Origin: a virus | Virus record (IMG/VR): IMGVR_UViG_3300028610_002211 | Coordinates: 32,001 to 96,000 of that record | Length of the DNA: 64,000 nucleotides | Reading direction: 5' to 3' (one strand) | Shown here: piece after piece, positions 1 to 64,000 of the stretch | Numbering within the stretch: the first letter of the stretch is position 1 | Layout of the letters: each line of letters opens with the position of its first letter | Translations under genes and position numbers: made by a program | Notes under the pieces: generated by a model | What the model was told of the DNA's origin: nothing | The model's input: only the letters and a program-made list of their open reading frames with translations | Database searches by the model: none

Positions 1-25
1 TAGTGTGGGTTAGTTTTGGTTTAAG

Positions 26-262
26 ATGAAAACGTGCAAAGTGAATAAATGCCCAAACCATGCTCCAAATTTAATTATTATTTGGAATGGTTTGAATGAA
101 AATTGTCCACTTTGTGCGGCTTATAAAGCGAATAGGAGGCTTGCCAAAAGGGTTGAAAAACTGAAAACGGTGAAAGTGCAACTTTTAGAAAGATTTGAAA
201 AACTTTTGCCAAACCTAAAAAAAAGAAACAAAAAACGAAAAAAGGATGATATACCTTTCTAG
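26..262 (+). CDS. hypothetical protein (Cys-rich N-terminus, basic coiled coil)
   Basis: ORF with CxxxxC/CxxC; co-oriented with neighbours. Confidence 0.55.
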   Translation: MKTCKVNKCPNHAPNLIIIWNGLNENCPLCAAYKANRRLAKRVEKLKTVKVQLLERFEKLLPNLKKRNKKRKKDDIPF

Positions 263-298
263 TTTTGAGTTTCAACAAACCAAAAGGAAACAGAGAAA

Positions 299-652
299 AT
301 GACAAAAGAAAAAGAAAAGAAACCACGGAAACCACAAGAAGTCAAACTTGCGAACCAAATCAAGAAAAAAGTCGGGTATAGCACAGACCCGCACACTTGC
401 GAAAACTGCAAACTCCACACAGAAGATGTGCCAGAACTGTTCAAGGGTTTCGATCTCGCCTGCACAAAGTTCAAAGAATTGGTTATCTTCGGAGTTGACG
501 AAGATGGTTCTTGCCAGGCGTGGATAAGGAGACCCAAACCGCGCACGGCAAAGGACGAAGAAACCACCAATTCCGAAGGATCGTCAAAGCCGCCGACATC
601 GCCGACATCGCCGACACCGCTGAAAAAGAAACTACCTGGCAAAAAGAAGTAA
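299..652 (+). CDS. hypothetical Cys-cluster protein with PTS-repeat tail
   Basis: AGGA/GAG upstream; CENC..C..C; (GCCGACATC)n repeat at ~590-617. Confidence 0.7.
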   Translation: MTKEKEKKPRKPQEVKLANQIKKKVGYSTDPHTCENCKLHTEDVPELFKGFDLACTKFKELVIFGVDEDGSCQAWIRRPKPRTAKDEETTNSEGSSKPPTSPTSPTPLKKKLPGKKK

Positions 653-704
653 AACCCATCAAACAGCGGATATTCTAACCTTATACAAATAAAGGCGGAT
701 TGAA

Positions 705-1361
705 ATGATTGGCAAACACAGGGGTGAAAAAGTTTTGGTTGTGCATGCTAACTTTTTGGATCAAATGGGCCTTAAAGAGGGTGTTAACGGATTGTCGTCA
801 ACTGAGAAGTTGAAGGTGATATTTGATTTTGGTAACGCTTTCTTTTGTGATCGGGCTTTGGCTGAAAAAAACGAAAACCTAAAACAGATTATACCATACG
901 CGATTTTTAAACACGATCACACGGTGTTTTCATATGTACGTGGCAAGGGCACCGATGAGAAGCGCTTGAAAGGTAATAGGTCAATTGGTATAGGTGGACA
1001 CATCAACCCGATTGATACAGTTGGCGTTGATGTAAGCCTCGATTTTAATGCTTATCGACGAGCGCTTACGCGGGAGATCAACGAAGAAGTCGAGTTTTTC
1101 GCGGTTGGCACTTACGATCAACCAAAGCCGATCGCTTTTATCAACGACAACACCAACCCGGTTGGGCGCGTTCATCTTGGTATTGTTCATCTTTGCGAAT
1201 TACCTTCGAAATGTGTCAGAAGAAAAGAAGAACAGATTTCCGAAAGTGGGTTTTTGCCGTTAACCGAACTTGATCGACACAGTGCAACCCAAACGGGCGG
1301 CGGAAAACGAGAACAACTTGAGTCGTGGTCACTGCTTTGTGTTGATTATCTCACCGGTTGA
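705..1361 (+). CDS. NUDIX-family phosphoesterase (COG4112/YmaB-like)
   Basis: KQIIPY, SIGIGGHINP, REINEEV (Nudix box), VGRVHLG motifs. Confidence 0.85.
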   Translation: MIGKHRGEKVLVVHANFLDQMGLKEGVNGLSSTEKLKVIFDFGNAFFCDRALAEKNENLKQIIPYAIFKHDHTVFSYVRGKGTDEKRLKGNRSIGIGGHINPIDTVGVDVSLDFNAYRRALTREINEEVEFFAVGTYDQPKPIAFINDNTNPVGRVHLGIVHLCELPSKCVRRKEEQISESGFLPLTELDRHSATQTGGGKREQLESWSLLCVDYLTG

Positions 1362-1540
1362 TCTTGGAAGGTTTCGCCCTAGTACTTGCCTTTTGTCTTT
1401 TTGCGTTTAACGTCTGTTGCACAATTTTAAAACTACAGAACAAAGAATATGTCAATTCGCTAGTCTTACTTGTGTTTGGTTGGTTGTTGTTTTTTGCTTT
1501 TTTTGTTTTAACAAAAAGGAGAAAGATCAAAAATGAATAA
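1358..1540 (+). CDS. small two-TM membrane protein
   Basis: two hydrophobic stretches; overlaps both flanking genes. Confidence 0.55.
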   Translation: MILEGFALVLAFCLFAFNVCCTILKLQNKEYVNSLVLLVFGWLLFFAFFVLTKRRKIKNE

Positions 1541-2366
1541 TATATCAATTTTTGACGATATACCGGGGCGCCATAAAAGGGATGACAAAAAAGGAAAAGA
1601 GCCGGTTGAAGACATTGGCGAAGTCTTCAAAGAGCCGATAAGGCACAAAACGTATGCAAAGCTTTTGCATCATACGCCGATTTGGATTTTGCCCCATGCG
1701 ATCCGAAAGTGTACAAGTACGGTTGAAAAAAGAGATACAAGTGATGATGCCAAAGATTTTGGCCCGAAAGACAAACGCATGATCGCAAAGAGGTGTTTGA
1801 AGCTTGGGCGTCCGTTTGATCCACTTGATCCACCTCATGAGAGTGTTTTAGAACACATCAGTTATACTTTTGAGATGTTTTTTTCGCGCACTGTTTTACA
1901 AGAACTGTCTAGGACAAGGATCGGAATTTCGCTCAGTATAGAATCAACAAGGGCCGCGTTGAAAAAACTACTCGAAGGGCTTGGTCCCGAAGATTTAGAC
2001 AAAATTAAAATGTTGATTCATAATACGGGCGATGACGAAATTGACACCGAAGCGGCTAGACAAATTTCAAATGTTGCAGGATACAAAGAGCGCGAAGTTA
2101 AAAACGACGTTGCTAAATATGGCTTGCCTGAGTGTTTTATGACAACGGGCGTTGTCACGATGAATATCAGAAGTCTTCGACACTTGTTCGCACTGCGCAC
2201 AAGTCCTCGGGCGCTCGAAGAATATCAACAGCTTTGTTTTTCAATGGCCGCTTGTATCCCAGAAACTCACCGCTTTCTGTTTCAGGATAGGATCCACTTT
2301 GGCGCGGCTCCACAGGCATTTCTGGACGTTTGGCCAGATCCAAAGGTAGATTGGTTTGACGAATAA
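1533..2366 (+). CDS. thyX: flavin-dependent thymidylate synthase
   Basis: HESVLEH, SRTVLQELSRTR (RHR-equivalent), SIESTR, LPEC, MNIRSLRHLFALR; SD AAGGAG. Confidence 0.9.
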   Translation: MNNISIFDDIPGRHKRDDKKGKEPVEDIGEVFKEPIRHKTYAKLLHHTPIWILPHAIRKCTSTVEKRDTSDDAKDFGPKDKRMIAKRCLKLGRPFDPLDPPHESVLEHISYTFEMFFSRTVLQELSRTRIGISLSIESTRAALKKLLEGLGPEDLDKIKMLIHNTGDDEIDTEAARQISNVAGYKEREVKNDVAKYGLPECFMTTGVVTMNIRSLRHLFALRTSPRALEEYQQLCFSMAACIPETHRFLFQDRIHFGAAPQAFLDVWPDPKVDWFDE

Positions 2367-2499
2367 AAGCGACCGTTCAGAGCCGTTCTGGCCCCTTTCA
2401 GAGCAAAATTTATTTTTCAGGCAATCGTAGGTTATCACGGCTTCACTTGGTACGATTTTGGTTGAAGCTTGGCAATTTCTCTGTTTTTGCTTCTCTGGG

Positions 2500-2531
2500 C
2501 TCGGTCGTTTAACGGCGACCGAGTTTTTTTT
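2500..2531 (+). terminator. intrinsic terminator
   Basis: CTCGGTCG/CGACCGAG stem followed by T8. Confidence 0.8.
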
Positions 2532-2561
2532 ACTTTTTCTTGCGAATGGTCGTTTTTTTTG

Positions 2562-2596
2562 TTGACAACTGAATTAGAATGATTAAGCTTATAGTA
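2562..2596 (+). promoter_or_regulatory. sigma70 cassette promoter
   Basis: TTGACA-16-TAAGCT; predicted +1 = A of ATG 2596. Confidence 0.75.
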
Positions 2597-3450
2597 TGAG
2601 CAGCGCAACACACAAAGGAGAAAACAAAATGAACGCCAAAGACAGAAATTTCGCAGAAATCACGGACAAAATCATTGCCAAACTCGAAGAAGGTACGGTG
2701 CCTTGGCATTGCCCTTGGGGAATGGCCGTTAACTTGAAATCGGGTAAGTCATATACAGGGATCAATAGCTTGGTGCTCGGTATGGCCGGTCATGAGTCCA
2801 AATTCTGGGGGACTTACAACCAAATCAAAGCGTTAGGCGGATACGTCAAAAAGGGCTCGAAGGCCCAAACAATCATTTATTGGGGTTGGGTCGAAAAAGA
2901 AGAAATTGACGAAGAGACCGGCGAAAAAGAAGTGGTTCGCCGCTTCCCAATTCTCAAAACGTTCAAGGTTTTCAACTTCGAGCAAACCGCTAATTTGACT
3001 GAGCCCAAAGTTGACACTGAAATAGTTAATGTTGATTCGATTGTAGACGGTTATGAACACTGCCCGGTCATCAATTACGGTGGTGAAAAAGCTTATTACA
3101 GACCGTCTACCGATTCGATCGGCATGCCACCGCGCGGCAATTTCGATAGTGACGCGGAACACGCTTCGACGTTGTTTCACGAGATGGTACACAGCACCGG
3201 TCACGAAAGCCGCTTGAATCGTGACGGGCTCAAAAACATCAACTTTGGCTCACAGAATTACAGCCAAGAAGAATTGGTAGCCGAACTGGGCGCAGCGTTT
3301 CTTTGTAACCAGGTTGGGATCGTTGAGCGTACGATCGACAATAGCGCAAACTACATTGCCGGTTGGCTGAGAACCCTGAAAAATGACAAAAAGATGATTG
3401 TTTTCGCCGCTGCACAAGCCCAAAAAGCCGCCGATCAGATTCTTGGTTAA
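2596..3450 (+). CDS. ardC: ArdC-like ssDNA-binding/zincin antirestriction protein (second start 2629)
   Basis: VPW..PW, YTGIN, WGTYNQ, VKKGSK, FKVFN, AYYRP..D.I.MP, HEMVHSTG, YSQEELVAELGAAFL. Confidence 0.9.
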   Translation: MSSATHKGENKMNAKDRNFAEITDKIIAKLEEGTVPWHCPWGMAVNLKSGKSYTGINSLVLGMAGHESKFWGTYNQIKALGGYVKKGSKAQTIIYWGWVEKEEIDEETGEKEVVRRFPILKTFKVFNFEQTANLTEPKVDTEIVNVDSIVDGYEHCPVINYGGEKAYYRPSTDSIGMPPRGNFDSDAEHASTLFHEMVHSTGHESRLNRDGLKNINFGSQNYSQEELVAELGAAFLCNQVGIVERTIDNSANYIAGWLRTLKNDKKMIVFAAAQAQKAADQILG

Positions 3451-3465
3451 TTCTCGCCTTTTTTG

Positions 3466-3494
3466 TTGACTTCTGAATTCAACCCCCTTAAAAT
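3466..3494 (+). promoter_or_regulatory. sigma70 promoter of the same family
   Basis: TTGACT-TCTGAATT..-17-TAAAAT. Confidence 0.7.
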
Positions 3495-3521
3495 CAAACT
3501 GTCTGACACAACAAAGGAGTA

Positions 3522-3734
3522 ATGATGATTGTCAACATTCAACTGAAAAAAGTGTTTCGGGTCGAAAGAGACGTTTCAACGAAAGAGGGCGATCCTATTT
3601 TAGAGTTTGCTTTCGAAAATGGTTACGAAATGAGGTTGCCGATCGAACATGTTGATTTTGTCGGTATCAACTTTGAAACCGATGACGACGAAGAAAAAAC
3701 TTCAGAACAAACAATAAAAGAGGTTGATGCATAG
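3522..3734 (+). CDS. hypothetical protein
   Basis: SD AAGGAG downstream of promoter. Confidence 0.7.
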   Translation: MMIVNIQLKKVFRVERDVSTKEGDPILEFAFENGYEMRLPIEHVDFVGINFETDDDEEKTSEQTIKEVDA

Positions 3735-4129
3735 TGACTAGTGAGCAGAATACAGACACAGACCGTCTAATAAAGCGCTGTGCCTCTTTGATTGAAGAAA
3801 ACAAGGTGTTGGCCCAACGAAGAAAAGAAGCGCTTAGAAGCCATTTAGACGAACGCACAATAAACCTTAAATTAAGAGAGTCTATGATCCGAGCCGGTCA
3901 ACTTTTGGGTGAACGGTTTGGTTCTTGCCCTCTTGACGTTTTTGAATGGAGTCACCCGAACACTTGCGATCGTCAATGTGGAAAAGACGGCGGAATTGAA
4001 AAAGGCGGCGTTTGTATCGGTTACGGTGTAGACAGAAAAACGGCGACGGATCAACAGATTGAAGTTTGTTGGAACCTCTACTTGATCGAATATGGCAAAA
4101 AGGCATATGTAAAAAAAATGAAAGGTTGA
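3734..4129 (+). CDS. hypothetical protein
   Basis: SD GAGG; stop/start overlap. Confidence 0.65.
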   Translation: MTSEQNTDTDRLIKRCASLIEENKVLAQRRKEALRSHLDERTINLKLRESMIRAGQLLGERFGSCPLDVFEWSHPNTCDRQCGKDGGIEKGGVCIGYGVDRKTATDQQIEVCWNLYLIEYGKKAYVKKMKG

Positions 4130-4242
4130 TCCGAATGAAAAAGCTATTTTCAGAAGAAAGAAAAGCTGGATTCAACTCTGTTTTTGAAAGTGTTGAAAAA
4201 GGCGGTGTTTGTATCGGTTGCGGCGCAGACAGAAAAACGGCG
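3996..4242 (+). repeat. 50-bp imperfect direct repeat (3996-4045 / 4193-4242)
   Basis: 46/50 identical; both copies encode EKGGVCIGxGxDRKTA. Confidence 0.85.
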
Positions 4243-4434
4243 CTCGAAGCCGCATTGAAAAACACTAACGAAGAATTACAATACTTGACAGAATTGAAAG
4301 AACAATTAACGATAGCGGCCGGTAAAAAACGGCGCGTTGTCAAAGAAATGAGCCGAAAACTGAGCCAAAAACGAAAGCGAACCGCTATAAATCAAATTGT
4401 TACTTTAATGGATAGCGAAAGAGTAAAAGAATAA
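4135..4434 (+). CDS. hypothetical protein
   Basis: ATG 4135 after AAGG; coiled coil. Confidence 0.6.
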   Translation: MKKLFSEERKAGFNSVFESVEKGGVCIGCGADRKTALEAALKNTNEELQYLTELKEQLTIAAGKKRRVVKEMSRKLSQKRKRTAINQIVTLMDSERVKE

Positions 4435-4474
4435 CCAAACCCGATCGGCAAAACTGTTTATCAAGGGGTGAAAA

Positions 4475-4726
4475 ATGGCAATCGAAATCAAAGTAACTCG
4501 GATTATCTATAAAGCCAAACAAGGCAAAAATTGTTACACAATTGAAGAAAAAAAACACAAAAATAAAAGTGTTTTTTATATTGGTGAATACGGCTGTAAC
4601 TGTATTAGAGTACCCAACACGATTACAACGCCGGAAGAAGCGGTTTTGTGGTTCAAGATCATTTTAAGAAAGCGAAACACGATTGTAACGATCGAAGAAT
4701 TGGAGCTGTTAGGGGTTAGAACATGA
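4475..4726 (+). CDS. hypothetical protein (paralog of 7886)
   Basis: SD GGGGTG; ITTPEEAVLWF motif. Confidence 0.7.
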   Translation: MAIEIKVTRIIYKAKQGKNCYTIEEKKHKNKSVFYIGEYGCNCIRVPNTITTPEEAVLWFKIILRKRNTIVTIEELELLGVRT

Positions 4727-5250
4727 GTGATTTTGTGTGTCGACGTTGCGGTGATTGTTGTAGCGCTTTCGAGTTGTCCACGGTGAAAGATAAAGAAGCA
4801 GAACGCCTTGACCCTACAAAGCTCTGCAAACCGTCTGTAGGCTCTGATAGACAGATCATAAAGCTAGCCCGGGACTGGTTGTCCGAGTGGTTCAGAGACG
4901 GTGTCTGCTCATTCTATGACCAAAATGAAGGGTGTACAGTCTACAACGATCGGCCAAACCTTTGTAAAAGGTTTGAATGTGGTGGAAAATTCTTTATCGG
5001 GTTGGTTACTGCGGTATCGGGCGGGATTTATCACGATCGGCGACTCAAACCCGAAAGGAAAAAAGAGCTGTTTCTTGAATTCTTAAAAGATCGATATGAG
5101 TTTAAAAACCCGCTGATTGTTGAACCATGTCACTATTGCCTAAAACAGGCCAGACCGTGTCATATTGTTTATGAGGGGAAACACTATTGTTCTATTGATT
5201 GTCACTATCGTGAAAATTTTCCCGAAAAAGGGGGCGAAGATGGCAACTAG
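4723..5250 (+). CDS. YkgJ-family CxxCxxCC cysteine-cluster protein with C-terminal Zn finger
   Basis: CRRCGDCC, CSFYD..GCTVYNDRPNLCKRFEC. Confidence 0.8.
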   Translation: MSDFVCRRCGDCCSAFELSTVKDKEAERLDPTKLCKPSVGSDRQIIKLARDWLSEWFRDGVCSFYDQNEGCTVYNDRPNLCKRFECGGKFFIGLVTAVSGGIYHDRRLKPERKKELFLEFLKDRYEFKNPLIVEPCHYCLKQARPCHIVYEGKHYCSIDCHYRENFPEKGGEDGN

Positions 5251-5872
5251 GCGTGAAAAATACGACGCATATATAAAATGGAAAAGTGGCGATGAAAGGA
5301 TCAAGGTTTTAGCCGAAGAACTTGGGATGAGAAAAGTTACTTTAAAGGACTTTTTCAAAAGGGTTTCTTCCAAAGACAAACCTGGTTTTGAAGAATACCT
5401 TCAAAAATGGCTAGATTTCGAAGTTGGAACCGAAAACAGCCCAGATGCTATTAGAGAAGTTGTTTTGCGTCTTATACATAGGGATGAAAACGATATTAAA
5501 GAAACAACGTTACTACTCAATAAGTTGAAAATGCAAGCCATTGTCAAAATAGCAAAAATGATTGGTGTTAGTAAGTACGGCAAAAAAATAAAATTGATCA
5601 AAAGAATTCTAAAAGCAGACGGCTTTTACCATTTTATTTTGGAGGAAAAAATGTGCGAAGAAGTAAAAGAAGAAGTAAAAAAAGAAATGAAAAAACCATC
5701 GATTTCTTTATCTGTTGAAATTGACAGGTTAGAAATCGGCGAAGTGATATTGATAAATAGAACCAAACATGTCTGTATTGAAAAAGACGATTTGAATTAT
5801 AAATATAAATTGGTCAAATTGATACCACAAAAACGGCAAAAAAAAATAAAGAGGAAGGCAGCACTTAAATGA
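5240..5872 (+). CDS. hypothetical protein, possible HTH plus SAP/Rho-N-like helices
   Basis: ATG 5240 after GGGGG; LAEELGM, LNKLKM..IAKMIGV..KKIKLIKRI. Confidence 0.6.
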   Translation: MATRREKYDAYIKWKSGDERIKVLAEELGMRKVTLKDFFKRVSSKDKPGFEEYLQKWLDFEVGTENSPDAIREVVLRLIHRDENDIKETTLLLNKLKMQAIVKIAKMIGVSKYGKKIKLIKRILKADGFYHFILEEKMCEEVKEEVKKEMKKPSISLSVEIDRLEIGEVILINRTKHVCIEKDDLNYKYKLVKLIPQKRQKKIKRKAALK

Positions 5873-6114
5873 GCGGGGAGGGTAAAACCTACAAAGCGTT
5901 GTTCGACAATGTTGTATATTTGAGCAAGGTTAATGTGTCAATTGCACATATCGAAAGGCTTTGCGCGATTCTTGATAAGCAAGACGAAGAATTTCAGCAT
6001 TTGAAAAAACAGATTGGCGAGTTAGAAACGCGTATTGAAAGAATGGAGAAAAGTTTTGGTGGCGAATCGGTAAAAAAGCGGTATTGTTTTGAAAATGGCG
6101 TTAGTAGGAGATAG
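5869..6114 (+). CDS. hypothetical coiled-coil protein
   Basis: ATGA overlap with upstream stop. Confidence 0.65.
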   Translation: MSGEGKTYKALFDNVVYLSKVNVSIAHIERLCAILDKQDEEFQHLKKQIGELETRIERMEKSFGGESVKKRYCFENGVSRR

Positions 6115-6118
6115 GTAA

Positions 6119-6322
6119 ATGACCTATAAAATAATTTGGAGAAATGAAGCGGATAGATATTCGAGCCAAAGCGCCTTTTTGGCCGAAGTTGTTGGAATAG
6201 ATTGTTACATCTTTCAGATTGCGCCTTATGACGAGCGCAAGCGCAAGCGGTTAAGTCACTATTTCGATTTAGAGGCTTTAAAGGCATTACAGACCAAACT
6301 GAACAAGTATTTAAAGGAATAA
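6119..6322 (+). CDS. hypothetical protein
   Basis: SD AGGAG/AGGT. Confidence 0.65.
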   Translation: MTYKIIWRNEADRYSSQSAFLAEVVGIDCYIFQIAPYDERKRKRLSHYFDLEALKALQTKLNKYLKE

Positions 6323-6327
6323 GGGGA

Positions 6328-6585
6328 ATGAAAAAGACAATTATCATTGTTGACGATCCATTAGAAGATACAGACCAAGACGACTTTAAAAAACGGCGCG
6401 AAGCGCTCAAAGATTGGTTCAGAAAACCAAATTGCCTGCCACTACCATCACCATATCACAGCAGGGATTTGGTACTTCAACATACCAAATACTGTGTATT
6501 CCACAAAGATACACAGCTCAATGGGGACGGGTTGTGTTCGGACTGCTTAGGAATGGTTAAAAAACGTACAAAGAAAAAAAGATGA
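6328..6585 (+). CDS. hypothetical protein with terminase Walker-B-like segment
   Basis: IIIVDDP...RREALKDWF; C-terminal C..H..CxxC. Confidence 0.6.
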   Translation: MKKTIIIVDDPLEDTDQDDFKKRREALKDWFRKPNCLPLPSPYHSRDLVLQHTKYCVFHKDTQLNGDGLCSDCLGMVKKRTKKKR

Positions 6586-7094
6586 AAGTAAGAAGAATTA
6601 AACCAAAAAAGGGCCAAGTGCTTTGGTTGTGCTCAGTCTTTGATGGGAAGATTGAGTTTGAAGAGTGGATCGTTAGGTCGATTCAAAACAGAACATTTAA
6701 ACCTATGATTCTTCGATTGCTTGGCGCACCTCGAAAAGCCGTTGTCGTTTATCTTGTTCGCAAGGTGAAAAACGACACTTGGATTAAAATCTCAAAAAAG
6801 CATTTTGATTGGGGTTGGTCCAAAAACATACCATCGATTTATCGGTTAGAATTCTATTTGAATGAAGACGGGACAATCGATGGTTGGCACTTGCCATACA
6901 CAACCCGGTTGCAAGCGGCCCGAGCTTGTCTCAAGTTTGAAAAAGAGATGTTGACCGAACACGAAAAACACCTTGAACACGCTTTGACGGCCGAAGAAAC
7001 CGCCGAAATAGAAGAAGACATAGCAGATTATAGGAAAGGGGTAACAGCGGCAAAAAGGGCGATTACTTGCGAACAAAAAAAGGATAAAAAATGA
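6582..7094 (+). CDS. hypothetical protein
   Basis: ATGA overlap; long ORF. Confidence 0.7.
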   Translation: MKVRRIKPKKGQVLWLCSVFDGKIEFEEWIVRSIQNRTFKPMILRLLGAPRKAVVVYLVRKVKNDTWIKISKKHFDWGWSKNIPSIYRLEFYLNEDGTIDGWHLPYTTRLQAARACLKFEKEMLTEHEKHLEHALTAEETAEIEEDIADYRKGVTAAKRAITCEQKKDKK

Positions 7095-7420
7095 GAAAAC
7101 TGTCGCTATGGTTAGAGCGCTTTTACGACAAACGAGGGAGAATTCTTTACGGCCTACAACTTTTGACTAATTGCGGTTCTGTCAATCATTGTATCGGTGA
7201 TTTTAATGAAAAGGTGTGTCTGACACGGCTCAGAGCTGAGATATTGCGCGGTGACCACAGGGTGACACCCAAAGAGGCGGATACCGTTCTAAGGGCGCTC
7301 AACGAGCGCTTAAAGGTACCATATAACGAGAGTGACGCCGGTTATAGTGGTTTGGTTAAACCTTGCGGAGTTGAGACCCAAATTTTGCGTTTGGTGGTAA
7401 GATACGAATACAATTGTTGA
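7091..7420 (+). CDS. hypothetical protein
   Basis: SD AGGA; coupled start. Confidence 0.6.
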   Translation: MRKLSLWLERFYDKRGRILYGLQLLTNCGSVNHCIGDFNEKVCLTRLRAEILRGDHRVTPKEADTVLRALNERLKVPYNESDAGYSGLVKPCGVETQILRLVVRYEYNC

Positions 7421-7478
7421 CGAATTTAAAATAATAATTGGTGGTAAAACAATTTTTCATTAAAAGGGATAAAAAACA

Positions 7479-7892
7479 ATGGAAAAAACAACGGAAGAAA
7501 CAAAAGTAAAAAGACTCAGAAACGGGCAAACGGCTTTTATTGTTTGGCCAGATCTTAATATAAGAGACATTTATAAACACAAATACGATTTTGGCGTAGA
7601 ATTCGAAATTATTGAAGTCAAAATCTATTCAAGGGATCTTAAGTTTAACGATAGTTGGGTTAGAGATTATTATTTTTATTCCTATAAAATCTGTTTTGCG
7701 CGGAAAGAAGACGCGGATCGTTTAATGCCAAATAGGGATGGTGATCCGAATTGGGATCGACCATATGAGTATAACGAACCGTCAATCGGTGAAACACCCG
7801 AAGAAGCGATAAAAAACGCTTGTGCTGAAATCGAGCCGATGGTTTCGGGTTATGCAAGTATGTTTAGGCGATTACAACGAATTTCGTGGTAA
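7479..7892 (+). CDS. hypothetical protein (paralog of 10323)
   Basis: shared WD(R/K)P.EY..P motif. Confidence 0.7.
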   Translation: MEKTTEETKVKRLRNGQTAFIVWPDLNIRDIYKHKYDFGVEFEIIEVKIYSRDLKFNDSWVRDYYFYSYKICFARKEDADRLMPNRDGDPNWDRPYEYNEPSIGETPEEAIKNACAEIEPMVSGYASMFRRLQRISW

Positions 7893-8143
7893 AAATGTCA
7901 TTCATAATACAAGAAAATAGGGTTTGGGAAGTAACGGACCAAGACGGTAGAAAATACATATTGAAGAAGGCGCCTGATGGGTTGTTTATAGTCGGTCAAA
8001 TGTTGGAATACGAAACAGACGAGCTCGTTGCCCAAGTCGTAAAAACTCGAAAAGCGCCGATTTGGATAAAGACACCAACAGAAGCGGTTTGCTGGTATCA
8101 AACCAAGGTTGAGGGAACACCCAAAGGAGAAAAAACAAAATGA
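7886..8143 (+). CDS. hypothetical protein (paralog of 4475)
   Basis: IKTPTEAVCWY. Confidence 0.65.
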   Translation: MVKMSFIIQENRVWEVTDQDGRKYILKKAPDGLFIVGQMLEYETDELVAQVVKTRKAPIWIKTPTEAVCWYQTKVEGTPKGEKTK

Positions 8144-8796
8144 CGAATTTCGAAGAATTGTATCAAGAAATGATGGCTTTCGAAACAGAAGAAGAATGTC
8201 GCAAATTCTTATCGACTTGGGAAAAAGACCAATTGGTAGAATTTGCTAAACACCTTCAAGTTTATTACTATAGTTCTAAAAAAGGCTTGATTTTTGACAT
8301 TGTGGGCGCAACCAAAGGCGCCGAAATCAGATCGAGGATTATCAGCGATGAAGACACCATAAAACCACTAAAATTAAAAGAAGAAAGCTACATCACACTG
8401 AGGGAAGGCGCAAGGGCGTTCTATCAATTGATTGAGGATACCGTGCCAAGCTCCCCAGAACGGACTGAGGCGCTTAAAAAGGTTGAAGAGGCGTTGATGT
8501 GGGCAAATACGGCTTTGTCGCGTTATATGGCCTTACAGTCGAGCCCGGGACGGTCTATGAAAAGAAATGAAGAGCTGTTTTTAGACTATAGAGGGGAAAC
8601 CGGGCTCGATTGGCGCAATTTCACATTGAATCCCCTGGCCAAAACGCAACCAAAACAAGTTTGTCTAGGTTGTAAAAAACACCCTTGCGAATGTAAATTT
8701 TCAAATCGCATATGGGATGAAAAACATTGCACGTGTGGATCGTTGCGTATCGGGATTAATGCTGAATGTCCAAACGAAGATTGTGATCAAAGATGA
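8140..8796 (+). CDS. multidomain protein with central Acb2/Tad1-like helical hairpin and Cys-rich tail
   Basis: Y..LRE.A..F..LI...P.S.ER..AL.KVEEALMWAN; SD AAGGAG. Confidence 0.65.
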   Translation: MTNFEELYQEMMAFETEEECRKFLSTWEKDQLVEFAKHLQVYYYSSKKGLIFDIVGATKGAEIRSRIISDEDTIKPLKLKEESYITLREGARAFYQLIEDTVPSSPERTEALKKVEEALMWANTALSRYMALQSSPGRSMKRNEELFLDYRGETGLDWRNFTLNPLAKTQPKQVCLGCKKHPCECKFSNRIWDEKHCTCGSLRIGINAECPNEDCDQR

Positions 8797-8945
8797 AGCC
8801 GAGCACGATACCAACCATTTTGAAGGCGTTGGCGGACAAGAAACAAGGTCCAATAGTTGCTGGTTACTTGATCGTGCTGATTATTGTTGTTTTTATCGAA
8901 CTTAGACGAAAAAAGGCGAAAAATGGACAAAACACAAAAAAGTAA
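8793..8945 (+). CDS. 50-aa single-TM peptide (not in ORF track)
   Basis: MKPSTIP..IVAGYLIVLIIVVFIELRRKK; ATGA overlap. Confidence 0.6.
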   Translation: MKPSTIPTILKALADKKQGPIVAGYLIVLIIVVFIELRRKKAKNGQNTKK

Positions 8946-9195
8946 TCCATCAGTAACAGAGATTGTGAAAGATTGGTTGAAAGAACACGGCTTTGACGGG
9001 CTTTATAATGTTGATTCACAATGCGGTTGCGCGGTTGACGATTTTGCGCTTTGTGGTCAAATTTATTTAGACTGTCAAGCCGGTTATAAAGCTAAAATGG
9101 GTAGCGATTCTGAAGACGATTATGGTATTGGTCCAGAAAAAGACCTGTGGTATTGGTCCACAAGAGCTCAAAAGGTAAAAACAAAAAAGAAATAA
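8923..9195 (+). CDS. hypothetical Cys-rich phage protein
   Basis: WLKEHGFDGL..CGC..D..C..C.AGYK. Confidence 0.7.
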   Translation: MDKTQKSNPSVTEIVKDWLKEHGFDGLYNVDSQCGCAVDDFALCGQIYLDCQAGYKAKMGSDSEDDYGIGPEKDLWYWSTRAQKVKTKKK

Positions 9196-9206
9196 GGGGT
9201 TGATTT

Positions 9207-9452
9207 ATGCATTTAGAAACAAAGGAAGTGTCAGACAAAGTGATTGAGGGGTTCGAGCCGGTACCAGAGCGCCTTTCTGACGCTGCAAAACAGGTTTTGG
9301 ATGGTTTCACCCGGGTAACCGCTACACGAGCAACACAAGGCGGTAGAGACCTTATAACTTGGGCCAAACACGAGCTAAAAACGAAAAAACACAAAAAGGC
9401 CAAGCGCAAGCAAAAAAAGCAATCGAAACGAAAAAACAGGTCGAAAAAATGA
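9207..9452 (+). CDS. hypothetical basic protein
   Basis: SD AGGGG; K-rich tail. Confidence 0.6.
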   Translation: MHLETKEVSDKVIEGFEPVPERLSDAAKQVLDGFTRVTATRATQGGRDLITWAKHELKTKKHKKAKRKQKKQSKRKNRSKK

Positions 9453-9637
9453 AAAAAATTGATCTGATAAGAGCAAAAAGGCCGATAGGATCGATAAAAC
9501 AACATGAAATGTTGGCAGGCGGTTTGCAGTCCTTGGCAGATTTGATAATAATGCTCGCCAAAGGTCAAAGAACGGTTTGGATTTTAACGATAGTTAACTT
9601 TTTGTTGTTTATTTTACATTTTTACCACTTTCACTAA
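9449..9637 (+). CDS. small membrane protein
   Basis: ATGA overlap; C-terminal TM. Confidence 0.55.
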   Translation: MKKIDLIRAKRPIGSIKQHEMLAGGLQSLADLIIMLAKGQRTVWILTIVNFLLFILHFYHFH

Positions 9638-9663
9638 ACGTTTTGAACAAAAAGAGCTCAAAA

Positions 9664-9978
9664 ATGACAAAAGAACCGAAAAAAGACCAATTTGAAGAAA
9701 CGTTGTGTAAGGAGATAGTGAAAAAATTCGGTGAAGACTGGGCGGCAATAGAAGATCGATATTATGAACGGTTGCAAAGACAATTAATAGCATACGAAGA
9801 TGAAAAAAAAGACAAATTGAAGATCGCGAGCCTTGAAAAGCGCGTTTTAGAGCTCGAATTAGCAATTGATCGACTTGCTAGAGCGACCGATGGAAATAAT
9901 TGGGCGGGGGTGCCTCGCTATCGGGACCAAAAACACGAAAATGAAAAAAAAGACAAAAAACAAGAAAATAAAAGTTAA
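9664..9978 (+). CDS. hypothetical coiled-coil protein
   Basis: ORF in operon context. Confidence 0.6.
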   Translation: MTKEPKKDQFEETLCKEIVKKFGEDWAAIEDRYYERLQRQLIAYEDEKKDKLKIASLEKRVLELELAIDRLARATDGNNWAGVPRYRDQKHENEKKDKKQENKS

Positions 9979-10086
9979 AAAAAGCTTGGTTATCAAGTTT
10001 GAAGTGTCAGAAACAGAAGACGGCGGTGTAAATGGAACTATCAAGCTAGTTTATATTGATTACGACACTCAAAAGGATGAAAAACA

Positions 10087-10293
10087 ATGCCTTCTTTCAA
10101 AATAACTCAAAAAACTGATAACGAATGGAACCTTCACGTAACGTTTATTATCGGTACCACGCAAATTTATGCGAGATATGTTGATAAAACTAAAACAGAA
10201 GTTGTTGCCAAAGCGCTAAATGGACTTAGGAACATGTGTGATAAAATAAGCGAGGTCCGAAGCCAGTTGTTATCAGAATATGACAAAGAATGA
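10087..10293 (+). CDS. hypothetical protein
   Basis: SD AGGA. Confidence 0.6.
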   Translation: MPSFKITQKTDNEWNLHVTFIIGTTQIYARYVDKTKTEVVAKALNGLRNMCDKISEVRSQLLSEYDKE

Positions 10294-10322
10294 CCAAAAA
10301 CCCCTAGAAAGGAAAAAACAAA

Positions 10323-10778
10323 ATGAAGGACTTGAGCGAAACAGATTTGAAAGAAAAACTGTTGGTTGGAACAAAGGCATATGTGTTGATAGAAAGTATA
10401 GACCCGTACGACATAGAAGCGGGCAAACTTGTCCAGTTGGACAAACTGACGGTTATGGGAGTGATTGTTTGCGACCGTTTAGAAGAGGAAACAAGGAGTC
10501 TTGTGACGGATCGGGTGTTTACCACTTACAAAATAGCTCCAACTAGCTTAGAAGAAGCAAACAAACTTCCCAAACCAAACCCAAACGAAAAGGATTGGGA
10601 CAAGCCGCTTGAATATGACGGTCCGATCGCTTGCACCGAACGGCAACTGTTAGAGATAATCGAAGATGAGTTTGTTGCGTTTGAAGCGTTTTATGCCGGT
10701 CTGGTTAACATGACCAGGGCTTATATAGCGCACAAAAAACACGCTTTAACTGAACAAGAGCTTTTTAACACTCTTTAA
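10323..10778 (+). CDS. hypothetical protein (paralog of 7479)
   Basis: SD AAGGA; WDKPLEYDGP. Confidence 0.7.
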   Translation: MKDLSETDLKEKLLVGTKAYVLIESIDPYDIEAGKLVQLDKLTVMGVIVCDRLEEETRSLVTDRVFTTYKIAPTSLEEANKLPKPNPNEKDWDKPLEYDGPIACTERQLLEIIEDEFVAFEAFYAGLVNMTRAYIAHKKHALTEQELFNTL

Positions 10779-10798
10779 CGCAAGAAAAGGAGAAAAAA

Positions 10799-11047
10799 AT
10801 GGGATTTAACATTGAAAACAACTTTACTTACCACCCCCCAGGAAAATGGGACATTGAAGTTTATCAAAAGATCCGAGACAAGGCAAAAGAGTTTGCAGAG
10901 CTCATTGAAAAGCTTTGTCCAGACTCGCGAGAACTATCAATAGCCTTTGGGAAGGTCGAAGAAGCGGTAATGTGGGCCAATGCGGCCCGAGCTCGTTACA
11001 AAGTATCCCCGACCGGTCCGGAGCCTCACAAGGGAAAAAAACAATGA
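10799..11047 (+). CDS. Acb2/Tad1-like helical-hairpin protein (putative immune-signal sponge)
   Basis: NNFTYH.P..Y..IR..AKE.A..I...CP.SRE.S.A..KVEEAVMWANA. Confidence 0.7.
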   Translation: MGFNIENNFTYHPPGKWDIEVYQKIRDKAKEFAELIEKLCPDSRELSIAFGKVEEAVMWANAARARYKVSPTGPEPHKGKKQ

Positions 11048-11244
11048 AAAGACAGGTAAGAATATCCAAGAAAGAGGTAGAAGCGCTTCAAAATGACGGT
11101 TTAGACAAACCACAAATGGAAGCGATAAGACTGGCCCGAGCTCGGGCGGGTTTGTGTCTGTACGATGCTGCAAGATTGATAAACGGTTATCGACGAAACG
11201 GCCAAATGTCGATCATGGTATCATGGATGCGTAATGATGCGTGA
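11044..11244 (+). CDS. hypothetical protein (ribosomal L7/L12 C-terminal-like motif)
   Basis: EAIRLARARAGLCLYDA resembles AIK..R...GL.L.EA. Confidence 0.5.
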   Translation: MKRQVRISKKEVEALQNDGLDKPQMEAIRLARARAGLCLYDAARLINGYRRNGQMSIMVSWMRNDA

Positions 11245-11297
11245 CACTCTTTAACACATGTATAACGATCGAGTTATACTCAGAAAGGAATTGTAAA

Positions 11298-11591
11298 ATG
11301 GGTGAACGTTCAACGATAGTTTTAAACGATAAATGGTGTTGGGTCAATATAGAAATGAAGGATATAAAAAAGGGCGATATATTCCGATCACTAGAAGCGA
11401 ACAAAACACCAGTTTGGGGCGACGGTGCCTTTAAGAGCATTAGAACGTTTATCGCTCTTAAAGACGCAGAAATAAAAAAGGGTGTTGCCGGTGTCGTATC
11501 GGACGGGGTTCCGTGTGTGAATGAATACACACGAACATACATCGATATGGAAAACAACGAACACGCGTATAACGGCCGAACTATCCTTTAA
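11298..11591 (+). CDS. hypothetical protein
   Basis: SD AAGGA before ATG 11298. Confidence 0.6.
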   Translation: MGERSTIVLNDKWCWVNIEMKDIKKGDIFRSLEANKTPVWGDGAFKSIRTFIALKDAEIKKGVAGVVSDGVPCVNEYTRTYIDMENNEHAYNGRTIL

Positions 11592-11621
11592 CACGTTTTA
11601 ACGCAAAAAGGAGAAAAAACG

Positions 11622-11795
11622 ATGAAAAAAGTCAATATTTTGTTAACTTTTGAAGTTGATGACGATTGTGATACAACTGCATTAACAGATTGTATACGTT
11701 GCATGACTGATGACTTCGATTACGAATTTATCAAAGAAGATACCGGTTCGAGTGCGACTTTATCCGGAATAAAAGAAGTTCAAAGTCTTCTTTAA
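11622..11795 (+). CDS. 57-aa acidic protein (not in ORF track)
   Basis: SD AAGGAG; MKKVNILLTFEVDDD.. Confidence 0.65.
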   Translation: MKKVNILLTFEVDDDCDTTALTDCIRCMTDDFDYEFIKEDTGSSATLSGIKEVQSLL

Positions 11796-11836
11796 CGTGT
11801 TTTAACAACCACAGAAACAAAAAAAGGAGAAAAACG

Positions 11837-12103
11837 ATGAACGAAAGTAAAATGAAGCTTTTTTTAGTATCGGACAAACCGAAAGAACAGTTCAATAGTT
11901 CAAGAGACGATCACATAATCATTTTGGCAAAAACAGAAGAAAACGCACTAAAGCTCGCAAAAGAAGAAAATCCGGCTTTGTGTTTGAGAGGTAGTATTGC
12001 TGTATTGGAAGATGAGAAACACGAAAGGATATTAGTATCCGTTAAATACAACAAGCATTATAATCCGCTGATTGGCGCGACAGCACTCCTTAAACACGCT
12101 TAA
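11837..12103 (+). CDS. hypothetical protein
   Basis: SD AAGGAG; IILAKTEENALKLA. Confidence 0.7.
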   Translation: MNESKMKLFLVSDKPKEQFNSSRDDHIIILAKTEENALKLAKEENPALCLRGSIAVLEDEKHERILVSVKYNKHYNPLIGATALLKHA

Positions 12104-13014
12104 CACGCGGTCGGTTATTCGAACACACACGAACACGCAGCAAAACACCCCCAGAACACCAACACATCCCCTAAAACGCTCGATTACACGCTAAGGTATA
12201 CCCTAGCCTACCTAACGCTCCAACACGCTTACAGACACTTACAGACATGTTTAACGATATAACGACTTGTCTTTAATTTATGAGGGTGATTATTCTAGTC
12301 TTTTGAGTACAGGCATGTTGAAATTCCCCCTATATAGACAGCGCCTTAAAGGAATACTTTAACACGCTAATTCATATATCAGAAAATCTTTAAAACACTC
12401 AAAAAACCCAAAAACCTCCAAATAGACTGAAAAAAAGGATCTGTTTCTCGTTCGAGTACTTAATTCAGATGTCGCCACAATCCCCCAAAAATCCCCCAAA
12501 CAAAAAACCACACCAAGAGCACCATAGGGGTCACAAGAGCCATAACGATAACAACAGAGATAGTAACAGCCACATATACCTCTAATCGTCCCCAGAACAC
12601 CCCTAGAATTCGGTATATGCCGATATACACGCATACACGTAGGCACGTGTAGAAGCGTAACAGAAAGCAGATGAGAGGACATACACGTGATATAGCGTTT
12701 AACGTAATTTAGATGTTTAAGAGGGAATGAGTTAGAGCGTGTTAGAGGGGATTAGTTAAACGGATTAAGGGAGTTAGAGTTGAAGAATAGATATAGCGAC
12801 CGATATAACGACCGATATAACGACCCGTGATAGTTTCGAAAGGCGGCGCGCTCCCGACCTGGGAAAACTCAAAATCAGCAGCACACCTAAACAAGAAACG
12901 TACCAATCCGAGGGGAGTTAAAGCCACGACCCCAGAAACCTTTAAACGGTTTAAACGCGTTTGTCCTCATACGCACATACACACATATAATACAAATCAT
13001 TTGTCGCTTTTATC

Positions 13015-13050
13015 TTGACATATGAGTTAGAGGTGGTTATATTAGTAGTA
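13015..13050 (+). promoter_or_regulatory. sigma70 cassette promoter
   Basis: TTGACA-17-TATATT; +1 = A of ATG 13050. Confidence 0.75.
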
Positions 13051-13292
13051 TGGCAAGAACAACAGCAATCGAATCGAAAGGAGTAACGGGAATGAAAAGG
13101 GCCGTCTGCTGTAAGTGTCGGGTCATGCGCAACACTGACGAGATGGATCGGACTGTGGGGTGTTTGGGTCAAATCGTTTGGTTGTGTCAACGGTGCAGCA
13201 ATGCACAGCACAAAGAGCAAATTCGCGAAATCTTAATTGATGCTGAATCACAAGGTGTCGATATAGATAAGTGGAGACACCTGCTCGACTAA
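13050..13292 (+). CDS. small Zn-finger protein (second start 13092)
   Basis: CCKC...CQRC; AAGGAG before in-frame ATG. Confidence 0.7.
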   Translation: MARTTAIESKGVTGMKRAVCCKCRVMRNTDEMDRTVGCLGQIVWLCQRCSNAQHKEQIREILIDAESQGVDIDKWRHLLD

Positions 13293-13300
13293 TCCCCAAC

Positions 13301-13332
13301 GGGGCGCGGGTTAAACCGCGCCCTACTTCTTT
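13301..13332 (+). terminator. intrinsic terminator
   Basis: GGGGCGCGG/CCGCGCCCT stem plus T-rich tail. Confidence 0.6.
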
Positions 13333-13919
13333 AGTTCGAGTTAAAGCCGTCTTAAACCCGTTCTAACGCTCTAACTCTTTAACTCAACCCGTGGGTATTA
13401 ACTAGGGTTAGAAAGGAGCACAGAAGGGCGTATAACGGCATCACAATCGATCCTACCCCCACTGGCAATCCGATGTGGGCCGGGGGGCGGTCTGGACCCA
13501 TGTCTTACTGCCGCGCCCAACGCTCAACTTTTTCACCAAAAGCCGTTTTTAACCCATATAATCGAGTTAGAGACCTAACTATTTCACAAAAAATTTTTAA
13601 CTCGCAAAGCCAAACTTTCCCAACATCTGAGTTAGACACTACCTAACGACTTAACGACTTAACGACCTAGCGACCCAACCGCCACCCCCCTTTTAACCAA
13701 TGCCCACCTACAAAACCACAGAATAACCCACAAGCCGCTTTAACACCCTAAGACAACCAACCCTATACCCAGATGTTAGAAAGGCACACACAAAGCCCTA
13801 ATGCGACTCCAGGCCTTCGGCCTACCTACGCGCTCGGGCGCGCGCGTGGGAAACGAAGAAAGGGAAACAAAAAAGCTTCCGGAGGTGCCGGGAGGGGGCG
13901 AAGAAAAGTGAGAAAAATG

Positions 13920-13948
13920 TTGACATATGAATTCGGTGTGTCCATACT
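13920..13948 (+). promoter_or_regulatory. sigma70 promoter of the same family
   Basis: AAAAGTGAGA..TTGACA-TATGAATT..-17-CATACT. Confidence 0.65.
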
Positions 13949-13974
13949 TGAGAAAGCGAGGGGGGTTGAAAGGA

Positions 13975-14061
13975 ATGAGCCTATGGACGTTTAAGGAACT
14001 GGCTTGGTATAATGGGCGTTTAGATGGTTTGGTGTGGATACTTAAGAAGATGGTGGAGTGA
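13975..14061 (+). CDS. 28-aa peptide, GxLxGL family (not in ORF track)
   Basis: MSLWTFKELAWYNGRLDGLVWILKKMVE. Confidence 0.5.
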   Translation: MSLWTFKELAWYNGRLDGLVWILKKMVE

Positions 14062-14065
14062 AATA

Positions 14066-14443
14066 ATGGTTGAAGTAATTTCAAAAGGAAAACTCAAAGT
14101 CGTTTGTAAGGTTTGCAGTTCTTTGTTGTGTGCCGAATTTGGGGAAGCGCAAGTTCTCGATTCATACCCTACAACTTGGCGCATAAAGTGTCCGGTGTGT
14201 TTTAATTGGGTCGTGTTGTCGGCCGTAGAATATGTAAAAGCGGTTATTGAACGATCCGAAGAGGCGAAGAAGGAACCCATACTTTTGTGTAACGCCAAAA
14301 TGAGTCGTTGTAACCCAGAGTTTACAAAAAACGAAAAGTTATATATCGATGGTGAGAAGTTCATAGACGAAGACGATGAACTCGCAATCGAAAAACTTAT
14401 AGAAGAAGACGAGAAAAAGGAGCAAGCCAATGAACAACGTTAA
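14066..14443 (+). CDS. Zn-ribbon protein
   Basis: CKVC..CPVC; SD GGAG. Confidence 0.7.
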   Translation: MVEVISKGKLKVVCKVCSSLLCAEFGEAQVLDSYPTTWRIKCPVCFNWVVLSAVEYVKAVIERSEEAKKEPILLCNAKMSRCNPEFTKNEKLYIDGEKFIDEDDELAIEKLIEEDEKKEQANEQR

Positions 14444-14654
14444 AGAGATGATCGAGAAAATCAAAGCTGAAATCAAACGTAGTGAGAAGGAGAAAGCGGC
14501 GTTACCCACTTGGAACAAGACTGAGTTATCACGGCGCGTTAATGCTCGTTTGGTTGGTAAGTTGAACGGATTGCGTTTTGCGTTGGACTTGTTGGAAGGG
14601 AAGAAAGAGGTTGACCCGAAAACGTTTACAGTTCCGAAAAATAGAGGTGACTGA
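14430..14654 (+). CDS. GxLxGLRFAL-family protein
   Basis: SD AAGGAG; RLVGKLNGLRFALDLL. Confidence 0.75.
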   Translation: MNNVKEMIEKIKAEIKRSEKEKAALPTWNKTELSRRVNARLVGKLNGLRFALDLLEGKKEVDPKTFTVPKNRGD

Positions 14655-14989
14655 TGAACGAGGAAATCAAAGCTGAGATCAAACGTGTTGAGGAAAGGCA
14701 GGATACGCATTCTATTCTTTCTGCTTGGAATAGATCCGAGTCATCATGGCGTATATCATGGCGTATTACTGCGGCGCATTTAATTGGTGAGTTGAACGGG
14801 TTGCGTTTTGCGTTGGGTTTGCTACAAGGAAAAATCGAGGAAATCGAGACCGAGATCAAACGTGTTGAGAAAAAACAAAGTGACAATTTTGCCTTTTCAT
14901 CATGGCGCATCGTTGCTCGTTTAAAGGGTAAGTTGAACGGGTTACGTTTTACGTTAGATTTGTTGAAAGGAAAAGGGGATGAACGATAA
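14654..14989 (+). CDS. GxLxGLRFAL-family protein, tandem two-domain
   Basis: GELNGLRFALGLL and GKLNGLRFTLDLL. Confidence 0.75.
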   Translation: MNEEIKAEIKRVEERQDTHSILSAWNRSESSWRISWRITAAHLIGELNGLRFALGLLQGKIEEIETEIKRVEKKQSDNFAFSSWRIVARLKGKLNGLRFTLDLLKGKGDER

Positions 14990-15260
14990 GCAATGTGAAG
15001 AATTCAGAAGGTTAGCAGAAGAAAGCTCGATGTCAATTGGTGGAATGGATGGTGTGAATGACTGCGAAAATATGCTTTTAAAGTTCATGACTCCGGAGTT
15101 TATTATTGGATACTCGAAGTGGAAAGAAAAGCGTGATAGGTTGGTGAAAGTCGCAAGAGAAAAGCTGTTGACAGAAGGGAAAGAACGAAGGCAAACGCGC
15201 GATCCACCAAAATTTAATCGTCCGAAGATAAGACCACAAAAAGAAGGAAGGAAAGAGTGA
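14979..15260 (+). CDS. hypothetical protein
   Basis: SD AAGGA; overlap. Confidence 0.6.
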   Translation: MNDKQCEEFRRLAEESSMSIGGMDGVNDCENMLLKFMTPEFIIGYSKWKEKRDRLVKVAREKLLTEGKERRQTRDPPKFNRPKIRPQKEGRKE

Positions 15261-15263
15261 CTG

Positions 15264-15569
15264 ATGGTTGAATATAAAAAGGTAGAGTGTTTATGTGGGG
15301 AAATGATACACACTAGCGTTTGGGGGACGTGGGTTGATGACCAGTGGTTTTGTGGAGAATGTCTAGTTAAAGCAGTTAGTAAAAACAAAAAAACAATCAC
15401 CAAAATCGAAGAAGAGATAATTGGTATTGAGGAAAGTTTGTTAATCACTCAAAACAACGGAACAAGAAACTTAAGAGAACACGAAAACAAAATCAAGTTG
15501 GTTGGGTTTGGGAAAGGTGAATTAAGAGGGTTGCGTTTTGCTTTAGGGTTGTTGAAAAGTGAAAAATAG
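15264..15569 (+). CDS. Zn finger plus GxLxGLRFAL-family protein
   Basis: CLCG..CGEC; GELRGLRFALGLL. Confidence 0.7.
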   Translation: MVEYKKVECLCGEMIHTSVWGTWVDDQWFCGECLVKAVSKNKKTITKIEEEIIGIEESLLITQNNGTRNLREHENKIKLVGFGKGELRGLRFALGLLKSEK

Positions 15570-15596
15570 TTGACCTGAAAACGAAAGGTGGAAGGG

Positions 15597-15881
15597 ATGA
15601 ACATTGAACAAGGACTTCAACGTTTAAAAGAATTGTACGGGAATCCGGGAACTTTGTTCTTGGGTGATGCTACAGGTTCACGAGCTCGACTCACTCCGGG
15701 TCAACAAGTGGCAATCCTCATTGATGGTCCTTACCTAATAGGTACGGTTCAACGTCATCGTACACAGCGCGGGAAAATGATGATTAAGTACCACGATGGA
15801 CGAAGAAATTGGATAATCTCACCTGACAAAAACCAGGTGTTGATCGAATGGTATGATCAAATGGTAAAAAGAAAGGTGTAA
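15597..15881 (+). CDS. hypothetical protein (SH3/KOW-like beta domain)
   Basis: LTPGQQVAILIDGPY.IGTV. Confidence 0.6.
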   Translation: MNIEQGLQRLKELYGNPGTLFLGDATGSRARLTPGQQVAILIDGPYLIGTVQRHRTQRGKMMIKYHDGRRNWIISPDKNQVLIEWYDQMVKRKV

Positions 15882-15888
15882 AAACTAA

Positions 15889-16077
15889 TTGACCCGAAAA
15901 CGAAAAAAGGGTTGTAAGCACGATCACAGCGTTAAGGTGAACGGCGTTTGCTGGGCGTGCTTAAAAAAGGGGTTAATGGTTTGCTTGTGTTTGGGGTGTG
16001 GGCACAAGTGGAAAGAAAAACCAGGCCCAACCGAGTGCCCAGAATGCGCCGGATTCTATGTCAAAAAGGGGTGGTAA
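15889..16077 (+). CDS. small Zn-ribbon protein
   Basis: CLGCGHKW..CPEC. Confidence 0.55.
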   Translation: MTRKRKKGCKHDHSVKVNGVCWACLKKGLMVCLCLGCGHKWKEKPGPTECPECAGFYVKKGW

Positions 16078-16079
16078 GA

Positions 16080-16595
16080 ATGAGATGGGAAAATATATCT
16101 TTGTTGGATGAACCAATTGAATCTAAATTAGTTTTGTCTAAAGCCGAAACAAAAGTTTTGAAAAGAGCATATGATCTTTTAAGTAAAATTAAAAACAAAT
16201 TAGAAGAAACTTACGGTGAAGATAAGGCCGAAAAAATACCATCTTGCGAACCTTGGATTTATGCAGAATCTTGGTTTAGATGTGCAATTGACGATTTGAG
16301 AGTTGATGGAATTAAATTTCCGTTAAAGGATAATAAAAACCTCGTTTTCATTCCAAAACGAGTGAGACTTGGGTTTGAAATGAGAGAATTACCATTTAAC
16401 CAAAAGCAGTTTATTGAAGTGACCGGATACATTGAAGGTGGTGACACATTAGACGCTTGCGTGTTTTGCGATTATTCGCGTGATAAGGAGTTTATCGAAA
16501 AAGGTTGCTCAATTGTCAAACTCGTTTGCGCGTTTTATCATCATCAGAGTTTTGAGGTTTCGTCAATCGGTTGTTGTCGAAAGTTCAGAGGATAA
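16080..16595 (+). CDS. hypothetical protein with C-terminal Cys cluster
   Basis: ATG 16080 after GGTGG; CVFC..C..CC. Confidence 0.65.
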   Translation: MRWENISLLDEPIESKLVLSKAETKVLKRAYDLLSKIKNKLEETYGEDKAEKIPSCEPWIYAESWFRCAIDDLRVDGIKFPLKDNKNLVFIPKRVRLGFEMRELPFNQKQFIEVTGYIEGGDTLDACVFCDYSRDKEFIEKGCSIVKLVCAFYHHQSFEVSSIGCCRKFRG

Positions 16596-16597
16596 AA

Positions 16598-16768
16598 ATG
16601 AGCAAGTATTACGTTTATTTGATAGCAAAAAAGCCGGGTTTTTTTCGTCGTTTGTTCAAGTTGCGCGGTAAAACATCAACCGTAATGAGTGACAATCCGG
16701 TTAAACCAAAATTACCGAAAGGATATATCTTCTTTTCACTTATCGGTGAAGTGAGGGATAATGAGTAA
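16598..16768 (+). CDS. hypothetical protein
   Basis: SD GAGG. Confidence 0.55.
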   Translation: MSKYYVYLIAKKPGFFRRLFKLRGKTSTVMSDNPVKPKLPKGYIFFSLIGEVRDNE

Positions 16769-16816
16769 AATTGACGAAAGCGTAAAAGACTCTACGTCAA
16801 AAAAGGATGGTAAGAA

Positions 16817-17269
16817 ATGACACGTTTAGTGGAAACGTTGCTCGATATGTTAAGAACTGTCGAAAGAGTTTGGCCCGAGCTTGGCAAAACGGCCGAATGG
16901 TTTCAAGGGTATAAAGACGGGATCGAAGTGTCGATCCAAACGATCAAAACTAAATATAGAGAACGGGCGATGAGTCTGCAAAACGCCACTGATTTGCAGC
17001 GCGAACAGTTAGTTGCAGCTCCACAAAAATACGATGTACTAGGCAACCTCAAAGACAAAGAGAAGCGGATAGCACGCGGGTTTGTTGATATTGGCGATTT
17101 GAGAATCGGCGACGTTGTCCAGTTTTATCAATACGGATCGCTATTTGTTGACGAAATCGGTTGTTTTACCTGGTTGGTTATTCACTTGCCGGTTAGGGGA
17201 GCTGTTCAACTATCCCGATTGCACTTTGACGCTTTAAAGAACCGCACTACAGACGAAAGACGGGGATAA
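16817..17269 (+). CDS. hypothetical protein
   Basis: AGGA/GGT upstream; long ORF. Confidence 0.65.
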   Translation: MTRLVETLLDMLRTVERVWPELGKTAEWFQGYKDGIEVSIQTIKTKYRERAMSLQNATDLQREQLVAAPQKYDVLGNLKDKEKRIARGFVDIGDLRIGDVVQFYQYGSLFVDEIGCFTWLVIHLPVRGAVQLSRLHFDALKNRTTDERRG

Positions 17270-17730
17270 TGAAATCCATACAACCATTATGGTGTTTACA
17301 ATTACCTCTTCAACAACAATCCGTTTTGTTTTTGGCTTCTAGGGGGCCGGATGGAATTGACAAGGCTCACCCCTGTAAAGATGTTCAGCGCGCGTATAGA
17401 GCTACGGTATTGATTGGAGCCAAACAGGGTAGGTTGTTACATTGGGGTGAATGTGGTGATGGTTTTATAAGTTTAGATCTTTTTAGCGACGATAAAAAAT
17501 GGTCTCAAGTTTGCAATCGGTTTTTTCCATTTGTCGACAGTCTTCCCCATCATTATTATATGCATCTTTTATATGGAGTTGAAATACTTGGATATAAACA
17601 CCCTGACATACGATTCAAAAATCGGTGGAATGACTTTTACAAACGAGGAATAGAGGAATTACACTTAATGCCGGAGTCCGAACTTCAAATGGAATTGCGC
17701 CTTAATGATTGGGATCAAAAATGGTGGTAA
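17269..17730 (+). CDS. hypothetical phage protein
   Basis: TAATG coupling; RGPDG, LPHHYYMH, EILGYKHP. Confidence 0.75.
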   Translation: MKSIQPLWCLQLPLQQQSVLFLASRGPDGIDKAHPCKDVQRAYRATVLIGAKQGRLLHWGECGDGFISLDLFSDDKKWSQVCNRFFPFVDSLPHHYYMHLLYGVEILGYKHPDIRFKNRWNDFYKRGIEELHLMPESELQMELRLNDWDQKWW

Positions 17731-17748
17731 TTTTAAAAAGGAGACAGA

Positions 17749-18057
17749 ATGAAAAGTGAAAAAAGAAGACGACTTTATAAAGGCGATTCTGTAACAATGA
17801 TGTTAGGAGAAATGGGTTATACCGAAAGATGTTGTTCAAATTGCCTTTGTTTTGAAATCGAAGAAGACGAAGAAGAAGAAGAAAGCGATTTGGGTTGGTG
17901 TAAAGCCAATCGGATTTGGCTTCAGATAGATAGCAAAGGGCGCGGTTGTTGCGAAATACACACTAAAAAAAACCCTAATCCAAGCGAAACAAGATCCCAA
18001 AAAGGTGAAAAAATGAAGTGTCCAGATTTGAGCCCGCCCGGCATGAGGGTAAGTTGA
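17749..18057 (+). CDS. Cys-cluster protein (similar pattern to 299)
   Basis: SD AAGGAG; CSNC..C..CC. Confidence 0.65.
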   Translation: MKSEKRRRLYKGDSVTMMLGEMGYTERCCSNCLCFEIEEDEEEEESDLGWCKANRIWLQIDSKGRGCCEIHTKKNPNPSETRSQKGEKMKCPDLSPPGMRVS

Positions 18058-18287
18058 ACGGGTTATGTGAATACTGCGAAAAGCCGATCGGCGCTAATCG
18101 CGTATCGCGTGATGGTTTTGATTTTTGTTCGGCGAAATGTTCGGAACAATCCCGCGATTCTGATACTTGCGAACATTGCGGGAAATCAATCGACGGTGAA
18201 CCGGTTATTTTTCGTTCCCCTGTCCACGCTCCTTTGTTTTTTTGTTCTGTTACTTGTCAACAAAAATTTGCCGAAGAAAAACGATGA
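18018..18287 (+). CDS. tandem TRASH/YHS-like Zn-finger protein
   Basis: two CxxC...FCSxxC repeats. Confidence 0.65.
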   Translation: MSRFEPARHEGKLNGLCEYCEKPIGANRVSRDGFDFCSAKCSEQSRDSDTCEHCGKSIDGEPVIFRSPVHAPLFFCSVTCQQKFAEEKR

Positions 18288-18493
18288 AAGTCAAAATCCA
18301 CATAACGCGTGGAAGGTTTATTGAACTAAGCGACGATCTTTCATGGGAGATCTTCATTATGCGCGCCGCTCAAGTTGTGAAAACGAAAAGACACGAACAA
18401 GGATTACAACATACTGTAACCCTTGATTGGATAGCTAACATGTTTGGGTTTGACAATTGGGCGTTGTTAACGAAAAATAGAAAGACGAAATAA
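18284..18493 (+). CDS. hypothetical protein
   Basis: ATGA overlap; LDWIANMFGFDNW. Confidence 0.6.
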   Translation: MKVKIHITRGRFIELSDDLSWEIFIMRAAQVVKTKRHEQGLQHTVTLDWIANMFGFDNWALLTKNRKTK

Positions 18494-18699
18494 TGAGTCA
18501 ATACCAAAAAAAATTGTTCACCGTTGTTGTCGAACAAAGGCAAAGGCTTGAAATCGAAGTAGAGGCGTTTGATGCGCGCGGTGCGCGCGGGCAAATCCAA
18601 GACAAGGGTGTAGTCGAATATGAGAAACATCGGCCAGACTGGCGCCTTGTGGGGGCGCCTGAGTTGATTGTGGTAAACACCTATGAGACGAAAAAATGA
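18493..18699 (+). CDS. hypothetical protein
   Basis: TAATG coupling; IEVEA motif. Confidence 0.65.
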   Translation: MSQYQKKLFTVVVEQRQRLEIEVEAFDARGARGQIQDKGVVEYEKHRPDWRLVGAPELIVVNTYETKK

Positions 18700-18968
18700 T
18701 TTATCAAAATCGAGACTTAATCATGAGTGCCTTGTATGGCGCAGCGCTTTTTGTAGGTGGCAAGCCCAATCCTGCTACCCTTGCCCGGGTTATGGTCGTT
18801 CAACGGTCGCAAGTTGGACGCTGGATTGGGGGCGAAGCGGTTCCTAATCAACGTAATCTCGATCAACTTAATTTACTTTGTAAGTTTTGGAAAAATCACT
18901 TGTTAGAAGTCAAGAAATTAAGAGACGATCTTGATGTGGTTTTGCTACTAGACCGTTTGAAGCGGTAA
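18696..18968 (+). CDS. Cro/XRE-type HTH protein
   Basis: ATLARVMVVQRSQVGRWIGGEAVP fits the XRE HTH pattern. Confidence 0.65.
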   Translation: MIYQNRDLIMSALYGAALFVGGKPNPATLARVMVVQRSQVGRWIGGEAVPNQRNLDQLNLLCKFWKNHLLEVKKLRDDLDVVLLLDRLKR

Positions 18969-19012
18969 CGAATCCCCTAAATAATTTTTTTAAAATAAAA
19001 GTGAGAATTTTC

Positions 19013-19048
19013 TTGACATCTGAATTAAGAGGTGTTAAGCTTATAATA
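19013..19048 (+). promoter_or_regulatory. sigma70 cassette promoter
   Basis: TTGACA-17-TAAGCT with TG extension; +1 = A of ATG 19048. Confidence 0.8.
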
Positions 19049-19254
19049 TGAACAGCGCAACACAAAACACGGGAGCAAGCAAAATGAACACGGTAACACA
19101 CAGCGAAATCAAAAATGAAATTTGTGCCCAAACCCCCCGTTTTGTAGTGGCCAAAGTTGCCGGGCGCTTTGTTCAATTCACGATCCGCAGTAACGGCCAA
19201 TGGATCGAAAAAGGCAAAAAAATCGGGCTCGGGCTCGAATTGGTTTGGAGCTAA
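19048..19254 (+). CDS. cassette protein (second start 19084)
   Basis: leader MNSATQNTGASK-M. Confidence 0.65.
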   Translation: MNSATQNTGASKMNTVTHSEIKNEICAQTPRFVVAKVAGRFVQFTIRSNGQWIEKGKKIGLGLELVWS

Positions 19255-19258
19255 AACG

Positions 19259-19459
19259 ATGAAAAACGAAAGCGTAAAAGTCACCAAAGACGTTGAAATC
19301 ATACCTTGCGCGGGCAAGTGGTATGCTCACGTTATAGGTTCGCGCAAACACAACATTGGTCATCTTTGGAGTCGTCCGGTTGCACGCAAGCGCGCGATCG
19401 AAATTCAAAGTGAGATCGACGAAGGACTTATCAAAATCGTTCAACAAGGTGTAAAATGA
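19259..19459 (+). CDS. hypothetical protein
   Basis: SD GGAG. Confidence 0.6.
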   Translation: MKNESVKVTKDVEIIPCAGKWYAHVIGSRKHNIGHLWSRPVARKRAIEIQSEIDEGLIKIVQQGVK

Positions 19460-19638
19460 AAACTGAAACCGATAAAGAAATCAACAAGAAGAAGGTTGCA
19501 AGGTTGCGCGAAGAAATGGCCGAACTATACAAGAAGTACACGAAGATGCAAAACGGTCCTGAACGCGAAAAACTTTGGCGCAAAGAGCGGGCATTGTTAG
19601 AGGAAATACACGGATTAGAACAACATTTGTCTTTTTAG
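19456..19638 (+). CDS. hypothetical coiled-coil protein
   Basis: SD AGGTG; ATGA overlap. Confidence 0.65.
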   Translation: MKTETDKEINKKKVARLREEMAELYKKYTKMQNGPEREKLWRKERALLEEIHGLEQHLSF

Positions 19639-19648
19639 GGTGATCTTC

Positions 19649-20150
19649 AAAAATAAATGTCACTTTTTTCTTGACTTCTGAATTAAGCGTGTTAAACTTA
19701 TAATATGAGCGCAACACAAAACACAGGGGACAAGGCAATGAAAAGTCAAATCGAGAAAAAAAGTCGCGAAATCAAAAGTCTTTTTGAGACCAGCACTGTT
19801 TCAATTACTATCGCACAAGGGAGTATTTATTTTTCGATTTGGGACAACAGAAAAGAAGATCGCGAAGAAATGGCAATCGTCAAAGCGAAAGCGGTTAAGT
19901 GGATTATGGAAAACGACGATCGCAAATGGTTGCATGCGAAATCTCGCGGTTATCGTGTTTGGTGGTGGGGCGGAAACCAAACACGCAATATGGGTTTGCG
20001 TTGTGGTATTAAAACCAAATTGACAGACGCTGAGCACCAAGCTGTTGTCGCTGGACCGGATGCGTGGCGCGCGATACAGGAAAAATAAATGTCACTTTTT
20101 TCTTGACTTCTGAATTAAGCGTGTTAAACTTATAATATGAGCGCAACACA
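19649..20150 (+). repeat. perfect 70-bp direct repeat (19649-19718 / 20081-20150), each copy a cassette promoter
   Basis: identical AAAAATAAATGTC..TTGACT-16-TAAACT..ATGAGCGCAACACA; offset 432. Confidence 0.9.
19705..20088 (+). CDS. cassette protein (second start 19738)
   Basis: leader MSATQNTGDKA-M. Confidence 0.7.
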   Translation: MSATQNTGDKAMKSQIEKKSREIKSLFETSTVSITIAQGSIYFSIWDNRKEDREEMAIVKAKAVKWIMENDDRKWLHAKSRGYRVWWWGGNQTRNMGLRCGIKTKLTDAEHQAVVAGPDAWRAIQEK

Positions 20151-20430
20151 CAAAGGAGCAAGCAAAATGTTTGGACAAAACAGAATTGAAATAGTCAAAG
20201 AGACCCGTGATGATGGAACCGGCGCTTTTGAACGTTTGACCGATTCAGCGTTTTACTCGGTTAATCCCGAGCGTTGGACTAATGAAGCCGGGCGCCGATC
20301 TTGTCAGTTGGTTCTTTACTTCGAGATCCCGAGCGGGACAAAAGTTCCTGTGTTGGTAGCCGAACAAGATGATAGCTTTGGCCGGGCGCAGCTGTGGGCG
20401 CATGTCGCCGAATGTACCGCGCTAAGGTAA
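20137..20430 (+). CDS. cassette protein (second start 20167)
   Basis: leader MSATHKGASK-M. Confidence 0.7.
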   Translation: MSATHKGASKMFGQNRIEIVKETRDDGTGAFERLTDSAFYSVNPERWTNEAGRRSCQLVLYFEIPSGTKVPVLVAEQDDSFGRAQLWAHVAECTALR

Positions 20431-20497
20431 ACCTTAACCCCCAATTTTGGGCGCCTTACGGGGCGCCCAGGGGCGTCTCGATTGTCTAACTTTTTTC

Positions 20498-20526
20498 TTG
20501 ACATGTAAAATGGCTTGGTTCATAAT
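20498..20526 (+). promoter_or_regulatory. sigma70 promoter
   Basis: TTGACA-17-CATAAT. Confidence 0.7.
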
Positions 20527-20542
20527 TGAGACAGGGTGAAAA

Positions 20543-20749
20543 ATGGCTAGTATTTTAGATCTCAGAATCTGTTTAGAAAAAGATGGTTGGGCGTTATACG
20601 ATCCGAGCACAAAACAACATATTGAGCGCGGTTTAGACGAAAATGGTTTGATTGATCTCTATGGAAAAACGTTTGAACGTGTGGCGCGTGAAAGTGTAAG
20701 AATCGCGATCGAAAAAGCAAAAAAACAGTATTTAAAGGACACAAACTAA
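20543..20749 (+). CDS. hypothetical protein
   Basis: SD GGGTG. Confidence 0.7.
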   Translation: MASILDLRICLEKDGWALYDPSTKQHIERGLDENGLIDLYGKTFERVARESVRIAIEKAKKQYLKDTN

Positions 20750-20983
20750 ATGGGTTATCGAATTTACGATCTAGGTGTTTTGCCAAATGAGTTTTTACCT
20801 GAATTTGTTGCCGCTTTTTGCGATCAAAAACACAAAGGCGATCTACTTTTGGTTCACCCGATAAAAAATAACACCGAAAAACTTTTGATGATAAAATGTA
20901 AAAAGAGTCGTTTGGTATGTTATGCTAGTTGGCTCGATGGTTGGAAAACTGCAAAAGGGTTAATGGGGTTATCTCCCAAATGA
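20750..20983 (+). CDS. hypothetical protein
   Basis: SD AAGGA; abutting start. Confidence 0.65.
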   Translation: MGYRIYDLGVLPNEFLPEFVAAFCDQKHKGDLLLVHPIKNNTEKLLMIKCKKSRLVCYASWLDGWKTAKGLMGLSPK

Positions 20984-21315
20984 CCAAAATTGATTTTCTA
21001 AAAGTGTTTGTCACCAGAGAAAGAATTTATCGTTCGAATTCACATTATAGGGGCGATTTGAGAGCTATTAAACACGCGGTATTATTAAACGGGTGGACGA
21101 TACCGATCCAAATGTTAACGGCGCTCAAAAAGATTCTACCGGACTCCACACAAGTAATTATACACAATCCGCTTTGTGGTTTTGATATTGCGTTAGAGTT
21201 TAGATATGAAAGTGGTCAAATGAATGAAAGTGGTCGAATAACATTTTATAAAAGCTTTGTTGATGAGAAAAGTTACTTTTATAGCGATCCAAAATCAAAT
21301 TTGGTGGATAAATAG
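20980..21315 (+). CDS. hypothetical protein
   Basis: ATGA overlap. Confidence 0.6.
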   Translation: MTKIDFLKVFVTRERIYRSNSHYRGDLRAIKHAVLLNGWTIPIQMLTALKKILPDSTQVIIHNPLCGFDIALEFRYESGQMNESGRITFYKSFVDEKSYFYSDPKSNLVDK

Positions 21316-21328
21316 GAGCGATAAAGAG

Positions 21329-21505
21329 ATGAAGTTAAAAGATTTTACAGTGATACAAGTTTGGGGGGTTGATAAAAATGACAAAATTTTTATTTTAGCT
21401 CAAATTATCCCACAAGACGACGAAAGAACAATTATCGATTTGAAGAAAATCGTTGAATCATTTAAACCTAAATCAAAAGAAGAAATGGAGTTTTTGAGAA
21501 AATGA
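21329..21505 (+). CDS. hypothetical protein
   Basis: AGGAG upstream; FTVIQVWGVD. Confidence 0.5.
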   Translation: MKLKDFTVIQVWGVDKNDKIFILAQIIPQDDERTIIDLKKIVESFKPKSKEEMEFLRK

Positions 21506-21975
21506 TTTTTACAACTTTGAAAAGCGCTTTCGAAAAGTCACCAAAAATAGAGAGGCCTGAAACAATCGCTTTGCTATCTGGGGTTGATTGTTTTGTAATT
21601 ATTGCAAATCGCGTTTGGTTAAAAACCGTTGGTGAATTTTCGATCTGTGATCATAATTGGAAATCTTGGGTTAAAGATAGTTTGCCAATGGCGTATTGTG
21701 ATGATGAACTTGACGATTGTGACGATTTGGTATTGAGCAGTTGCAACTTTTTGGTATTGCCAAACGAAAAACGTAAATTGGCCCAAAGACAATTGGATCG
21801 AATTTGGCGTAATATCCCAAAGCCACAAAAACCAGGTTCTGTTAATTTGCCGGTTGCTCTAAAGTGTGGTGAATGTAATGATCCATTATCTGGTACCGTC
21901 TATTTTTTAAAAGGCGAAGAACCGGAGTTTGTGATTTTTGTTGAGCGTTGTCGTTGTAACGATAACGACGAATAA
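21502..21975 (+). CDS. hypothetical protein with C-terminal Zn ribbon
   Basis: ATGA overlap; CGEC..CRC. Confidence 0.65.
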   Translation: MIFTTLKSAFEKSPKIERPETIALLSGVDCFVIIANRVWLKTVGEFSICDHNWKSWVKDSLPMAYCDDELDDCDDLVLSSCNFLVLPNEKRKLAQRQLDRIWRNIPKPQKPGSVNLPVALKCGECNDPLSGTVYFLKGEEPEFVIFVERCRCNDNDE

Positions 21976-21991
21976 ACAGAGGAGCAAAAAA

Positions 21992-22354
21992 ATGACTATA
22001 GAAGCAATCGAAAAACTACACCTTTCACAAAAATTGACACGGGAAGAAATCGATTTTGCAAAAGAGGTTGCAAGGGTGAAGCGGTGTTACTCTGATTGTT
22101 TGAAAGCTGCAATGTCAAATAAAGGTTGGAAACTCGATCCAATCAAAAGTCAGTTCACTTTACAAAAGAAGAAAAAAAATAAGAATTTTATTGATGTTGA
22201 TGTTTTGAACGGGATAACAAACCCACAAAGCGGCAAAGTTTTGGTTGAAGCTGGGTTTATCGATCAACGGATTTGGGATCTTGCTCAATATGCTTTTTTA
22301 AGTATTCCATCGTGGGACAGGTTTTTTGGATCTATTGCCGCCGCACTTAGGTAA
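21992..22354 (+). CDS. hypothetical protein
   Basis: SD GAGGAG. Confidence 0.7.
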   Translation: MTIEAIEKLHLSQKLTREEIDFAKEVARVKRCYSDCLKAAMSNKGWKLDPIKSQFTLQKKKKNKNFIDVDVLNGITNPQSGKVLVEAGFIDQRIWDLAQYAFLSIPSWDRFFGSIAAALR

Positions 22355-22358
22355 AAAA

Positions 22359-22619
22359 ATGGATCCGAAAAAACTTGACATAACATTGAGCTTTAAAGGT
22401 AGTGCTGCAAACGGTGGGACAAAGATAACCGGGCGCGATAACATCATTGCTTGGATGGCAGAATGCAAAACAATCCTCGACAAACTCGATCAGATAACCA
22501 ACGATCACGATCTCGCTGCTTTCTTCGGTGTTCTTTGCGAGTTTGAATTTACCGATTTTAGAAATGAACTTGAGCGAGCGTTTAAAGCCTGCAAAAATGT
22601 TTTAGAAAGCCCATTTTAG
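22359..22619 (+). CDS. hypothetical protein
   Basis: SD AGGT. Confidence 0.65.
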   Translation: MDPKKLDITLSFKGSAANGGTKITGRDNIIAWMAECKTILDKLDQITNDHDLAAFFGVLCEFEFTDFRNELERAFKACKNVLESPF

Positions 22620-22632
22620 AAAGGGGTTGTAA

Positions 22633-22935
22633 ATGGATAGTGAATCGATTGCAACTTTGATTGCAGGATTTTTTATGGGTGGATTTTTTGGAGTTTGTTT
22701 GACCGCGCTTTGGCTTAAAACGAAAAGCGGTTTTGCTTCGTTGTCTTTGTCTTTCAAACCGAAAGACAAAAAACAAGTTCCCACCCTTTTTTCTCCGGTT
22801 ACTAGTTGCAGACATTGCGGATCGAATAATATTTTAATCGAACAAGCAAAAGGTTTGTACCGCTGCGAACATTGTTTTTTCTTGGGTCGCTTGTTTGTTG
22901 ATCCTACAACCGGAGAACCCCGCAAATTTTCCTGA
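22633..22935 (+). CDS. TM plus Zn-ribbon protein
   Basis: N-terminal TM; CRHC..CEHC. Confidence 0.7.
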   Translation: MDSESIATLIAGFFMGGFFGVCLTALWLKTKSGFASLSLSFKPKDKKQVPTLFSPVTSCRHCGSNNILIEQAKGLYRCEHCFFLGRLFVDPTTGEPRKFS

Positions 22936-22947
22936 AAGGAGTTTTTA

Positions 22948-23191
22948 ATGATTCCAACATACACAGAAATCGATCTTGAACCTTGGCTTGGCGCTTCGGG
23001 CGTTGAACGCTTCTCAACGTTAGACACACTACAAGGCTATTTCGAGCCCGAAAACCTCAAAGCAATCCTTGGGCCCGGATGTTGACCTTGAAAGGGCACA
23101 GCTGGCTTGTGAGCAAGCTACAACGCAATGGAAACAGCAACACGAAGACGATCCGTGCAGTTCTTGCCCGGTTGGGCGTTGGATGTCATAA
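22948..23191 (+). pseudogene. gene split by a +1 frame change at GGGCCCG (23071-23077)
   Basis: SD AAGGAG; frame 0 stops at 23085; +1 frame continues PDVDLERAQLAC..CSSCP to 23191. Confidence 0.55.
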
Positions 23192-23248
23192 AAGAACCGA
23201 TCAAAACCAGGTTGTAAAAATTATTTTAAAATAAATGTCGTTTTTTTC

Positions 23249-23284
23249 TTGACATCTGAATTAAGGGGTGTTAAGTTTATAGTA
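23249..23284 (+). promoter_or_regulatory. sigma70 cassette promoter
   Basis: TTGACA-17-TAAGTT; +1 = A of ATG 23284. Confidence 0.8.
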
Positions 23285-23493
23285 TGAACAGCGCAACACA
23301 CAAAGGAGCCAAGACAATGAAAAGCGAAGAAATGATAGCCAAAATTGAAAGTGAAAAGAGGGAAGTTAATCGGCGCCTTAAGGATTACGATCTGGCGCAA
23401 ACTACACCAAATAATTTGACAATCAGGGTGATAAGCCGTTTAAAAGGCAAGTTGTCTGGATTAGAGTTTGCCTTAAAACTGTTGAAAAAATAA
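23284..23493 (+). CDS. cassette protein, GxLxGL.FAL family (second start 23317)
   Basis: leader MNSATHKGAKT-M; RLKGKLSGLEFALKLL. Confidence 0.7.
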   Translation: MNSATHKGAKTMKSEEMIAKIESEKREVNRRLKDYDLAQTTPNNLTIRVISRLKGKLSGLEFALKLLKK

Positions 23494-23736
23494 ATGAAAG
23501 AGGCAAGCAAAATGAAAATCCAAATCGCTAGTTTATACGCAAACGAGAAAAACAAAAAAAAGGCCGATCGGATCAAAAAGGCACTACAAGGAAAAACGTC
23601 TTTTAATTTGCAAGTGTCGGCGGTCAACAAGGGTGGAAACCTCATTATCACAGTTTCGAGTAGCTTTGCCGAAAACATGGTTGAATTGGCTGAGATGGTT
23701 ATGACTCTTCTTGTTGACTTGATCGACGGTGAATAA
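23494..23736 (+). CDS. hypothetical protein
   Basis: GAGG before in-frame ATG 23512. Confidence 0.65.
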   Translation: MKEASKMKIQIASLYANEKNKKKADRIKKALQGKTSFNLQVSAVNKGGNLIITVSSSFAENMVELAEMVMTLLVDLIDGE

Positions 23737-23737
23737 A

Positions 23738-25015
23738 ATGAAAAACGTAACACAAGAAAGAAAAATTTTTTGGTACAATCGTTTCGATTTTTTGGCGGTA
23801 GCAATTCTTTTTTGGGCCACTATCAAAAAGAGCGCTTTCAACAATGCGCGCTTGGTTTTCAACGGCGAAACCCGCGTTGTTAGGGGTCGGACCGAATATT
23901 CACCCAACATCACAGAATACGGTTTTGAAGTTGTTTGCGACATCAACGATCATATCGAAATCCCTGGACACCGCTTTGTTGGAATCGCCGTAAACAAAGG
24001 ACCGGGTTGGATCGTTACCAACTTCACTGACGATTTCAAATTCACCAAAGAGGTTGTTGACTCTTTGGATCCACAACGTTGTGATATGTGCGGACACAAA
24101 AGAGACCGGGTTCGTTTGATGATTCTCGAAAACACCGATACCAAAGAGCTTGTGATCGTGGGTGGCAGCTGCGCAAAGAATTTTCGCAACGTCAATCTTG
24201 AAGACTTGGTCCGCAAAATGACAATTTTCTCAAGCAACTTTGGCTGTATGGACCCTGATGAATTGGGCGGTTTTGGCGGCGGCGGTCGTAGAATTTTGGA
24301 TTTGGTTGAGTCGATCGCGGTTGGCGAATTGTTGATCTCTCGACTCGGGTACACCTCAAGAAAAAAAGCAGATATAGGAATGACTTATGCTACTTCAGAT
24401 TTGATCGCCGATTATTTCGCGAGCAAGGGTAAGTCTTACAAATCCATCAAAGCCGTTATGGACCGCTCAAGGTTAGACCTTGCTCAGCGCATTAAAGAGC
24501 TTACAAACGGCGGTCTGAAGGCGCTTAGGGCTCATTTCGAGCGCGCTAACGAGCGCCGTTGGTCTGAATTCAACAGCAACATGGTTGTTTGGTTGTCTTG
24601 TAAAGAAGACGTTCCGCTTGGTGTCGCTGCTTACCTCGCTTTTGTCAACCTCGAAGGCGCCAAAGAATCGGACCGGACCGATCAGAAAGTTGCCGGCTTC
24701 GACGGTGCACCGATCAAAAAAATGTCAGATTTCGGTTGGTTCAAAGTGGTAAACGTTAGAGCAAAGGAGAATGATTACACTGGTAACACTGATTTTTGTT
24801 TCACTTGTTTGAACGCCGATTCACAAAAACTTTGGTTCAAGGTTGGCGAGAATAGCGTTGCAAATAAAGCTTATGATCAAGTTGTCTCGGGTGATGGGGT
24901 TAACCAAGATCAAGAGATCTGGATCGATGTTCGTGGCAAATTGACCCGAAGCAAAAGTGAAATTGCTTTTGCTTCGCACATCAAATTCAAAAAAGTTGAA
25001 ATCCGCACAATCTAA
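23738..25015 (+). CDS. large hypothetical protein with Zn ribbon and probable C-terminal OB fold
   Basis: CDMC..R.R....VGGSC; beta-rich C-terminus. Confidence 0.75.
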   Translation: MKNVTQERKIFWYNRFDFLAVAILFWATIKKSAFNNARLVFNGETRVVRGRTEYSPNITEYGFEVVCDINDHIEIPGHRFVGIAVNKGPGWIVTNFTDDFKFTKEVVDSLDPQRCDMCGHKRDRVRLMILENTDTKELVIVGGSCAKNFRNVNLEDLVRKMTIFSSNFGCMDPDELGGFGGGGRRILDLVESIAVGELLISRLGYTSRKKADIGMTYATSDLIADYFASKGKSYKSIKAVMDRSRLDLAQRIKELTNGGLKALRAHFERANERRWSEFNSNMVVWLSCKEDVPLGVAAYLAFVNLEGAKESDRTDQKVAGFDGAPIKKMSDFGWFKVVNVRAKENDYTGNTDFCFTCLNADSQKLWFKVGENSVANKAYDQVVSGDGVNQDQEIWIDVRGKLTRSKSEIAFASHIKFKKVEIRTI

Positions 25016-25033
25016 ACAATTTCGAAAAGCAAA

Positions 25034-25066
25034 CAAAGGGTGCGGGAAACCGCGCTCTTTGTCTTT
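25034..25066 (+). terminator. GNRA-capped hairpin, possibly a bidirectional terminator
   Basis: CAAAGGGTGCGG-GAAA-CCGCGCTCTTTG. Confidence 0.6.
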
Positions 25067-25211
25067 GCAGAATGTCCAGGGCGCCCTTGTGCGCGCGCCC
25101 GCGCGCGGGCGCATACTCGGGCAAGGGTTAAACACAACGGCCGTTAGAACGGCGCACAAAGGTTCTGAGAAGGAAGTGAGATAAACAGATCCTAAAGGAT
25201 AATATCTAAAT

Positions 25212-25228
25212 TGCAATCTGCGTGCCAA
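25212..25228 (-). promoter_or_regulatory. sigma54 (-24/-12) site A
   Basis: minus strand TTGGCACGCAGATTGCA. Confidence 0.7.
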
Positions 25229-25268
25229 AGGAAAAATAATTTTTTTTAAAATAAAAGTGAGAATTTTC

Positions 25269-25303
25269 TTGACATCTGAATTAGCTGTGTTAAGTTTATA
25301 ATA
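25269..25303 (+). promoter_or_regulatory. sigma70 cassette promoter
   Basis: TTGACA-16-TAAGTT; +1 = A of ATG 25303. Confidence 0.75.
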
Positions 25304-25476
25304 TGAGCGCAACAATAAGGAGCAAGACAATGAACGTTAAAATGAAAAAAGGAGAAACAGGTTATTTCAAGGGTGACAAAATACAATTCACCGGAAAAGA
25401 AGAAGTTCTTTACGGTGGGCTTTTCGATGAGTTTGTTTATCTCGAAGGTTATAAAAAAGCAGCTAAAAAAGCATAA
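25303..25476 (+). CDS. 57-aa cassette protein (second start 25330; not in ORF track)
   Basis: leader MSATIRSKT-M; TAAGGAG SD; TAATG coupling to next gene. Confidence 0.65.
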   Translation: MSATIRSKTMNVKMKKGETGYFKGDKIQFTGKEEVLYGGLFDEFVYLEGYKKAAKKA

Positions 25477-25817
25477 TGCACAAAGGAGCAAGTAAAATGA
25501 ACACCACTAACAATAATAAAAATACTGTCGAAGAAAAAAGAACAACAATCGAGGTTTTCGACCCTAAAAAATTCGATCACAACCAAAGGTGGTTTCAACC
25601 GATCAACAATTTTGCTTTTCTTGGACAAGCTTCCGGTATGGCGCTCGCTCACGATCCGATTTATAGGGATAGTCTATGGGCCGAAACAGTACCGCACCCT
25701 AATTTTTTGCGCGATGTCGAGAGAAAATTTCCCGGTCATGTGTTGGTTTATGATGATATGGGTCATGGACGCGATTGGATTCTCTCGATCAAAGGTTCTA
25801 TTCCTTCGAACGAATAG
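25476..25817 (+). CDS. hypothetical protein (second start 25497)
   Basis: partial leader MHKGASK-M. Confidence 0.7.
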   Translation: MHKGASKMNTTNNNKNTVEEKRTTIEVFDPKKFDHNQRWFQPINNFAFLGQASGMALAHDPIYRDSLWAETVPHPNFLRDVERKFPGHVLVYDDMGHGRDWILSIKGSIPSNE

Positions 25818-25818
25818 C

Positions 25819-25924
25819 GTTCAACGCCCTTGTGCGCGCCCCTGTGGTAACTTTTGTTTGTCTCCTGTGTTGCGCTAACCATGGGGATTTGAGTCGAACA
25901 GGAGCGCGCACAAGGGTGTTGAAC
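25819..25924. repeat. 27-bp inverted repeat with 52-nt loop (candidate ncRNA)
   Basis: arms 25819-25845 / 25898-25924, 25/27 complementary. Confidence 0.85.
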
Positions 25925-25985
25925 CCGTTCAACAGCTTCAATGAACCTGCCAAAATAAACAGATCCTAAAGGATAATATCTAAAT

Positions 25986-26002
25986 TGCAATTCACGTGCC
26001 AA
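25986..26002 (-). promoter_or_regulatory. sigma54 (-24/-12) site B
   Basis: minus strand TTGGCACGTGAATTGCA. Confidence 0.7.
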
Positions 26003-26043
26003 GAAAAAAACCACTTCTGTTTAATTTAAATGTCGTTTTTCGG

Positions 26044-26079
26044 TTGACATCTAAATTAGAATGATTAAGCTTTATAGTA
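26044..26079 (+). promoter_or_regulatory. sigma70 cassette promoter
   Basis: TTGACA-16-TAAGCT; ATG 26079 lies 8 nt after the -10. Confidence 0.75.
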
Positions 26080-26300
26080 TGAGCGCAACACAAAACACGG
26101 GAGAAAACAAAATGACAAAAATCGAAATGGCTCAGTATATTGTTGAGGTCTTGTATCAGTTGGACCACGTACCTGCCCGAGATCACATCCATGTCCAGCG
26201 AATAGCTCGCAGGCCGAAGGTTGCCTTGGAGAATTTGTACGAAAGAGCTTTCGTGGTCGAAGAAGAGCTGAAGGCGAAAAAAACCATAGCTAGCCTGTAA
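26079..26300 (+). CDS. cassette protein (second start 26112)
   Basis: leader MSATQNTGENK-M. Confidence 0.7.
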   Translation: MSATQNTGENKMTKIEMAQYIVEVLYQLDHVPARDHIHVQRIARRPKVALENLYERAFVVEEELKAKKTIASL

Positions 26301-26347
26301 ACCAAAACTGCAAACGGGGGGGGTAACACTCCCCGAAAGGGTGTCCG

Positions 26348-26698
26348 ATGAACGACAAAATAAAAAAAATACTGTTCGAATTGTCGGCCGATTTCACTTT
26401 GGCTGGTATCCAACAAGGGCGCAAATCGTTACACGAGGATAAAGCGCTTTGCCTCAAGGTTTCGAAATTACGAAACGCGATCGATCTTTTGTCACTCCAA
26501 AGAGCGCAACTTGCGCGTTGTTGGGAAGGTGTTTCGATTACTTCTATCGTTGAAACGGTCAAAGAATGTTTGGGCGCAGCGCTTGAATTGGGATCTTTTT
26601 TGGGTAATAACTACCCCGCCGAGTATATCGAAATCGAGTTGCATGGTACAAAATACGTCGAAAAATGTTGGGCCTTGATTGGCGTTTTGTCCGTTTAA
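26348..26698 (+). CDS. hypothetical protein
   Basis: SD AGGGTG. Confidence 0.65.
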   Translation: MNDKIKKILFELSADFTLAGIQQGRKSLHEDKALCLKVSKLRNAIDLLSLQRAQLARCWEGVSITSIVETVKECLGAALELGSFLGNNYPAEYIEIELHGTKYVEKCWALIGVLSV

Positions 26699-26720
26699 AA
26701 TCGTATTTCATCCCGGTTTA

Positions 26721-26749
26721 AAGGTGTTTCGAAAGGGGCGCCTTTTTTT
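26721..26749 (+). terminator. intrinsic terminator
   Basis: AAGGTGTTTC-GAAA-GGGGCGCCTT plus T run. Confidence 0.75.
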
Positions 26750-26781
26750 ATTTCTGTGTAATTCACAAGTCAGGATAATCT

Positions 26782-26798
26782 TTGGCACGTAAATTGCT
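26782..26798 (+). promoter_or_regulatory. sigma54 (-24/-12) site C
   Basis: TTGGCACGTAAATTGCT. Confidence 0.7.
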
Positions 26799-26923
26799 AC
26801 GCGTGTTGTAAATATTATCCTTTAGAATCTGTCCATCCGTTTCGGCGTCCGAATTAACCGCTTATTTTTGTTGGCGTTAGGCTTTGTGTTTGAAAACGAG
26901 TTCAAGGGCCTTGTGCGCCTTCT

Positions 26924-26990
26924 CAAGGCGTTTTAACGGGTCAACCTATACCAGGGGTTGAGTTAAAAAAACGGTCGTTAAAACGCCTTG
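26924..26990. repeat. 15-bp perfect inverted repeat with nested hairpin
   Basis: CAAGGCGTTTTAACG / CGTTAAAACGCCTTG; inner TCAACC/GGTTGA. Confidence 0.85.
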
Positions 26991-27028
26991 TGGATATCTT
27001 GTGTTTAATTCACATGTTGATAAATAGT

Positions 27029-27045
27029 TTGGAATGAATATTGCA
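27029..27045 (+). promoter_or_regulatory. sigma54-like site D
   Basis: TTGGAATGAATATTGCA (GG-N10-GC) followed by the shared TTTAGAATCTGT box. Confidence 0.5.
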
Positions 27046-27142
27046 ACGCGCGCTTGTTTACATTTAGAATCTGTACATCCGCTTCAACCTTCGATATAAA
27101 TTGCGTTTTGACTTTTTAGTTAAAGAGTGTTAAAACCTGTTC

Positions 27143-27643
27143 ATGAAAATTCTAAGACGAAAAAACATAAAAAGCTTTCCGGGTTATCAAATTTCAAACT
27201 TTGGAACAGTTAGGAGAGAAGTTTATAAATTGTACGGGATTAAGGAAACGAGGATATTTCCTCATATCAATAATGGTTATCAAATTGCCAATTTAAAAAG
27301 CGAATCTGGGGAGCAAAAGAAAGTGCCTATTCACAAACTTGTTGCAAAAGCTTTCGTTTCCGGCTGGTTTGAGGGCGCAATTGTTGATCATATCGACGAG
27401 AATAAGCAGAATAATTTTTTCAAAAATCTTCGCTGGGTAACTCATCGCTTTAATTCCTCTCGACGTAAGCGCGATCTGCCTTTGAATGTTTCAAAATTTC
27501 GAAATCGAAATAGTTATATTGTTCGAGTTTATTTCGGTGGTGAAATCGTTTATTTGGGCTCATATAAGACGGTTGAAGAAGCTTCGAGGGTTGCTGAAAG
27601 GGCGCGCAAGCAAGCGGAAAAAGGGGAAAAACCAACTCGTTAA
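27143..27643 (+). CDS. NUMOD4-HNH-AP2 homing endonuclease
   Basis: YQISNFG.VR, IHKLVAKAF, VDHIDENKQNN..NLRW, YLGSYKT.EEA. Confidence 0.9.
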   Translation: MKILRRKNIKSFPGYQISNFGTVRREVYKLYGIKETRIFPHINNGYQIANLKSESGEQKKVPIHKLVAKAFVSGWFEGAIVDHIDENKQNNFFKNLRWVTHRFNSSRRKRDLPLNVSKFRNRNSYIVRVYFGGEIVYLGSYKTVEEASRVAERARKQAEKGEKPTR

Positions 27644-27710
27644 TTTTTTTAGTTTCGGCGAAGCTAAATCAGAGGGTTAAAATTCTTCTAATTTAAATGT
27701 CGTTTTTCGG

Positions 27711-27739
27711 TTGACTTCTGAATTAAACAGGTATACAAT
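27711..27739 (+). promoter_or_regulatory. sigma70 promoter of the same family
   Basis: TTGACT-TCTGAATTA..-17-TACAAT. Confidence 0.75.
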
Positions 27740-27775
27740 CAAACAAGAGGTGTTCGACTAAATGGAGGTGTTTAA

Positions 27776-28168
27776 ATGGCAAGGGTTAAAATAATCGACT
27801 TTGACGCGTTGCGCAGCGCGATCGAAGATTTCAAAGCGGGGTTGCTCGAATTTGCCGAAAATGGGGGTGATTTAAACAAGCTTGTTAAAAATTCAGAAAT
27901 GGTATTGAACCGTTTGACCGGCGAAGAAATGGAAATCTGTATTGTTGTCCAGCACGAAAAAACCCCACAACCAGAATTTGCGATTGTGAAAGGCGCTGTT
28001 TATCGTCAATCAAAGCGGGGCAAAACACACCTATTTCTTTTGACTGGGCACCGTGGCAAGGCGTTTTGTGGAGTCTCGATTGTTGATACAAGCCTTGTTT
28101 TATCTCCAAACGTAGCGGATATTTGCTCCGATTGTGCTTTAGCTGTTAACGATTTAGATGATATTTAA
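27776..28168 (+). CDS. hypothetical protein with H-C-C-C Zn finger
   Basis: SD GGAGGTG; TH..FCG..CSDC. Confidence 0.75.
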   Translation: MARVKIIDFDALRSAIEDFKAGLLEFAENGGDLNKLVKNSEMVLNRLTGEEMEICIVVQHEKTPQPEFAIVKGAVYRQSKRGKTHLFLLTGHRGKAFCGVSIVDTSLVLSPNVADICSDCALAVNDLDDI

Positions 28169-28206
28169 CAGTTTTTATTTTCATATATCTGTATTTTCTT
28201 AACATA

Positions 28207-28229
28207 TGTTTCACATTTCACGTGAAACA
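28207..28229. promoter_or_regulatory. parS-like palindrome
   Basis: CATTTCACGTGAAACA is 14/16 to TGTTTCACGTGAAACA, preceded by a TGTTTCAC half-site; intergenic. Confidence 0.55.
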
Positions 28230-28280
28230 TTTCTTGATTTATAAATTGGATTGTGTAAAGCTCACAAAATGGAGGTATCA

Positions 28281-28739
28281 ATGAACGAAAACAGAAAAAC
28301 AAAAGAAAAGTCAGAAGATAGCGGGGCGCCCGAACAGGTCGAAAATGAGCTCAAAAAAGAAGAACCATCGTTTACACCAAACGAAATTTTGGAACCGCTT
28401 GGGTTTGTTGAACAACAATTGACCGATGATCAGAGTAATTTGCTCGCTTTTTTTCAATTAACACTGTACGAAAAACCGCGAAAAATCGATCTTGACGCGT
28501 CTGTAACAGCTGGATTTGACGAAAATGGGACTTATCTTTTAGTTTTTGATTTTGAGATTACGGTATTTATTGACGTTTGTGATGTTCATATCGGGTCTTA
28601 TGACATTATTTTAGACTACGAAAACAGAAATAAGTTTGCCATAATCTTTAAAGCCATTGTAACCTTTTTGTCACAATCGGCAAAACTCTATGTTGCAACA
28701 CAGGCTTTACTTGACGAGAAAAAAGAAAAACCAAACTAA
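28281..28739 (+). CDS. hypothetical acidic protein
   Basis: SD GGAGGT. Confidence 0.7.
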   Translation: MNENRKTKEKSEDSGAPEQVENELKKEEPSFTPNEILEPLGFVEQQLTDDQSNLLAFFQLTLYEKPRKIDLDASVTAGFDENGTYLLVFDFEITVFIDVCDVHIGSYDIILDYENRNKFAIIFKAIVTFLSQSAKLYVATQALLDEKKEKPN

Positions 28740-28755
28740 GCAAGGAAGACGGCCG

Positions 28756-29484
28756 ATGAGTGAGAAGCTTTTGAAACGGGTTGCGGCACTGTTCGCCTTA
28801 TCCGATAACAACCCGAGCCCAGAAGAGGCACAAAGCGCCCTAGAGCAAGCCAGGGCGCTGTTGCAAAAGCACAACCTTACAATGATTGATGTTGAGTCTG
28901 TCGAGGATCACAAAGGGGCTCAGGGCGGTTACAGCGAAACAGCGACGGTTGGAGAAAAGATCGCCCAATGGAAAAAATCTGTTGCCGCTGTTGTTGCCGA
29001 ATATTTAGATATAAAAGTTGTTACTAGAAAATATGTGCGTAAAAGAGATGTTAGTTTTTTGTTTTATGGTTTGGTGTTAAACACCGAAATCGCGATCGGT
29101 ATTTTTTTATCTTTATTGAGACAAATTGAAACAATGACAAAAAATTACCATGGTAAAGGTCATTACGCAAAAAGCGTATATCGCCAGGGCATTTTATACG
29201 GTTTGGATCAACGTTTGGAAATTTTGAAAATTAGACAAAATTCAAAATGTACTGCGTTGGCTATTTGCTCTAACAAAGTTGCAGATAATTGGATGGAAAA
29301 CGAGGGTATAAAAGTTGAACGAGCGAGGGTAAAAACCAAAAAAGAAAAAACGAAAGAGCAACAACGTAAAGATCGAAATCTTTTTGGTTGGGATCGTCAA
29401 CTCCATTTTTCAAGGGGTTTGAGCGATTCTTATTCATTGGTTTTAGAGAAAGTGTTAGACGGTAAAACAAAAGAAGAAAGTTGA
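28756..29484 (+). CDS. DUF2786-domain protein
   Basis: KLLKRVAALFALS.NNPS.EEA.SA...A..LL.KHNL. Confidence 0.8.
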   Translation: MSEKLLKRVAALFALSDNNPSPEEAQSALEQARALLQKHNLTMIDVESVEDHKGAQGGYSETATVGEKIAQWKKSVAAVVAEYLDIKVVTRKYVRKRDVSFLFYGLVLNTEIAIGIFLSLLRQIETMTKNYHGKGHYAKSVYRQGILYGLDQRLEILKIRQNSKCTALAICSNKVADNWMENEGIKVERARVKTKKEKTKEQQRKDRNLFGWDRQLHFSRGLSDSYSLVLEKVLDGKTKEES

Positions 29485-29522
29485 AAAAATTGTATCTTGT
29501 AAATTAGGGAGATAAAACAAAA

Positions 29523-29789
29523 ATGAAAAAGAATATCGAGATTGAAAAATTCAGAAAACACGTCGAGAATACGTATAAACGCCAACCAACGGGTTGTGGT
29601 GGTTCTTTCGGAGAGATCCTATGTTTCGAAATACACGATCAACCCGTTAACTCCAGAATGAGAGCTAAGTCATTCAATGACGGATATACTACAGGACTAA
29701 CTTTTACTGAGCTAGCAGCAAAATGGGGAATATCCGTTAGCTTTCTGGGTGAGCTAATTCGAGACCATTGTATTAAAATGGAATCGTAA
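29523..29789 (+). CDS. hypothetical protein with C-terminal HTH-like motif
   Basis: GLTFTELAAKWGIS; atypical codon usage. Confidence 0.65.
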   Translation: MKKNIEIEKFRKHVENTYKRQPTGCGGSFGEILCFEIHDQPVNSRMRAKSFNDGYTTGLTFTELAAKWGISVSFLGELIRDHCIKMES

Positions 29790-29857
29790 TTGTTATTTCC
29801 CTGCGTCGTTTAATCTTTTACATTCACTACACAACGAATGACACCCTCCATCAATAT

Positions 29858-29925
29858 AAAAAGGGGAGGCTAAACGCCTCCCCTTACTTGTATCGTGCCC
29901 GGGACGCACCCAAGCTGTCTTTTAC
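29858..29925 (-). ncRNA. candidate ~68-nt sRNA
   Basis: minus TTGACA(29960)-17-CACCAT; terminator AAGGGGAGGC/GCCTCCCCTT+TTT; no ORF. Confidence 0.45.
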
Positions 29926-29986
29926 AAAACAATGGTGTATCAGATACTCTATTTTGTCAATAGAAAAATGAATAGCCCAAAAGCAC

Positions 29987-30057
29987 AAAAGCCTTGGGTG
30001 ACACAACACCCAAGGCTTTTGAATTGGCGGGTACATTTCAGACACACCAAAGATACA
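29987..30057 (-). ncRNA. candidate ~71-nt sRNA
   Basis: minus TTGAAA(30092)-17-TATATT; 14-bp terminator stem 29987-30020; no ORF. Confidence 0.5.
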
Positions 30058-30145
30058 GTAGGAAATATACCGCAGGTGTCGCCAATTTTCAAGTAAAAAA
30101 TATAACTTTTTTGACTTTTGTTTTAGGGTCGGATAACATCAAATC

Positions 30146-30401
30146 ATGACCAGAGTCCAAGGTCAATCGCTAGTTGTCTTTACGCGCTCTCATACGGGCG
30201 CTCAAGAGACGTTTTTCACAAATGTACACTTGACTTCAACCTTTTATATGTGGCGTGCTATCCCCTTGCCAGACACCTGAGAAGCGTATGAAACAAAACC
30301 CGTTATAAAAACAGTGACGTGTTTCGAGCACTGTTCAAAAAAATATTTTTTTCGAAAACTGACAGTGAGGGACGACGGCTCTAAAAGGGCCGTCGTTTTT
30401 T
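30146..30401 (+). ncRNA. candidate ~255-nt RNA, or leaderless 44-aa ORF (30146-30280) with attenuator
   Basis: TTGACT(30111)-17-TAACAT, +1 = ATG 30146; terminator 30371-30401. Confidence 0.4.
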
Positions 30402-30417
30402 ATAAAAGGGGTGAAAA

Positions 30418-31047
30418 ATGGTAAGGGGGAAATTTATTGTTTTAGAGGGGGCAGACGGGGCGGGGACAACGACGATTGCGAATTATTTAACGGATAAACT
30501 AGAAACTAAATTTGGCAAAAGGTCTGTTGTGTTAACTCATGAACCATCAGATTTTGATACTGGTGTTTTTATTCGTGAAATTTTACGAAGTGAAAAAACG
30601 GTTTCGCAAGGTTTGGCAATGGCTTATCTGTTTATTGCGGATCGTATCGATCACACAAAACGCCGAATTATTCCAGCGCTCGAAGCTGGCAAAATGGTTG
30701 TTTGTGATCGTTATTACTTTTCAACTCTGGTTTATCAATCTGTCAAAGACGATTTTTCAAGTTCATGGAAAGAGTTAGAGGGTTTATCTCCTTTAATGCG
30801 GGGGCATATAGAGCCGGATTTATCTTTGCTTTTGGATTGTAGAATTGACACTTTGCGAGATAGGCGTGAAAATCGAAATGAAGTAAAAGAGATTTATGAA
30901 AACGATGGTTATCAAAAGATAGTTGTTGATCTTTATCGTGCTTTGTTTTCTAGGTATAGATATAATTCCGAGATGATTGACGCCGAAGAAAGTCTTATTT
31001 CCGTAAAGGCTAAAACGTGGGCAGTGACTAAAGAACTTTTTTCTTGA
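30418..31047 (+). CDS. tmk: thymidylate kinase
   Basis: FIVLEGADGAGTTT P-loop, HEPS, LFIADR, VVCDRY..S.LVYQ, PDL. Confidence 0.9.
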   Translation: MVRGKFIVLEGADGAGTTTIANYLTDKLETKFGKRSVVLTHEPSDFDTGVFIREILRSEKTVSQGLAMAYLFIADRIDHTKRRIIPALEAGKMVVCDRYYFSTLVYQSVKDDFSSSWKELEGLSPLMRGHIEPDLSLLLDCRIDTLRDRRENRNEVKEIYENDGYQKIVVDLYRALFSRYRYNSEMIDAEESLISVKAKTWAVTKELFS

Positions 31048-31080
31048 CTTGTGAAATAGAATCTGATAAAATCCCTTCCA

Positions 31081-31308
31081 ATGTCTAAAAACATTAAGAG
31101 AATTTACTGTGTTGACTGTGCTTTTTGTCTTGTCGAACAGGGAAAAAAGCAAGTTATTTATACTTGCCGTTGCCGAGAAAGCGAGAAATACGATAAATGT
31201 GTTGATCCTTGGGATACGTGTACGCAATTCAAACAACGAGTTTGTACAATGTGCCATGTTGAAGGTTTGAAAAACCCTTGTCCACTTTTACACGGTGGAG
31301 AAAGTTAG
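31081..31308 (+). CDS. small Cys-rich protein, probably leaderless
   Basis: TTGACT(31044)-17-TAAAAT ends 9 nt before ATG; no SD. Confidence 0.6.
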   Translation: MSKNIKRIYCVDCAFCLVEQGKKQVIYTCRCRESEKYDKCVDPWDTCTQFKQRVCTMCHVEGLKNPCPLLHGGES

Positions 31309-31317
31309 AGGTTTGTT

Positions 31318-31539
31318 TTGGAAACTAATTCAAAAATATTTTGTGATAACGAAAAACACAGAATTACAAAAACCGCAAATGGCAAATTTAAAGTTTACGA
31401 CAAAGAGAAAAAGACAACGATCGGTGAATTTGACACTTTGCGAAAAGCAACAAATTCAACAAAGGTTGTCGAGGAAACTGAGATTAAGCCCGAATGGGTT
31501 GAACCCAAACCGCCGAAGAAAAAACCAAAAAGAAGATAA
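31318..31539 (+). CDS. hypothetical protein
   Basis: SD GAGGT; TTG start. Confidence 0.6.
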   Translation: METNSKIFCDNEKHRITKTANGKFKVYDKEKKTTIGEFDTLRKATNSTKVVEETEIKPEWVEPKPPKKKPKRR

Positions 31540-31689
31540 AAGTAATTTGTTGACTTCTGAATTAGAAATTTTATTGACTTGTAATCGAAACCGATCTATA
31601 TTGGATCTGTTACAGAAAGCCATTTTGTGAAAAAACCTCCTACTAGCCCGGTTAACGCCGGGCACTATCAAGAGGTTTCGTGATTTTTA

Positions 31690-31986
31690 TTGACTTCTGA
31701 AATCGAGGGGAAAATGCAAATTGATCTATTTGAACGAATCAAATCTGTTTTGATACAGAAAGGTTGGCAGTATTACCGAAATGAGGATATGTGGACCACT
31801 GAAAAAACGTTAACGTTTGAAAGTGTCGCTGTAACAAATGAAGCTTTGATCTCGATTATGAATACAGACAGCCCTGGCTTAATTGGTCTCTTTTTCACCT
31901 ATATATTGAAAAAACCAGATGTGTTAAAAGATATTTTTGATCTTTTACCAAATAGTTTTTTTAACGAAAATTGGATCCAAGCATAA
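31690..31986 (+). CDS. hypothetical protein (likely start ATG 31714)
   Basis: GAGGGG before in-frame ATG. Confidence 0.6.
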   Translation: MTSEIEGKMQIDLFERIKSVLIQKGWQYYRNEDMWTTEKTLTFESVAVTNEALISIMNTDSPGLIGLFFTYILKKPDVLKDIFDLLPNSFFNENWIQA

Positions 31987-32002
31987 AAAAATTTTATAAC
32001 TT

Positions 32003-32287
32003 GTGAATCAGGTTGGAGGTAAAACCGTGGTAATCGATACAAAAGAAATGATGTTGGCGCGTTTGCGTGAAAGTTTGCGCGATTATGGAATCAGACACAA
32101 AACCGGGCGAGAATTAACCGATGGTGAAATCTTGCAAGTTTGCGATTTTTTTTGTACCGGATTCACTTTGTTAGCCGATAAATTCCAGTCAATATCGGAC
32201 GAAGTTGCGATAATTTTCTCAACCATCGGCTCCAGTTTTAACGATCTTGGCCTTGTAGTTGATGAGAAAAACAGGAAAGCAAATTAA
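32003..32287 (+). CDS. hypothetical protein
   Basis: GGAGGT before in-frame GTG 32027. Confidence 0.6.
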   Translation: MNQVGGKTVVIDTKEMMLARLRESLRDYGIRHKTGRELTDGEILQVCDFFCTGFTLLADKFQSISDEVAIIFSTIGSSFNDLGLVVDEKNRKAN

Positions 32288-32330
32288 ACGCTAAATACAA
32301 AGTGGTTAAAAAATCAGAATCGTTTTTGGT

Positions 32331-32762
32331 TTGGGTTTGATCGCTGTGAAAAAAAAGAAAAGTAAAACACGTAGAATATTGCTTGGTGGTGATATTGTAG
32401 AAACAACTTTACCACCAAAATATATTCTTGGAGAATACGACAAGAAAAATGGTATCTGGTACTATTGTCTGAAAGGCTCAATTTTCACAAAACATATTGA
32501 CTGTAGAATACGCGTTGTGATTTCTCGTTATACAATCGATCAAATAAACGGCAAATTAGACCTTCAAAAACAGTTTGGAAAACCACCAAATTTTCACACT
32601 GAATTGAAGCGCTATAAGTTCAAAAATTTCAAAGCAACCATCGGCCCGGTTGTTGAGTTGAAGGCGATAGATTCTGTTGATGAATGGCTCGATTATCTTG
32701 ATAATGAGCTTACAAACGATGAATTTAAAATAGCTCGTTTACGTGAAATCTTGACCCATTAG
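32331..32762 (+). CDS. hypothetical protein
   Basis: long ORF; start uncertain. Confidence 0.6.
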   Translation: MGLIAVKKKKSKTRRILLGGDIVETTLPPKYILGEYDKKNGIWYYCLKGSIFTKHIDCRIRVVISRYTIDQINGKLDLQKQFGKPPNFHTELKRYKFKNFKATIGPVVELKAIDSVDEWLDYLDNELTNDEFKIARLREILTH

Positions 32763-32939
32763 ACATTTATTTCTGGTCTCGAAGCAATTTCTAATCATCT
32801 GAATTGGTAAAGTGTTGAAATTGTTGTACGTTTTTTGCATTTTTGTAACGTTTTTTCTACTAAATTAAATTACGAAAACAGTTTTTTCTTTACTTTTGAA
32901 ATAAAACTGTTATCTTTAGTAGTAGAAAGGAGGCGCGAA

Positions 32940-33125
32940 ATGCGTTCTGAAAAAGAAAAAGATACTGATTTAATGACTTTCCGAGCCATTTTTGCGCTCG
33001 AAGTTGGCGGGGGTAGAATCGAGATCAAAGCTAAAAACAAAAAAGGAGCTTGGGAAATATTGAAGAAAATAGAGCCTAAAGCTTTCTTAATGATCAAAAG
33101 TTTTGAAGAAATCGGTTGTTGCTAA
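32940..33125 (+). CDS. hypothetical protein
   Basis: SD AAGGAGG. Confidence 0.65.
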   Translation: MRSEKEKDTDLMTFRAIFALEVGGGRIEIKAKNKKGAWEILKKIEPKAFLMIKSFEEIGCC

Positions 33126-33385
33126 TGGTGCAAGATCATCACAAAATTAAAATAACGTTAAAGCGTGTTTTGGCGGGCGAGAAAGGTTCGAAGTGTCTTT
33201 CGCTTTCTGCCTTTACCGGTGGTGTATATCCCGAAGATGGTATTGTTATCACGGCAGGGACCGGCGTTGTTACTCAAAGTTGTTACCTTCCAAATTCTGA
33301 TCTTCAAGCGGTGTTAATTCTCAAACCCGGGGAAATAATGACCGCTAAAAGCTGGGATACTACCCCCATACCACCAAAAAAATGA
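33125..33385 (+). CDS. hypothetical protein
   Basis: TAATG coupling. Confidence 0.6.
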   Translation: MVQDHHKIKITLKRVLAGEKGSKCLSLSAFTGGVYPEDGIVITAGTGVVTQSCYLPNSDLQAVLILKPGEIMTAKSWDTTPIPPKK

Positions 33386-34032
33386 AACTGAAAAAGAAAG
33401 AGGCAATCGAGACCGTTTCGACTTTTCTTGAATTGGTCATTCAGGGCAAGTCGATTGAAGACATTTCAGATGAAATGGGTTACGATATTTCTGAGCTTTC
33501 GTTTTTACAAAGTCGTTTGCTCGAAATGAAAACCTTCGAGTTACAAGGCAAACCGGTTGAACATGTATATGTTGAATACATGATTGAACAATTGAAAAAT
33601 GTTCACACTTTAAACAGCTTGATAGAAAAATTTGACGGCAATTCGAGAAATCTTGCGGCGGTTGTTGCGGCGGTTCGGTTGCGCTCCGATATTCACGATC
33701 GTATTATGGAAAAAGGTCAAGCTTGTGGAGTGATCCGAAAAGTTCCTGAACGGAAAGAATCTTTACACGGTTTGGTTATTGCCGAGTTAACAGCCGACGA
33801 TTTACGTGAAACCATTGTTAAACAGTATCGAAAACTTGCGAAATATACAACGGGAAAAACTGAAACTATGGCCCAATTAAGGGTTCCAAAAAACTTGCAT
33901 TATGGGCCTACGGTTGAAATATCAGACGATAAAGAAGGCGAAGAAGAAGAGATAAACCCAAAGCGCAAAGCTGTGTTAAAAAAGAAAAAAAAGAAGAAGA
34001 AAAAACGAAAGGGTGATCAAGATGAAGTGTGA
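33382..34032 (+). CDS. putative terminase small subunit
   Basis: N-terminal HTH (GKSIEDISDEMG), helical middle, start of late module; positional inference. Confidence 0.5.
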   Translation: MKLKKKEAIETVSTFLELVIQGKSIEDISDEMGYDISELSFLQSRLLEMKTFELQGKPVEHVYVEYMIEQLKNVHTLNSLIEKFDGNSRNLAAVVAAVRLRSDIHDRIMEKGQACGVIRKVPERKESLHGLVIAELTADDLRETIVKQYRKLAKYTTGKTETMAQLRVPKNLHYGPTVEISDDKEGEEEEINPKRKAVLKKKKKKKKKRKGDQDEV

Positions 34033-34876
34033 GGCTTTCAACCTGTCGGGCGATTCTTTTGATCCAACAATGGCTTTTATTTTTGGGCGTTGTGCCTATG
34101 ACATCGGGACACGGGTTGTTACTTGGGATGAAAAACAAGGTTATGACGGTTATAAGCGGCCGCTGCGAATTAAAACGCGACCAAACGGGGTAGATAACAT
34201 CAAACAGCTGTTGATTCATCACGCAGGCCAAGACAGACGCGACCCAGGCACTATGTACGGCGTTTTATGGGACCAACGTAGGCTATCGGTCCACTTTGGA
34301 TTAGACGAGTTTGCAAGGTCTGTGGGAAGCCTCGAAGCGGGGCCGATTATTTGGCAATTTGTTGATTGTGATTGGCTCACAAAACACGCGGGCGGAATGG
34401 ACCCAACTTCGATCGGGATCGAGGTGTGCCACTTCCCTTGCGCTTGGAAGGGCAAAAATGGCGATCCGGGCTATTATTCACCAAAAAACAACCTCAAAAA
34501 AAACAACATGCCTCATGAAATTATCGAACAACTGGTATATTCAAAATACCGCAAGGTGTTTGCCTTTACAGAAGGTGTCACAGACGCTTTGGCGCGCCTT
34601 TATGCGGGATGTTGGGTTGCCATAGGGCATCAACGAAAAGGCGGCTTCGAGGGGGCTTATGGGCGTGCTCCGGTGTTTCCTCGGGGTAAGTATGGCCATA
34701 TCCCGCTTGGAGTTATCAAAGAATCTAAAAATTGGGTTGGGTTGATCACTCATCGCCAATGTTCAAAGAACAAATGGGACCCGGGTGGGCTTGATCATGA
34801 AAAATTTGAAAATCTAGTTGCAGATTATTACAATTCTTTTCGTCAAGGTTTGCCCCGTTCGTTGTTACGTTACTAA
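34022..34876 (+). CDS. N-acetylmuramoyl-L-alanine amidase (Amidase_2) endolysin
   Basis: LIHH, SVHF, HAG..SIGIE, THR..K.DPG. Confidence 0.85.
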   Translation: MKCEAFNLSGDSFDPTMAFIFGRCAYDIGTRVVTWDEKQGYDGYKRPLRIKTRPNGVDNIKQLLIHHAGQDRRDPGTMYGVLWDQRRLSVHFGLDEFARSVGSLEAGPIIWQFVDCDWLTKHAGGMDPTSIGIEVCHFPCAWKGKNGDPGYYSPKNNLKKNNMPHEIIEQLVYSKYRKVFAFTEGVTDALARLYAGCWVAIGHQRKGGFEGAYGRAPVFPRGKYGHIPLGVIKESKNWVGLITHRQCSKNKWDPGGLDHEKFENLVADYYNSFRQGLPRSLLRY

Positions 34877-34902
34877 AACCACAAAAAGGGAAGGTGGACA
34901 AA

Positions 34903-35763
34903 ATGTTAAGAACGTTTATTGCGGTTCTATGTTTTTTGATTTTGCCAAGTTGCGAAAACGAAAAACCAATTACTTACAAATCAAATTTAAAAGTAGAAGA
35001 AGATTTTGATTTTTCGTTTGAATGGTTGGACACCGAACAAGAAACCAATTCAAGTTTATTTGAAGAAGTTTGTTTTGAAGAAACTTTTAACAAAACTCAG
35101 AAGGCAAAAAACCAAAAAGCAGAATTCACTTTGGATGAAATAAAAGTAATTGGGCGCGCGGTTGCCGGTGTTTCGAAGTGGAAAAAGAGGTATGGTGTTT
35201 GGTGGGAATGTGGAAAAGCTTACGAGACAGACGAAGAAATTGAGAACTTGGCTCTTTTATATGTTGTTCAAATTTTTAGAAGTGTAAAAAACATTAGTGA
35301 CGAAAGCTTTAAATTGAATCCGTGGGGAATGTTAGGGCTTGTTGCAAATGAGTCGTTTTTTGATCGTTGTGCGCTTGGTTTATATCCAAGAAAAAAAGCT
35401 TATGAACTTGGTATTATCAAAAAGCGGAAAGCGTGTATTTCTCATACTGAAAAGGAGATTTTGACGGCGGTTAATCACCCAAAAATGAGAAAATATTTTT
35501 ATAGAACTGGTTTCGATCTTGGTGTTGGTCAAATGTTGTCTCGTTTTTACAGCGAAGAACAATCGTATGAAAAACAAATTGAATTGGTTTACGGATGTAA
35601 TGAAACAGCGCGCGAACTTCGAAACCGGGCGTTTTGGACGCGATCTAAAAACGGGCCGTCAAAAGAGCCGTGGTTATTTTGGCGGGGTAGCGCAACGCCG
35701 TGGTATGCGGCAAAAATTCGTCGTTGGGCTCAAAGGTTTGGGGCACGTAAAGACGAGATATAA
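34903..35763 (+). CDS. lipoprotein with lysozyme/transglycosylase-like domain
   Basis: signal peptide with lipobox LPSC; ANES.F and D.G.GQM motifs. Confidence 0.55.
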   Translation: MLRTFIAVLCFLILPSCENEKPITYKSNLKVEEDFDFSFEWLDTEQETNSSLFEEVCFEETFNKTQKAKNQKAEFTLDEIKVIGRAVAGVSKWKKRYGVWWECGKAYETDEEIENLALLYVVQIFRSVKNISDESFKLNPWGMLGLVANESFFDRCALGLYPRKKAYELGIIKKRKACISHTEKEILTAVNHPKMRKYFYRTGFDLGVGQMLSRFYSEEQSYEKQIELVYGCNETARELRNRAFWTRSKNGPSKEPWLFWRGSATPWYAAKIRRWAQRFGARKDEI

Positions 35764-35921
35764 TCTGTTTTTCATCTAAAACTAGATCTTTCACAAAAAA
35801 TCGTATAGAATTTTATTGTCATTTGTTTTTCAACCTGCCCCAGTGGCCAAAAAGGTTGCAGGTTGGCGTCACTGTTCGGGCGTCCAACTGTCAAGGGCAA
35901 TTACACAAAGGAAGGTGTAAA

Positions 35922-36221
35922 ATGAGCAGTGGAGTATCAAGAGTAGCGGTAGGTTCTATCAAAGGGACAGGCGCGGATTTGAACGTGAGAACGGTAACGT
36001 TCAAACCAAAGGTTGTTGAATTGCTCAACATTGGCGGGCTTGCGACCGGAAAATGGGTCAAAGGTATGGCCGATGATAGCGCGCTCAAAGCGGTCACGGC
36101 CGGGACCATATCATTGGTCACTTCGGACGGTATCACCCCGTTGTCAGACGGCTTCACAATCGGCGCAGACACTGATCTGAATGTCGATGGTGAGTTGATC
36201 CGTTACGTGGCATACGAGTAA
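35922..36221 (+). CDS. small beta-rich virion protein (decoration-like)
   Basis: SD AGGAAGGT; codon usage like the capsid gene; GFTIG..LN.DG..YVA. Confidence 0.6.
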   Translation: MSSGVSRVAVGSIKGTGADLNVRTVTFKPKVVELLNIGGLATGKWVKGMADDSALKAVTAGTISLVTSDGITPLSDGFTIGADTDLNVDGELIRYVAYE

Positions 36222-36248
36222 AAACCGGTTCGCGAAAGGCGGTGAGAA

Positions 36249-36614
36249 ATGCCTATATCTATCGACAAAACGCCGAATTATGTTTTGTACAGAGAGGGCC
36301 TTGCGGCGGTTGATGCTGTCTTTGACAAAATCGACAAGGGCATTCACACGAGCCACTATCAAACGGCGCTGATTCAAGTTGTGCCAACCGCAACAGCTAA
36401 CCCAACTGTTGAAGTTCGTTGGTGGTCGGCAGGTGCAAGCTTGTTTGTAAAAGAACATACCGCGATCGTTAAAGCGGGGATTGGTGCTGGTATTCCGTAT
36501 GAATTCACGGTCTCTTGTCACGGGCGGATCATGATGGTAGCTGTCAATGTTCTTGCGGCCGGTTCGGCGAAAATCTACGTTTGCGGATCTGAATTCTTAC
36601 CAAACACCTATTAA
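36249..36614 (+). CDS. putative virion protein (jelly-roll-like)
   Basis: SD GGTG; beta-rich. Confidence 0.6.
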   Translation: MPISIDKTPNYVLYREGLAAVDAVFDKIDKGIHTSHYQTALIQVVPTATANPTVEVRWWSAGASLFVKEHTAIVKAGIGAGIPYEFTVSCHGRIMMVAVNVLAAGSAKIYVCGSEFLPNTY

Positions 36615-36620
36615 CAAAAA

Positions 36621-38129
36621 ATGTTGTTATTAGACTCCACAACTTCGTTGGATCAAGGTAGGTCTGACGAGAGTTTACCAGTCGTTGGAAAAAAGCGTTT
36701 AAAGAGGGCTGAAAAATCGGAATTGATCGAGATTTATGAACAATCGATCACGACTGAAAACGCTTGGTTGAAAAAACAAATAGTTGATAATGATCGGATT
36801 GACTTACTTGCAACCGAGATTTTGGGATATGAAGTAAAACCTTTACATCTTGCTTTGTTACAATTTCAGTTTTTACATCCCGAAAATTTACAATTGGTAT
36901 ACAGAGGCAGCGGCAAAAGCACGATGTGTACCGTTACAAAAGCGATTCACTTGTTGTTGAAAAACTCAAATCTTAGAATCTTAATCGCTTCAAAAACTAC
37001 CACTAACGCAATGGCGTTTTTAAAAGAAATTAAAACCCATTTTGCACAAAATGAAAAACTGACTGAAGTTTTTGGCCCGTATTATGACCAAAAACTTACA
37101 ACAAAATGGGATGAAAAAGAGATCGAAGTTTTACCTAGAACTAAATTTACAAAAGAAGCTTCTGTAACGTGTGTTGGCGTTGATGGTACAATTGTTTCTA
37201 AACATTATGACGTGTTGATCTCCGACGACTTGGTTGACGAATCGAATTCACGAACCGATCATATGAGAAGAAAAACACAGACGTTTTATTATCAGACATT
37301 AGAACCAACTTTAGAGGCGCCCGATCCTTCAGTCCCTCATAGAGGCGAACACCATAAACAAGGGACACGTTTTCACTATGATGATCTTTATGGTCATCTT
37401 ATAGCAAACGAGCTTAAAAACCATCACCAAATTATTAAAGCTTTAAACGAAAAAGGCCAAAGTCCGTGGCCAGAAAAACACCCACCGGAGTGGTTTTTAG
37501 AAAAGCTTAAAAAATCCGGTTTGATAATTTTCGGGGCGCAATACCTTTGCGATACCGAAGCGATGAAAGGCAAGGTTTTTCAATATGATGATTGTCAAGT
37601 AATCGAAGACGAAGAAATACCGAAAGAATTACAAATTTATATGGGTATTGATTTGGCGATTGGCGAAAAAGAAGAACATGATAATTTTGTAATTGTGGTT
37701 ATTGGTATTGATACAAACTATAACTATTATATCTTGGATTTCTATGAAGGTAAAATCAGATTTAGCGTTCAAACGAAAAAAATCAGAAAGTATTATAAAA
37801 AATGGGATCCAATAAAAACACTTATTGAAACAAATGCCTATCAAGATGCGCAATACCAAAATTTAAAAGACGAAGATAAAACACTTAGGATAAAACCGAA
37901 AAAACAAACGAAAGACAAAATAACACGGGCTTGGAAACGATCGGCCGATTTCGACGATAAACGCGTATTTTTCAAGAAAACTGGGAAATCACACATTGCA
38001 GTTGAAAGACTTGTGCTTTTCCCAGATGCAAAGGGTTCAAGAGATTTTTTTGATGCATTAGATCTTGCATTTAAAGCGGCAAACACCAAAAAGAAAAGAC
38101 GCAGACCCAAAGAACCGAGTTTAATTTAA
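36621..38129 (+). CDS. terL: terminase large subunit
   Basis: RGSGKS Walker A, LISDD Walker B, GTRFH, GIDLA nuclease, D..DAL. Confidence 0.92.
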   Translation: MLLLDSTTSLDQGRSDESLPVVGKKRLKRAEKSELIEIYEQSITTENAWLKKQIVDNDRIDLLATEILGYEVKPLHLALLQFQFLHPENLQLVYRGSGKSTMCTVTKAIHLLLKNSNLRILIASKTTTNAMAFLKEIKTHFAQNEKLTEVFGPYYDQKLTTKWDEKEIEVLPRTKFTKEASVTCVGVDGTIVSKHYDVLISDDLVDESNSRTDHMRRKTQTFYYQTLEPTLEAPDPSVPHRGEHHKQGTRFHYDDLYGHLIANELKNHHQIIKALNEKGQSPWPEKHPPEWFLEKLKKSGLIIFGAQYLCDTEAMKGKVFQYDDCQVIEDEEIPKELQIYMGIDLAIGEKEEHDNFVIVVIGIDTNYNYYILDFYEGKIRFSVQTKKIRKYYKKWDPIKTLIETNAYQDAQYQNLKDEDKTLRIKPKKQTKDKITRAWKRSADFDDKRVFFKKTGKSHIAVERLVLFPDAKGSRDFFDALDLAFKAANTKKKRRRPKEPSLI

Positions 38130-38138
38130 GGTGAAAAA

Positions 38139-39941
38139 ATGGAAAAGAATACAACAAAGAAGACAGAAGAAACAAGCGATCGAACGGTTGATAGTAACGA
38201 AGTAAACAAAAGCGCATTAAGAGCAATTAGAGCTCGTGTTGTCGAAGTGAGAAAGTCGACCAATGATGTTAAAGATGGTAAATCGAAAAAAGCAGACGAT
38301 GATCCACTTTATCAATTGGGCGAAAGTGGCAGAATTCTGGAAATGCCTTTTGACGCGCTTAGTTTAACCTTGTTGCTTGAACATAGTGGCGAATTGTCTC
38401 AATGTATTGAGGCAATGGAGATCAATATTGAAAGTTTTGGCCACAGGTTTATTCCCAGAACGAAAAACAATCTTGATGTTAAATTACCCGATTCACTCAA
38501 AGAAGAAATGAAAAAAGAGCGCGTTCGTCTTGAAAACTTTTTTGCAAATTGCACGTTTGAGTCTTTTGTCAATTTTAGACGAAGGCGGAGAAAAGATCTT
38601 GAATCGACTGGAAATTGTTTTTTTGAAGTTGTGCGCGGCGCTTCTGGCGACATACAGAGTTTTGTACATATACCGGCTTATCAAGTTCGACTTGGTAGAC
38701 AAGATAAAGATTTAGTAAAAACTATAAGGCCAGCTTATCAATTGCAATTAGATGGTTCTGTTGAAATTGTGAAGTTGACAGAATGGAGAAGGTTTAGAAC
38801 ATATGTTCAATCGAGATTATCAAGGCGCCAGAATTTAGACATTATACCGGGCGATCGGATTCGATGGTTTAAAGAATTTGGTGATGAAAGGGTTTACGAG
38901 GCTGAAACCGGTCATCCACAAAGCGAAGTGGACGAAACAATTCCGTGGGAAAAACAAGCAAACGAAATGATCCATGTTGATTTATACTCGGCCAGAAGTC
39001 CGTATGGTTTACCGCGTTACATTGGAAATTTGCTTTCAATTTTTGGAGATCGAGCGGCCGAAGAAATCAACTATGTCACTTTCAAAAACAACAATATACC
39101 TTCGATGGTTATTTTATGCTCAAATGGACAATTGACGCAAGGTTCAGTTGAAAGAATCGAAAGTTTTGTTGAAAGCCAAGTTCAAGGATCTGATAACTAC
39201 AGCAAATTTTTGATCGTCGAAGCTGAGGGTGATTTAGAAGGTGAAGACGGGAATCAAATAAAACTCGAAATCAAACCGTTAACTGAAGATCAACATACAG
39301 ACGCGTTGTTTCAAACTTATTCGAAAAATAGCAAAGATAATGTTCGGCGCTCTTTCCGTTTACCTCCAATTTTGGTTGGTCATACTGCGGATTATAACAA
39401 AGCAACAGCGGATACAAGTAGACGGCTAGCAGATGAACAGATTTTTGCGCCCGAGCGCGACGAATTTGACACGTTGATGAACCGGCTGATTTTTCCAGTG
39501 TTGGGGATCCTTTATCACAAATACAAGTCAAATTCACCAAACACAACCGATAATGAACAGCTTGTTAAAATGCTTGCTACTTCAGAAAAGACGGGCGGTA
39601 TGACCCCGTTTATTGCACGGTTTATATTAGAAGGTATTTTGGGCCAAGATTTACCACCTTTCACGGAAAAATTCGATCAACATATGCCGTTTTCTTTGTT
39701 AATGGCCGAAGCTGTAAAAAACAAAGCCGATCCGACCGAACCCGGGCAACAAGTAACCGCGATCAAAAGCGACGGTACGGTTGACGGTGACGTTTTGATA
39801 ACGCTTTTAAAAAAGGTTTTGGGCCCGAAGGATCCGTTAATTGAGCATTTAACATCTCTTCAATCTGAAATTGAAAAACAGTGGTCCGCTGATTTAGATG
39901 AAGATCACGATCACGACGAAGAAGACGAAGACAACGAATAA
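38139..39941 (+). CDS. portal protein (PBSX-like)
   Basis: DLESTGN.F.EV.R, HIPA, YGLPRY, F.NNN.P, FRLPP.LVG, N.ATA; follows terL. Confidence 0.9.
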   Translation: MEKNTTKKTEETSDRTVDSNEVNKSALRAIRARVVEVRKSTNDVKDGKSKKADDDPLYQLGESGRILEMPFDALSLTLLLEHSGELSQCIEAMEINIESFGHRFIPRTKNNLDVKLPDSLKEEMKKERVRLENFFANCTFESFVNFRRRRRKDLESTGNCFFEVVRGASGDIQSFVHIPAYQVRLGRQDKDLVKTIRPAYQLQLDGSVEIVKLTEWRRFRTYVQSRLSRRQNLDIIPGDRIRWFKEFGDERVYEAETGHPQSEVDETIPWEKQANEMIHVDLYSARSPYGLPRYIGNLLSIFGDRAAEEINYVTFKNNNIPSMVILCSNGQLTQGSVERIESFVESQVQGSDNYSKFLIVEAEGDLEGEDGNQIKLEIKPLTEDQHTDALFQTYSKNSKDNVRRSFRLPPILVGHTADYNKATADTSRRLADEQIFAPERDEFDTLMNRLIFPVLGILYHKYKSNSPNTTDNEQLVKMLATSEKTGGMTPFIARFILEGILGQDLPPFTEKFDQHMPFSLLMAEAVKNKADPTEPGQQVTAIKSDGTVDGDVLITLLKKVLGPKDPLIEHLTSLQSEIEKQWSADLDEDHDHDEEDEDNE

Positions 39942-41811
39942 ATTGACGGCGCTTCAAACATATACGCGCTTGGTAAAAGTCGATTCTGTTATTGCCAAGG
40001 TCGCGAAAATTTCAGAAGTCACCCAAATTGGGCGCGGTGAAAAACGAACCCGTTCTTTTATGCAGAGCGCTTGGCAGAAAAGAGCCAAAGAAGCCACTGA
40101 AAAAGCTATTCAACTTGCCAAAAAATTAGAGAAACCTGAAAAAATTGCGGCGGCAATTGACGCAATAATGGAGCAATGGAAAACAGATGTTTTACCAGTA
40201 TTTATATCCGAGTTTTCGCTTGCCTATCGTTTGGGGCGTGAAGTCGGTTACAAAAAAGCAACAAGGCAGATCAAAGGTTCGCTTCGTTACGGATTGCCAA
40301 AAGAAACACCCGTTACAAAAGCAAAGGCGCCGGTTGAGTTATTACCATCCTTTGACATTATCGATCGAGAAAATTTAAAGGCGCTCACTAATCACCAAGT
40401 TTTTTGGATCGGCGATTTTTACAAAAAAGGCGTTTCCCAACAAATAGCGGCAACAACCAAAGATGTGATGGCAAGGTGGGGTGAAGGCGCTACAATTGCC
40501 GGGCGCCGGATGGGGCAGAAAATCAGTGAAAATTTTGCCCATGTTCGTTTACCAAGCGGTTTTGTGGGGACTCCAAAACAATATTTCAGCGGGTTGACAG
40601 CAAACGCTTTCACTGTGGGCCGTGTTCACGGTCAAATGCGTTCTTTTGCTGAGATAGGTATCAAGACTTATACAATCAGTAACCCGGTCGATAAGCGCAC
40701 CTGTAAACGTTGTGCTCACTTAAACGATAAACGCTTCACTACAAAACAAGGTGTTGACGCTATGCACGCGGAACTTTCGGCAAAGTCGAAAGCCGGTGTT
40801 AAAGCGGTTCACCCTTGGCTTTCGTTGGGTGAAATTCAAAAAATTTCACCAAAGCCAGGTTTTGTTGGGGGTGCGGCGGGCGTCAAAGATGCAAAGGCTT
40901 TGTCCGAAGCCGGGCAAGCTTTGCCGCCATTTCACTTTAAATGCCGTTGTACGGTCGATATAGCGATCGACTCGATGTCATACAGTAATCTAGTACCGTT
41001 AACACCACCGACCGCTAGGAAGCCTTCTAGACCCCTTGAGCTTAAACCACCAAAAGCGAGAATCGCAACATTGAGAGATCGGATCGGCCAACTATTGCGA
41101 ACTTCGATAATTCGCAAAACATCTTTTACCCATGTTGAAGGTGAAAAGTTTGCGTTTTTAGAAATGCAATCGATACAACCGGGGGGCAAAAAAGCAATAA
41201 CTGCTCTTTGGAAAACAGCGGGAACTGAAAAAGCCGAATCTTCGTTTTATCGTTTAGATCGAGAATTGGGTGGAAAAACAATTGTCCCGCCAACAATAGC
41301 CAGGGATCCCGGCTTGGGATCTGGTGTTGGTACACTTCAACATTTTGAAAAACGTTGGAAGGTTACCGATAAAATTACAGACGCCCAGAAACAAAGAATT
41401 CGTTTACTAGATTTTGTTTCTGGTAACAGCCAAAGAAGAAAAGGGAATATCTTAAAAACTGGCGCTGGTATAGCTGTTGTGAATAACGACGGTGGTTTTA
41501 AATCGGTAACTCCAAAAAAATATTACTACCCAACTTCGGATAAATTGAAAGATTTGAGCGCAACCGATGTAAAAAAATTGAAGAAAATCGGTTTGAAAAG
41601 AATTGCCGAAATCTTAGAACAAGAGGGCATTTCTAAAAAAGCCGCAAGATTAACACTTTTACGGGCGAAATTGGTAATCGATAAGCCCAAACTTTTAACC
41701 AAAAAGAAGACAAAAACCCTTTGGAATGACCTAGAAAACAACCCCAAAAAACACTTAAAGTCTAAAGATGTTAAGAAGATAGATACCATTTTAGATACAA
41801 TTTACAAGTAG
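39898..41811 (+). CDS. head morphogenesis protein (SPP1 gp7/Mu F) fused to a degenerate PI3K/PI4K/HipA-like kinase domain
   Basis: D.RTC..C..L and PPFH.KCRC; C-terminal E...Y.LD..LG..VP.T, LDF..GN.QR..GNIL, VNND.GF. Confidence 0.8.
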   Translation: MKITITTKKTKTTNKLTALQTYTRLVKVDSVIAKVAKISEVTQIGRGEKRTRSFMQSAWQKRAKEATEKAIQLAKKLEKPEKIAAAIDAIMEQWKTDVLPVFISEFSLAYRLGREVGYKKATRQIKGSLRYGLPKETPVTKAKAPVELLPSFDIIDRENLKALTNHQVFWIGDFYKKGVSQQIAATTKDVMARWGEGATIAGRRMGQKISENFAHVRLPSGFVGTPKQYFSGLTANAFTVGRVHGQMRSFAEIGIKTYTISNPVDKRTCKRCAHLNDKRFTTKQGVDAMHAELSAKSKAGVKAVHPWLSLGEIQKISPKPGFVGGAAGVKDAKALSEAGQALPPFHFKCRCTVDIAIDSMSYSNLVPLTPPTARKPSRPLELKPPKARIATLRDRIGQLLRTSIIRKTSFTHVEGEKFAFLEMQSIQPGGKKAITALWKTAGTEKAESSFYRLDRELGGKTIVPPTIARDPGLGSGVGTLQHFEKRWKVTDKITDAQKQRIRLLDFVSGNSQRRKGNILKTGAGIAVVNNDGGFKSVTPKKYYYPTSDKLKDLSATDVKKLKKIGLKRIAEILEQEGISKKAARLTLLRAKLVIDKPKLLTKKKTKTLWNDLENNPKKHLKSKDVKKIDTILDTIYK

Positions 41812-41900
41812 CAGAATAGATCTATTTTACAGGCTTCTTTTCATTTCTCACAACTTTTATACTAATATCTAAATTAGAGTGTATTTTTCGAGGTTGAAAC

Positions 41901-42425
41901 ATGCCACGTAGAGCGATGACAGCACAAAAATACGAACAATTAAAAGCTGAAAAACAGATCATTCCGGTTGAAAGTGATGAACCGAAAGAGCCGGTTGCAA
42001 TCGCCAAAAATACAGAAGAAGCGGTTTCAGTAATTAAGGCATATGTCAAACTTGTAAAGTTAGCAAAAGAAGAACAAAAAGTTACCGGCGTTGTTTTAGA
42101 GCCGAATGTTTTTGACACGCAAAAAACGACTATTAGTGATGAAGTAATCCGAAAAGCGGCACATGGCTTTTTAGCTGGCTTCAATATAACAACCAAACTT
42201 GGTGTCCAACATAAAGATTTCAAAAAACCGTTTGAACTTTGCGAATCATATATTGCGCCGATCGATTTTGCGTTAGGTGATAAAACGATCAAAAAAGGAT
42301 CATGGGTTGTAATCCTAAAAATTCTAAGCAAGAAAATTTGGGACAGGATTAAAAAGGGCGAAATCACCGGTTTTTCAATCGGCGGAAAAGCCAAAATCAA
42401 AAAACTCAAAAAAGAGGCTGCATAA
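41901..42425 (+). CDS. XkdF-like prohead serine protease
   Basis: GVVLEP..D, I.KAAH.F, QH, ESYIAP, KKGSW, IKKGEITGFSIGG. Confidence 0.88.
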   Translation: MPRRAMTAQKYEQLKAEKQIIPVESDEPKEPVAIAKNTEEAVSVIKAYVKLVKLAKEEQKVTGVVLEPNVFDTQKTTISDEVIRKAAHGFLAGFNITTKLGVQHKDFKKPFELCESYIAPIDFALGDKTIKKGSWVVILKILSKKIWDRIKKGEITGFSIGGKAKIKKLKKEAA

Positions 42426-42426
42426 A

Positions 42427-43338
42427 ATGACCGAAGAAGTGGCTTTAGAAAAGGCGGAAAGTGTTGGTGTTGAACATGAATACACCGATTTGGAAGTTAA
42501 CGAAATTTCAGTGGTAGATAGGCCAGCAAATCAAAAAGAATTTGCTGTAATCAAATGCGTTGGAAACAGCGCAACACAAAAAGGAGTGGAACCAATGGCC
42601 GATCAAGTAGCGAAATCTACAGAAGAGGCTGCTAATGTCGAAGTGGTTCCTGTCGAAGTGGCCAAGAACGATGATGACTCGGCCATGGAGCAGGCGCTTG
42701 AAAACCTCGACACTATTTCGAAATCGATTGCGGGGTTAGCCGCTCAAGTCGAAGACGAAGAAGGCGGCAAAACCGAAACCGAAACAGAGGCGGAAAAGGC
42801 CGCCAAAAAAGAAACACCGGCAACGATCTTTGCCAACGCGTTGAAGGCAACCGGCGTTAAAGGCGAAGCGCTCAAAACCGCGCTCAAAAAGTACGAAAAA
42901 GTTTGTGCTTGTGGTTCGGCGACGGTTCAAAAGACCGAAACCAAAACCGAAACCGAAGGCGCCGAAACCGAAACCGAAGGGGACAACGATTTCATGGGGA
43001 ATCTTGCGGCGGCGGTTACTAAAGCCAAGGTGTTGACCCCGAAACGGCTTGCGGCGTTAAAAGCGTTGCAAGAACAGTTGGCCAAGATGATCGGTGAAAT
43101 GGAAGGAATCCCTCATTCCAAATCACCGAAAACCAAGGTTCCGAAAAACGCAAGTTTCGGCGCAAGCGGTCTAAGCACGATCACAAAAAGCTTCGAAACC
43201 ATATCGACGGCGCTGAAAACGCTAACTGGTCGAATCGAACAGATCGAAAACACCCGTCAAGGATCGAAAAGCCTTGGCGAAAGCGGCACTGTAACAACAA
43301 AAAAGGCGGATAAAGATCTTTGGGACAACGTTCTGTAA
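42427..43338 (+). CDS. capsid scaffold protein (internal start at 42595)
   Basis: EISVVDRPAN N-terminal motif, acidic/coiled-coil body, located between protease and capsid genes. Confidence 0.75.
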   Translation: MTEEVALEKAESVGVEHEYTDLEVNEISVVDRPANQKEFAVIKCVGNSATQKGVEPMADQVAKSTEEAANVEVVPVEVAKNDDDSAMEQALENLDTISKSIAGLAAQVEDEEGGKTETETEAEKAAKKETPATIFANALKATGVKGEALKTALKKYEKVCACGSATVQKTETKTETEGAETETEGDNDFMGNLAAAVTKAKVLTPKRLAALKALQEQLAKMIGEMEGIPHSKSPKTKVPKNASFGASGLSTITKSFETISTALKTLTGRIEQIENTRQGSKSLGESGTVTTKKADKDLWDNVL

Positions 43339-43384
43339 AAGAATCGTCCTAGACACCTTTTAACGTAATAGGAGAAAACACAAA

Positions 43385-44593
43385 ATGGGCAATATCGTAA
43401 ATGAGGAATTAGTGCACGAAGAAGTGCAAAAAGCTATTACCGCCGCTGATGATCTCGCAACGGGTGGTAAACTCAACGCCGCGCAAAGCGATCGTTTCAT
43501 CGATTATGTGATCGATGAAACGGTTTTGAAACAAAACGCGCGGACCGTGCGATTCCGCAACGAAACGCTAAACATCGACAAAATCGGAATCGGCAGACGA
43601 GCGGCCGTTCCAAAGGTCGAAGCAAAGGATCCGGGTGTTCGACGCGGGATCACAACTTCGCAAGTTCCTTTGACCCCTTCAGAGGTGATGGTGCCAATTG
43701 AGATCTCGGATAATTTCCGGGAGTTGAACATCGAAGGCGACAACGTAACGGATACCATCATCCGTTTATTCGCCACCCAACTGGCCAACGATCTCGAAGA
43801 ACTCTATTTGATCGGTGATACGGTCGGTCCGGCAGTGCTCGAAGGTGACATTGTCGACAGCGGTTCAACAACGTTGTACATCAAAGATTCTTATCTGGCG
43901 TTGCAGAACGGTTGGCAAAAACTCGCAGACGGCGGACACCTCGTTGACGCACTCGGTTTGAACATTGGTGCAAGCGTGTTTTCGCAAGCGCTGCGAGCAA
44001 TGCCGACCAAGTTCCGCAGAAACAGAAAAAATCTACGCTTCTTCATGAGCCCGGATCTGGCTCAACTCTACGCTGAAAAGCTTTCGACCCGTGCGACCAA
44101 AGGCGGCGACGATGCAATGGCTGGAATGATTATCACACCTTTCGGTGTGCCGATCGTCGAAGTTCCGTTGTGGGATTTCCAACCAAAACAGGTCGAACAT
44201 GTCGCATTGCCGGGCACAACGGTTGTGGCGCTGAAATACAAGAACATCGTTGATGTTGTTGTGTTGCCTGAAACACTCGACGATACCCCCACAACGCCTT
44301 TCATCTCGGGAACTGATTACACCCTAGATGCGGCGGCCGGGACGATTGCGCGTGACGGTGGGGGTTCTATCGGCGACGGGGACACGGTCAAGGTGACCTA
44401 CGGGGCGAGCCCGCAAATAATGCTCACCCACATGAACAACTTCATTGTCGGGATCGGGCGTGATGTTCGGATCGAGAAAGACCGCGACATCTACAAAACG
44501 GTCGATCAATACGCGATCACGGCGAAAGTAGCGGTCCAAATCGAAGAAGTCGACGCGATCGTGAAGGTGTACAACATTGGCACGGGCGTTTAA
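43385..44593 (+). CDS. major capsid protein (HK97 fold, XkdG-like) with inserted Ig-like domain
   Basis: GG.LN..Q...FI, NIEG, A.DLE.L...GD, MP.KF, GVPIV.VP; SD AGGAG. Confidence 0.9.
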   Translation: MGNIVNEELVHEEVQKAITAADDLATGGKLNAAQSDRFIDYVIDETVLKQNARTVRFRNETLNIDKIGIGRRAAVPKVEAKDPGVRRGITTSQVPLTPSEVMVPIEISDNFRELNIEGDNVTDTIIRLFATQLANDLEELYLIGDTVGPAVLEGDIVDSGSTTLYIKDSYLALQNGWQKLADGGHLVDALGLNIGASVFSQALRAMPTKFRRNRKNLRFFMSPDLAQLYAEKLSTRATKGGDDAMAGMIITPFGVPIVEVPLWDFQPKQVEHVALPGTTVVALKYKNIVDVVVLPETLDDTPTTPFISGTDYTLDAAAGTIARDGGGSIGDGDTVKVTYGASPQIMLTHMNNFIVGIGRDVRIEKDRDIYKTVDQYAITAKVAVQIEEVDAIVKVYNIGTGV

Positions 44594-44690
44594 GTAACCG
44601 GCGCCATTGCCAAGCTTTAACAGAAGGATAGATAAACAGAGAAAACAAGCCGCTGATTGATTACAAGGGCGGCGCAAGAAAGGCGAAAAA

Positions 44691-45029
44691 ATGCCAAGGG
44701 CAAAATGTGTATTAACAAGAGGGCCGAGAACCCACACTGTTAAAAACAGGACATTTAAACGAGGCGAATCGCAAACCCTCACAACCGATCACGAAATCAA
44801 TTACTACAGATCAACCTACGGATTCACGGTCACAATGTTGGAAGGGGACAAGAAGGAAAAGACCGCGAAGAAAACGAAAAAGCGAATCTTCACCGAAGAA
44901 GAGTTGTTTGCGAAGAAAAAAACCAAGTTGGTTACCATGGCTGAAAAACACCAAGTTCTTTTGACCGGTAGGGAAAAGAAACCCGAATTGGTCGAAGCGA
45001 TTTTAGCCGCTCAAGACTTCGAGGATTAA
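44691..45029 (+). CDS. Rho-N/HeH-like domain head accessory protein
   Basis: L...K..L...A......KK.ELV.AIL. Confidence 0.65.
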   Translation: MPRAKCVLTRGPRTHTVKNRTFKRGESQTLTTDHEINYYRSTYGFTVTMLEGDKKEKTAKKTKKRIFTEEELFAKKKTKLVTMAEKHQVLLTGREKKPELVEAILAAQDFED

Positions 45030-45033
45030 AAAA

Positions 45034-45342
45034 ATGAAACAAGTGACAACGCGTCAAGTTTCGCCTTTTCAAATCGAATTCCCGAAGACGAAAAAAGTTA
45101 AGGATAAAAAAGATCCGGTAAAGTTCGAAAGAACAAAAGACGGTGCCCTACATTTTCGTCCGGGGACGGTTGTGATTTTGACTGATGACGAGTATGATTT
45201 TCTGCAAAAAGACATATCTCAAAACAGAAAATTCATATTTCAAGGCGAGGTGAAAGAGCCGAAAAAAGCGAAATGGCCAACACCAACAACGCCAACAACG
45301 CCAAAAGCACAAGAGCCGAAAAAGGCGAAGAAGAAAAGTTAA
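45034..45342 (+). CDS. hypothetical protein
   Basis: SD GAGG; PTT-repeat/K-rich tail. Confidence 0.65.
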   Translation: MKQVTTRQVSPFQIEFPKTKKVKDKKDPVKFERTKDGALHFRPGTVVILTDDEYDFLQKDISQNRKFIFQGEVKEPKKAKWPTPTTPTTPKAQEPKKAKKKS

Positions 45343-45390
45343 TTCAACCAAGCGGCAAAAACCTTGCTTGGTGTTTCCCAATGGGGTGCC

Positions 45391-45846
45391 GTGTTTAAGA
45401 TTCACACCAAAGATGGTAGAACCGTGATTGTCGACCCAAAAAAAGATCACGGTGCAAAAGAGCTGTTGAAACAGTTCGAAAGTCAATTTTATCAAAATAC
45501 AGTAACTGGTATTTCTCTTCTTAGAGAATGTGGTGGGCAAGCTCGTTGCCCGATTTGTAAACGGTCAAATTTGGTCTGTAATAGTTGTGGTAATTCGTTT
45601 AGTAATCACAAGTGTTCGACCGGTGTTCAATATTCAATTTCAAGGCCAAAAGATTGTAGACGAATTCATTTTGCTCCAACTGTTGTTAAACCAGATCAAA
45701 ATGCGGGGAACAAAGGGGGTGAGCGGGTAACTGTTTTTGTCGATGGGTTTAAAATCGATTTAATGGCGCACAATAATCAACCGGCTTTACGGGTTACAGT
45801 GGCAAAAACTGGCGCTCTGAGATATAATCCAGTTGATAAAGGTTAA
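45391..45846 (+). CDS. Zn-finger-containing hypothetical protein
   Basis: GGGGTG before GTG 45391; CPIC..CNSC. Confidence 0.6.
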   Translation: MFKIHTKDGRTVIVDPKKDHGAKELLKQFESQFYQNTVTGISLLRECGGQARCPICKRSNLVCNSCGNSFSNHKCSTGVQYSISRPKDCRRIHFAPTVVKPDQNAGNKGGERVTVFVDGFKIDLMAHNNQPALRVTVAKTGALRYNPVDKG

Positions 45847-45848
45847 TT

Positions 45849-46415
45849 TTGGCAACTAGTTTACAAAGGTTAAAACAGATAGCAAAGCCGGATAGCTTTG
45901 ACGATCAAAAAAGCGCTGCGCAAATTGCAAATTCAGAAAACAATTCTGTAGATTTGGCAGAATTTGCCGAAGCGCTATTGTCACAGTTTAAACGGATCAT
46001 CCATGGGAATCAATCGGGCAACTGGTTTGACGATCCAACTTCTGTTTTTGGCGGCGATGCTTCGTTATTTTCATTATTCCAATCGGCAAGCCCGGAAATA
46101 CAAGTCGATTTACAAGACAACAACATTGAAATAATTGTTGTTGGCGACAAAACAGTTTTCCGAAAAATAATCTGGAATTATTCTTTTGAACTACCGATTG
46201 GTGATAAAGCTTTAACCGGATGTTTCGTTTTTAATCACAATGGCACAAATGTTGATTTAGATAATCACTATTCGTACATACCGCCAGAAATCACAGGTGT
46301 AACTTTCAACGCATCGATAGTCGGAAACGATATTCGATTAACCGTAACAACAAACGGCGTTGGGGAACACCCAAAACTAAGGTATCGTGCCGTGACCATA
46401 AAGCTTGCGGCGTAA
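45849..46415 (+). CDS. putative virion protein
   Basis: AAGG before TTG; beta-rich C-terminus. Confidence 0.6.
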   Translation: MATSLQRLKQIAKPDSFDDQKSAAQIANSENNSVDLAEFAEALLSQFKRIIHGNQSGNWFDDPTSVFGGDASLFSLFQSASPEIQVDLQDNNIEIIVVGDKTVFRKIIWNYSFELPIGDKALTGCFVFNHNGTNVDLDNHYSYIPPEITGVTFNASIVGNDIRLTVTTNGVGEHPKLRYRAVTIKLAA

Positions 46416-46433
46416 AAACGGAGGTAATAGAAA

Positions 46434-47243
46434 ATGACATCAAAGAATTATGGTCTAATCGGCGTTGGATCAATAGTCCAATATGGTAAAGTCGGACCGA
46501 AACTAAAAAACAACTCGGGTATTTTCGAACACAGAAATACTGCCGATGATGACTTTGTTATTGCTCGTGGCGCACACCCAATTGGTGATAACGACTTTGT
46601 CACCAAATATTATTTGGAAACGCGGGCGGATGTCATCGTTACCGGACAAATTGATGGCGGTTCTCCACCTTCACCCACGACCTTGGGGCGGATCTTCATT
46701 TGTACCACAACGGGCGGCGCGTTCACTCTCAAATATCTGTACCGTGACACGGGCGCAGCATGGGTTGAAATCGTTCCTGTTGAAGGTATGCGTATCAGTG
46801 TAACAGACGCATTGACGGGCGGTACAGACGAGTATGAAGCCGATCACTTGTACATGTGGGATGATGATGGTTCAGTATGGATCGATCTGGGACCGGCACC
46901 GTCGTCTTCTGAAATTATTAAAGCGGCGGCTTTGGCGTTTGACTATCAAGATACGGGCGTCAATTTGATCAAAAACGTTCCCAACGGTTGTACGTTGACA
47001 AAAACAAAACTCAATGTGACACAAACTTTCGATGGAACAACGCCAGTTGCAAAAATCGGCGATACTTCGGACGACGATCGCCATATGGAAGAAACCGAAA
47101 ACGATTTGGAAGTTGTTGGGTTATATGTCACAGAAAACATGTACCTGTATGGTGCTGCAACCGATGTTGACATAACAGTAACAGTCGGAGGTACACCAAC
47201 ACAAGGGACGGCGCGGGCGTTGATCGAATACGCGTTACCGTAA
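46434..47243 (+). CDS. fibre/decoration-like virion protein
   Basis: SD GGAGGT; P..D.D.VTK.Y fibre motif, W.EI.P.EG segment, jelly-roll C-terminus. Confidence 0.65.
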   Translation: MTSKNYGLIGVGSIVQYGKVGPKLKNNSGIFEHRNTADDDFVIARGAHPIGDNDFVTKYYLETRADVIVTGQIDGGSPPSPTTLGRIFICTTTGGAFTLKYLYRDTGAAWVEIVPVEGMRISVTDALTGGTDEYEADHLYMWDDDGSVWIDLGPAPSSSEIIKAAALAFDYQDTGVNLIKNVPNGCTLTKTKLNVTQTFDGTTPVAKIGDTSDDDRHMEETENDLEVVGLYVTENMYLYGAATDVDITVTVGGTPTQGTARALIEYALP

Positions 47244-47262
47244 ACTGAAGAAGGTGTTTTAA

Positions 47263-47544
47263 ATGGGTGATTACAAAGCGGGCAATCTCAAAGGTACGTT
47301 AAAAGACAACTTTGAGGTTGGGGATGGTGCTGAATACGGGATCGATCGCGTTGGAGATCATTTGCGCGTTAAGGATGTTGAGATGGGTGCTCAGCGAATT
47401 TCTGACTTGATGGGGTGGCATTTGGTGGAATCCGGACAAACGAGAACAGTTCCAGCTAATTTTACTCATACTGTATCCGATATAACGATTGAGGAAGGTG
47501 GCACTTTAGTCATCGAGGAAGGTGGCGTTTTAGCGATATTGTGA
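47263..47544 (+). CDS. small fibre-associated protein
   Basis: SD AAGGTG; (TIEEGG)x2 beta repeats. Confidence 0.6.
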   Translation: MGDYKAGNLKGTLKDNFEVGDGAEYGIDRVGDHLRVKDVEMGAQRISDLMGWHLVESGQTRTVPANFTHTVSDITIEEGGTLVIEEGGVLAIL

Positions 47545-47662
47545 CGAATGGCCAAGGGAAGGTGCGGAGTGGGAACATTCCGAGCACCTACGGCACAGAT
47601 AGGCATATCGTTACGGATGTTTATCGAGATTTCGTGAATGTAGAAAATGATGAGGTGTAATT

Positions 47663-48796
47663 TTGACACACCATAAATATTTGAGTCGATTAACAAGTCA
47701 CCCAGTAACGCCCGCTACAGGTGTGGATCTCATATATACATTAAGCACTAACGGGCACCTGTATGTCAAAAACACTTTTGGCACTTTCGATTTAACGACC
47801 GCAGTTGGGTTAGCCCACAATGATCTTTCAAACATTCAAGGAGGTGGAGCGAGCGAACGTCAGCATATGACGACAGCACAACACGCCAAGGCCACACAGA
47901 ACGCTTCTGGGTCTCAGGATGGGTTGTTGAGTCAGGCTGATTGGTCGGCGTTTGACGGGAAATCCGATTATGCCGATCCTTTGACTACCGATGGTGATAT
48001 TCTCATTCGGGATACAATTACGAAACGGCTGGCTAAAGGGTCAGATGACCAGATATTGACGCTTGCGAGTGGATTACCTTCGTGGGAGGATGCAGCCGCC
48101 GAGAGTGCGTTTTCTATGGACTGTGTTGTGGGGCTGCTGGCCACGTGGATATCGGACACAACGCTGAGAATCGTACCAGGGAAGTGTCGCAGTGATGATG
48201 ATACTTTCAATATGGTCTTAGGTAGTAATCGAGACGCTGTGATTACAGCATCTGGGGCCGGTGGGCTCGATACGGGTTCGGAAAGTAGTTCTACCGGATA
48301 TTACTTGTGGCTCATCTACGATACAACGGGTGAGACCTATGCAGCCATGCTGAGTGAGAGCGCTACCTCCCCAACAATGCCGGGCAACTACGACAAGAAG
48401 AGGCTTGTCGGATATACCTTCAATGATTCATCGAGCAATCTTCTTGACTTCAAAATGTTCGGTGATGGCTGCGTTCGGTTTGTGCATTACAATGAACCGA
48501 GACAAACGGTATTACGCCTTTTAAATGGTGGAACTGCAACTAGTTGGACTGATGTCGATTGTAGTACTTTGGTACCGATTAATGCTGTTTCGGTTAATTT
48601 ACACATGCAACATTCGACATCTAGTTTGGGTTATGTTCGTCCAAATGGTATGAGTAGTTTGACCGGAGGAGTTTCATTTGTTTTTGCAGGAAATGAAAAT
48701 ACTGTTGAGCTTGGAATAGATGACCAAACGATTGAGTATGATACAGGCGGAGGAAGCCTTATTTTGGATTTAGCCGGGTATAGGGTGTTGATTTAA
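47663..48796 (+). CDS. modular fibre-like protein 1
   Basis: SD GAGGTG plus TTG; HN.L..IQGG and DPLTT.GD..R modules. Confidence 0.7.
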   Translation: MTHHKYLSRLTSHPVTPATGVDLIYTLSTNGHLYVKNTFGTFDLTTAVGLAHNDLSNIQGGGASERQHMTTAQHAKATQNASGSQDGLLSQADWSAFDGKSDYADPLTTDGDILIRDTITKRLAKGSDDQILTLASGLPSWEDAAAESAFSMDCVVGLLATWISDTTLRIVPGKCRSDDDTFNMVLGSNRDAVITASGAGGLDTGSESSSTGYYLWLIYDTTGETYAAMLSESATSPTMPGNYDKKRLVGYTFNDSSSNLLDFKMFGDGCVRFVHYNEPRQTVLRLLNGGTATSWTDVDCSTLVPINAVSVNLHMQHSTSSLGYVRPNGMSSLTGGVSFVFAGNENTVELGIDDQTIEYDTGGGSLILDLAGYRVLI

Positions 48797-50778
48797 TGAC
48801 ATTTCTGCATAATATGTCTATAGTGGGTGCTCATCCATCTTCACCACCGACCGGTGACTACAATTTGTACGTTTTATCCACCAACGGGCATTATTATCTC
48901 CAATCATCAACAGAGATTATCGATTTAACAGATGCAGGGGTGAGTTTTGTTACTGATACTAATGAGCCAACGGGGCATATTGATAATAGCGATAGCACCA
49001 TTTCATTTGTGAATGGAACACGAACTTTCACGATACAACCGGCAGTATCTAGTTTTTCGTATTACGAGTCCGGGACGAAATACACTAAAACAACAGCGCA
49101 GAATGTTGTTATAGACGACACGGAGGGGATACACTTCATCTATTTCGACGGTGCGACGTTGACGGCGGTAGCGAATCCTACAGATTCGCAGATTGAAATT
49201 ATCTACAAGATCAAGGCGCTTTGTACGATTCTTTATTGGGATGCAGACAACGATGAACAGATTCTTTTTGGTGAGGAGCGACACGGCTGTGTGATGGATG
49301 GCGAGACGCATTATTTTTTGCATGCCATAATGGGTACACAGTATCGGTCAGGGGCAGCGTTGAATTCGCTTGTAACAGAGGGCAACGGTAGTTCAAATAC
49401 ACACGCACAGTTTGGTGTTGATGCCGGGATAATAGCCGATGAGGACCTTGTAATCACATTGGCGGCTGTGACATCGACAACGGGGCTTCCGGTGTACTAC
49501 AAGTCCGGGGCGTCAGGATATTGGAGACGTGATTTCAATTCTGGTTTTAGTATTATTACGGCTGGGACGGGCCGGGCGGCGTACAATGAGTGGACTGGTA
49601 GTACATGGCAGAAAACTGAGATAACAAATACTAAATTTGCATGTCTTCATGTGTTTGCGGTTAACGATATAACATACCCCTATATAGTAATTATGGGACA
49701 AGAGGAGTACTCAACTAAGATAGGAGCGCAAGCGGGAGCACGAGTAGAAATTGATACGCTGGTTACGTCTGGGATGCCGTTTGTGGAGTTCAAGCCAATT
49801 GCTACGGTTCTCATACAGACGAGCGATTCATATGGTAATGATGTACAGACCAGAACCAGGGAAGTTGAGAGCGGTGTTGATTATGTTGATTGGCGAGTAT
49901 CCGAGTTTTCATCGGCGGGGTCGGTGACATCAGATCATAATAACTTGAGTGGTTTGCAGGGTGGTCAGGGCGGGGAATACTACCATCTGACTGAGAGCGA
50001 ACATACGGGACTTTTTATAGACCCATTGACGACAAACGGTGATATTATCATCAGGGACACGACTACAAAGAGGCTGGCAGTTGGTAACGCTGGCGAGGTT
50101 CTGTCGTTGGTCTCCGGTTTGCCGAGTTGGCAGCCATCGTTTGGAGCAGATCCGAAAAAATGGGTTGTTTTCAAAGAGGATTTCATCGGTGCTCGGCTTA
50201 ACGATCATGTTTGGTCACCGTATTCATCCGGGACTGGTAGTTCGATTAATATTCGCACACCTACGGGGGAAAATGGCGTTGTGTATTTAACGGCGGGTCC
50301 ATCGAGCGGACGGTATTCGGAGATGGATTTCTATAACACCGGATTGAGTGACGAGGGGCGCAATTTCAGTATGCGGCGGAATCTCGTTATGAAGTTTCGG
50401 ATTAAGTGTTCGAGCACATCATCGATATTGGCTCATTGTGGTGTGCTCTTCGGAACAGATATTTTTATTCGATTTACGGCCGATTCAGCTAATGCAAATT
50501 TCCATTTGCAGACGAGCATATCGGCGGGGACAAATGATTCGGTCAGTACAAGCATCGCATTGGATACGGTTTGGCACGATGTTGAGATCCGTTGTGTGTA
50601 TGCGTCTGGGGTTTATTGTTATTTAGACGGATCTTTGGTTGCCTCGATTACCAATTTGAGCCGACTGCCAACAACACAATACGGGTTTGGTTATATTAGG
50701 TGTCAAGCAAAAACGACATCGTCGAAGTCTCTTGACGTGGATTACTACCACGCAATTCAAAAGCGAAATGATGCATAA
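48796..50778 (+). CDS. modular fibre-like protein 2 with C-terminal ConA-like lectin domain
   Basis: shares three modules with 47663; EDF...WH.VEI..YLDG..V..DVDY. Confidence 0.7.
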   Translation: MTFLHNMSIVGAHPSSPPTGDYNLYVLSTNGHYYLQSSTEIIDLTDAGVSFVTDTNEPTGHIDNSDSTISFVNGTRTFTIQPAVSSFSYYESGTKYTKTTAQNVVIDDTEGIHFIYFDGATLTAVANPTDSQIEIIYKIKALCTILYWDADNDEQILFGEERHGCVMDGETHYFLHAIMGTQYRSGAALNSLVTEGNGSSNTHAQFGVDAGIIADEDLVITLAAVTSTTGLPVYYKSGASGYWRRDFNSGFSIITAGTGRAAYNEWTGSTWQKTEITNTKFACLHVFAVNDITYPYIVIMGQEEYSTKIGAQAGARVEIDTLVTSGMPFVEFKPIATVLIQTSDSYGNDVQTRTREVESGVDYVDWRVSEFSSAGSVTSDHNNLSGLQGGQGGEYYHLTESEHTGLFIDPLTTNGDIIIRDTTTKRLAVGNAGEVLSLVSGLPSWQPSFGADPKKWVVFKEDFIGARLNDHVWSPYSSGTGSSINIRTPTGENGVVYLTAGPSSGRYSEMDFYNTGLSDEGRNFSMRRNLVMKFRIKCSSTSSILAHCGVLFGTDIFIRFTADSANANFHLQTSISAGTNDSVSTSIALDTVWHDVEIRCVYASGVYCYLDGSLVASITNLSRLPTTQYGFGYIRCQAKTTSSKSLDVDYYHAIQKRNDA

Positions 50779-50789
50779 GAGGTGATGAG

Positions 50790-52208
50790 ATGGTCAAAAT
50801 ACCGTATCAAATTTTGGTTCTAAAAAGTGTTACCAATTTAAAGCAGGTTATTGCAGGCGGCTACACCAATGCCGGGATCAATGATTGGGATCCTGAGTTG
50901 GTCGAAGTGGTTGAGACTCCACAGATTATTCCGTGGGATTTGAAAAATTGGATTGTGTACTGGGATACTGACGCGGTTAAGTATGCTAAGGGTGAGAAGA
51001 TAGTCTTGAAGAGTTCAGAGATTACCGATTTTGTGAACGCTAATGCGATTGTCACGGACCCGCATACCGGACTCGTTGGGCCATTCGATCTCATGCAAAT
51101 AATGGCCAACCGCAAAGAGCTCCACAACGATTCTGATAGCCCGTTGTACGAGCCGGGCTTTGCCCCTTTGCTCGGGGCCAGTGGGTCGGTACAAAACTTG
51201 ATTGACATTCATGGAAAACTTGGTTGGCACCAACAACAAATCACCGAAGCGCGTTATAGCAAACCGGAAAGTATGCTTATCTATTACGGCTATTTGAACG
51301 CGTTCAATTCAGATACTAACACAAATAACGGCTGGGATAACCAAAAAGTTGCAAAAGAATTCTCAAAATATAACATTTTAGTTTTTGGCAATGCTGTTGC
51401 AGGTCCACTTCATCCCGATTATGCAAACGCTCAAATTATTGTTGCGAGAATTAAACAACTCAACCCAGCAACACAAATTTTCGGTTATGTTGATACAACG
51501 AAAACACAAGAGAATTTCGAAAATGATGTTGATGATTGGGTGGATTTGGGCGCAACTGGTATTTTTATGGATCGCGCTGGTTACGATTTTGGAATCGATA
51601 GGGCCGGTTTTAATGCTCGGGTCAATTACGTTCACGGTGAAGGTTTGAACGTAATAGCTAATTGTTGGAATCAAGACAACGTTTATGGGTTGGCCGAAGA
51701 TCCTACTTACCCAAATGTCACTTTTAACCCGAGTGAACTCGATTCAAGCTTGACCCATCTCGATTATTACTTGTTAGAATCGGCGCCGATTAACACAGAC
51801 GCTTATACAGGTACAGGAGGCTACCAGAGCGCTTCAGATTGGGCCATAAGGGGCGTAAAGGCGATCGAGCATAGGGCGGCCAACGGTCCAAGAGTCGCGG
51901 CTTGTGGCATCATTGACGACAACCATGTAAGTGGTCAGGATTTGTTCAATTTTGGGTTTGTTGCGGCCTATATGTTTTCGCTCGAAGCTTTCGGGACTAG
52001 TCACAGTCTTTACGGCGCCGGTTTAGAACCTTATTCAAAATGGTGGAATCGGCCGTCTATTTCGGGCCTTGGAAATTGCAGTTGGTTAAACCCGTCCGTT
52101 CAGGTAGATAACCCGGATACAGACGTATGGTTAAGGTCTACCCAATTTGGCCGGTTGTGGGTTGATTTTTCAAGCGGGGGGCAATTAAGCGGGATAGAAA
52201 CGTGGTAA
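50790..52208 (+). CDS. putative glycoside hydrolase (spherulin-4/GH114-like TIM barrel)
   Basis: NP..QIFGYV, W..LGATGIFMD, V.YVH..GL.V.AN, DYYLLES. Confidence 0.6.
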   Translation: MVKIPYQILVLKSVTNLKQVIAGGYTNAGINDWDPELVEVVETPQIIPWDLKNWIVYWDTDAVKYAKGEKIVLKSSEITDFVNANAIVTDPHTGLVGPFDLMQIMANRKELHNDSDSPLYEPGFAPLLGASGSVQNLIDIHGKLGWHQQQITEARYSKPESMLIYYGYLNAFNSDTNTNNGWDNQKVAKEFSKYNILVFGNAVAGPLHPDYANAQIIVARIKQLNPATQIFGYVDTTKTQENFENDVDDWVDLGATGIFMDRAGYDFGIDRAGFNARVNYVHGEGLNVIANCWNQDNVYGLAEDPTYPNVTFNPSELDSSLTHLDYYLLESAPINTDAYTGTGGYQSASDWAIRGVKAIEHRAANGPRVAACGIIDDNHVSGQDLFNFGFVAAYMFSLEAFGTSHSLYGAGLEPYSKWWNRPSISGLGNCSWLNPSVQVDNPDTDVWLRSTQFGRLWVDFSSGGQLSGIETW

Positions 52209-52212
52209 AAAA

Positions 52213-52734
52213 TTGTCTGACAATGACTACAACTACAAAAAGATAGATCATGAGTTTCGCGATCTTAGAAAAGACAAGGCTTCTGTTGATTGGGTTAAAG
52301 CCAAGTGTGAACCGATCGATAGATCAATTGTGGACTTATGGGCCGCTGTCAATGAGGCCAAGGTTCATAAGTGTAAAAAGGAGGACCAATTGAAAGCTTT
52401 AGAGCAAATGCCGGGCATGCAACGCGATCTTGGCTCGTGGAAATTTTTTCGTAATTTGTTTATTGGGGTGATTGGTACTATTTTAATAGTTGTCATTTCC
52501 GCAATTGTCGCTTTTGCAAATGTTCAAGCCGATACTGAAAGAACAAAAGAAGATCTAAAAGAACAAAAAAGAAATTATGTTTCTTTTAAACACGATTTAA
52601 ACCAGATAAAAACCCAGGGCACTGTTCAACGACAACAAAAGGCTGATTTAGAAGAAATAAAAACTTCGTTAAAGTCGCTTGTAAAAATTCAGGAAGCGGC
52701 GGCCAAAGAAAAAAAGAAAAAACGAAAAAGGTGA
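52213..52734 (+). CDS. single-TM coiled-coil protein (holin/spanin-like)
   Basis: one TM flanked by coiled coils. Confidence 0.55.
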   Translation: MSDNDYNYKKIDHEFRDLRKDKASVDWVKAKCEPIDRSIVDLWAAVNEAKVHKCKKEDQLKALEQMPGMQRDLGSWKFFRNLFIGVIGTILIVVISAIVAFANVQADTERTKEDLKEQKRNYVSFKHDLNQIKTQGTVQRQQKADLEEIKTSLKSLVKIQEAAAKEKKKKRKR

Positions 52735-52738
52735 TCTG

Positions 52739-53041
52739 TTGGCTTTATATAATTCAAAACTTGTTCCTTTGATTGGTACGGTTGACAGTGCCAACAAAGG
52801 GTTTTCTACACCAACAAGGTTTGTTGCGGGTTCTATCAAAGCTATGATTAATGGGCAAGTTTATGAACCAAGTGACGATAATTATGGTTGGGCGGAAACA
52901 AGTGATCAATCTATCGAGTTTACAAATCCGCCTTGGGTTGGTGATGTTTTACAAGCGTTTTACCTAGATTTGGATAGTGAAGGTATTTCGTTGCAAAATG
53001 TTGTTGGGACTCCATTTGATCCAAGCGGCGTTTTACCATGA
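52739..53041 (+). CDS. small virion protein
   Basis: G.VD..N..F, NGQ, I.F..PP..GD.LQA.Y beta module. Confidence 0.6.
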   Translation: MALYNSKLVPLIGTVDSANKGFSTPTRFVAGSIKAMINGQVYEPSDDNYGWAETSDQSIEFTNPPWVGDVLQAFYLDLDSEGISLQNVVGTPFDPSGVLP

Positions 53042-53050
53042 GGTGAAGGT

Positions 53051-53653
53051 ATGCCTTTTCCAAACGAACACGCAGCAAGACAAACCGATCCAAAACAATA
53101 CGATTCTTTTCGAAGGGGTCAACCAAAAGGATTCCCAAGTGGAGTTTTTACGATTTATGGGATCAAAAGCGGAAAGTCAAAAATACAATCAATTCGCTTT
53201 AAATCGAACAAATGGACCGTCGAAGAAGCGAAAAAATGGTTGAAAAAAAACAAATTTAAAACGGCCGTTGAACCGGCTTCAAAACGGAAAGGTGTAAAAA
53301 AAATGGAAAACGCAATTGTTCACAAAGCGACTATAAATTTGATGGGTAGCGAATCAGTTTCTGATTATACCAGGAAAATAAACAGAGCTGGTCAAGATTA
53401 TCTTTTTCAGAATCTGAATTTACCAAAAAAAGATTCGTGGATCTATATGCGCGAAGTTTACTCCGATAGCGCTGTTTTTACCGTTTCAAAAAGCGGTGAA
53501 GGATCAAAGCTCTATGGTGTTACGTTTACACGTGATAAAGCCGGGGCTTTTTCGTTTTCATCGCCGATCGAAGTTGAACAATTTACACAATATCGCCCGG
53601 TTAAAACCAGTGTTGTTGTTACAAAGGTGTTGAAAAAGACTTTGTGGGGATAA
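53051..53653 (+). CDS. head-associated protein (MP.PNEHA.R-type domain; possible internal start 53303)
   Basis: SD GAGGTG; QSIRF..KWT.EEAK.WL. Confidence 0.7.
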   Translation: MPFPNEHAARQTDPKQYDSFRRGQPKGFPSGVFTIYGIKSGKSKIQSIRFKSNKWTVEEAKKWLKKNKFKTAVEPASKRKGVKKMENAIVHKATINLMGSESVSDYTRKINRAGQDYLFQNLNLPKKDSWIYMREVYSDSAVFTVSKSGEGSKLYGVTFTRDKAGAFSFSSPIEVEQFTQYRPVKTSVVVTKVLKKTLWG

Positions 53654-53698
53654 AGTCAACCGTATTGTTGTATTTAGAAAGAAAGTAGAAGGTAAATT

Positions 53699-54799
53699 AT
53701 GGCCGGTCTTGCTAGGGGAGAAGAAAATCAACCGTCGAAAATAAATTGGTTCATTCTAGTGAGCGGCGTTAACACAGACGCGTTTGAAATTGGTTTTCGA
53801 ATTTTCGACATTGTAGGTGGTTTGCCAGGCACACAAGTGTTTCCCGTTGCGGGTTACGAGGATGTCACCAACGCGCCCGGAAAATTCGGAGTAGGGTCTT
53901 ACTATGCCTATGACAATGGAGCGGGCACAGGGTACACCCCAGAGCTTACAGCGAGCGTAGGGACTCATCGGATTGAGTGGCGTTGGAAGATTTCAGCGGG
54001 CGCAGCATATCAGGCAGGTCACGAAGACTTCGAGGTTTTGGTTGAATCGGCGGGCGGTTCTACTGATACATATTGTTCGATCTTAGACATACGTAACGAA
54101 GGGTTAACCGATCCACCTTATTCAGATGCACAAATTTTGTCTTATATCGAGATTTGGCAAAGTTTTCTCGATCGGGCTTGTCGTCAATGGTTCAACCCTC
54201 GAACAATGATAATCGAGTTTGATGGGACTGATTCAGACGCAATTCATTTTGGTGTTCCGATTATTACGATTGAATATCTCCAAATCAATGAACGCGGGGT
54301 TGATCTCGAAGTCGAATATTACAAAGTTTATAGTGATCGGAACATGTTTCAGGATCGACAAAATCCAAGAATCAAACTTGTGAACAATCGCGATCGGCGG
54401 GATATTTTTACAGCGCCGATGGGCGGGCGATTGATTTTCAAGAAAGGACGTAAAAACCAAATCGTAAAAGGAACGTTTGGTTATGTCGAGGCGGACAGTT
54501 CAACGCCAAAATTAATCAAACGAGCTTTAACAAAATTGGTCATCGAAAAATTGACAGCACCGATTTATGTACCACCGGGTGAAGTTGGCGGCGGAAGCGC
54601 TACACCGCCAATTCTAGGCAACCTTTTGGAAGAATGGACTGATGGCCATAGAATGAAATACACTGCGCCAGGAGGCGACACAAAGCCTGTAGCGGCCGGT
54701 TTTAGGGGTATCACCAATGATCCGGAAATTTTAATGATTATCAAATTGTTTAAGGCTCCAATTGGAATCGCAACACCGGCGAATTTTAGCCACAAATAG
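53699..54799 (+). CDS. head-tail adaptor with N-terminal Ig-like domain
   Basis: YCSI.DIR, LDR.C.QWF, G.FGY, P.LI.RA..L. Confidence 0.75.
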   Translation: MAGLARGEENQPSKINWFILVSGVNTDAFEIGFRIFDIVGGLPGTQVFPVAGYEDVTNAPGKFGVGSYYAYDNGAGTGYTPELTASVGTHRIEWRWKISAGAAYQAGHEDFEVLVESAGGSTDTYCSILDIRNEGLTDPPYSDAQILSYIEIWQSFLDRACRQWFNPRTMIIEFDGTDSDAIHFGVPIITIEYLQINERGVDLEVEYYKVYSDRNMFQDRQNPRIKLVNNRDRRDIFTAPMGGRLIFKKGRKNQIVKGTFGYVEADSSTPKLIKRALTKLVIEKLTAPIYVPPGEVGGGSATPPILGNLLEEWTDGHRMKYTAPGGDTKPVAAGFRGITNDPEILMIIKLFKAPIGIATPANFSHK

Positions 54800-54809
54800 A
54801 GGGTGAAAA

Positions 54810-55217
54810 ATGGTAATTCCAAATTTACAACACCCGGTTCCAATTGACGTTGTTTCACTTGATTTAGCAAACACAATTCAAGACGACAAACATAGAGAGG
54901 CAGTTCAACAAACGACAACAACCACGACATTAGGTGTGCCTGGACAAGTCAAATGGTATGCCGAAGAAATGGAAATTGACGCGGGCGGGCGCAAAGTCAA
55001 GGCAACCGGTTATGTGTTGTTTCGTTATCTCGATTTAACAGCAAGAAGCGTAACGTTAAAATTCAATAGTCGGTTTACAAAAATCGGGAATATAACTGGT
55101 TTAGTCTATGTCGTTAATTTGGCACCAATAGGTCATTATTCCGATCAAGGCGGGGCGACAATGGTTAAAGCGTTTTTTAACGATCGACAACCGGCGGCGG
55201 GCGGATTTGATCTTTAA
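54810..55217 (+). CDS. head closure/stopper protein
   Basis: size, position after adaptor, beta-rich. Confidence 0.6.
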   Translation: MVIPNLQHPVPIDVVSLDLANTIQDDKHREAVQQTTTTTTLGVPGQVKWYAEEMEIDAGGRKVKATGYVLFRYLDLTARSVTLKFNSRFTKIGNITGLVYVVNLAPIGHYSDQGGATMVKAFFNDRQPAAGGFDL

Positions 55218-55852
55218 TGGGGTGGTTTTTTAAAAAAACAAAAGATTGGAAAAAGTTTGAAAGGGCGTTTGGCAGAAGATCTAGAAAAATTATCAAAAAA
55301 CATATGATGCGTGCGACCCTTTTAAACGGAAAAATTTTAGAAAAGAAAATTAGACAATTGATTCAAGAGGGAAAATTTTTAGCAAATGCGCCATTAACCG
55401 AAGCGATTAAACGAGATAACAAACCTTTGGTAGGTGTCGAGACTGGCGCTCAACTTTTTAAAGCGATAACGTCAAAAGCAATGTCAGGTGATACACCGTT
55501 TAAAAGCGCTGTTTTTGTTGGCGTGTTACGATCAAACGAATTTTATAACGTTGCTCGCACAATTCACGATGGAAAGACGATCGCGGTAACAGAAAGAATG
55601 CGCGGGTTGTTTTTGGGGCTTTCGTTAGCGAGTCAAGGTAAAATCGATAGGTCTCAACTTTCAAAAAGAGGGCGAGATCTTTTCGATTACATGAATAAGG
55701 GTTGGAAACCTCTTAGAAAGAGCACAACACGGATTGTCATACCACCAAGAGAGTTTATTGATGATGTGTTTAAAGATGGTTCGGCAAAAAAATTAGCAAT
55801 AAAAAATTGGCAACAAGCGTTACAAGCGGCGTTTAGAGAAATGGCGAGATAA
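55217..55852 (+). CDS. neck/tail-completion (virion morphogenesis) protein
   Basis: NAP.T..K..KPL, A..H.G, IP.R.F; basic. Confidence 0.65.
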   Translation: MGWFFKKTKDWKKFERAFGRRSRKIIKKHMMRATLLNGKILEKKIRQLIQEGKFLANAPLTEAIKRDNKPLVGVETGAQLFKAITSKAMSGDTPFKSAVFVGVLRSNEFYNVARTIHDGKTIAVTERMRGLFLGLSLASQGKIDRSQLSKRGRDLFDYMNKGWKPLRKSTTRIVIPPREFIDDVFKDGSAKKLAIKNWQQALQAAFREMAR

Positions 55853-57087
55853 TGAGAACGAAAAAGATCATAAAACGGTTTATCTTCGAAAACAAAAATC
55901 GCGAAAAAATAACCCTTGGCCCGGGCACTCGTTTACCGCCGGAAGAAAACAATTTGCAATTGTTGTTAACTAGTGGAGGTTATTCAACAGACTCAGACTT
56001 GTTTGTAAAAACAGAGGTGTTCAACCCGAAAAGCGTTGTTACGTTTACCGGTTTTGACGTTTATGCAGATCACCAAGTCGATTTCGAGAAAACGCCTTAT
56101 TCTAGTTTGGGTTTTCGTTTAAGTGATGGGGCAAACGAATTTTTTTGGAATGGATCAAGCTGGGAAATAAATGTTGTTGATTGGAATACCGAGGATGAAG
56201 TTTCGGCGAATATTGCGGATTATCCAACTACATCTAAAAAATTACAAATTGTTATAAATCTTGTGACGATAAACGCCAGTTATACGCCAGTTGTGAACGA
56301 AATTCGAGTTTTATACAAATCGATTATCGATTTTCAAGATGATCTGATTTATAATTCAATAGTACCAGCTTTAAGAACTATTAATCCGATCGCTGATTTT
56401 CCAATTTTGATGACTTCGACAACCGACCAAATCGACTTAAACGATTTTCCGTTACAGACACCTTATAAAATAGTTGATGTTGATAGTTGTTTTAACTACA
56501 CAGACGATCCGGAAAAAGCAACAGATATTTTTTCGAGTTATAATACAGGAACAAAGGTAATTACGTTAACAGGTGCGGTTGATAGTGGGAAAACAGTTTG
56601 GATTAAGTTCATTTACGAGCCAATTGTTGCGGTAGCGACAGATCAAGAATATGCCGAAGTTTCTGAAATTCCAGCGATCCATATTTTGAACATTGATACA
56701 CTTAGAAATATGTTAGTAAAAAACACAACGGCGGTCAGAAACAAAGGGGCCGGAACTGCGGTAAAATTGACCAGATTGAGGCAAAAAACCTTTGAATTTA
56801 CGGTTGCGGTTTTAACTTCTTCACAGGTAGATCAACAGCGTTTGCAAGACAAAATAAGGGACTTCTTTGAAAACAATATTACTATTAATTTTAGTGGGTT
56901 AGATGTCGAACACACAATGTATATAAGTGACGACTTTTCAACCCAAACAGGAATAAAAGATCTAGCGACTTACACAGGCATTTTTAGGTTTGTCGTCAAG
57001 GACGTTGTATTCTATATAAAGACACAGGATTTATACACTGTTCAACAGTTTTTAATCACTGGTGATTTGGACGTAACTGTAAACTAG
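55852..57087 (+). CDS. putative tail terminator/completion protein
   Basis: immediately upstream of sheath; C-terminal P.I.I..terminator-like region. Confidence 0.55.
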   Translation: MRTKKIIKRFIFENKNREKITLGPGTRLPPEENNLQLLLTSGGYSTDSDLFVKTEVFNPKSVVTFTGFDVYADHQVDFEKTPYSSLGFRLSDGANEFFWNGSSWEINVVDWNTEDEVSANIADYPTTSKKLQIVINLVTINASYTPVVNEIRVLYKSIIDFQDDLIYNSIVPALRTINPIADFPILMTSTTDQIDLNDFPLQTPYKIVDVDSCFNYTDDPEKATDIFSSYNTGTKVITLTGAVDSGKTVWIKFIYEPIVAVATDQEYAEVSEIPAIHILNIDTLRNMLVKNTTAVRNKGAGTAVKLTRLRQKTFEFTVAVLTSSQVDQQRLQDKIRDFFENNITINFSGLDVEHTMYISDDFSTQTGIKDLATYTGIFRFVVKDVVFYIKTQDLYTVQQFLITGDLDVTVN

Positions 57088-57192
57088 AAGGAGAAAAAAA
57101 ATGACTCGACGATATGGCAGTTTTTAATCACTGGTGATTTGGACGTAACTGTAAACTAGAAGGAGAAAAAAATGACTCAACGACGTTATGGC
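57046..57192 (+). repeat. 72-bp-period tandem duplication of the gene end, RBS and sheath start
   Basis: CAGTTTTTAATC..TAGAAGGAGA(n)TGACTC at 57046 and 57118. Confidence 0.9.
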
Positions 57193-59460
57193 CCGACACG
57201 TGGCGCGGGCGTAGCTGTGATTGAGAAAGAGGGCGATAAAACGATCGAACCCGCTGCATTGGGTTGGGCCGGTTACGCCGGACTTCTCGAAAAAGGCCCG
57301 GTTAGTGAGTTGATCGAGTGTCAAAATGCAACAGCGTTTTTCAAAAAATGCGGTTCGTATATTGATGACAGCTTGCTTCCCGATTCTTGCCGCAGCTACT
57401 ACAGGTTAGCAAATGGCGCCGGAGGGCTTTTCCTAATTCGCGTTACAGACGGGAATGAAGCGCAAGCCGAGGTAACGCTTTATGCTCGTTATTTCGAAAC
57501 ATTGACGCCAATGGGAAAATGCAAAGCGCACAACGGTGGTCGGTGGGGCGGAAAAGAACAAGTCTTTTCGGGTGATGTTGCCGATGTTGCCGACATCACA
57601 GAAACGACAATCACAACCGGCGAAACGGGTTGGAAAACCGATCAATGGAAAGGTGGGATTGTTGAACTCGAAGGGGTCGCAAACAAACAATATCCGATCG
57701 TCGGTAATACATCGGCCGGTGTGATCACGGTTGCGTCCGATCAAACGATGGATACCGATCTGGACGTGGGAACGGAAACGCGGTATTACCTCACTTTGGA
57801 AAATGAGACGAAAGCGGTTTCAATTCTGATTGGTGATGGTGAAGAAAAACCAGATGAAGAATTTTCACTTTCGGTTTTCGTCGATGGTGACTTTGTCAAA
57901 AAGTACGGTAACCTTTCAACAGATCCAACGAGTGGCCGTTATTGGGTGTCAGTGATCAACAACGATGACGGCAATGACGAAATCGAAGTTGAAGATCTTT
58001 GGACCGGGGCACACACCGCAAGTATTCGACCGGCGAACATTTACGGAAAAACGGACGGCGTTCCGACAATAACGGTTTTAACGGCACACATTAGCGATTT
58101 CACCATTAATTCGCCTGCTGGAGGTGATCCAACGTTTGCTTTAGGCACAACAACAGATGTGTTCAAACCGCAAGTTATCACGGTAACAATGATAGATGCA
58201 ACAACGGGGGACGTTGTGTCTGACAGATTTGGCGCTTTCACGGGGATTTTAACCCTTGGGGTAGAATTTATTCCAGATAACAAATGGGCGCCACCGTTTA
58301 CCGTTACGGTGGGCACAAATCCTTTGGAAGCAGCTGAAACCTTGGTCATTGCTTACAAGCCGTTTGTTGCCAATTCTTTGATCGGCGGCTATCTGTATCC
58401 AGACAAGGCAAACTCAAAACTTGAAAAATACAGGATTGTTGACAACGATCACAAAACAATCACTGTTGCACCCGGTTCGGATTTGACGGTTTCGGGCGAC
58501 GATGAAGACGAATTCATGGTTGAATCGGCGCTTGAATTGGCGGGCGGAATTGACGGCAATGCAGACGTTGCAGACGCAAGCTACACAACACAGGCGTGGG
58601 ATACCGGTTTGAGTCCGTTCAATCGGTTGTTTGGACGCGGTATGGGCATTGTCAAAATGGCAACGCCGGGTGTTATATCGACCGCAGTTGAAAAGGCGGG
58701 CGTTGCTTATGCCGAAGCGAAAAATCACCAATACCGCTACGAAATCCCGGATTCGGTTGTCACAGAATCGGGCGCGATCGGGCATATCAACGATATTCTC
58801 GGACGAAACGATTTCGCGGTTGTAAGTTTTCCATCTTTTTCATGGGTTGCCGATCCGTTAGGCAACGGTGAAGGCAAGCGAAAATTGGTTTCGAGCACGG
58901 GAATGGTTCACGGTAGAGAAGCGCGGATCGCGGGCGACTTCGACGGTTACCACAAGGCCGAAGCCGGGACCACTGCGACGTTGCCCGAAATCTTGGCGTT
59001 ACCAACTGGTGAAGCAATTCTTGACGAAGAACAGCTCAACCCGGTTGGGATTGGCATTATCAAGAAAAAGAAGGGCAACTACATCTTGTGGGGCGATCGG
59101 ACTTTGTTTCTTGATCCGACTTGGAAATGGAAACATCAACGCGAACAAATGTCATGGTACGAACACATTTTGGCCGAAAACTTTGACTGGATTGTGTTCG
59201 CGATCAACGATACCGACGAATGGACAAACGCCAGAACGGCTTTGATCGCGCTTTTCCTGAAAGAGTGGAGACCAAAAAGAGCGATCCGGGGTGACACTTT
59301 CGCCGATGCTGCGATCATCAAAGTTGATTCCGAAATCAACACCGACGCAACAATGGCGGGGGGTGATTTGAACGCGTCTGTTGCGTTGCGATTGGCAGAC
59401 ACGATCGAAAGGTTCATTATCACAATCGGCAAACAGGGCATTTTTGATAGCGTTGGTTAA
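57172..59460 (+). CDS. contractile tail sheath protein
   Basis: GV.V.E, G..EKGP, L.GG.DG, LNP.GI, LWGDRTL, VFA.N, ERFII. Confidence 0.92.
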   Translation: MTQRRYGPTRGAGVAVIEKEGDKTIEPAALGWAGYAGLLEKGPVSELIECQNATAFFKKCGSYIDDSLLPDSCRSYYRLANGAGGLFLIRVTDGNEAQAEVTLYARYFETLTPMGKCKAHNGGRWGGKEQVFSGDVADVADITETTITTGETGWKTDQWKGGIVELEGVANKQYPIVGNTSAGVITVASDQTMDTDLDVGTETRYYLTLENETKAVSILIGDGEEKPDEEFSLSVFVDGDFVKKYGNLSTDPTSGRYWVSVINNDDGNDEIEVEDLWTGAHTASIRPANIYGKTDGVPTITVLTAHISDFTINSPAGGDPTFALGTTTDVFKPQVITVTMIDATTGDVVSDRFGAFTGILTLGVEFIPDNKWAPPFTVTVGTNPLEAAETLVIAYKPFVANSLIGGYLYPDKANSKLEKYRIVDNDHKTITVAPGSDLTVSGDDEDEFMVESALELAGGIDGNADVADASYTTQAWDTGLSPFNRLFGRGMGIVKMATPGVISTAVEKAGVAYAEAKNHQYRYEIPDSVVTESGAIGHINDILGRNDFAVVSFPSFSWVADPLGNGEGKRKLVSSTGMVHGREARIAGDFDGYHKAEAGTTATLPEILALPTGEAILDEEQLNPVGIGIIKKKKGNYILWGDRTLFLDPTWKWKHQREQMSWYEHILAENFDWIVFAINDTDEWTNARTALIALFLKEWRPKRAIRGDTFADAAIIKVDSEINTDATMAGGDLNASVALRLADTIERFIITIGKQGIFDSVG

Positions 59461-59519
59461 CCCGATCATTGGCTAATAAAATTGCCAAGGTGGTTTTTTA
59501 AAAAGGAGAAAAAAAGACA

Positions 59520-59741
59520 ATGACCACGACAATAAAAAAGAGTATTGGCGATGCCGGGGCCGGGGTTGACCAATCGCACGGGGCGGACACACTTTACGAT
59601 GCAGTGAAAGCGCTTGCAACGGACTTGCAAGCTGTGATCGTTGCGCTCAACCAGCTGTTAACGGATTACAACGCCGAAACCGCAGCAGATCACACGACAA
59701 GTTCGGCTACCGCTGTAACGCAAACCTACGAAATCGAATAA
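59520..59741 (+). CDS. small virion/fibre-like protein
   Basis: SD AAGGAG; short coiled coil. Confidence 0.65.
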   Translation: MTTTIKKSIGDAGAGVDQSHGADTLYDAVKALATDLQAVIVALNQLLTDYNAETAADHTTSSATAVTQTYEIE

Positions 59742-59769
59742 ATGTGATTGCTTGAAAGGAGTTATCTAA

Positions 59770-60219
59770 ATGACTATGAAAGGTTCATTGCAAAACGATC
59801 ACATTGCAAAAAACAACTCTACGTTGAGAGTGGTCGGGTTGCCAGTTGATCTAACCATTGTGACCCATGGGGCGATCGAAGAAGAACTAAAAATGGTTGA
59901 TTTGCCGGACAACACCAAAGCAAGTGGCGGCGATACCAACCCAGTTGAATTCGATTTTTCTATCCCCATGCATCATGGGAAAGAAGAAGCGGCTTGTGAA
60001 GCTTGGTATCTTGAAGGCAAAGGCCCGGTATTACCAACCTACAAAAAACCGGCTACGTTGGTATACAAGTCGATTTCGGGCGCTTTCGAGAGAAACTTTG
60101 CGCTCGAAGGGTGCTTTATCATCAAACGTAGTTTGCCCGAAGGTGATATGTCGGATGACGGCGAAATGCAGGTAACAACCTGGACATTGAGCGCCGATAA
60201 CATTTTGCCATTAGTGTAG
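59770..60219 (+). CDS. tail tube protein
   Basis: 149 aa after sheath; W..E, K..TL.Y, L.GCF..K. Confidence 0.8.
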   Translation: MTMKGSLQNDHIAKNNSTLRVVGLPVDLTIVTHGAIEEELKMVDLPDNTKASGGDTNPVEFDFSIPMHHGKEEAACEAWYLEGKGPVLPTYKKPATLVYKSISGAFERNFALEGCFIIKRSLPEGDMSDDGEMQVTTWTLSADNILPLV

Positions 60220-60277
60220 AAACCAAAAACCGGCGGTTGGGCTTAACATAGCTCTAAGCAAATGGAGGTGAACCGCA

Positions 60278-61120
60278 ATGTCTGACAAAGACACCAAGAA
60301 AGAAATTGGCGTTAAAGGTTCTTTCAAAACTAAAACGTTGAAAGAGCTTGGCCCTAATTTGCCACTAGGGATCAAAACCGAATCTGGCGTTTTTGAAAAA
60401 ACGATCGAGTTAAAGCGTTGGACAATGAAACAAGAAAAGGAGTTGGGCGCAATTCGCGAAGACAACCCACAAGCGAAAATGGGTCAATATGTGTCTATGG
60501 TTTTGGCGCACATGTGCACAAGACTTGGCCCGTATAATTTCGATGGAATGGACAATGTCAAAAAACTTTTGAAAATTTCGCAAATGCATAGTGGCGATGT
60601 TTTTTACGCCTATTGTTGGTTGCGTTATAAGTCGCTTGGCAAAGATCTCGGGTTGGATTTGACTTGTGGGCGTTGCGATCAAGAGTTTGTTTGGAACGCC
60701 GATATGGAAACATTAGAGGTGAATTGCTCTGATACCCTCGAAGCGTTTTTGTGGAAACATGAATTTTCGGATCCGTTCGAAATTCGTGGTAATATGTGCA
60801 ACGGTTTTGTTTTTCAGCCAAGCCGTTGGAACACTTACGAAACAATGAATGACGCTGATTTCGGCGGGATCGGCGTTATCAAAGAAAAAATGATCCTTGG
60901 GAGTTTCCACAATTTAGTTGACAGTGGGGAACCAATCGCTTTGGCAGAAAGCGAAATTGAAGATCTTGGAAAACTAGATCTCGAAACTTGCGTTAGAGGA
61001 ATCGAAGATGAAAGGCTTGGTCCAGATATGTCAGTATCTGTTAAACACAGTTGCAGATATGAATTTATACATCCGATTCGATGGGGTTTTGATGATTTTT
61101 TCGGCGTTTCTTCCCGTTAA
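60278..61120 (+). CDS. tail assembly chaperone / hub-like protein
   Basis: between tube and tape measure; CxxC; ends with slippery T TTT TTC. Confidence 0.7.
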   Translation: MSDKDTKKEIGVKGSFKTKTLKELGPNLPLGIKTESGVFEKTIELKRWTMKQEKELGAIREDNPQAKMGQYVSMVLAHMCTRLGPYNFDGMDNVKKLLKISQMHSGDVFYAYCWLRYKSLGKDLGLDLTCGRCDQEFVWNADMETLEVNCSDTLEAFLWKHEFSDPFEIRGNMCNGFVFQPSRWNTYETMNDADFGGIGVIKEKMILGSFHNLVDSGEPIALAESEIEDLGKLDLETCVRGIEDERLGPDMSVSVKHSCRYEFIHPIRWGFDDFFGVSSR

Positions 61121-61311
61121 GTTCACTTAATGACTTACGGGAACAGGCGTTTGCTTTAACGTATTGTATTAAATCGATGGGTTATGATGCTGTTGAGAAT
61201 ATGACTAGAGCCGATCGAGAGTGGTTTTTGAGGCGTTTGAATAGACAGTTAAAACAAGAACACGAAGAAATGAAAAAAGCAGCTAATAAAACCAAAAAAG
61301 GTAAACGTTAG
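61096..61311 (+). CDS. -1 frameshift extension of the chaperone (G-T type)
   Basis: -1 frame open FFRRFFPLSSLNDLREQAFAL..REWFLRRL to TAG 61311; no own SD-led start. Confidence 0.7.
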   Translation, partial: FFRRFFPLSSLNDLREQAFALTYCIKSMGYDAVENMTRADREWFLRRLNRQLKQEHEEMKKAANKTKKGKR

Positions 61312-61313
61312 AA

Positions 61314-64000
61314 ATGGCACTTGAAAAAGTCGGACTTGGCGCGATCGTAACATCTGACACGAAGCAGTATGTTGATGCTATGGGACGGGCTCGCGATGCA
61401 AACGGCCGTTTTGTCGCGGGCGCCGGTAAGGTTCCGCCTCCACTTGGGAGAATTGGCGCAGCGGCAACAAGGGTTGCAGCTAAATTAAGGGGTATGGCAC
61501 AAGGCGTTGCACGCGGCGGTCGAATGATCGGCGCGGGTATGCGTGATATGGGGCTTGGGTTGGCTCCTCTTTCCCTTGGGTTAGGGGCCGCTGTTGCACA
61601 AGCGGCCAAATTTGAGAAGCGCATGAGCGGGGTTGGTGCCGTCTCACGAGCGAACAAAGAAGATATGGCCGCGATGAGTAAAGAAGCGCGGCGTATGGGG
61701 ATCGTGTCTGTTTTTTCCGCTTCGCAAGCGGCCGAAGGTATGGAAAATCTTGCCCGAGCGGGCGCCAAACCACACCAAATAATTGCTGGTTTGGGTGGGG
61801 TTATGAATGCAGCGGCCGCAGACGGTATCACCCTGTCCCAGAGCGCCGATATTGTGGCAAGGGTTACCAAGGGTATGGGTCTGGAATGGAGCCAAGCGGG
61901 ACACATTGCAGACACTTTAGCGTTGGCCAGCGCAAGCGCTAACACAAATATTTTGGCACTTGGTGAAGCGTTTATTTATGGTGTTTCCACTTCAAAAGCG
62001 ATGGGCGTTTCATTAGAACAAACAACGGCGATTTTTGCGAAATTGGCTGATGCTGGTTTACGTGGATCAATGGGTGGGACTGCTTATGCAAATATGATGA
62101 CAAAGCTTGCCAAACCAACGTCAAAATCAATCAAATTACTGAAGAAATGGGATATCAAGTTAGAGACTAGTAAAGGCAAATTGCGCAAGGTCGCTGATAT
62201 TGTCGGTGATTTTAGCGAAAAACTTTCGAAGTTAAAATCCGTTACACGACGACAAGCAATTGCGCAAGAAGTTTTTGGTCGAAGGGGTTCACGCGCTTAC
62301 ACTGCTTTGGCAAACGCTGGTAGAGAGGCAACGTTAGAGTTAGAGGATAGGCTTGTCGCATCTTCAGAAAAAGGCGGCGCGGCGCTTGAAATGGCAAGAC
62401 GCCGATTAGACAATTTTTCCGGTTCAATGACTTTGTTGAAAAGTTCGTTAGAAGGGCTTTCGATCGGGCTTTTTCAACCAATGTTAAAACCGCTTGCAAC
62501 TTCAGTTAGACAATTCACTGAAGGTTTTAATAAAGTCTTAATGGCTTTGAATGATATAAACGATTTTTGGGCGGAAAACCCGGATGCAACAGGATTTCCA
62601 ACAGAGTCTTTAGAAAAATACGGGAAAACGGTTTCACAAATCGCGCTTGGTTTAAGGGATGCGGTCGACGCTGTCGGTGATGCATGGGATTGGGTTACGA
62701 AAAAAGTTAAAGCGGCTGGTAAGTGGTTCGGGGCAACTTTTGGCGGGGCCACGATGAGAAAAATTATCAAAATCGGAACCTTGATCTTAATAGCCGGGGC
62801 CGCTTTGGCACCTTTGATCCTTAGTTTGGCAATGGCCAAATTTGTGATCGGTGGTTTGATTTCTGTTATCGGCGGTGTTGCAACAATTATCGGCGCTGTG
62901 TTTTGGCCTTTATTGGCTGTTATCGGCGGCATTATCATAGCTTTTCAATTTCTAAAAAAAGAAAACGAGTCGTTTTTACAAACTGCAAGTCGAGTTTGGG
63001 GCAATATAAAAATATGGATCTTAGATGTTTGGGAAAACGCTTTGAAACCAATGTGGGCTGGAATCAAAGGCGCCCTGATCCCGGCTATTGAAGAATGGGG
63101 CGGCCTTTGGCAGGAAATTGTCGGCGAAATAAAAACTGTTTTTTCCGAACTTTATCGTGAGTTATTTGGTGGAAACGAAAACACAAAAATCAGTTGGCTT
63201 GAAGTTGGGAAAGTAATTGGCGCGGTTATTGGTGCGATCGGAACTACATTTCTATTTTTTGTTCGTTATATAATTCCATTGTTGGCCGGAATCGGGAAAT
63301 ATTTTTACAAGGTAGTAAATACAATTTGGGGTATTTGGAAATGGGCAATAACTCAAATCGCCGAAGGTTGGGCAAAACTTGCGCTAGGTATTGAAAAGGT
63401 TATAGAAGGTGACATTTTAGAAGGTTTAAAACGGATCGGACTTGGTCTTTTAGATTTTGTTTTGAAACCATTTCGGTTGCTTCTTGAATCTGCCTTAGCT
63501 TTGGGCGATGCTTTAAATATAGATGTTCCTGACAGTCTTAGAACATTTGCCGAAGAAGGTTTGACAGGGCTCGCTTTCGATATACCAGCAAAAGAAACAG
63601 AAAAAACTTTTAAAACACGTGCCGAACAAATGGCAAGCTTTGGAATTGTTGAAACAGAGTTGGTTGTTAAACCGGGCGCTGATTTGGGCGGGCGTTTCGG
63701 GGAAGTGAAAACGGTTAAAGGTGAAAAGAGAAGGCGAGAAGAAGAAATCGATCAAATGCGGCGTGATATAGTCAATGCAAGGGAAGCGGCCGGGGCGGAT
63801 TTAAACCCGACTTCAATCGCAAAAGAACTTGCGGCGATGATGGCAAAGAAAGAAGCCGCAGCACAAGCGCCGATCGATGTCAAAGTTGAAAATTTACTCG
63901 AAGATAAACGAACATTAGACATTAAAAATAATCTTTGTGTTTCTGGCGAAGATGTCAATTTAGCTTCTGGTAGACACAAAGTTGAATTACAAGAAAGAGC
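61314..64000 (+). CDS. tail tape measure protein (partial, runs off window)
   Basis: MALEKVGLGA.., FEKRMSGVGAV, SASQAAEGM..LARAG, AGL.GS.GGT; Ala/Gly-rich repeats; frame appears open to the window end. Confidence 0.9.
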   Translation, partial: MALEKVGLGAIVTSDTKQYVDAMGRARDANGRFVAGAGKVPPPLGRIGAAATRVAAKLRGMAQGVARGGRMIGAGMRDMGLGLAPLSLGLGAAVAQAAKFEKRMSGVGAVSRANKEDMAAMSKEARRMGIVSVFSASQAAEGMENLARAGAKPHQIIAGLGGVMNAAAADGITLSQSADIVARVTKGMGLEWSQAGHIADTLALASASANTNILALGEAFIYGVSTSKAMGVSLEQTTAIFAKLADAGLRGSMGGTAYANMMTKLAKPTSKSIKLLKKWDIKLETSKGKLRKVADIVGDFSEKLSKLKSVTRRQAIAQEVFGRRGSRAYTALANAGREATLELEDRLVASSEKGGAALEMARRRLDNFSGSMTLLKSSLEGLSIGLFQPMLKPLATSVRQFTEGFNKVLMALNDINDFWAENPDATGFPTESLEKYGKTVSQIALGLRDAVDAVGDAWDWVTKKVKAAGKWFGATFGGATMRKIIKIGTLILIAGAALAPLILSLAMAKFVIGGLISVIGGVATIIGAVFWPLLAVIGGIIIAFQFLKKENESFLQTASRVWGNIKIWILDVWENALKPMWAGIKGALIPAIEEWGGLWQEIVGEIKTVFSELYRELFGGNENTKISWLEVGKVIGAVIGAIGTTFLFFVRYIIPLLAGIGKYFYKVVNTIWGIWKWAITQIAEGWAKLALGIEKVIEGDILEGLKRIGLGLLDFVLKPFRLLLESALALGDALNIDVPDSLRTFAEEGLTGLAFDIPAKETEKTFKTRAEQMASFGIVETELVVKPGADLGGRFGEVKTVKGEKRRREEEIDQMRRDIVNAREAAGADLNPTSIAKELAAMMAKKEAAAQAPIDVKVENLLEDKRTLDIKNNLCVSGEDVNLASGRHKVELQER

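Follow-up and report, generated by a model that had tools for sequence, protein, structure and literature searches.

An uncultured 104-kb phage carries a promoter and leader module of ~100 nt at the head of several unrelated early genes, and in every copy an ATG at the predicted transcription start (ATG1) lies in frame with an SD-led ATG farther downstream (ATG2). The module is probably a portable early-expression cassette that unites a leaderless AUG1 with an SD-led AUG2 kept in its frame, the resulting N-terminal extension of the cargo protein being a by-product. Coordinates refer to the window, the 64-kb stretch of DNA that was analyzed, unless marked as genome; the whole virus record is 104,305 bp. 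The relevant features are listed here.

2540..2631, + strand: cassette 1; -35 at 2562, ATG1 at 2596, SD, ATG2 at 2629; distance 33 nt
2629-3450: cargo of cassette 1, ArdC; Pfam ArdcN and MPTase-PolyVal, the ArdcN match running from residue 9 of the SD-led form
3466..3527, + strand: cassette-family promoter followed by a CA-rich leader with an SD; no +1 ATG; nhmmer E 6e-4
12993..13094, + strand: cassette 2, diverged, without AGCGCAACA; -35 at 13015, ATG1 at 13050, ATG2 at 13092; distance 42 nt; nhmmer E 1.1e-15; cargo a 66-aa protein, function not assigned
18988..19086, + strand: cassette 3; -35 at 19013, ATG1 at 19048, ATG2 at 19084; distance 36 nt; found by nhmmer
19646..19740, + strand: cassette 4; -35 at 19671, ATG1 at 19705, ATG2 at 19738; distance 33 nt; found by nhmmer and by promoter scan with TG
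20078..20169, + strand: cassette 5; -35 at 20103, ATG1 at 20137, ATG2 at 20167; distance 30 nt; found by nhmmer and by promoter scan
23224..23319, + strand: cassette 6; -35 at 23249, ATG1 at 23284, ATG2 at 23317; distance 33 nt; found by nhmmer
25244..25332, + strand: cassette 7; -35 at 25269, ATG1 at 25303, ATG2 at 25330; distance 27 nt; SD phase +1, spacer 7 nt
25819..25924, strand (.): long hairpin; loop reads as the cassette leader's reverse complement (+ strand) or as a mimic of the leader (- strand)
26019..26114, + strand: cassette 8; -35 at 26044, ATG1 at 26079 (7 nt after the -10), ATG2 at 26112; distance 33 nt
27108..27643, + strand: leaderless-only HNH/NUMOD4 endonuclease gene; TTGACT-17-TAAAAC-6-ATG (27143), without SD
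30111..30280, + strand: candidate leaderless 44-aa ORF; TAACAT-6-ATG (30146); no family match
31044..31308, + strand: candidate leaderless 75-aa ORF; TAAAAT-8-ATG (31081); no family match
42565..42597, + strand: copy of leader and SD inside a 303-aa ORF, reading NSATQKG in the frame of that ORF and preceding an internal ATG at 42595

A search of the entire 104,305-bp record with an nhmmer cassette profile found only these eight full copies, and thus no out-of-frame copy was overlooked. All eight ATG1 positions given in the preliminary description were recovered, together with its ATG-to-ATG distances (33, 42, 36, 33, 30, 33, 27 and 33 nt), the AGCGCAACA motif in seven of the eight copies, and the slip of the SD out of frame at 25303 with the overall frame retained. 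The cassettes share a -35 element TTGAC(A/T), 16-17 nt ending in TGn, a -10 element TAnnnT, and 6 nt before the ATG (7 nt at 26079); upstream of the -35 lies an A/T-rich tract with a conserved TAAATGTC, and conservation stops ~25 nt upstream of the -35. The -10 hexamers of the window genome are weak (TAAGCT matches at 3/6 positions) but retain A2, T6 and the extended -10 TG, while relatives have TATAAT or TATACT at this position. A generic promoter scan scores just two of the eight window copies. Because of the 6-nt, A/T-only discriminator, the A of ATG1 falls at the usual distance for a transcription start, and transcription probably begins there; in the copies of this genome and its close relatives, the gap from the -10 to ATG1 is 6 nt in 11 and 7 nt in 2, with T at -1 and A at +1.

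Throughout the 14 copies from the window genome and two short metagenome contigs (L159 and L160), the ATG1 codon is always ATG, with both flanks variable, the DNA upstream of it is promoter only, with no SD, and GGAG or GGGG stands 6-8 nt upstream of ATG2. An AGGTG found in some copies at least 14 nt upstream of ATG1 is not conserved and was rejected as an SD. Downstream of ATG1 extends a CA-rich, essentially T-free stretch of 24-42 nt that includes the SD, and ATG2 sits where the leader meets the cargo gene. The CA-rich sequence past AUG1 resembles CA repeats that reportedly, by the title of a 1999 study by Martin-Farmer and Janssen, enhance translation of both leadered and unleadered mRNA.

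An ATG lies 6-9 nt downstream of the -10 in ~13 of ~19 promoters of this class, in a tally of promoter-like sites. A +1 ATG is missing altogether from four SD-led units of the cassette promoter family, and so the 5' AUG appears to be dispensable; the promoter at 3466..3527 likewise marks it as optional. Exact-motif scans of IMG/VR and of the genome contigs yielded chance matches only, megablast matched the cassette region to no isolated phage, and in the window an Rfam search found no family and no tRNA genes were found. The closest isolates are distant, with 32% identity in the capsid (Streptomyces phages) and 26% in the terminase.

L159 and L160, which lie outside the DNA behind the preliminary description, contribute six diverged cassettes with distances of 45, 42, 36, 36, 39 and 39 nt; one of them, at L159:1462, is the ortholog of cassette 8, and one of nine ORFs on these contigs has a homolog in the window genome. 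The proposed rule, that the AUG at the predicted +1 stays in frame with the SD-led AUG, held in all six, bringing the agreement to 14/14 copies from three DNA records, with seven distinct lengths (27, 30, 33, 36, 39, 42 and 45 nt). The distance from ATG1 to GGAG is in phase 0, with a spacer of 8, in 12/14 copies, and both exceptions are compensated: at 25303 the offset is 16 (mod 3 = 1), the spacer 7 and the total 27, and at L159:144 phase 2 is paired with a spacer of 6. At L159:144 the frame common to both ATGs stops two codons after ATG2. Since the cassettes are paralogs and may exchange segments, they represent ~8 separate indel events rather than 14, and for these the agreement exceeds chance at p ~1e-3 to 1e-4. 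That no stop codon separates the two ATGs, also part of the original claim, is true of the copies; with leaders of only 1.3% T, a stop could hardly arise in any frame, and the observation adds no independent support.

In a more distant relative, G001 (terminase 67% identical), the same layout occurs in seven cassettes; only 3/7 of these are in frame, as expected at random, and three have GTG as the +1 codon. The contrast with the 14/14 in-frame copies is significant (Fisher's p 0.006). In two of the four G001 copies with a 5' ATG it is out of frame; thus, the layout can occur without the frame lock. The G001 leaders, with lengths to ATG2 of 32, 38, 30, 31, 31, 36 and 33 nt, differ by non-triplet steps, so that leader indels are not inherently triplets and the lock is confined to one lineage. 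Triplet-biased slippage was rejected as its cause, as the G001 leaders change by (CAAA)n steps. Random frame in homologous leaders had been proposed in advance as counter-evidence, and the alignment across relatives divides on this point, with close relatives in frame and G001 random. A terminase-profile scan found just two further fragments, G002 (30.6% GC) and G003 (54.7% GC), both without cassettes; ArdC-based loci (29-43% identical, from unrelated phages) were left out of the comparison. Together, the comparisons point to selection for a shared frame of the two starts in the lineage of the window genome.

Other genes of this phage suggest that AUG1 could be translated. The SD-less ATGs described at 27143, 30146 and 31081 are all present, and the first is supported as a true N-terminus by a NUMOD4/HNH_3 family match in which NUMOD4 begins at residue 6; this gene has no SD and no alternative start. 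A UvsW-like helicase (genome 5092) is also SD-less, has the same geometry of -10, 6 nt and ATG with no alternative start, and matches family profiles from residues 4-18. Because the helicase and the HNH endonuclease match their families from the first residues, they indirectly support true leaderless initiation, as the preliminary description had suggested, by bona fide SD-less genes that share the promoter-to-ATG geometry of the cassettes. A "TA-like" signal ~10 bp upstream of the start codon is generally taken to mark a leaderless gene (Zheng et al., 2011, PMC3160421), and in E. coli 70S ribosomes bind the 5'-terminal AUGs of SD-led mRNAs and start translation there (Beck et al., 2016, PMC4965119).

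Alternatively, ATG1 might be untranslated, serving as promoter or initial transcribed sequence or lying upstream of a start directed by a TATAAT-like hexamer, with the leader acting as an RNA or DNA element (hairpin partner or operator) and the frame reflecting inheritance and chance. In agreement with this idea, conservation is at the nucleotide rather than the peptide level, GTG and random frame are tolerated in G001, and the hairpin at 25819-25924 has a loop predicted to form duplexes with the motif-bearing leaders (-27 to -34 kcal/mol, z -2.6 to -4.8) and a stem with 8 compensatory pairs relative to L159. The hexamer adjoining ATG1, earlier considered a second -10 that could give a shorter transcript, is AT-only and -10-like in 20/21 copies, so some role is possible; however, it reads AATAAT or AATATT in relatives and lacks both a usable -35 (none at 16-18 nt) and a TG. 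Moreover, an RNA constraint does not explain multiples of three over ~8 indels and two compensated slips, nor 6/6 out-of-sample copies in frame, and leaderless-only genes of identical geometry occur in the same genome. An untranslated ATG1 is therefore considered decidedly unlikely.

The preferred reading, a portable cassette with two in-frame starts, would operate as follows. Cassette transcripts would carry a 5'-terminal AUG usable in leaderless fashion by 70S ribosomes, while SD-AUG2 would be used by 30S subunits. As ribosomes from AUG1 must traverse AUG2, in-frame leaders alone would survive in this lineage, and every initiation would then yield functional cargo. The leading gene of a unit would give rise to two proteins, the longer one having 9-15 additional hydrophilic residues, and the extension peptide would be an apparently tolerated by-product. 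Selection would favor initiation that is productive, additive or more robust, perhaps together with protection of the 5' end or loading of ribosomes. Transcripts reading through from upstream units would use AUG2 alone, which counts against the proposal, as do the weak -10 hexamers, the units that lack a +1 ATG and the out-of-frame G001 copies.

A related explanation, judged improbable, is that the 5' AUG serves mainly as a standby ribosome-loading site or as a protector of the 5' end and so promotes the use of SD-AUG2, as proposed for E. coli ptrB, with little long isoform made and the frame kept so that stray elongating ribosomes are harmless. The ptrB leader is 26 nt, near the 27-45 nt found here, and changing its AUG to AUC drops expression of the coding sequence to <8%, 40% being restored in a start-stop mutant (PMC4965119). 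The extension peptide lacks conservation at the amino-acid level, and the four out-of-frame 5' ORFs of G001 stop from a few nt before to ~15 nt after ATG2, forming short uORFs, both of which are compatible with loading as the main function. However, few elongating ribosomes would impose only weak selection on frame, and yet none of the 14 copies is out of frame, and the slips are compensated.

The M(N/S)SAT(Q/H) sequence at the start of the extension had been suggested to be a targeting signal. Anti-restriction proteins of the ArdC type act at an early stage, on the DNA as it enters, and a sequence coding for NSATQKG is present in frame inside the 303-aa ORF, which has no Pfam match and lies between a MuF-like gene and the major capsid gene; these points favor a functional tag on early proteins, either for capsid targeting like that of T4 internal proteins or for stability. 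Against this, the extension peptides are no more alike in the real frame (identity 0.47) than in the other two (0.44 and 0.47), some copies read MRHGT or MARTT, and the (L/I)xE cleavage motif is absent from all 14 peptides as read by eye. The extension also goes with gene position rather than with the protein: the L159 ortholog of the window gene at 26348-26698 owes its extension to its place as the first gene behind the promoter, whereas the window copy, second in its unit, has none. Finally, the cassette promoters look early, and packaging requires late expression. The lack of peptide conservation and the restriction to first genes make a targeting tag very unlikely. Simple selection against out-of-frame 5' AUGs, originally offered as a weaker reading, fits at least as well as the isoform and tag readings.

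In a broader proposal, possible although unlikely, the portable pair of 70S-leaderless and 30S-SD starts would allow early anti-defense genes such as ArdC to be translated if one route were impaired, and both starts would be masked or titrated by RNA from the 25819-25924 hairpin, a leader complement on the + strand or a mimic on the - strand.

Leaderless and SD-led initiation are usually viewed as alternatives used by different genes, while in this phage both start types seem to be supplied to any cargo gene by a single small, mobile regulatory module. If this is true, leaderless starts are of importance to a phage with a host whose SD use is ordinary, gene callers miss that many small early proteins of phages come in two N-terminal forms, and promoter cassettes can bear translational besides transcriptional information. 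The cassette would then also offer a natural part of ~100 nt for testing competition between 70S and 30S initiation on one mRNA.

Several known systems share parts of this arrangement. The PeSL cassettes of T4-type phages (Arbiol et al., 2010, PMC2839356; Comeau et al., 2014, PMC4122927) are near-identical small early-promoter cassettes dispersed among small unrelated ORFans in a plastic region, with cargo that varies between relatives, and the present cassettes are alike in these respects: a strong sigma70-like early promoter is repeated among ORFans in a plastic region. PeSLs consist of a promoter and a stem-loop terminator, with no 5' AUG or second in-frame start mentioned in the abstract of Arbiol et al. 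(2010, PMC2839356), whereas the phage cassettes have no conserved stem-loop terminator, terminator-like hairpins occurring upstream of some copies only (e.g., upstream of 2562), and no sequence relation to PeSLs. The T4 capsid-targeting sequence is a conserved N-terminal peptide that ends in an (L/I)xE protease site, and the cassette extension has neither property. Classical leaderless genes, such as lambda cI from PRM, Tn1721 tetR and those of Actinobacteria and Deinococcus-Thermus, have a -10 located 6-7 nt before the ATG (PMC3160421; PMC12340547) and, like the cassette, no SD and a codon that is strictly ATG; they have one start, whereas in the cassette a full SD-led start follows in frame.

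The E. coli mRNAs with a 5'-end AUG and an SD-led start tens of nt downstream (Beck, Fleming and Janssen, 2016, PMC4965119) place both start types on one message, as the cassette would. Their upstream AUGs bind 70S ribosomes, can be translated, and can raise or lower downstream expression (PMC4965119). These AUGs open short, separate uORFs in scattered single genes, each uORF ending at a stop of its own and some running out of frame into the coding sequence; the out-of-frame copies of G001 do match this feature. In contrast, the phage cassette is a multicopy, frame-locked module in which the starts are in frame with no stop between them (14/14), so that its product would be an N-terminally extended cargo protein. 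Two in-frame starts giving two N-terminal isoforms are also known from the lambda S107/S105 holin, two-polypeptide endolysins (PMC9430671) and internal starts of scaffold/protease genes. Those dual starts are gene-specific, both internal to a leadered mRNA, and yield isoforms with distinct roles, whereas in this phage the dual start is a feature of a promoter module common to unrelated genes.

The window phage repeats a module of about 100 nt, here termed the cassette, in which a -35 element, an extended -10, an ATG at the predicted +1 (ATG1), a CA-rich leader, an SD sequence and the ATG of the cargo gene (ATG2) follow one another. Coordinates and ATG1-ATG2 distances of the eight copies were rechecked on the sequence and proved to be as given in the preliminary description (bare positions refer to the window and "genome" positions to the whole record).

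Cassettes of the window phage, by ATG1
2596, distance 33 nt
13050, distance 42 nt
19048, distance 36 nt
19705, distance 33 nt
20137, distance 30 nt
23284, distance 33 nt
25303, distance 27 nt
26079, distance 33 nt

Seven copies are alike over about 100 nt. Their upstream and promoter half consists of TTTAAAATAAATGTC..TTTTTC, TTGAC(A/T), TCTGAATTA, 16-17 nt ending in TGT, and TAA(G/A)(C/T)T, and their downstream half of TATA(A/G)T, ATG, an optional AAC/AGC, AGCGCAACA.., GGAG, 7-8 nt and ATG. The eighth copy (13050) is a diverged yet recognisable homologue (nhmmer E 1e-15). Because a profile made from the copies, run over the whole genome (nhmmer), returned these eight and no others, the original list does not represent a biased selection. 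The accompanying remark that no stop codon separates the two ATGs is true but of no evidential value, T making up 1.3% of the leader bases.

The window covers bases 32001-96000 of a virus record that comprises 104,305 bp and is rated complete (IMG/VR). The window has a GC content of 42%, with practically every gene on the + strand; its left half holds many small ORFans together with ThyX, ArdC, an Acb2/Tad1 hairpin-domain protein, thymidylate kinase and an HNH endonuclease, and its right half holds terminase, portal, MuF, a 303-aa ORF, capsid and tail genes. The protein with the Acb2/Tad1 hairpin domain (Pfam PF24729, E 1.2e-6) has 218 aa, is encoded at 8140-8796 in the early region that also contains ArdC, and is a candidate sponge of cyclic-nucleotide signals used in defence. 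No close isolated phage was found, the highest identities among isolates being 32% for capsid and 26% for terminase.

A metagenome scan with a pattern covering promoter and leader yielded two contigs of ~1.9 kb, L159 and L160, which together carry six diverged cassettes. Their ATG1-ATG2 distances of 45, 42, 36, 36, 39 and 39 nt are all multiples of three, three of these lengths being new, so that 14 of 14 copies from the window genome and the two contigs are in frame at lengths from 27 to 45 nt. In 12 of the 14, GGAG lies in phase 0 relative to ATG1 with an 8-nt spacer to ATG2; the other two are compensated, the copy at 25303 having phase 1 with a spacer of 7 and L159:144 phase 2 with a spacer of 6. 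The copies are paralogs, among which recombination is possible, and are carried by three related DNA records only; with this limit, the chance of the lock is roughly (1/3)^8 by our own count of ~8 separate length-changing events, and p is 0.0014 if six events are counted for the seven lengths, the most conservative choice. The -10 elements of L159 and L160 (TATAAT, TATACT or TAAACT) occupy the position originally assigned to the -10 and support that assignment. The suggestion that the hexamer abutting ATG1 serves as a second -10 is weakened, as AATAAT (in one copy GTATAAT) stands directly before ATG1 in these contigs and conservation as a -10 is doubtful.

In the cassette at L159:110-200, the shared frame ends two codons past ATG2, giving a 17-aa ORF with the next gene ~110 nt on; this is either a cassette that has decayed or a micro-ORF. 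In some copies (e.g., 23248-23275), an inverted repeat, CTTGACA..TGTTAAG, extends across the -35 and the extended -10 and was flagged by a scan as terminator-like; it is missing from the L160 copies and is therefore probably non-essential. Immediately upstream of the first cassette (2470-2540), a GC-rich hairpin precedes a T-run (CTCGGTCG..CGACCGAG TTTTTTTT), and a similar hairpin and T-run lie upstream of the cassette at L160rc:754. Like PeSLs, some cassettes are therefore located behind terminators.

A more distant relative, G001 (a 108-kb virus record, 34% GC, terminase 67% identical), served as the control lineage. It carries seven cassettes of the same layout, with a best nhmmer E of 9.5e-5 against the window profile.

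Cassettes of G001 (L153-L158)
about 18.1, 25.85, 26.07, 26.55, 30.07, 31.0 and 36.2 kb, reverse strand: TTGCAC, 16-17 nt, TGnCATAAT or TATATT, six A/T bases, (A/G)TG, AAC/AGC, CA-rich leader, SD, ATG

Four of the seven have ATG as the +1 codon and three have GTG. Leader length varies by (CAAA)n steps, and the distances (32, 38, 30, 31, 31, 36 and 33 nt) are in frame in 3/7 copies, or 2/4 of those with ATG. As read from the sequences, the four out-of-frame 5' ORFs stop from a few nt before to ~15 nt after ATG2, with one ATGA overlap. The frame lock is not universal across cassette-bearing lineages: homologous leaders with random frame, which the preliminary description regarded as evidence against its reading, occur in the distant G001, whereas the close L159 and L160 keep six of six in frame. 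Since leader mutation in G001 is without triplet bias, the lock in the window phage and its two close relatives reflects selection (Fisher's p = 0.006).

What is selected does not appear to be a peptide. The extension had alternatively been viewed as an N-terminal tag akin to a capsid-targeting sequence, but this is unsupported: mean pairwise identity of the leader translations is 0.469 in the real frame vs 0.442 and 0.470 in the other frames (nucleotide identity 0.69), and MSAT is replaced in some copies by MRHGT or MARTT. Moreover, the product of L159:1539, encoded directly behind a cassette, is a homolog of window gene 26348-26698, which comes second in its unit and carries a start of its own. 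Together with the frame-independent identity and the variants, this indicates that the extension is a property of the module and not of the protein; none of the three comparisons gave any sign of peptide-level function or a T4-type targeting sequence. The retained features are the ATG, its spacing from the -10, the lack of T and the frame.

Conservation of the leader at the nucleotide level, though not its frame, is explained by further RNA-level features. The stem of a hairpin at 25819-25924 comprises 26 bp, and the L159 ortholog (L159:1190-1295) retains all pairs, eight of them changed on both sides (compensatory). On the + strand, the hairpin's loop reads as the reverse complement of AGCGCAACAC and GGAGACAA, the two leader blocks that are conserved (5' block plus SD). 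Predicted loop-leader pairing reaches -27 to -34 kcal/mol for the motif-bearing leaders; none was predicted with the leaders at 13050, L159:144 and 3466. The hairpin could regulate all motif-bearing early leaders in antisense; were the minus strand the transcribed one, its RNA would mimic the leader instead. A further feature, a 22-nt copy of leader and SD with the motif AACAGCGCAACACAAAAAGGAG (42565-42597), lies inside the capsid-adjacent 303-aa ORF (42427-43338) in the same reading frame (NSATQKG), 8 nt ahead of an internal ATG at 42595, which suggests that initiation at this ATG, by means of the cassette's translation-initiation sequence, yields a short form. Near the hairpin, the minus strand carries a sigma54-like TGGCAC-N5-TTGCA (25985-26001) that is directed into it, and another lies at about 25212-25227 (-); the site is kept in L159 as TGGCAT-N5-TTGCA, with an adjoining ACAGATCCTAAAGG block.

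Same-family promoters, sought across the whole genome, fall into three classes.

Promoters from the genome-wide scan, and the helicase locus
SD-led with ATG at +1: the eight cassettes
SD-led without +1 ATG: 3466, 20498, 27711, genome 11191
+1 ATG without SD: genome 5092, 27143, 30146, 31081, and position 26 (ATG 9 nt after the -10)
genome 5056-6591 (L165): UvsW-like helicase, promoter TTGACA-18-TAAGCT-6-ATG, no SD

The UvsW-like helicase (499 aa, start at genome 5092) matches its family from residue 4 (PHROG) or residue 18 (UvsW_N), and this large conserved protein seems dependent on a leaderless start. The product of 27143 is a NUMOD4/HNH endonuclease, with a family match beginning at residue 6. 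Because an SD-less ATG is required as the start of both genes, this phage very probably relies on leaderless initiation, in agreement with the preliminary description.

5'-terminal AUGs of SD-led mRNAs in E. coli bind 70S ribosomes, are translated at up to the level of lambda cI and can change downstream expression (PMC4965119), and leaderless genes are marked by a TA-like box ~10 bp before the start codon (PMC3160421). The CA-rich leader behind ATG1 also resembles the CA-repeat enhancer reported for leadered and unleadered translation (Martin-Farmer & Janssen 1999). The best reading of the sequences is that transcripts initiated at the cassettes would bear a 5'-terminal AUG used by ribosomes, the frame being held so that ribosomes starting there would also yield cargo. 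The long isoform may be abundant, or the 5' AUG may serve chiefly for loading or protection, as has been proposed for ptrB.

The cassette would work much as the E. coli 5'-uAUG mRNAs do, but differs in being in frame and multi-copy. In organisation it resembles the PeSL cassettes of T4-type phages, although it has no counterpart of the PeSL terminator and contributes a translational part; the cassette belongs to neither group.

Follow-up and report, generated by a model that had tools for sequence, protein, structure and literature searches.

The 104,305-bp genome of an uncultured virus carries four sigma-54-type sites, here called A to D, within 1.9 kb and spread over three intergenic gaps of the 64,000-nt window that we analysed (coordinates refer to the window unless the genome is named). 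Sites A (25212-25228; TTGGCACG-CAGA-TTGCA) and B (25986-26002; TTGGCACG-TGAA-TTGCA) lie on the minus strand, antisense to all genes, and sites C (26782-26798; TTGGCACG-TAAA-TTGCT) and D (27029-27045; TTGGAATG-AATA-TTGCA) lie on the plus strand, which is the coding strand. The classical sigma-54 promoter consensus of the -24/-12 type, as in glnAp2, pspA and nifH, is TGGCACG-N4-TTGCW. A (25227-25212), B (26001-25986) and C (26783-26798) agree with it at 12 of 12 positions and are the only such matches in the genome; D, which reads TGGAATG-N4-TTGCA at 27030-27045, is weaker (10/12) and keeps GG and GC. The clustered, intergenic sites of the original prediction are thus confirmed, three of them perfect and one weaker. 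By chance, 0.013 matches to the 12-position motif are expected per genome, or 0.11 for TGGCAC-N5-TTGC, and none of 300 Markov-1 genomes contained three or more core matches.

Downstream of every site stands the exact box TTTAGRATCTGT, found nowhere else in the genome, so that the claim of a common box holds at all four sites; with one mismatch allowed, that number of matches was not reached in any of 100 shuffles. The box reads TTTAGGATCTGT on the minus strand at A (25185-25196, 16 nt after TTGC) and B (25959-25970, an exact match), and TTTAGAATCTGT on the plus strand at C (26821-26832, 23 nt after TTGC) and D (27063-27074, likewise exact). After C it continues into CCATCCGTTTCGGCGTCCGA, an extension shared with D and with a metagenomic relative, L031, which carries a fifth copy of the site. 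The distance from core to box differs among the copies (16, 16, 16, 18 and 23 nt). Between B and C, the 17-nt core and a 20-nt region around the box are the only common blocks, their flanks being otherwise unrelated. A sigma-54 model offers no role for the box.

What follows the boxes differs from site to site. A transcript from A would cover 25030-25184 on the minus strand, a GC-rich stretch with a CUUUGUGCGC...GCGCACAAGGG stem, up to the hairpin that terminates the upstream plus-strand gene; this terminator hairpin ends only the A and L031 units and is weaker on the minus strand. Downstream of B lies a hairpin with 27-bp arms (25819-25924), and C is followed by a structured plus-strand stretch (26895-26990) that contains AACGAGTTCAAGGGCCTTGTGCGC, 83% identical to B in sense, and a perfect 15-bp stem (26924-26938 with 26976-26990). 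The predicted stem-loops are therefore present after A, B and C, very strong at B (z -6.7) and modest at A (z -2.4) and C (z -2.6). The motif CYTTGTGCGC also occurs downstream of these three sites, in the sense of the promoter. The accompanying claim that no Shine-Dalgarno-led frame follows needs an exception at B, where an AGGA-led TTG frame of 51 codons (25953-25798, minus strand) has neither a Pfam match nor a counterpart at the other sites.

D, with C upstream of it, heads a gene: the two sites stand in tandem on the coding strand before a free-standing HNH homing-endonuclease gene (27143-27643, plus strand; HNH_3 and NUMOD4), which starts 68 nt after the D box and whose product is 36% identical to its nearest homologue, the SPO1 intron endonuclease gp31.2. 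The idea that the sites point into non-coding hairpins only is hence mistaken for D and probably for C. Because of this SPO1 homologue a group I intron carrying the HNH gene was also considered. It was rejected: Rfam gave no intron match with E values allowed up to 10, the gene upstream is closed by a stop codon and a terminator, and the one downstream is served by a promoter of its own.

Conservation could be followed in L031, in which the protein of the neighbouring gene is 74% identical. L031 retains TTGGCAC, TTGCA, the box and a 41-nt distance to a divergent early promoter, and the spacer of 4-5 nt varies. Identity over the module from box to early promoter amounts to 79-86%, whereas third codon positions in the adjacent gene reach 54%. 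The original prediction had staked itself on the GG-N10-GC spacing in related phages, and in L031, the one relative with the region, the spacing stood, since it is kept with its flanking consensus while the spacer varies. The separation of GG and GC is exactly 10 bp in five of five copies, which score 12/12 (A, B, C), 11/12 (L031) and 10/12 (D) against the extended consensus. Across the five copies all four spacer positions vary, against three of the 12 consensus positions, GG and GC being invariant (Fisher p 0.02, for copies that are not independent because they are paralogues).

The relatives found by the capsid protein (G001-G004) have neither core nor box, and one of them, the complete and distant G004, lacks the motif together with the whole 30-kb cassette region, which leaves the "phage family" of the original prediction unsupported. 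Motif scans of IMG/VR for the core with the box, with the downstream sequence or with the cassette box gave no match, and a scan for the box alone gave 27 matches, all dismissed as chance hits inside unrelated genes. Neighbouring proteins used as queries among viral, genome and metagenome contigs revealed no related loci except L031, which only P0001 retrieved. In 185,579 genomes the core with box was found on two Deltaproteobacteria MAG contigs (one locus) and at one Pseudoalteromonas site, about as many as expected by chance, and therefore these matches give no clue to the host. In its own right the Deltaproteobacteria locus, upstream of a DRTGG-like gene, is plausible as a host sigma-54 promoter. 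When 400 + 400 genomes sampled from two phyla were searched with the capsid protein, no close prophage relative appeared, and a search of the protein atlas returned viral clusters only.

Food for thought is where the sites come from. Early cassette promoter boxes diverge from A (TTGACATCTGAATTA, 25269-25283, plus strand, 40 nt between) and from B (TTGACATCTAAATTA, 26044-26058, plus strand, 41 nt between). The divergent TTGACA promoters of the original prediction are thus in place at these distances; they are not canonical sigma-70 promoters, as TTGACA and TATAAT are 22 nt apart and a TAAGTT-type hexamer stands at 16 nt. The sigma-54-type core is identical to the early-promoter box of the phage at 11 of 16 positions. 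Set against 17 cassette boxes, it departs at positions 4, 7, 8, 15 and 16, always in the direction of the sigma-54 consensus, and precisely these five changes give rise to GG(-24), CG and GC(-12). TGAA, conserved in the cassette boxes, is relaxed in the core. An element upstream of C (26751-26770, plus strand) is homologous to the upstream element of the cassette promoters and stands at the same 10-nt distance; its paralogue precedes D (26998-27017, plus strand). The sites were apparently remodelled from the phage's own early promoter, five substitutions turning TTGACATCTGAATTAG into TTGGCACGTGAATTGC while upstream element and spacing were retained.

Sigma-54 polymerase binds its promoter and remains closed until it is remodelled by an ATPase activator; these AAA+ enhancer-binding proteins usually have their binding sites about 80-150 bp upstream. 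We give an even chance to A-D being -24/-12 promoters that a predicted host sigma-54 (RpoN) polymerase would read and a host activator would gate. A -24/-12 assignment, which the original prediction had made, is the sole reading that fits all five copies; occupancy by RpoN would follow from it. Transcripts from C and D would lead into the HNH gene, and those from A and B would leave two cassette boundaries in the backward direction and enter 130-170 nt of non-coding DNA, each carrying TTTAGRATCTGT as a leader that begins 5-12 nt after the predicted start. No activator (PF00158), no sigma-54 (Sigma54_DBD) and no sigma-70-family factor was found among the phage's own genes. As the phage supplies no activator, the units are expected to be silent by default, and they would fire only with an active host activator. 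The four upstream regions share no 9-mer at up to one mismatch and therefore no common activator site, and activation may possibly need no upstream binding site, as with an activator that lacks a DNA-binding domain. Until activated, the bound polymerase would sit beside the early promoters, a form of RpoN parking that, as the original prediction proposed, could couple these promoters to the physiology of the host.

An alternative that we regard as improbable takes A-D for weak sigma-70 promoters, namely degenerate copies (inverted or tandem) of the cassette promoter, and their likeness to sigma-54 sites for a by-product of the similarity of TTGGCA to TTGACA. The derivation described above speaks for it, the core being so close to the cassette box and the cassette upstream element being kept at C and D. 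For A and B a scan moreover lists TTGGCA-N18-TATTAT (10/12) and TTGGCA-N16-GATATT; the pattern TTGGCA-N16/18-TAnnnT can be recognised in A, B and L031, and D can be read as TTGCAA-N18-TAGAAT. L031 retains a TACTAT hexamer at 16 nt although that stretch carries five substitutions. Hexamers 16-18 bp apart can thus be assigned at A, B, D and L031, though this takes two separate readings. C is different: its sigma-54 core is perfect, yet an 8-nt insertion leaves it without a -10 hexamer at 15-19 nt and hence without a sigma-70 reading. No one sigma-70 reading covers all five copies, and it is the five positions fixed toward the sigma-54 consensus that are kept, whereas the TGAA conserved in the cassettes varies freely.

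The unexplained box, conserved as well as the core, leads to a second and still less probable alternative, in which core and box form a bipartite site for an unrecognised phage factor (a middle or late specificity factor or a repressor) and host RpoN is not involved. Since most early phage proteins match no family, one of them could be an unrecognised regulator, and the cassette boxes carry a conserved TCTGAATTA that is itself unexplained. Such a factor would need to match all 12 sigma-54 consensus positions by coincidence, the core-box distance of 16 to 23 nt is awkward for one bipartite protein site, and the proteins scanned gave no sigma-like or other known transcription-factor domain. Least probable of all, in our view, is that RpoN docks without productive transcription, its closed complexes serving as boundary elements, roadblocks or dampers of early promoters and no RNA product mattering: A and B do stand at cassette boundaries, a fixed 40-41 nt from the early promoter as in L031, the RNA bodies are poorly conserved, neither an activator gene nor a shared activator site was found and sigma-54 can be stably bound while inactive (PMC4591121), yet the box with its 20-nt extension follows the core, on the side where one would expect a transcript or a second factor, D and C are placed and oriented correctly for HNH expression, and the footprint would end before the core elements of the early promoter.

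Another question regards the RNAs themselves. The "small RNAs" of the original prediction have become a weak reading, since L031 does not preserve the hairpin of A (z -2.4 at A, +0.39 in L031) and the downstream RNAs have no match in Rfam. The RNA body of A is 63% identical to that of L031, against 54% at third codon positions as a neutral proxy. The downstream hairpins are not conserved; what is conserved is promoter and box. Nucleotides 29-68 of the putative A transcript are antisense, at 35 of 40 positions, to the 5'UTR of a dnaB-like gene (8750-8789 of the genome). The hairpin of B has, on the plus strand, a loop antisense to the early cassette leader and, on the minus strand, a copy of the leader that lacks a start. 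Small RNAs driven by the sigma-54 sites and directed against the leaders were rejected: complementarity to cassette leaders is lacking in the sense RNAs of A, C, D and L031 (z above -1.5), and at B, where the sense RNA reaches z -3.6, the stronger match belongs to the plus strand (z -7.4). Minus-strand protein genes were likewise rejected. A short frame that opens with ATC or ATT 7 nt after AGRA extends from the box as far as TGTGCGCCNTTCTRA in A, in L031 and in one further copy; a peptide from it was discarded, as a canonical start codon is missing and the sequences diverge too little to judge. An attC site has RYYYAAC ... GTTRRRY ends on an imperfect palindrome and goes together with an integron integrase. 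Such a site was considered for the B hairpin and rejected: the ends of B fit (GTTCAAC ... GTTGAAC), but those of A and C do not, and the phage genome holds no tyrosine recombinase. A replication origin was set aside on the uniform GC skew.

Returning to host-RpoN promoters, the four sites suggest that the phage uses a host signalling route, one seldom described in phages, to switch the gene of a homing nuclease and a small number of short non-coding transcripts. Real RpoN promoters would leave these phage units off by default, requiring an ATP-driven host activator. With a host enhancer-binding ATPase as the gate, a host stress or nutrient signal would decide the timing, and we only tentatively propose that such a signal, acting through RpoN, times the homing endonuclease and the boundary antisense transcripts of a virulent phage. 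It is as tentative to assign to the same circuit the transcript that would be complementary to the ribosome-binding region of the phage replicative helicase gene, with the phage encoding no part of the RpoN system. If true, expression of a mobile nuclease and of antisense RNA would be tied to the physiological state of the host, the phage merely listening to host signalling. The case also shows how a promoter may be born, through five point changes in an existing sigma-70-type box.

Phage transcription is thought to run on host sigma-70, phage sigma factors or phage polymerases, and in the literature we found essentially no description of host sigma-54 used for phage genes. Phage homing-endonuclease genes, free-standing or intron-borne, do have promoters of their own, as T4 I-TevI is expressed from a late promoter. 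The HNH gene resembles that arrangement in being a nuclease gene with a poor ribosome-binding site, placed between units and served by a dedicated promoter unlike the class of its neighbours; it differs in that the class would be sigma-54 and the same module also occurs twice without a nuclease gene. With glnAp2, pspA and nifH the phage sites share the 10 bp between GG and GC, the full extended consensus (at three sites) and an intergenic position facing a discrete downstream unit. Unlike them, they lie in a lytic-type phage without an activator gene or a shared upstream activator site, two of the four are antisense to all genes, and a conserved box stands just past the predicted start. Another parallel is glmY/glmZ of Enterobacteriaceae, small-RNA genes whose sigma-54 promoters have been exchanged for sigma-70 promoters and the reverse (Accession PMC3045617). 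There short non-coding RNAs are headed by sigma-54 promoters, and the overlapping sigma-70 promoters of some species, with replacement of one class by the other, recall the conversion of cassette boxes and the overlaps at A, B and D; however, glmY/glmZ are preceded by three GlrR sites and by IHF sites, and their RNA structure is conserved (PMC3045617), whereas a search at the phage sites gave no activator sites and their RNA bodies are unconserved. Finally, sigma-54 holoenzyme binds promoters in an inactive state in E. coli, including antisense and intragenic sites (PMC4591121). Those sites hold inactive holoenzyme, as predicted for the phage sites, and resemble them in having no obvious downstream gene and in being partly antisense, but they are chromosomal and mostly intragenic, whereas the phage sites are intergenic, clustered and paralogous.

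The record (104,305 bp, rated complete; the window covers 32001-96000) belongs to a phage with a contractile tail; it has a GC content of 41%, genes for terminase, portal, capsid, sheath and tape measure, and a replication module of DnaE-type polymerase, DnaB-like helicase, loader and primase. The + strand carries all credible genes. Between the structural and replication genes, small early cassettes extend over ~30 kb, every one preceded by a conserved promoter, and include ArdC-like, Acb2/Tad1-like, ThyX and thymidylate kinase genes. The ArdC-like anti-restriction/metallopeptidase protein and the Acb2/Tad1 hairpin-domain protein, a candidate sponge for defence signals, are encoded at window 2596-3450 and 8140-8796. 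No close cultured relative was found, the host search identified no host, and the late region has no recognisable common promoter motif.

Three exact copies of the sigma-54 (RpoN, -24/-12) type core TGGCACG-N4-TTGCW lie at sites A (25227-25212, minus strand), B (26001-25986, minus) and C (26783-26798, plus). No further perfect match exists in the whole genome, where composition predicts 0.013 in all; a 10/12 version forms site D (27030-27045, plus). Three TGGCAC-N5-TTGC sites were seen in 0/300 Markov-1 genomes. Additionally, the box TTTAGRATCTGT downstream of the cores is exact at four places in the genome only, those of the four sites. The motif part of the original prediction is solid. The four sites are confined to three gaps between genes (25016-25329, 25818-26111 and 26699-27142). 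A and B are oriented backwards, with 40 and 41 nt, respectively, separating them from the following early promoter's TTGACA; C and D form a tandem pair in the forward direction. When B and C are aligned in promoter sense, only the 17-nt core and ATATTATCCTTTAGRATCTGT are shared, the remaining sequence being unrelated.

The sole relative recovered with this region is L031, a 2-kb metagenome contig in which the adjacent 428-aa gene is present at 74% protein identity. Downstream of this gene, on the minus strand, it carries TTGGCAC-ATGAA-TTGCA followed after 16 nt by TTTAGGATCTGT. At 41 nt upstream from the core, a TTGACATATGAATTA early promoter points the opposite way. From box to early promoter, the L031 module shares 79-86% identity with A and B, compared with 54% at third codon positions of the adjacent gene; the stretch from box to terminator is just 63% identical. 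Over the five copies the TTGC-to-box distance is 16, 16, 16, 18 and 23 nt. GG and GC are unchanged in all five, and 4/4 spacer positions vary versus 3/12 consensus positions (p 0.02). A conserved module with fixed GG/GC and a free spacer is the pattern that a -24/-12 promoter predicts. The box extension CCGYTTC...TYCGA is present in C, D and L031 and absent from A and B, which makes L031 a mosaic, its promoter resembling B, its leader C/D and its body A. A complete, distant relative phage (G004, 113.8 kb, capsid 70% identical) is syntenic in the replication and structural modules at 30-70% protein identity. Neither core nor box motif occurs in it, and the cassette region is missing altogether, the 30-kb block at genome 31,000-62,000 (window -1000 to 30000) having no counterpart there. 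In two Deltaproteobacteria MAGs (L046:6702-6742 and L047:3730-3770), TTGGCACGGCCATTGCC, 13 nt and TTTAGGATCTGTGCA precede a DRTGG-like gene; TTTAGGATCTGTGCA, 15 nt long, is identical to L031, and the count of such matches equals chance expectation.

The most economical reading of A-D would be a sigma-54 promoter class, to which we give roughly an even chance. A, B and the L031 site can also be read as TTGGCA-N16/18-TAnnnT, and D as TTGCAA-N18-TAGAAT, that is, as weak sigma-70 promoters; C, however, offers no such reading, and we consider this explanation unlikely. Binding of an unrecognised phage factor seems quite improbable; a scan of ~50 early proteins gave no transcription factor. The box, at ~+5 to +12 of the predicted sigma-54 transcript, is without explanation in the sigma-54 reading. 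RpoN docking with no transcription, which the original prediction had offered as RpoN-parking sites, has a slim chance of being correct. The phage proteins gave no Sigma54_activat, Sigma54_DBD, Sigma70_r2/r4 or integrase match, and ~50 larger phage proteins scanned gave no RNA polymerase match (Pfam or PHROGs). No 9-mer is common to the four upstream regions of A-D, so that no common activator site is seen there.

The promoters had also been proposed to point into non-coding hairpins as phage small RNAs. This half is weak, since the fold of A is not kept in L031 and Rfam gave no match in the structured stretches downstream, which look like patchworks of 5'UTR fragments. The B hairpin (window 25819-25924) has 27-bp arms (z -6.7); the A and C folds are modest and L031 is unfolded (z +0.39). 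On the + strand, the loop of the B hairpin reads antisense to the leader of the cassettes (z -7.4), with a mean duplex of -35.7 kcal/mol against the leader common to seven early cassettes, and the hairpin may be a 3'UTR-borne anti-leader or the fossil of an inverted cassette. Its ends, GTTCAAC (25819-25825) and GTTGAAC (25918-25924), fit the R''/R' consensus of an integron attC, an assignment we rejected as an integrase is absent and the other hairpins misfit. Read in the sigma-54 sense, RNAs from A, C, D and L031 show no complementarity to cassette leaders. At site A, the + strand (window 25125-25165) is an 87% copy (35/40), in direct repeat, of genome 8750-8789 (L044), the stretch of 5'UTR that abuts the start codon of the dnaB-like helicase gene, so that the predicted minus-strand RNA from A would be antisense to the ribosome-binding region. 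With a C-to-T change in the 40-nt repeat, pairing of the small hairpin is kept solely on the + strand. We regard the hairpin, anti-leader and dnaB antisense observations as leads, short of evidence for small RNA genes. A reading frame also extends from the box, at its internal TAG, as far as a conserved TGTGCGCC(G/A)TTCT(A/G)A on the minus strand (window 25196-25146, L031 about 1301-1240, genome 8795-8765). It reads Cys-Ala-Pro-Phe-stop, with a TAA/TGA change and a synonymous CCG/CCA change between copies. A canonical start codon is lacking, with just ATC/ATT/AAC located 7 nt past AGRA.

The connection of C and D with a protein-coding gene is new relative to the first interpretation: an HNH_3/NUMOD4 homing-endonuclease gene (27143-27643), with SPO1 intron endonuclease gp31.2 as nearest cultured homologue (36% identity), starts 68 nt past the end of D. 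The 17 nt directly 5' of its start codon (27119-27135) pair without a mismatch with the + strand sequence of 10763-10779, the stop codon region of gene 10323-10778 (blastn E 4e-4), which may be chance given the AT-rich sequence.

Another question regards the origin of the sites. The cassette box TTGAC(A/T)TCTGAATTA(A/G) is common to 17 early promoters (window 25269-25310, 26044-26086 and 15 others), in which TCTGAATTA is conserved between the promoter elements. These promoters are non-canonical, with 22-23 nt from TTGACA to TATAAT and a TAARYT hexamer 16 nt past TTGACA; the odd spacing and the conserved TCTGAATTA imply either a pair of overlapping -10 elements or an additional factor. The sigma-54-type core is identical to the cassette box at 11/16 positions and departs from it at 4, 7, 8, 15 and 16, every change being toward the sigma-54 consensus, and TGAA, conserved in the cassette boxes, is variable in the core. 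Moreover, an element known from upstream of cassette promoters has a copy before C and D at the same 10-nt distance. With this identity, the directed differences and the retained upstream element, the sites look like cassette promoters turned into a sigma-54 promoter class. Sigma-54 promoters serving phage genes are essentially undescribed in the literature that was searched. Exchange between sigma-54 and sigma-70 has been described for the glmY/glmZ promoters (PMC3045617), which the apparent cassette-to-sigma-54 conversion in this phage recalls.

Follow-up and report, generated by a model that had tools for sequence, protein, structure and literature searches.

What does a long hairpin do in a phage genome when its loop mirrors the leader found in front of the phage's own early genes, and from which strand would it act? 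The hairpin in question lies in a window of 64 kb, by which we mean the whole stretch of DNA analysed, namely bases 32001-96000 of a 104,305-bp IMG/VR virus record from an uncultured phage. Nearly all genes of this phage are on the plus strand, and its terminase is only ~26% identical to any counterpart from a cultured phage. Pfam models detected no sigma70-family factor, enhancer-binding protein, CsrA, RNase III or reverse transcriptase in the phage, the last of which speaks against a retron. A promoter hairpin for a phage RNA polymerase was likewise set aside, as PF00940 had no match in the phage, though this model was silent in all control genomes too, which makes the evidence weak. We surmise that the hairpin probably controls early protein synthesis. 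Our favoured reading, a tentative one, is that a plus-strand anti-leader RNA pairs with the early leaders and lowers their translation; that this RNA is made, that it pairs inside the cell and that translation falls as a result are all inferred from sequence.

Relatives of the element were sought widely. None was present in the phage collection, IMG/VR gave no match by protein, arm sequence, sigma54 module or hairpin pattern, GTDB genomes gave no match, one metagenome search with the 113-aa upstream protein gave no match, and a 14-mer scan returned chance matches only. JGI metagenomes searched by the pattern of the early cassette yielded L123, a contig of 1,915 nt that carries the hairpin, L124, which carries cassettes only (four early ones in 2 kb), and L122, a chance match. 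The element is known from two sequences, the window and L123, and the conservation statistics given below are correspondingly thin.

The hairpin and the leader copy in its loop

Exactly as claimed in the preliminary description, two arms of 27 nt pair at 25 of 27 positions (93% complementary) and enclose 52 nt (Table 1). The structure begins 1 nt past the TAG stop codon (25815-25817) of an upstream early gene. No inverted repeat elsewhere in the 64-kb window is as long or as good; a 21-nt arm pattern matches only the two arm positions of the window (0 matches expected), and a covariance model of the hairpin found no second copy. The predicted RNA fold amounts to -65.9 kcal/mol on the plus strand (z -7.8) and to -58 kcal/mol on the minus strand (z -5.9), and the plus-strand fold is the more stable one by 5-8 kcal/mol in both phages. 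Inside the loop, pairing of GGGA (25884-25887) with TCTC (25861-25864) gives an apical loop that displays an 11-mer described below; in the consensus fold of the two phages the complement of the 11-mer again occupies the apical loop, and the 4-bp helix closing this loop is maintained via G-U changes.

The 11-mer, AGCGCAACACA, is the tag of the early leader. Eight exact copies occur in the window against 1.2 expected: seven are on the plus strand, six of them right behind early promoters and one at 42568 without a promoter, and the sole minus-strand copy is the hairpin loop. The early promoters, including the one in front of the variant tag at 25306, are near-identical: TTGACA, preceded by AT-rich sequence, is followed after 16 nt by a -10 box of the TAAGCT/TAAACT type, then by TATAAT and ATG. 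The leader runs from this ATG through (NNN), AGCGCAACACA, a short A/C stretch, GGAG and an A-rich stretch to the start codon ATG. The conserved TATAAT sits between the properly spaced -10 box (16 nt; TAAGCT, TAAACT or TATACT) and the predicted +1 ATG. Early promoters of L123 and L124 show TATACT/TAAACT at the same spacing, from which it follows that early RNA probably starts at or near the promoter-proximal ATG, a placement derived from promoter geometry.

On the minus strand, positions 25876-25851 read AGCGCAACACAGGAGACAAACAAAAG, and the loop as a whole takes the form ATG-GTT-AGCGCAACACA-GGAGACAAACAAAAG. Together with 25880-25882 (CAT on the plus strand, ATG on the minus strand), the loop copy begins at the leader's predicted +1 AUG and stops shortly before the start codon; it lacks 4-7 middle bases, an ATG after the Shine-Dalgarno (SD) sequence and any promoter sequence. 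The previously proposed identity of 25851-25876 as a minus-strand leader copy that has lost its SD-led ATG was upheld by local alignment, in which loop and leader score 35.5 compared with 15.9 +/- 2.4 for shuffles (maximum 24), and the match is restricted to the transcribed leader, the promoter being excluded. A profile built from seven leaders returned the loop as the top minus-strand match of the 104-kb genome at E = 0.57, a value that is this weak because the missing 4-7 leader bases open an internal gap. The hairpin arms are not leader-like (score 14-15, within shuffles).

Table 1. Positions in the window of the hairpin, its parts, the neighbouring features and the early leaders; energies are those predicted for pairing with the plus-strand loop
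Feature	Position	Strand	Remarks
5' arm, 27 nt	25819..25845		core CGCCCTTGTGCGC identical in L123
Loop, 52 nt	25846..25897		75% identical to L123 loop
Putative anti-leader	25851..25876	+	U/G-rich, no A in 26 nt; leader copy without start codon on minus strand
Second conserved loop block (AACCATGGGGATTTGAGTCGA)	25877..25897		no other copy in window
3' arm, 27 nt	25898..25924
Upstream early gene	25497..25817	+	106 aa from ATG 25497; ORF open from 25476; from ORF list
Sigma54-type site B and box	25959..26001	-	TGGCACG-N4-TTGCA at 26001-25986, box TTTAGGATCTGT at 25970-25959; points into hairpin
Sigma54-type sites	25212-25227; 25986-26001; 26783-26798; 27030-27045	-; -; +; +	last site is a variant
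Early leader	2596..2631	+	-31.8 kcal/mol; possible target
Early leader	19048..19086	+	-33.0 kcal/mol; possible target
Early leader	19705..19740	+	-32.1 kcal/mol; possible target
Early leader	20137..20169	+	-33.9 kcal/mol; possible target
Early leader	23284..23319	+	-28.4 kcal/mol; possible target
Early leader, variant AGCGCAACAAT	25303..25332	+	variant tag at 25306; heads operon ending at hairpin; -27.2 kcal/mol
Leader copy without promoter, head-gene region	42568..42597	+	-27.7 kcal/mol; possible target; profile E 0.15
Next early cassette	26044..26114	+	TTGACA, 16 nt, TAAGCT, predicted +1 ATG 26079, leader, SD, ATG 26112

The early gene in front of the hairpin is a real one, as homologues that are 73-95% identical are found in other metagenomes, with P0004, P0007 and P0009 at 94-95% and P0005, P0010 and P0011 at 73-75%. 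Further contigs, two of which measure 106 kb and 44 kb, bear copies of its protein that are identical, 95% and 74% identical. At 25476-25499, in front of this 106-aa gene, stands a truncated leader (ATGCACAAAGGAGCAAGTAAAATG) that lacks a promoter. In P0011, a homologue of 73% identity, the called protein begins with the translated leader, MSATQ, indicating that a full leader is present there. For the downstream 116-aa protein, an Atlas search returned generic helical bundles only.

Conservation of the hairpin in a distant phage

Positions 1186-1373 of L123 align with 25815-26008 of the window, and both phages share the same order of parts: TAG stop codon, hairpin, spacer, minus-strand sigma54-type site, early cassette and gene. 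The protein behind the cassette (window 26348-26698) is 39-41% identical to its L123 counterpart, while the gene before the L123 hairpin has no homologue in the present genome and the upstream genes are unrelated, so that the two phages must be far apart. The hairpin is linked to the downstream cassette in both of them, with a different gene upstream. The homology starts exactly at TAGCGTT (25815-25821; L123:1186-1192), and hence the stop codon of two unrelated upstream genes lies inside the conserved block.

Arms and loop are each 75% identical between the window and L123, the sigma54-type module 78% and the cassette 73%, compared with 50% for the 30-nt spacer after the hairpin and 48% for a non-homologous control. 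The L123 stem is Watson-Crick paired throughout (26/26), and in an ungapped alignment neither sequence loses any of the 36 pairs of the consensus structure, whereas sliding the partners by 1-3 columns lowers pairing to 26-50%. Double, compensatory changes affect eight pairs, six of which belong to the main stem, as in the exchange of GTTCAAC/GTTGAAC for GTTAAGC/GCTTAAC. The L123 loop also resembles L123's own leaders, with a score of 29 compared with 16 +/- 2.7 for shuffles; since the tag AGCGCAACACA is the same in both lineages, there is no covariation between loop and leader to read. This comparison, of two sequences, supports the view that the element is under selection as a hairpin with a leader-related loop.

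Conserved arms around a drifting loop had been put forward in the preliminary description as the pattern that would point to a DNA element or a decayed inverted cassette. In L123 both parts are conserved, the loop at 75% including its leader-like portion. A functionless, decayed inverted duplicate of an early cassette would account for a shortened leader copy devoid of promoter and start codon, yet the element has been kept in a phage whose neighbouring protein is only ~40% identical and whose adjacent spacer has been randomised, its stem carries compensatory changes, and no trace of a promoter is seen. As loop and arms are conserved and the flanking spacer and genes are not, we regard this explanation as untenable and give it next to no weight.

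An element that acts as DNA is also improbable, though less so. It might consist of two inverted ~20-bp protein-binding sites (GTTCAA-N3-CCTTGTGCGC), of a cruciform, or of a small mobile inverted repeat that marks a module boundary. A 13-bp arm core is invariant between the phages, the L123 homology starts exactly at the hairpin, its size and 27-bp terminal repeats resemble those of small inverted-repeat elements, and the arm-core 10-mer CCTTGTGCGC recurs at 25085 and 26909 in adjoining non-coding units, with the GTTCAA flank at 26909. On the other hand, the compensatory changes extend over 24 bp of each arm, far beyond a protein half-site, each genome holds a single copy without target-site duplication at the same position in two distant phages, and the conserved leader-like loop would be left unexplained. 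For the same reasons of single copy, position and lack of a flanking direct repeat, a miniature inverted-repeat mobile element (Correia-like) was rejected. An integron attC site was dismissed as well, because the polarity is reversed relative to 5'-RYYYAAC ... GTTRRRY-3' (GTTCAAC...GTTGAAC here, GTTAAGC...GCTTAAC in L123) and GTTCAAC also breaks GTTRRRY.

L123 also bears on several other readings. Protein coding was rejected, as the minus-strand ATG (25882) is ATA in L123 and the spanning open reading frame has no protein homologue; read-through of the TAG codon would run into a TAA, 10 codons on in the window and 1 codon on in L123. The alternative pairings proposed earlier (CTCCTGT/ACAGGAG; TGTTGAAC/GTTCAACA) are present in the window and absent in L123, so that a structural switch is not supported. 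The suggested CsrA/RsmA site did not hold up either: its GGA is that of the SD sequence, the ACA-GGA spacing is altered in L123 (ACACCGGGAG), and the phage has no CsrA of its own.

Plus-strand and minus-strand readings

The hairpin is almost certainly transcribed on the plus strand, because it lies 1 nt past the stop codon of a real early gene and there is no plus-strand terminator from 25303 to 26720. It would thus form the untranslated tail of an early operon. An intrinsic terminator was rejected on either strand: the loop has 52 nt, and the tails CCGUUCAAC (plus) and GCUAUUCG (minus) contain no U tract, while canonical terminators are used elsewhere in the phage (26720-26755). In our favoured reading, the plus-strand loop would expose a U/G-rich anti-leader complementary to the whole early leader, from the +1 AUG through the AGCGCAACACA tag and the SD sequence up to the start codon. 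As it is rich in U and G and free of A, this loop can wobble-pair with leader variants. The predicted duplexes with eight leaders range from -27 to -34 kcal/mol, compared with -20.1 +/- 3.5 for shuffled loops, and the cost of opening the loop is ~10 kcal/mol. The complementarity to ribosome-binding sites is therefore extended, conserved and above chance, which is what a base-pairing antisense RNA calls for.

Such an RNA could act in trans on all leaders. In cis, the anti-leader of read-through transcripts could pair with the leader of the next cassette, the nearest possible target, 205 nt downstream; the constant linkage of hairpin and cassette behind differing upstream genes fits this relation. 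The ribosome-binding site would be masked by the pairing, and the duplex might also become a substrate of RNase III, with the outcome that translation of early genes would be turned down. Nested folding of the read-through RNA gave zero pairing between loop and leader, although nested folds cannot represent pairs of this kind. The consensus structure pairs at 72 of 72 cells on the plus strand and at 67 of 72 on the minus strand. Five G-U pairs on the plus strand are A-C mismatches on the minus strand, compared with one the other way, a lean that is not significant and in which three of the five fall in inner helices chosen on the plus-strand fold.

Several observations speak against the plus-strand reading. 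The hairpin lies at a conserved distance downstream of a promoter-like site on the minus strand, the terminators of two neighbouring units (A and C) follow the direction of their sites, which argues that the minus strand makes an RNA of its own, and an anti-leader supplied by the early promoters themselves would be an odd switch for shutting them off. In addition, a loop closed by a 27-bp stem limits the extent of the duplex, and neither a terminator nor a known processing site is at hand to free a small RNA.

The minus-strand site belongs to a group. Between 25016 and 27140 the motif TGGCACG-N4-TTGC(A/T) is found three times in exact form and once as a variant; the box TTTAG(G/A)ATCTGT comes after every one of these sites, and the N4 is different in each. 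A sigma70 reading, TTGCAA-N16/18-TAG(G/A)AT, fits four of the five sites when that of L123 is included, the exception being unit C with a spacing of 23; for site B, the sigma54 assignment is one by sequence match, and the sigma70 pattern TTGCAA-N16-TAGGAT also fits in the same direction. Unit A (25025-25072, minus strand) forms a long stem followed by UUUU, a U-tract terminator on the minus strand only, and in unit C (26911-26940) TTTT comes after GCGCCTT-CTC-AAGGCG on the plus strand. These strand-matched terminators suggest that the sigma54-type sites probably drive small RNAs. The -12 box of site B ends 61 nt from the hairpin and the expected start lies ~50 nt away from it. L123 has a counterpart, TGGCAT-N5-TTGCA with the same box (L123:1348-1363, minus strand), and site, box and hairpin are kept at similar spacing (29-34 nt) in both phages despite the diverged spacer.

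The 10-mer CCTTGTGCGC of the arm core is found at 25085-25094, 25828-25837, 25906-25915 (minus strand) and 26909-26918, with one further copy only in the 104-kb genome; the copies outside the arms sit in the non-coding units A and C, and GTTCAA flanks the one at 26909 too. It may be a binding site in its own right. Unit C also holds a hairpin that ranks second in the window, with arms of 15 bp that pair perfectly around a 37-nt loop (26924-26938 / 26976-26990). Directly behind the fourth, variant site lies an HNH endonuclease gene (27143-27643; PHROG E 4e-25).

The main rival of the plus-strand reading, which we consider unlikely without dismissing it, is that site B drives a ~150-nt non-coding RNA on the minus strand carrying the tag and SD sequence and no AUG. 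As a leader mimic, this decoy would soak up whatever binds the leader, be it a translational repressor, Hfq, a nuclease or 30S subunits, in the manner of CrcZ or CsrB. Promoter-like site, box and hairpin stay together in both phages, the paralogous units A and C behind the same kind of site have their strand-matched terminators, the SD sequence is kept and the start codon absent in both phages, and the first 24 nt of the structured region of unit C align with unit B as read on the minus strand. Decoy RNAs under sigma54 control are known, an example being CrcZ, which titrates Hfq via A-rich motifs (PMC4063720), and site B matches in sequence a -24 GG / -12 GC promoter in the right orientation. 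Nevertheless, a decoy requires a leader-binding factor, and the phage is without genes for CsrA, an enhancer-binding protein or a sigma factor. There is one copy of the motif (units A, C and D contain no leader-like stretch), compared with several in known decoys of the CrcZ type. Five structure cells are A-C mismatches on the minus strand, no minus-strand terminator follows the hairpin, unlike in units A and C, and L123 has ATA in place of the +1 AUG of the loop copy.

Transcription of both strands is probable, that of the minus strand from the conserved sigma54-type promoter. The minus RNA, fully complementary to the anti-leader and carrying a leader copy without a start codon, could then counteract it. 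Rather improbable is the more elaborate possibility of a two-strand RNA switch, in which the early operon makes the anti-leader strand that damps translation of all early cassettes and a host-signal-dependent sigma54 promoter makes the complementary, neutralising leader mimic; early translation would then follow the state of the host's sigma54 activator. The preliminary description had offered both a minus-strand decoy and a plus-strand multi-target antisense. A leader-related function of the hairpin is supported by L123, the plus strand being tentatively the likelier one to act; the additional claim that only a leaderless start would stay usable found no support.

A purely structural RNA is unlikely, more so than the minus-strand decoy. 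The hairpin might be an RNase III site, a protector of the 3' end of the upstream mRNA, or an insulator between converging transcription, the loop being inherited baggage. Its perfect stem of 26-27 bp has the length required by RNase III (~20 bp or more), it lies between two cistrons without a terminator, and convergent promoters flank it. It is, however, the only hairpin of its kind in the window, so that it cannot be a device for intercistronic regions in general; the phage itself encodes no RNase III, and it would be left unexplained why the leader-like loop is as conserved as the promoters when the next 30 nt are not.

Comparison with known systems

No Rfam family matches at the hairpin, including C4 antisense RNA, 6S, Y RNA-like, CsrB/RsmZ and CrcZ; cmscan of 24800-27300 at E <= 1 returned only a chance STnc40 match at 24993-25062 (E 0.66, below gathering). 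The element resembles Cuckoo/CcsR RNAs, c4 and CrcZ and belongs to none of them, as there is no Rfam match and its architecture and motif are different. In sequence, it combines a single 27-bp stem and large loop with predicted complementarity to a whole leader and a promoter-like site conserved on the opposite strand.

The c4 RNA of phages P1/P7 derives from the very transcript that contains its target, and its loops pair with downstream ribosome-binding regions and block expression; it measures 77 nt, is processed by RNase P and acts on a single operon through two short loop segments. The plus-strand reading would resemble c4 in its mode of action. Unlike c4, the present element has a single complementary stretch that matches leaders in two blocks and fits 7-8 leaders, and no Rfam match was obtained. 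Mention of the c4 antisense RNA is also made in PMC8198154. The Cuckoo/CcsR1-4 RNAs of Alphaproteobacteria carry loops with an anti-Shine-Dalgarno-like pyrimidine motif, are cut from the 3' untranslated end of mRNAs and have many mRNA targets for one RNA (PMC4615179, PMC8034643). The plus-strand reading would share with them the anti-SD loop motif, the origin in a 3' untranslated region and the many targets. By definition, Cuckoo RNAs have 2-4 adjacent hairpins, each with CCUCCUCCC in the loop (PMC4615179), and this family was rejected because one giant hairpin is found here, in which UCUCC only, within a 26-nt complement of a private leader, replaces CCUCCUCCC. Besides, the element is phage-encoded, would be aimed at the phage's own genes and has no Rfam match.

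The minus-strand reading has its closest parallel in CrcZ, a sigma54-dependent RNA that copies A-rich ribosome-binding-site motifs and titrates Hfq (PMC4063720), and also recalls CsrB/RsmZ: a sigma54-type promoter would give rise to a non-coding RNA that copies the ribosome-binding-site motif of its targets (PMC4063720, PMC5113210). It differs from CrcZ in having one motif copy in place of six, in a length of ~150 nt compared with 407 nt, and in that no binding protein or activator site was identified.

For the structural reading, the comparison is with long double-stranded stems placed between early cistrons or after a gene in transcripts without terminators, as in the RNase III sites of T7 early mRNA and lambda sib; the T7 sites are repeated between genes and contain internal loops. 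By contrast, the present phage has one site, whose stem is perfect and whose 52-nt loop is conserved and related to the leader.

A conserved private tag of no known function also precedes many genes of cluster K mycobacteriophages, where these tags are called start-associated sequences. To our knowledge, the original work on them described no complementary RNA. In the present phage, early transcripts are predicted to carry the tag at their 5' end, and the genome also contains its complement. Large lytic phages often carry one private leader before all of their early genes, for which we know of no explanation, and T4 and T7 set translation of the early class with proteins. A conserved RNA that mirrors the whole leader would give this leader a purpose, in that one molecule could set translation of the early class, and the sigma54-type promoter on the opposite strand hints that host physiology may feed into the switch.

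The early cassettes show one more peculiarity. A 13-nt inverted repeat (TAATTTAAATGTC / GACATCTAAATTA) at 26022-26034 / 26046-26058 spans the -35 box of the cassette next to the hairpin and may represent an operator or activator site, and similar AAATGTC...GACAT arrangements are seen at other cassettes.

Follow-up and report, generated by a model that had tools for sequence, protein, structure and literature searches.

A nested scaffold start and a lineage-specific copy of an early leader in an uncultured phage group

Related systems and the head-assembly region

Translational operators of the T4 RegA type are common to many early mRNAs. In the head genes of Mu and Mu-like phages, the start of the scaffold lies within the protease gene and in its frame, eight bases from an SD (PMC4378225); for the comparable overlap of C and Nu3 in phage lambda, the reference list of PMC8508860 gives Shaw and Murialdo (1980). 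The PeSLs of T4-type phages are described, in the parts of PMC2839356 and PMC4122927 that concern us here, as repeated early cassettes, each combining an AT-rich stretch and a strong sigma70-like promoter with an SD and a start codon, and the same parts of PMC2839356 report that PeSL copies drive recombination and modular shuffling in these phages.

The window analysed here is the whole 64,000-nucleotide stretch that covers bases 32001–96000 of a 104,305-bp IMG/VR phage record (41% GC). The genome of this phage is referred to as G000 and the six complete relative genomes of the same group as G001–G006. A nucleotide search of the phage collection with this phage gave no match, the best matches of its capsid protein are ∼32% identical and, judged by sequence, no cultured phage is close to it. 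The head-assembly genes and the site of interest are as follows.

36621–38129: terminase (Pfam Terminase_6C)
38139–39941: portal (Pfam Phage_portal)
39898–41811: MuF-like protein (weak Phage_Mu_F match, under the cut-off)
41901–42425, + strand: ORF of an XkdF-type prohead protease (PF14550, E 7e-30; phrog_3017 positions 27–160)
42427–43338, + strand: long scaffold ORF, 303 aa (C-terminus aligns to phrog_3017 positions 317–400)
42565–42581, + strand: 17-nt copy of the early leader, AACAGCGCAACACAAAA
42568–42576, + strand: invariant core AGCGCAACA within this copy
42580–42597, + strand: internal translation-initiation region, AAAGGAG (GGAG at 42583–42586), 8-nt spacer and ATG at 42595–42597
42595–43338, + strand: predicted short scaffold isoform, 247 aa, from the internal start
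43385–44593: major capsid protein (phrog_1623, E 2e-76)

The scaffold gene thus sits between the protease and major capsid genes. The family phrog_3017 consists of fused protease–scaffold proteins; here the two are separate genes, with 1 nt between the end of one ORF and the start of the other. The PF14550 catalytic domain lies wholly within the upstream ORF, and protease and scaffold are separate genes in all of the relatives. A programmed frameshift joining the two (CAAAAAAG at 42407–42414, +1 offset) was considered and rejected: the ORFs of relatives stand at +1, at +2 or apart with an SD of their own, and this varying offset shows a true gene split without a frameshift. No fused, longer homologue of the first 60 residues turned up in the length band 532–2000 aa, which is weak evidence. 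Residues 1–45 of the long form carry the segment EISVVDRPANQKEFAVIK, and its EISVVDRPAN...K stretch weakly matches the C-terminal part of Peptidase_S78 (E values of 0.039 and 0.13 for two independent sequences, below threshold); these first 45 residues look like the final strand of a prohead protease. Both here (41901–42594) and in L008–L032, long forms begin with a conserved (R/Q)RF..L.V.E(V/I)S.VD.PAN..EF.V.K segment. At the other end of the scaffold (43324–43338 and its homologues) there is a conserved W-x-G-V-(L/I) ending, in which W299 is invariant in 28 sequences.

The internal start of the scaffold gene

The scaffold has six close homologues (66–85% identity) and many distant ones (23–37%), all of ∼265–360 aa. 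We surveyed the SD in 19 distinct homologues with DNA, which span 23–70% protein identity and a GC content of 30–66%. All 19 have GGAG or GAGG 5–10 nt before the homologous in-frame ATG, at a distance of exactly 8 nt in 13 of them; the same motif is present at 11% of other codon positions (nominal P ∼1e-18, with the 19 sequences not fully independent of one another). The methionine at the internal start, M57, is nearly invariant among the homologues. The residues encoded at the SD differ (QKGVEP, QEEGD, QEDVD, KEVGT, TEDAT, AQEEE, TEDEP, KEKTT, QEDPS, LEDSD and others) and, where the SD is GGAGG (in the cases shown), its first G comes from the third position of the codon before it (caG, acG, ctG, aaG, atG). 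As the SD is kept despite these different residues, and through a third-base G, the constraint acts on the RNA and not on the protein. On this evidence, the nested scaffold start is ancestral to the whole phage group, and a conserved internal start at 42595 within ORF 42427–43338, nested in the manner of Mu and lambda C/Nu3, is strongly supported. The first-pass annotation, made from the letters of the window, had proposed a scaffold start at this in-frame, SD-led ATG, and the survey bears it out.

The comparison of DNA with a close relative rests on L032 (70% identity), a single metagenome contig of 2.5 kb; the nearest relatives (79–85%) were compared by protein, and a scan of genome contigs for the DNA of close relatives returned nothing. 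In the N-terminal extension of the long form, up to the leader copy, this phage and L032 differ by eight synonymous-only codon changes versus six that are mostly conservative, a synonymous-heavy pattern that indicates that the extension is translated. Its sequence is strongly conserved in homologues. Two isoforms would be expected from a translated extension combined with a conserved internal SD, and we infer that both are made. The 247-aa form is probably the bulk scaffold, while the long form would tether or complete the protease; the arrangement may be a two-chain protease or a protease tether. The AlphaFold2 model of the 303-aa protein has a mean pLDDT of 50, too low a confidence for fold searches, with helices at residues 85–276 and no structure for residues 1–84. 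Unstructured residues 1–84 would fit a linker at the internal start, in so far as this weak model can be followed.

The likeness to Mu I/Z and lambda C/Nu3 is that a longer head-assembly ORF contains an in-frame ATG with its own SD, and that the scaffold is predicted to share its C-terminus with the longer product. The 8-nt distance from SD to start is also that reported for Mu and Pseudomonas Mu-like phages (PMC4378225). Unlike in those two systems, the longer product here has no prohead protease domain, PF14550 being in a separate upstream gene; it keeps instead a segment of ∼45 residues weakly similar to the protease C-terminus.

Early cassettes and the copied leader

The leader that is repeated at the scaffold site belongs to a set of seven early promoter–leader cassettes.

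2562–2631, + strand: cassette c2629
19013–19086, + strand: cassette c19084, the copy cited in the first-pass annotation
19671–19740, + strand: cassette c19738
20103–20169, + strand: cassette c20167
23249–23319, + strand: cassette c23317, the best in-register match to the scaffold site (24/30)
25269–25332, + strand: cassette c25330, a short leader variant
26044–26114, + strand: cassette c26112

All seven share one layout. The promoter part consists of a T-rich stretch, TTGAC(A/T), CTGAATTA, a TG-extended −10 hexamer of the TAAGCT type placed 16–17 nt after the −35, and TATAAT or TATAGT; this is followed by an ATG, an optional AAC or AGC, the core AGCGCAACA, one of the leader types and the SD-led ATG. 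There are two main leader types, CAAAACACGGGAG and CACAAAGGAG, besides a third, short variant in c25330. Across the seven cassettes the core does not vary and the adjoining promoter and spacer bases do, which suggests that the core has a function there. Three promoter-spacer types (c19084/c23317, c19738/c20167 and c2629/c26112) each occur with both leader types. Since every combination is found (a four-gamete pattern), recombination has taken place among the cassette copies, and the invariant core sits between the variable segments that were exchanged. The leaders fold weakly (MFE of −1 to −7 kcal/mol).

The promoters of G002 and G004 are visibly homologous to the cassettes (TTTTTTCTTGACTTC...), with the −10 hexamer 17 nt downstream, and this homology supports both the TAAGCT-type hexamer as the −10 and a position of the upstream ATG near +1. 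These two genomes have standardised early start regions of their own: in G002 (L157–L162) AAAGGAGAACGG(A/G)(C/A)ATG is present in nine copies on early genes, alongside seven near-identical promoters (TTTTTTCTTGACTTCTGG...TATAAT), and in G004 (L163–L168) a region beginning AGGAGAACCGGC, in full AGGAGAACCGGCCATG, is present in 11 copies; some of the copies are promoter-less. The upstream ATG, which is lacking in G002 and G004, directly follows TATAAT or TATAGT in each of the seven cassettes (at 2596, 19048, 19705, 20137, 23284, 25303 and 26079). It lies 33, 36, 33, 30, 33, 27 and 33 nt, respectively, from the SD-led ATG, in frame and with no intervening stop. Such paired ATGs suggest dual initiation at the cassettes, leaderless as well as SD-led.

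The SD half of the leader is the generic strong start region of this phage. As an example, the start region of the major capsid gene (43363–43387) reads AGGAGAAAACACAAAATG and nearly equals the SD-to-start part of c2629 and c26112 (AGGAGAAAACAAAATG); the genes at 1533 and 8140 have start regions of a similar type. One preferred strong start region seems to be used across the genes of the phage.

With the PeSLs, as the parts of PMC2839356 and PMC4122927 cited above describe them, the cassettes have in common their multiple copies, a sigma70-like promoter with a T/A-rich upstream stretch, the SD and start of a small early gene, and modules reshuffled by recombination between copies, seen here as the four-gamete pattern. 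Unlike the T4-type phages that carry PeSLs in those descriptions, this phage belongs to a different group; its genome is 104 kb and its protease of the XkdF type. Each of its cassettes has an upstream in-frame ATG and a transcribed core that does not vary, and a partial copy lies inside a late structural gene, which those descriptions do not mention for PeSLs. A stem-loop terminator also belongs to the PeSL type; the one large hairpin noted here is at 25819–25924. Scans of IMG/VR for the leader and for the promoter box gave single matches without cassette context (for the leader, among the matches listed), and an Rfam scan of 18000–44000 at E values up to 1 gave no match.

It had been noted from the letters alone that the scaffold gene repeats 17 nt of the leader at 19048 exactly, in the same reading frame and with no promoter attached. 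The match is indeed perfect: 42565–42581 equals 19051–19067 at 17 of 17 bases. Neither is a sigma70-like promoter found on the + strand between 41829 and 42595; compared with the cassettes, the scaffold copy comprises the leader and SD part only. The reading N-S-A-T-Q-K-G was likewise correct, with the leader copy (42565 − 42427 = 138) and the ATG at 42595 both in frame with ORF 42427–43338. As separate evidence the shared frame falls away, because the distance from motif to ATG is 30 nt in both places and forces it. The protein with GNSATQ is present on three contigs, so that an assembly artefact is unlikely.

When up to three mismatches are allowed, the 17-nt pattern has seven matches, all on the + strand, versus 0.5 expected, and none of 100 shuffles reaches seven. 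The 9-mer AGCGCAACA occurs eight times in forward orientation in the whole genome (seven promoter-linked copies and the scaffold site) and once reversed, where 0.35 and 0.21 copies are expected, respectively. Anchored at the ATG and without gaps, the 30 nt before 42595 match the cassettes at 23317, 2629 and 20167 at 24, 22 and 20 positions, so that the whole leader geometry is reproduced in register; the 1991 candidate starts of the 104-kb genome score 8.2 ± 2.8 on average, with 18 as the next best value. A chance resemblance in an A/C-rich region would gain from the fact that the L032-type sequence, taken as ancestral, agrees with the leader at 12 of 17 positions even without the patch. Such an accident is nevertheless extremely improbable in view of the 24/30 match and of the derived state, which is the leader core exactly and in register, with a chance of ∼5e-4 over all ∼90–150 SD-led starts.

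The reversed copy of the core belongs to a second promoter-less ectopic copy of the leader.

25819–25924, + strand: hairpin with a reverse-complement leader copy in its loop (loop 25850–25882, ATGGTTAGCGCAACACAGGAGACAAACAAAAGT)

The hairpin is GC-rich and ∼20 bp long (MFE of −66.7 kcal/mol for 25800–25940); it follows the ORF at 25476–25817, with no T-run after it. With the early leaders the loop is predicted to form duplexes of −27 to −35 kcal/mol, and with the scaffold site one of −30 kcal/mol, which is about the top 1% of genome windows. The hairpin could be an anti-leader RNA or another recombination relic. Antisense copies of their own start regions, sought in G002 and G004 at up to two mismatches in 17 nt, were not found.

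Origin of the leader copy

The leader core is confined to this lineage. At the position of GNSATQ, the six closest homologues carry DSDTEQ, NSDTEQ, ENDEEQ, ESDTE or EDDTQKE; the KGVEP-M that follows is common to five of the six, and the sixth has EGVEP-M. The core, which encodes SAT, is missing at the scaffold site of every relative as compared, nor is it a conserved trait of the distant scaffolds. At the DNA level L032 reads GAAAACGACGAAGAA then CAAAAAGGAGTGGAACCAATG, and this phage reads GGAAACAGCGCAACA then the same 21 bases; the L032-type bases at the position of the core are GACGAAGAA. Within this patch six of 15 bases differ, versus two of 44 upstream and none of 33 downstream. The stretch 42580–42597, with the SD, spacer and ATG, is identical in L032 and is therefore ancestral, which leaves the core as the only derived part. 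Divergence of this size (five mismatches in a 13-nt window; six of 15 by eye) is ordinary for a gene that is 72% identical overall, and a single multi-base event is thus deduced from the exact identity to the leader and not from clustering alone.

One explanation offered by the first-pass annotation was that SAT(Q/H)KG is a procapsid-interaction or cleavage signal that tagged early proteins mimic. As weighed here, it would be a procapsid-targeting or protease-cleavage tag, carried by the long scaffold form and by early proteins made from the upstream ATG. The frame shared by the upstream and SD-led ATGs in all seven cassettes would suit such a tag, as would SAT-like tripeptides near the internal start in three distant relatives. 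Recurrence there is marginal, however: at least eight of the nine core bases are found near the internal start in two of 17 relatives, versus 2.5% per control window. Scaffolds of 66–85% identity do without the peptide, the segment being hypervariable, and the cassette peptides diverge right after SAT (QNTGASK, HKGASK, IRSKT). The pattern of variation goes against the peptide as well: AGC GCA ACA shows no synonymous variation in nine copies, so that the pattern is one of nucleotides and not of protein. The segment is, moreover, modelled as a low-confidence coil (AlphaFold2) and lies upstream of the conserved internal start, from which the main form would begin. We consider a peptide signal very unlikely.

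The tripeptides themselves are as follows. The short scaffold isoform of G006 begins ATGAGCGCAACA (MSAT; L026:5584–5600, also L028/G006); G005 has GACAGCGCAAC nine bases after the scaffold internal start (L029 near 10100), where L015 has a SAT tripeptide. The recurrence of AGCGCAAC in these distant relatives (9/9 in L026 and 8/9 in L029, with 8/9 reached by 2.5% of control windows) was taken as coincidence.

The other explanation offered was that the motif is an RNA enhancer or regulatory site common to early and late genes. The scaffold start region of each genome, G000–G006, was set against all candidate starts of all seven. The G000 scaffold region matches its own starts at up to 19 of 25 positions, with a top-ten mean of 16.2 versus 12.4–13.3 against the other genomes. 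In G001–G006 the scaffold region is no closer to its own starts than to those of others (maxima of 13–16 of 25 on and off the diagonal), and the idea that a scaffold site co-varies with the early leader of its own phage was accordingly rejected for these six complete genomes. The scaffold sites of G002 and G004 share with their own early starts the SD and a few peptide-forced bases only. With the core absent from close relatives and no resemblance to the own leader in six genomes, a regulatory site common to early and late genes did not hold up as a general property. The annotation had tied its proposals to the presence of the motif in homologous scaffolds and to initiation at 42595; the former gives way, as the motif is absent from the close homologous scaffolds.

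In G001 an early leader (L153, ∼54972–55016 in the oriented genome coordinate) reads ATGATCAACGAGCGCAACACGGAG, 7 nt and ATG, and resembles the G000 leader; this G001 leader contains AGCGCAACACGGAG, and the gene behind it has no homology to the G000 cassette genes. The sequence GAGCGCAAC, and in G001 the 13-mer CAACGAGCGCAAC, equal the universal 16S rRNA segment around position 1100 (GCAACGAGCGCAACCC).

A functional capture confined to this lineage was weighed separately. Here the core would act in cis on the RNA, recognised by a factor of the phage or its host (a protein or the anti-leader RNA of 25850–25882), and its copy at the scaffold would tie synthesis of the short isoform to the early translational programme. 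The invariance of the core amid variable flanks, the exact register of the scaffold copy with SD and ATG and the predicted pairing of the inverted loop copy with the leaders and scaffold site are what such an element would lead one to expect. Set against these are the absence of the motif from every relative's scaffold site, the lack of co-variation in the six complete genomes, the fact that G002 and G004 have conserved early starts yet no antisense copy, the lack of any matching Rfam family and the biological awkwardness of one site repressing both early genes and the late scaffold. We regard this capture as unlikely. Its narrower form, in which AGCGCAACA(C) would be an RNA operator for a phage-encoded factor (a protein or the 25850–25882 loop RNA), recruited to the scaffold start so that the early-gene switch sets the ratio of short to long form, is rather improbable. 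Like operators of the RegA type, the motif is short and overlaps several early-gene start regions; unlike them, it is not conserved in relatives, has one copy in a late gene and comes with no candidate repressor.

Convergent selection is a further possibility that we rate as doubtful. An unstructured, A/C-rich enhancer before the SD would have been favoured, and point mutations would have driven the scaffold site to the early-leader optimum, in keeping with the weak folding of the leaders and with the CAAAGGAGAAAACAAAATG-like start regions shared by several highly expressed genes. Composition alone would not, however, require 9/9 identity to the core, which holds a GCGC tetramer, and the sequence of the L032 type is likewise rich in purines and without structure. 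Opening energies, as computed, are inconsistent: for this phage versus the L032-type site they are 4.8 versus 7.6, 10.0 versus 6.0 and 2.9 versus 2.5 kcal/mol, the sign changing with the length of the context.

The reading that we favour, at somewhat better than an even chance, is a short templated recombination patch that placed the leader core onto a conserved and already similar internal start. It is suggested by the reticulate pattern of the cassettes, by the second promoter-less, inverted copy and by the absence of the patch from all of the relatives. In the ancestral state, group-wide, the SD-led internal ATG in the long ORF would have given the short scaffold form. In this lineage only, 9–13 nt just before the SD would then have given way to the invariant core of the early leader that the phage has in many copies, through short-tract ectopic recombination (gene conversion or template switching). 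The donor would have been an AAC-type cassette such as c19084 or c23317, and the recipient a start region that resembled the leader beforehand, agreeing with it at 12 of 17 bases and in both SD and 8-nt spacing. On either side of the patch the microhomology is very short (AAC to the left and CA..AAAGGAG to the right), which makes classical homologous conversion unlikely, and a template switch must be assumed. The patch would be tolerated because it lies in a hypervariable, probably disordered linker of the long form, upstream of the start of the short form, and its effect on translation is probably small. Both the recombination mechanism and the neutrality of the patch are inferences from sequence comparison. 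Against neutrality, a functional element that lands at a start site may not be neutral, given the invariance of the core.

The internal start is a known kind of feature in a new phage group. It provides clear evidence, at the level of sequence, that a large uncultured group of ∼105-kb phages would make its scaffold from a nested internal start, the signal for which is kept at the nucleotide level in homologues with DNA that span 23–70% protein identity and helps to annotate these genomes. The conservation of the nested start suggests that head assembly depends on two isoforms, one of them with a protease-strand-like tether. The leader patch is most likely a tolerated recombination scar specific to this lineage and, as such, would show in a clear natural case how a repeated regulatory cassette can leave its templated footprint in an essential late gene. 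Should the patch prove functional, a late structural gene would have become part of an early translational regulon, which is rare; if the operator reading is true, head assembly would have been rewired to the early translational programme in this lineage.
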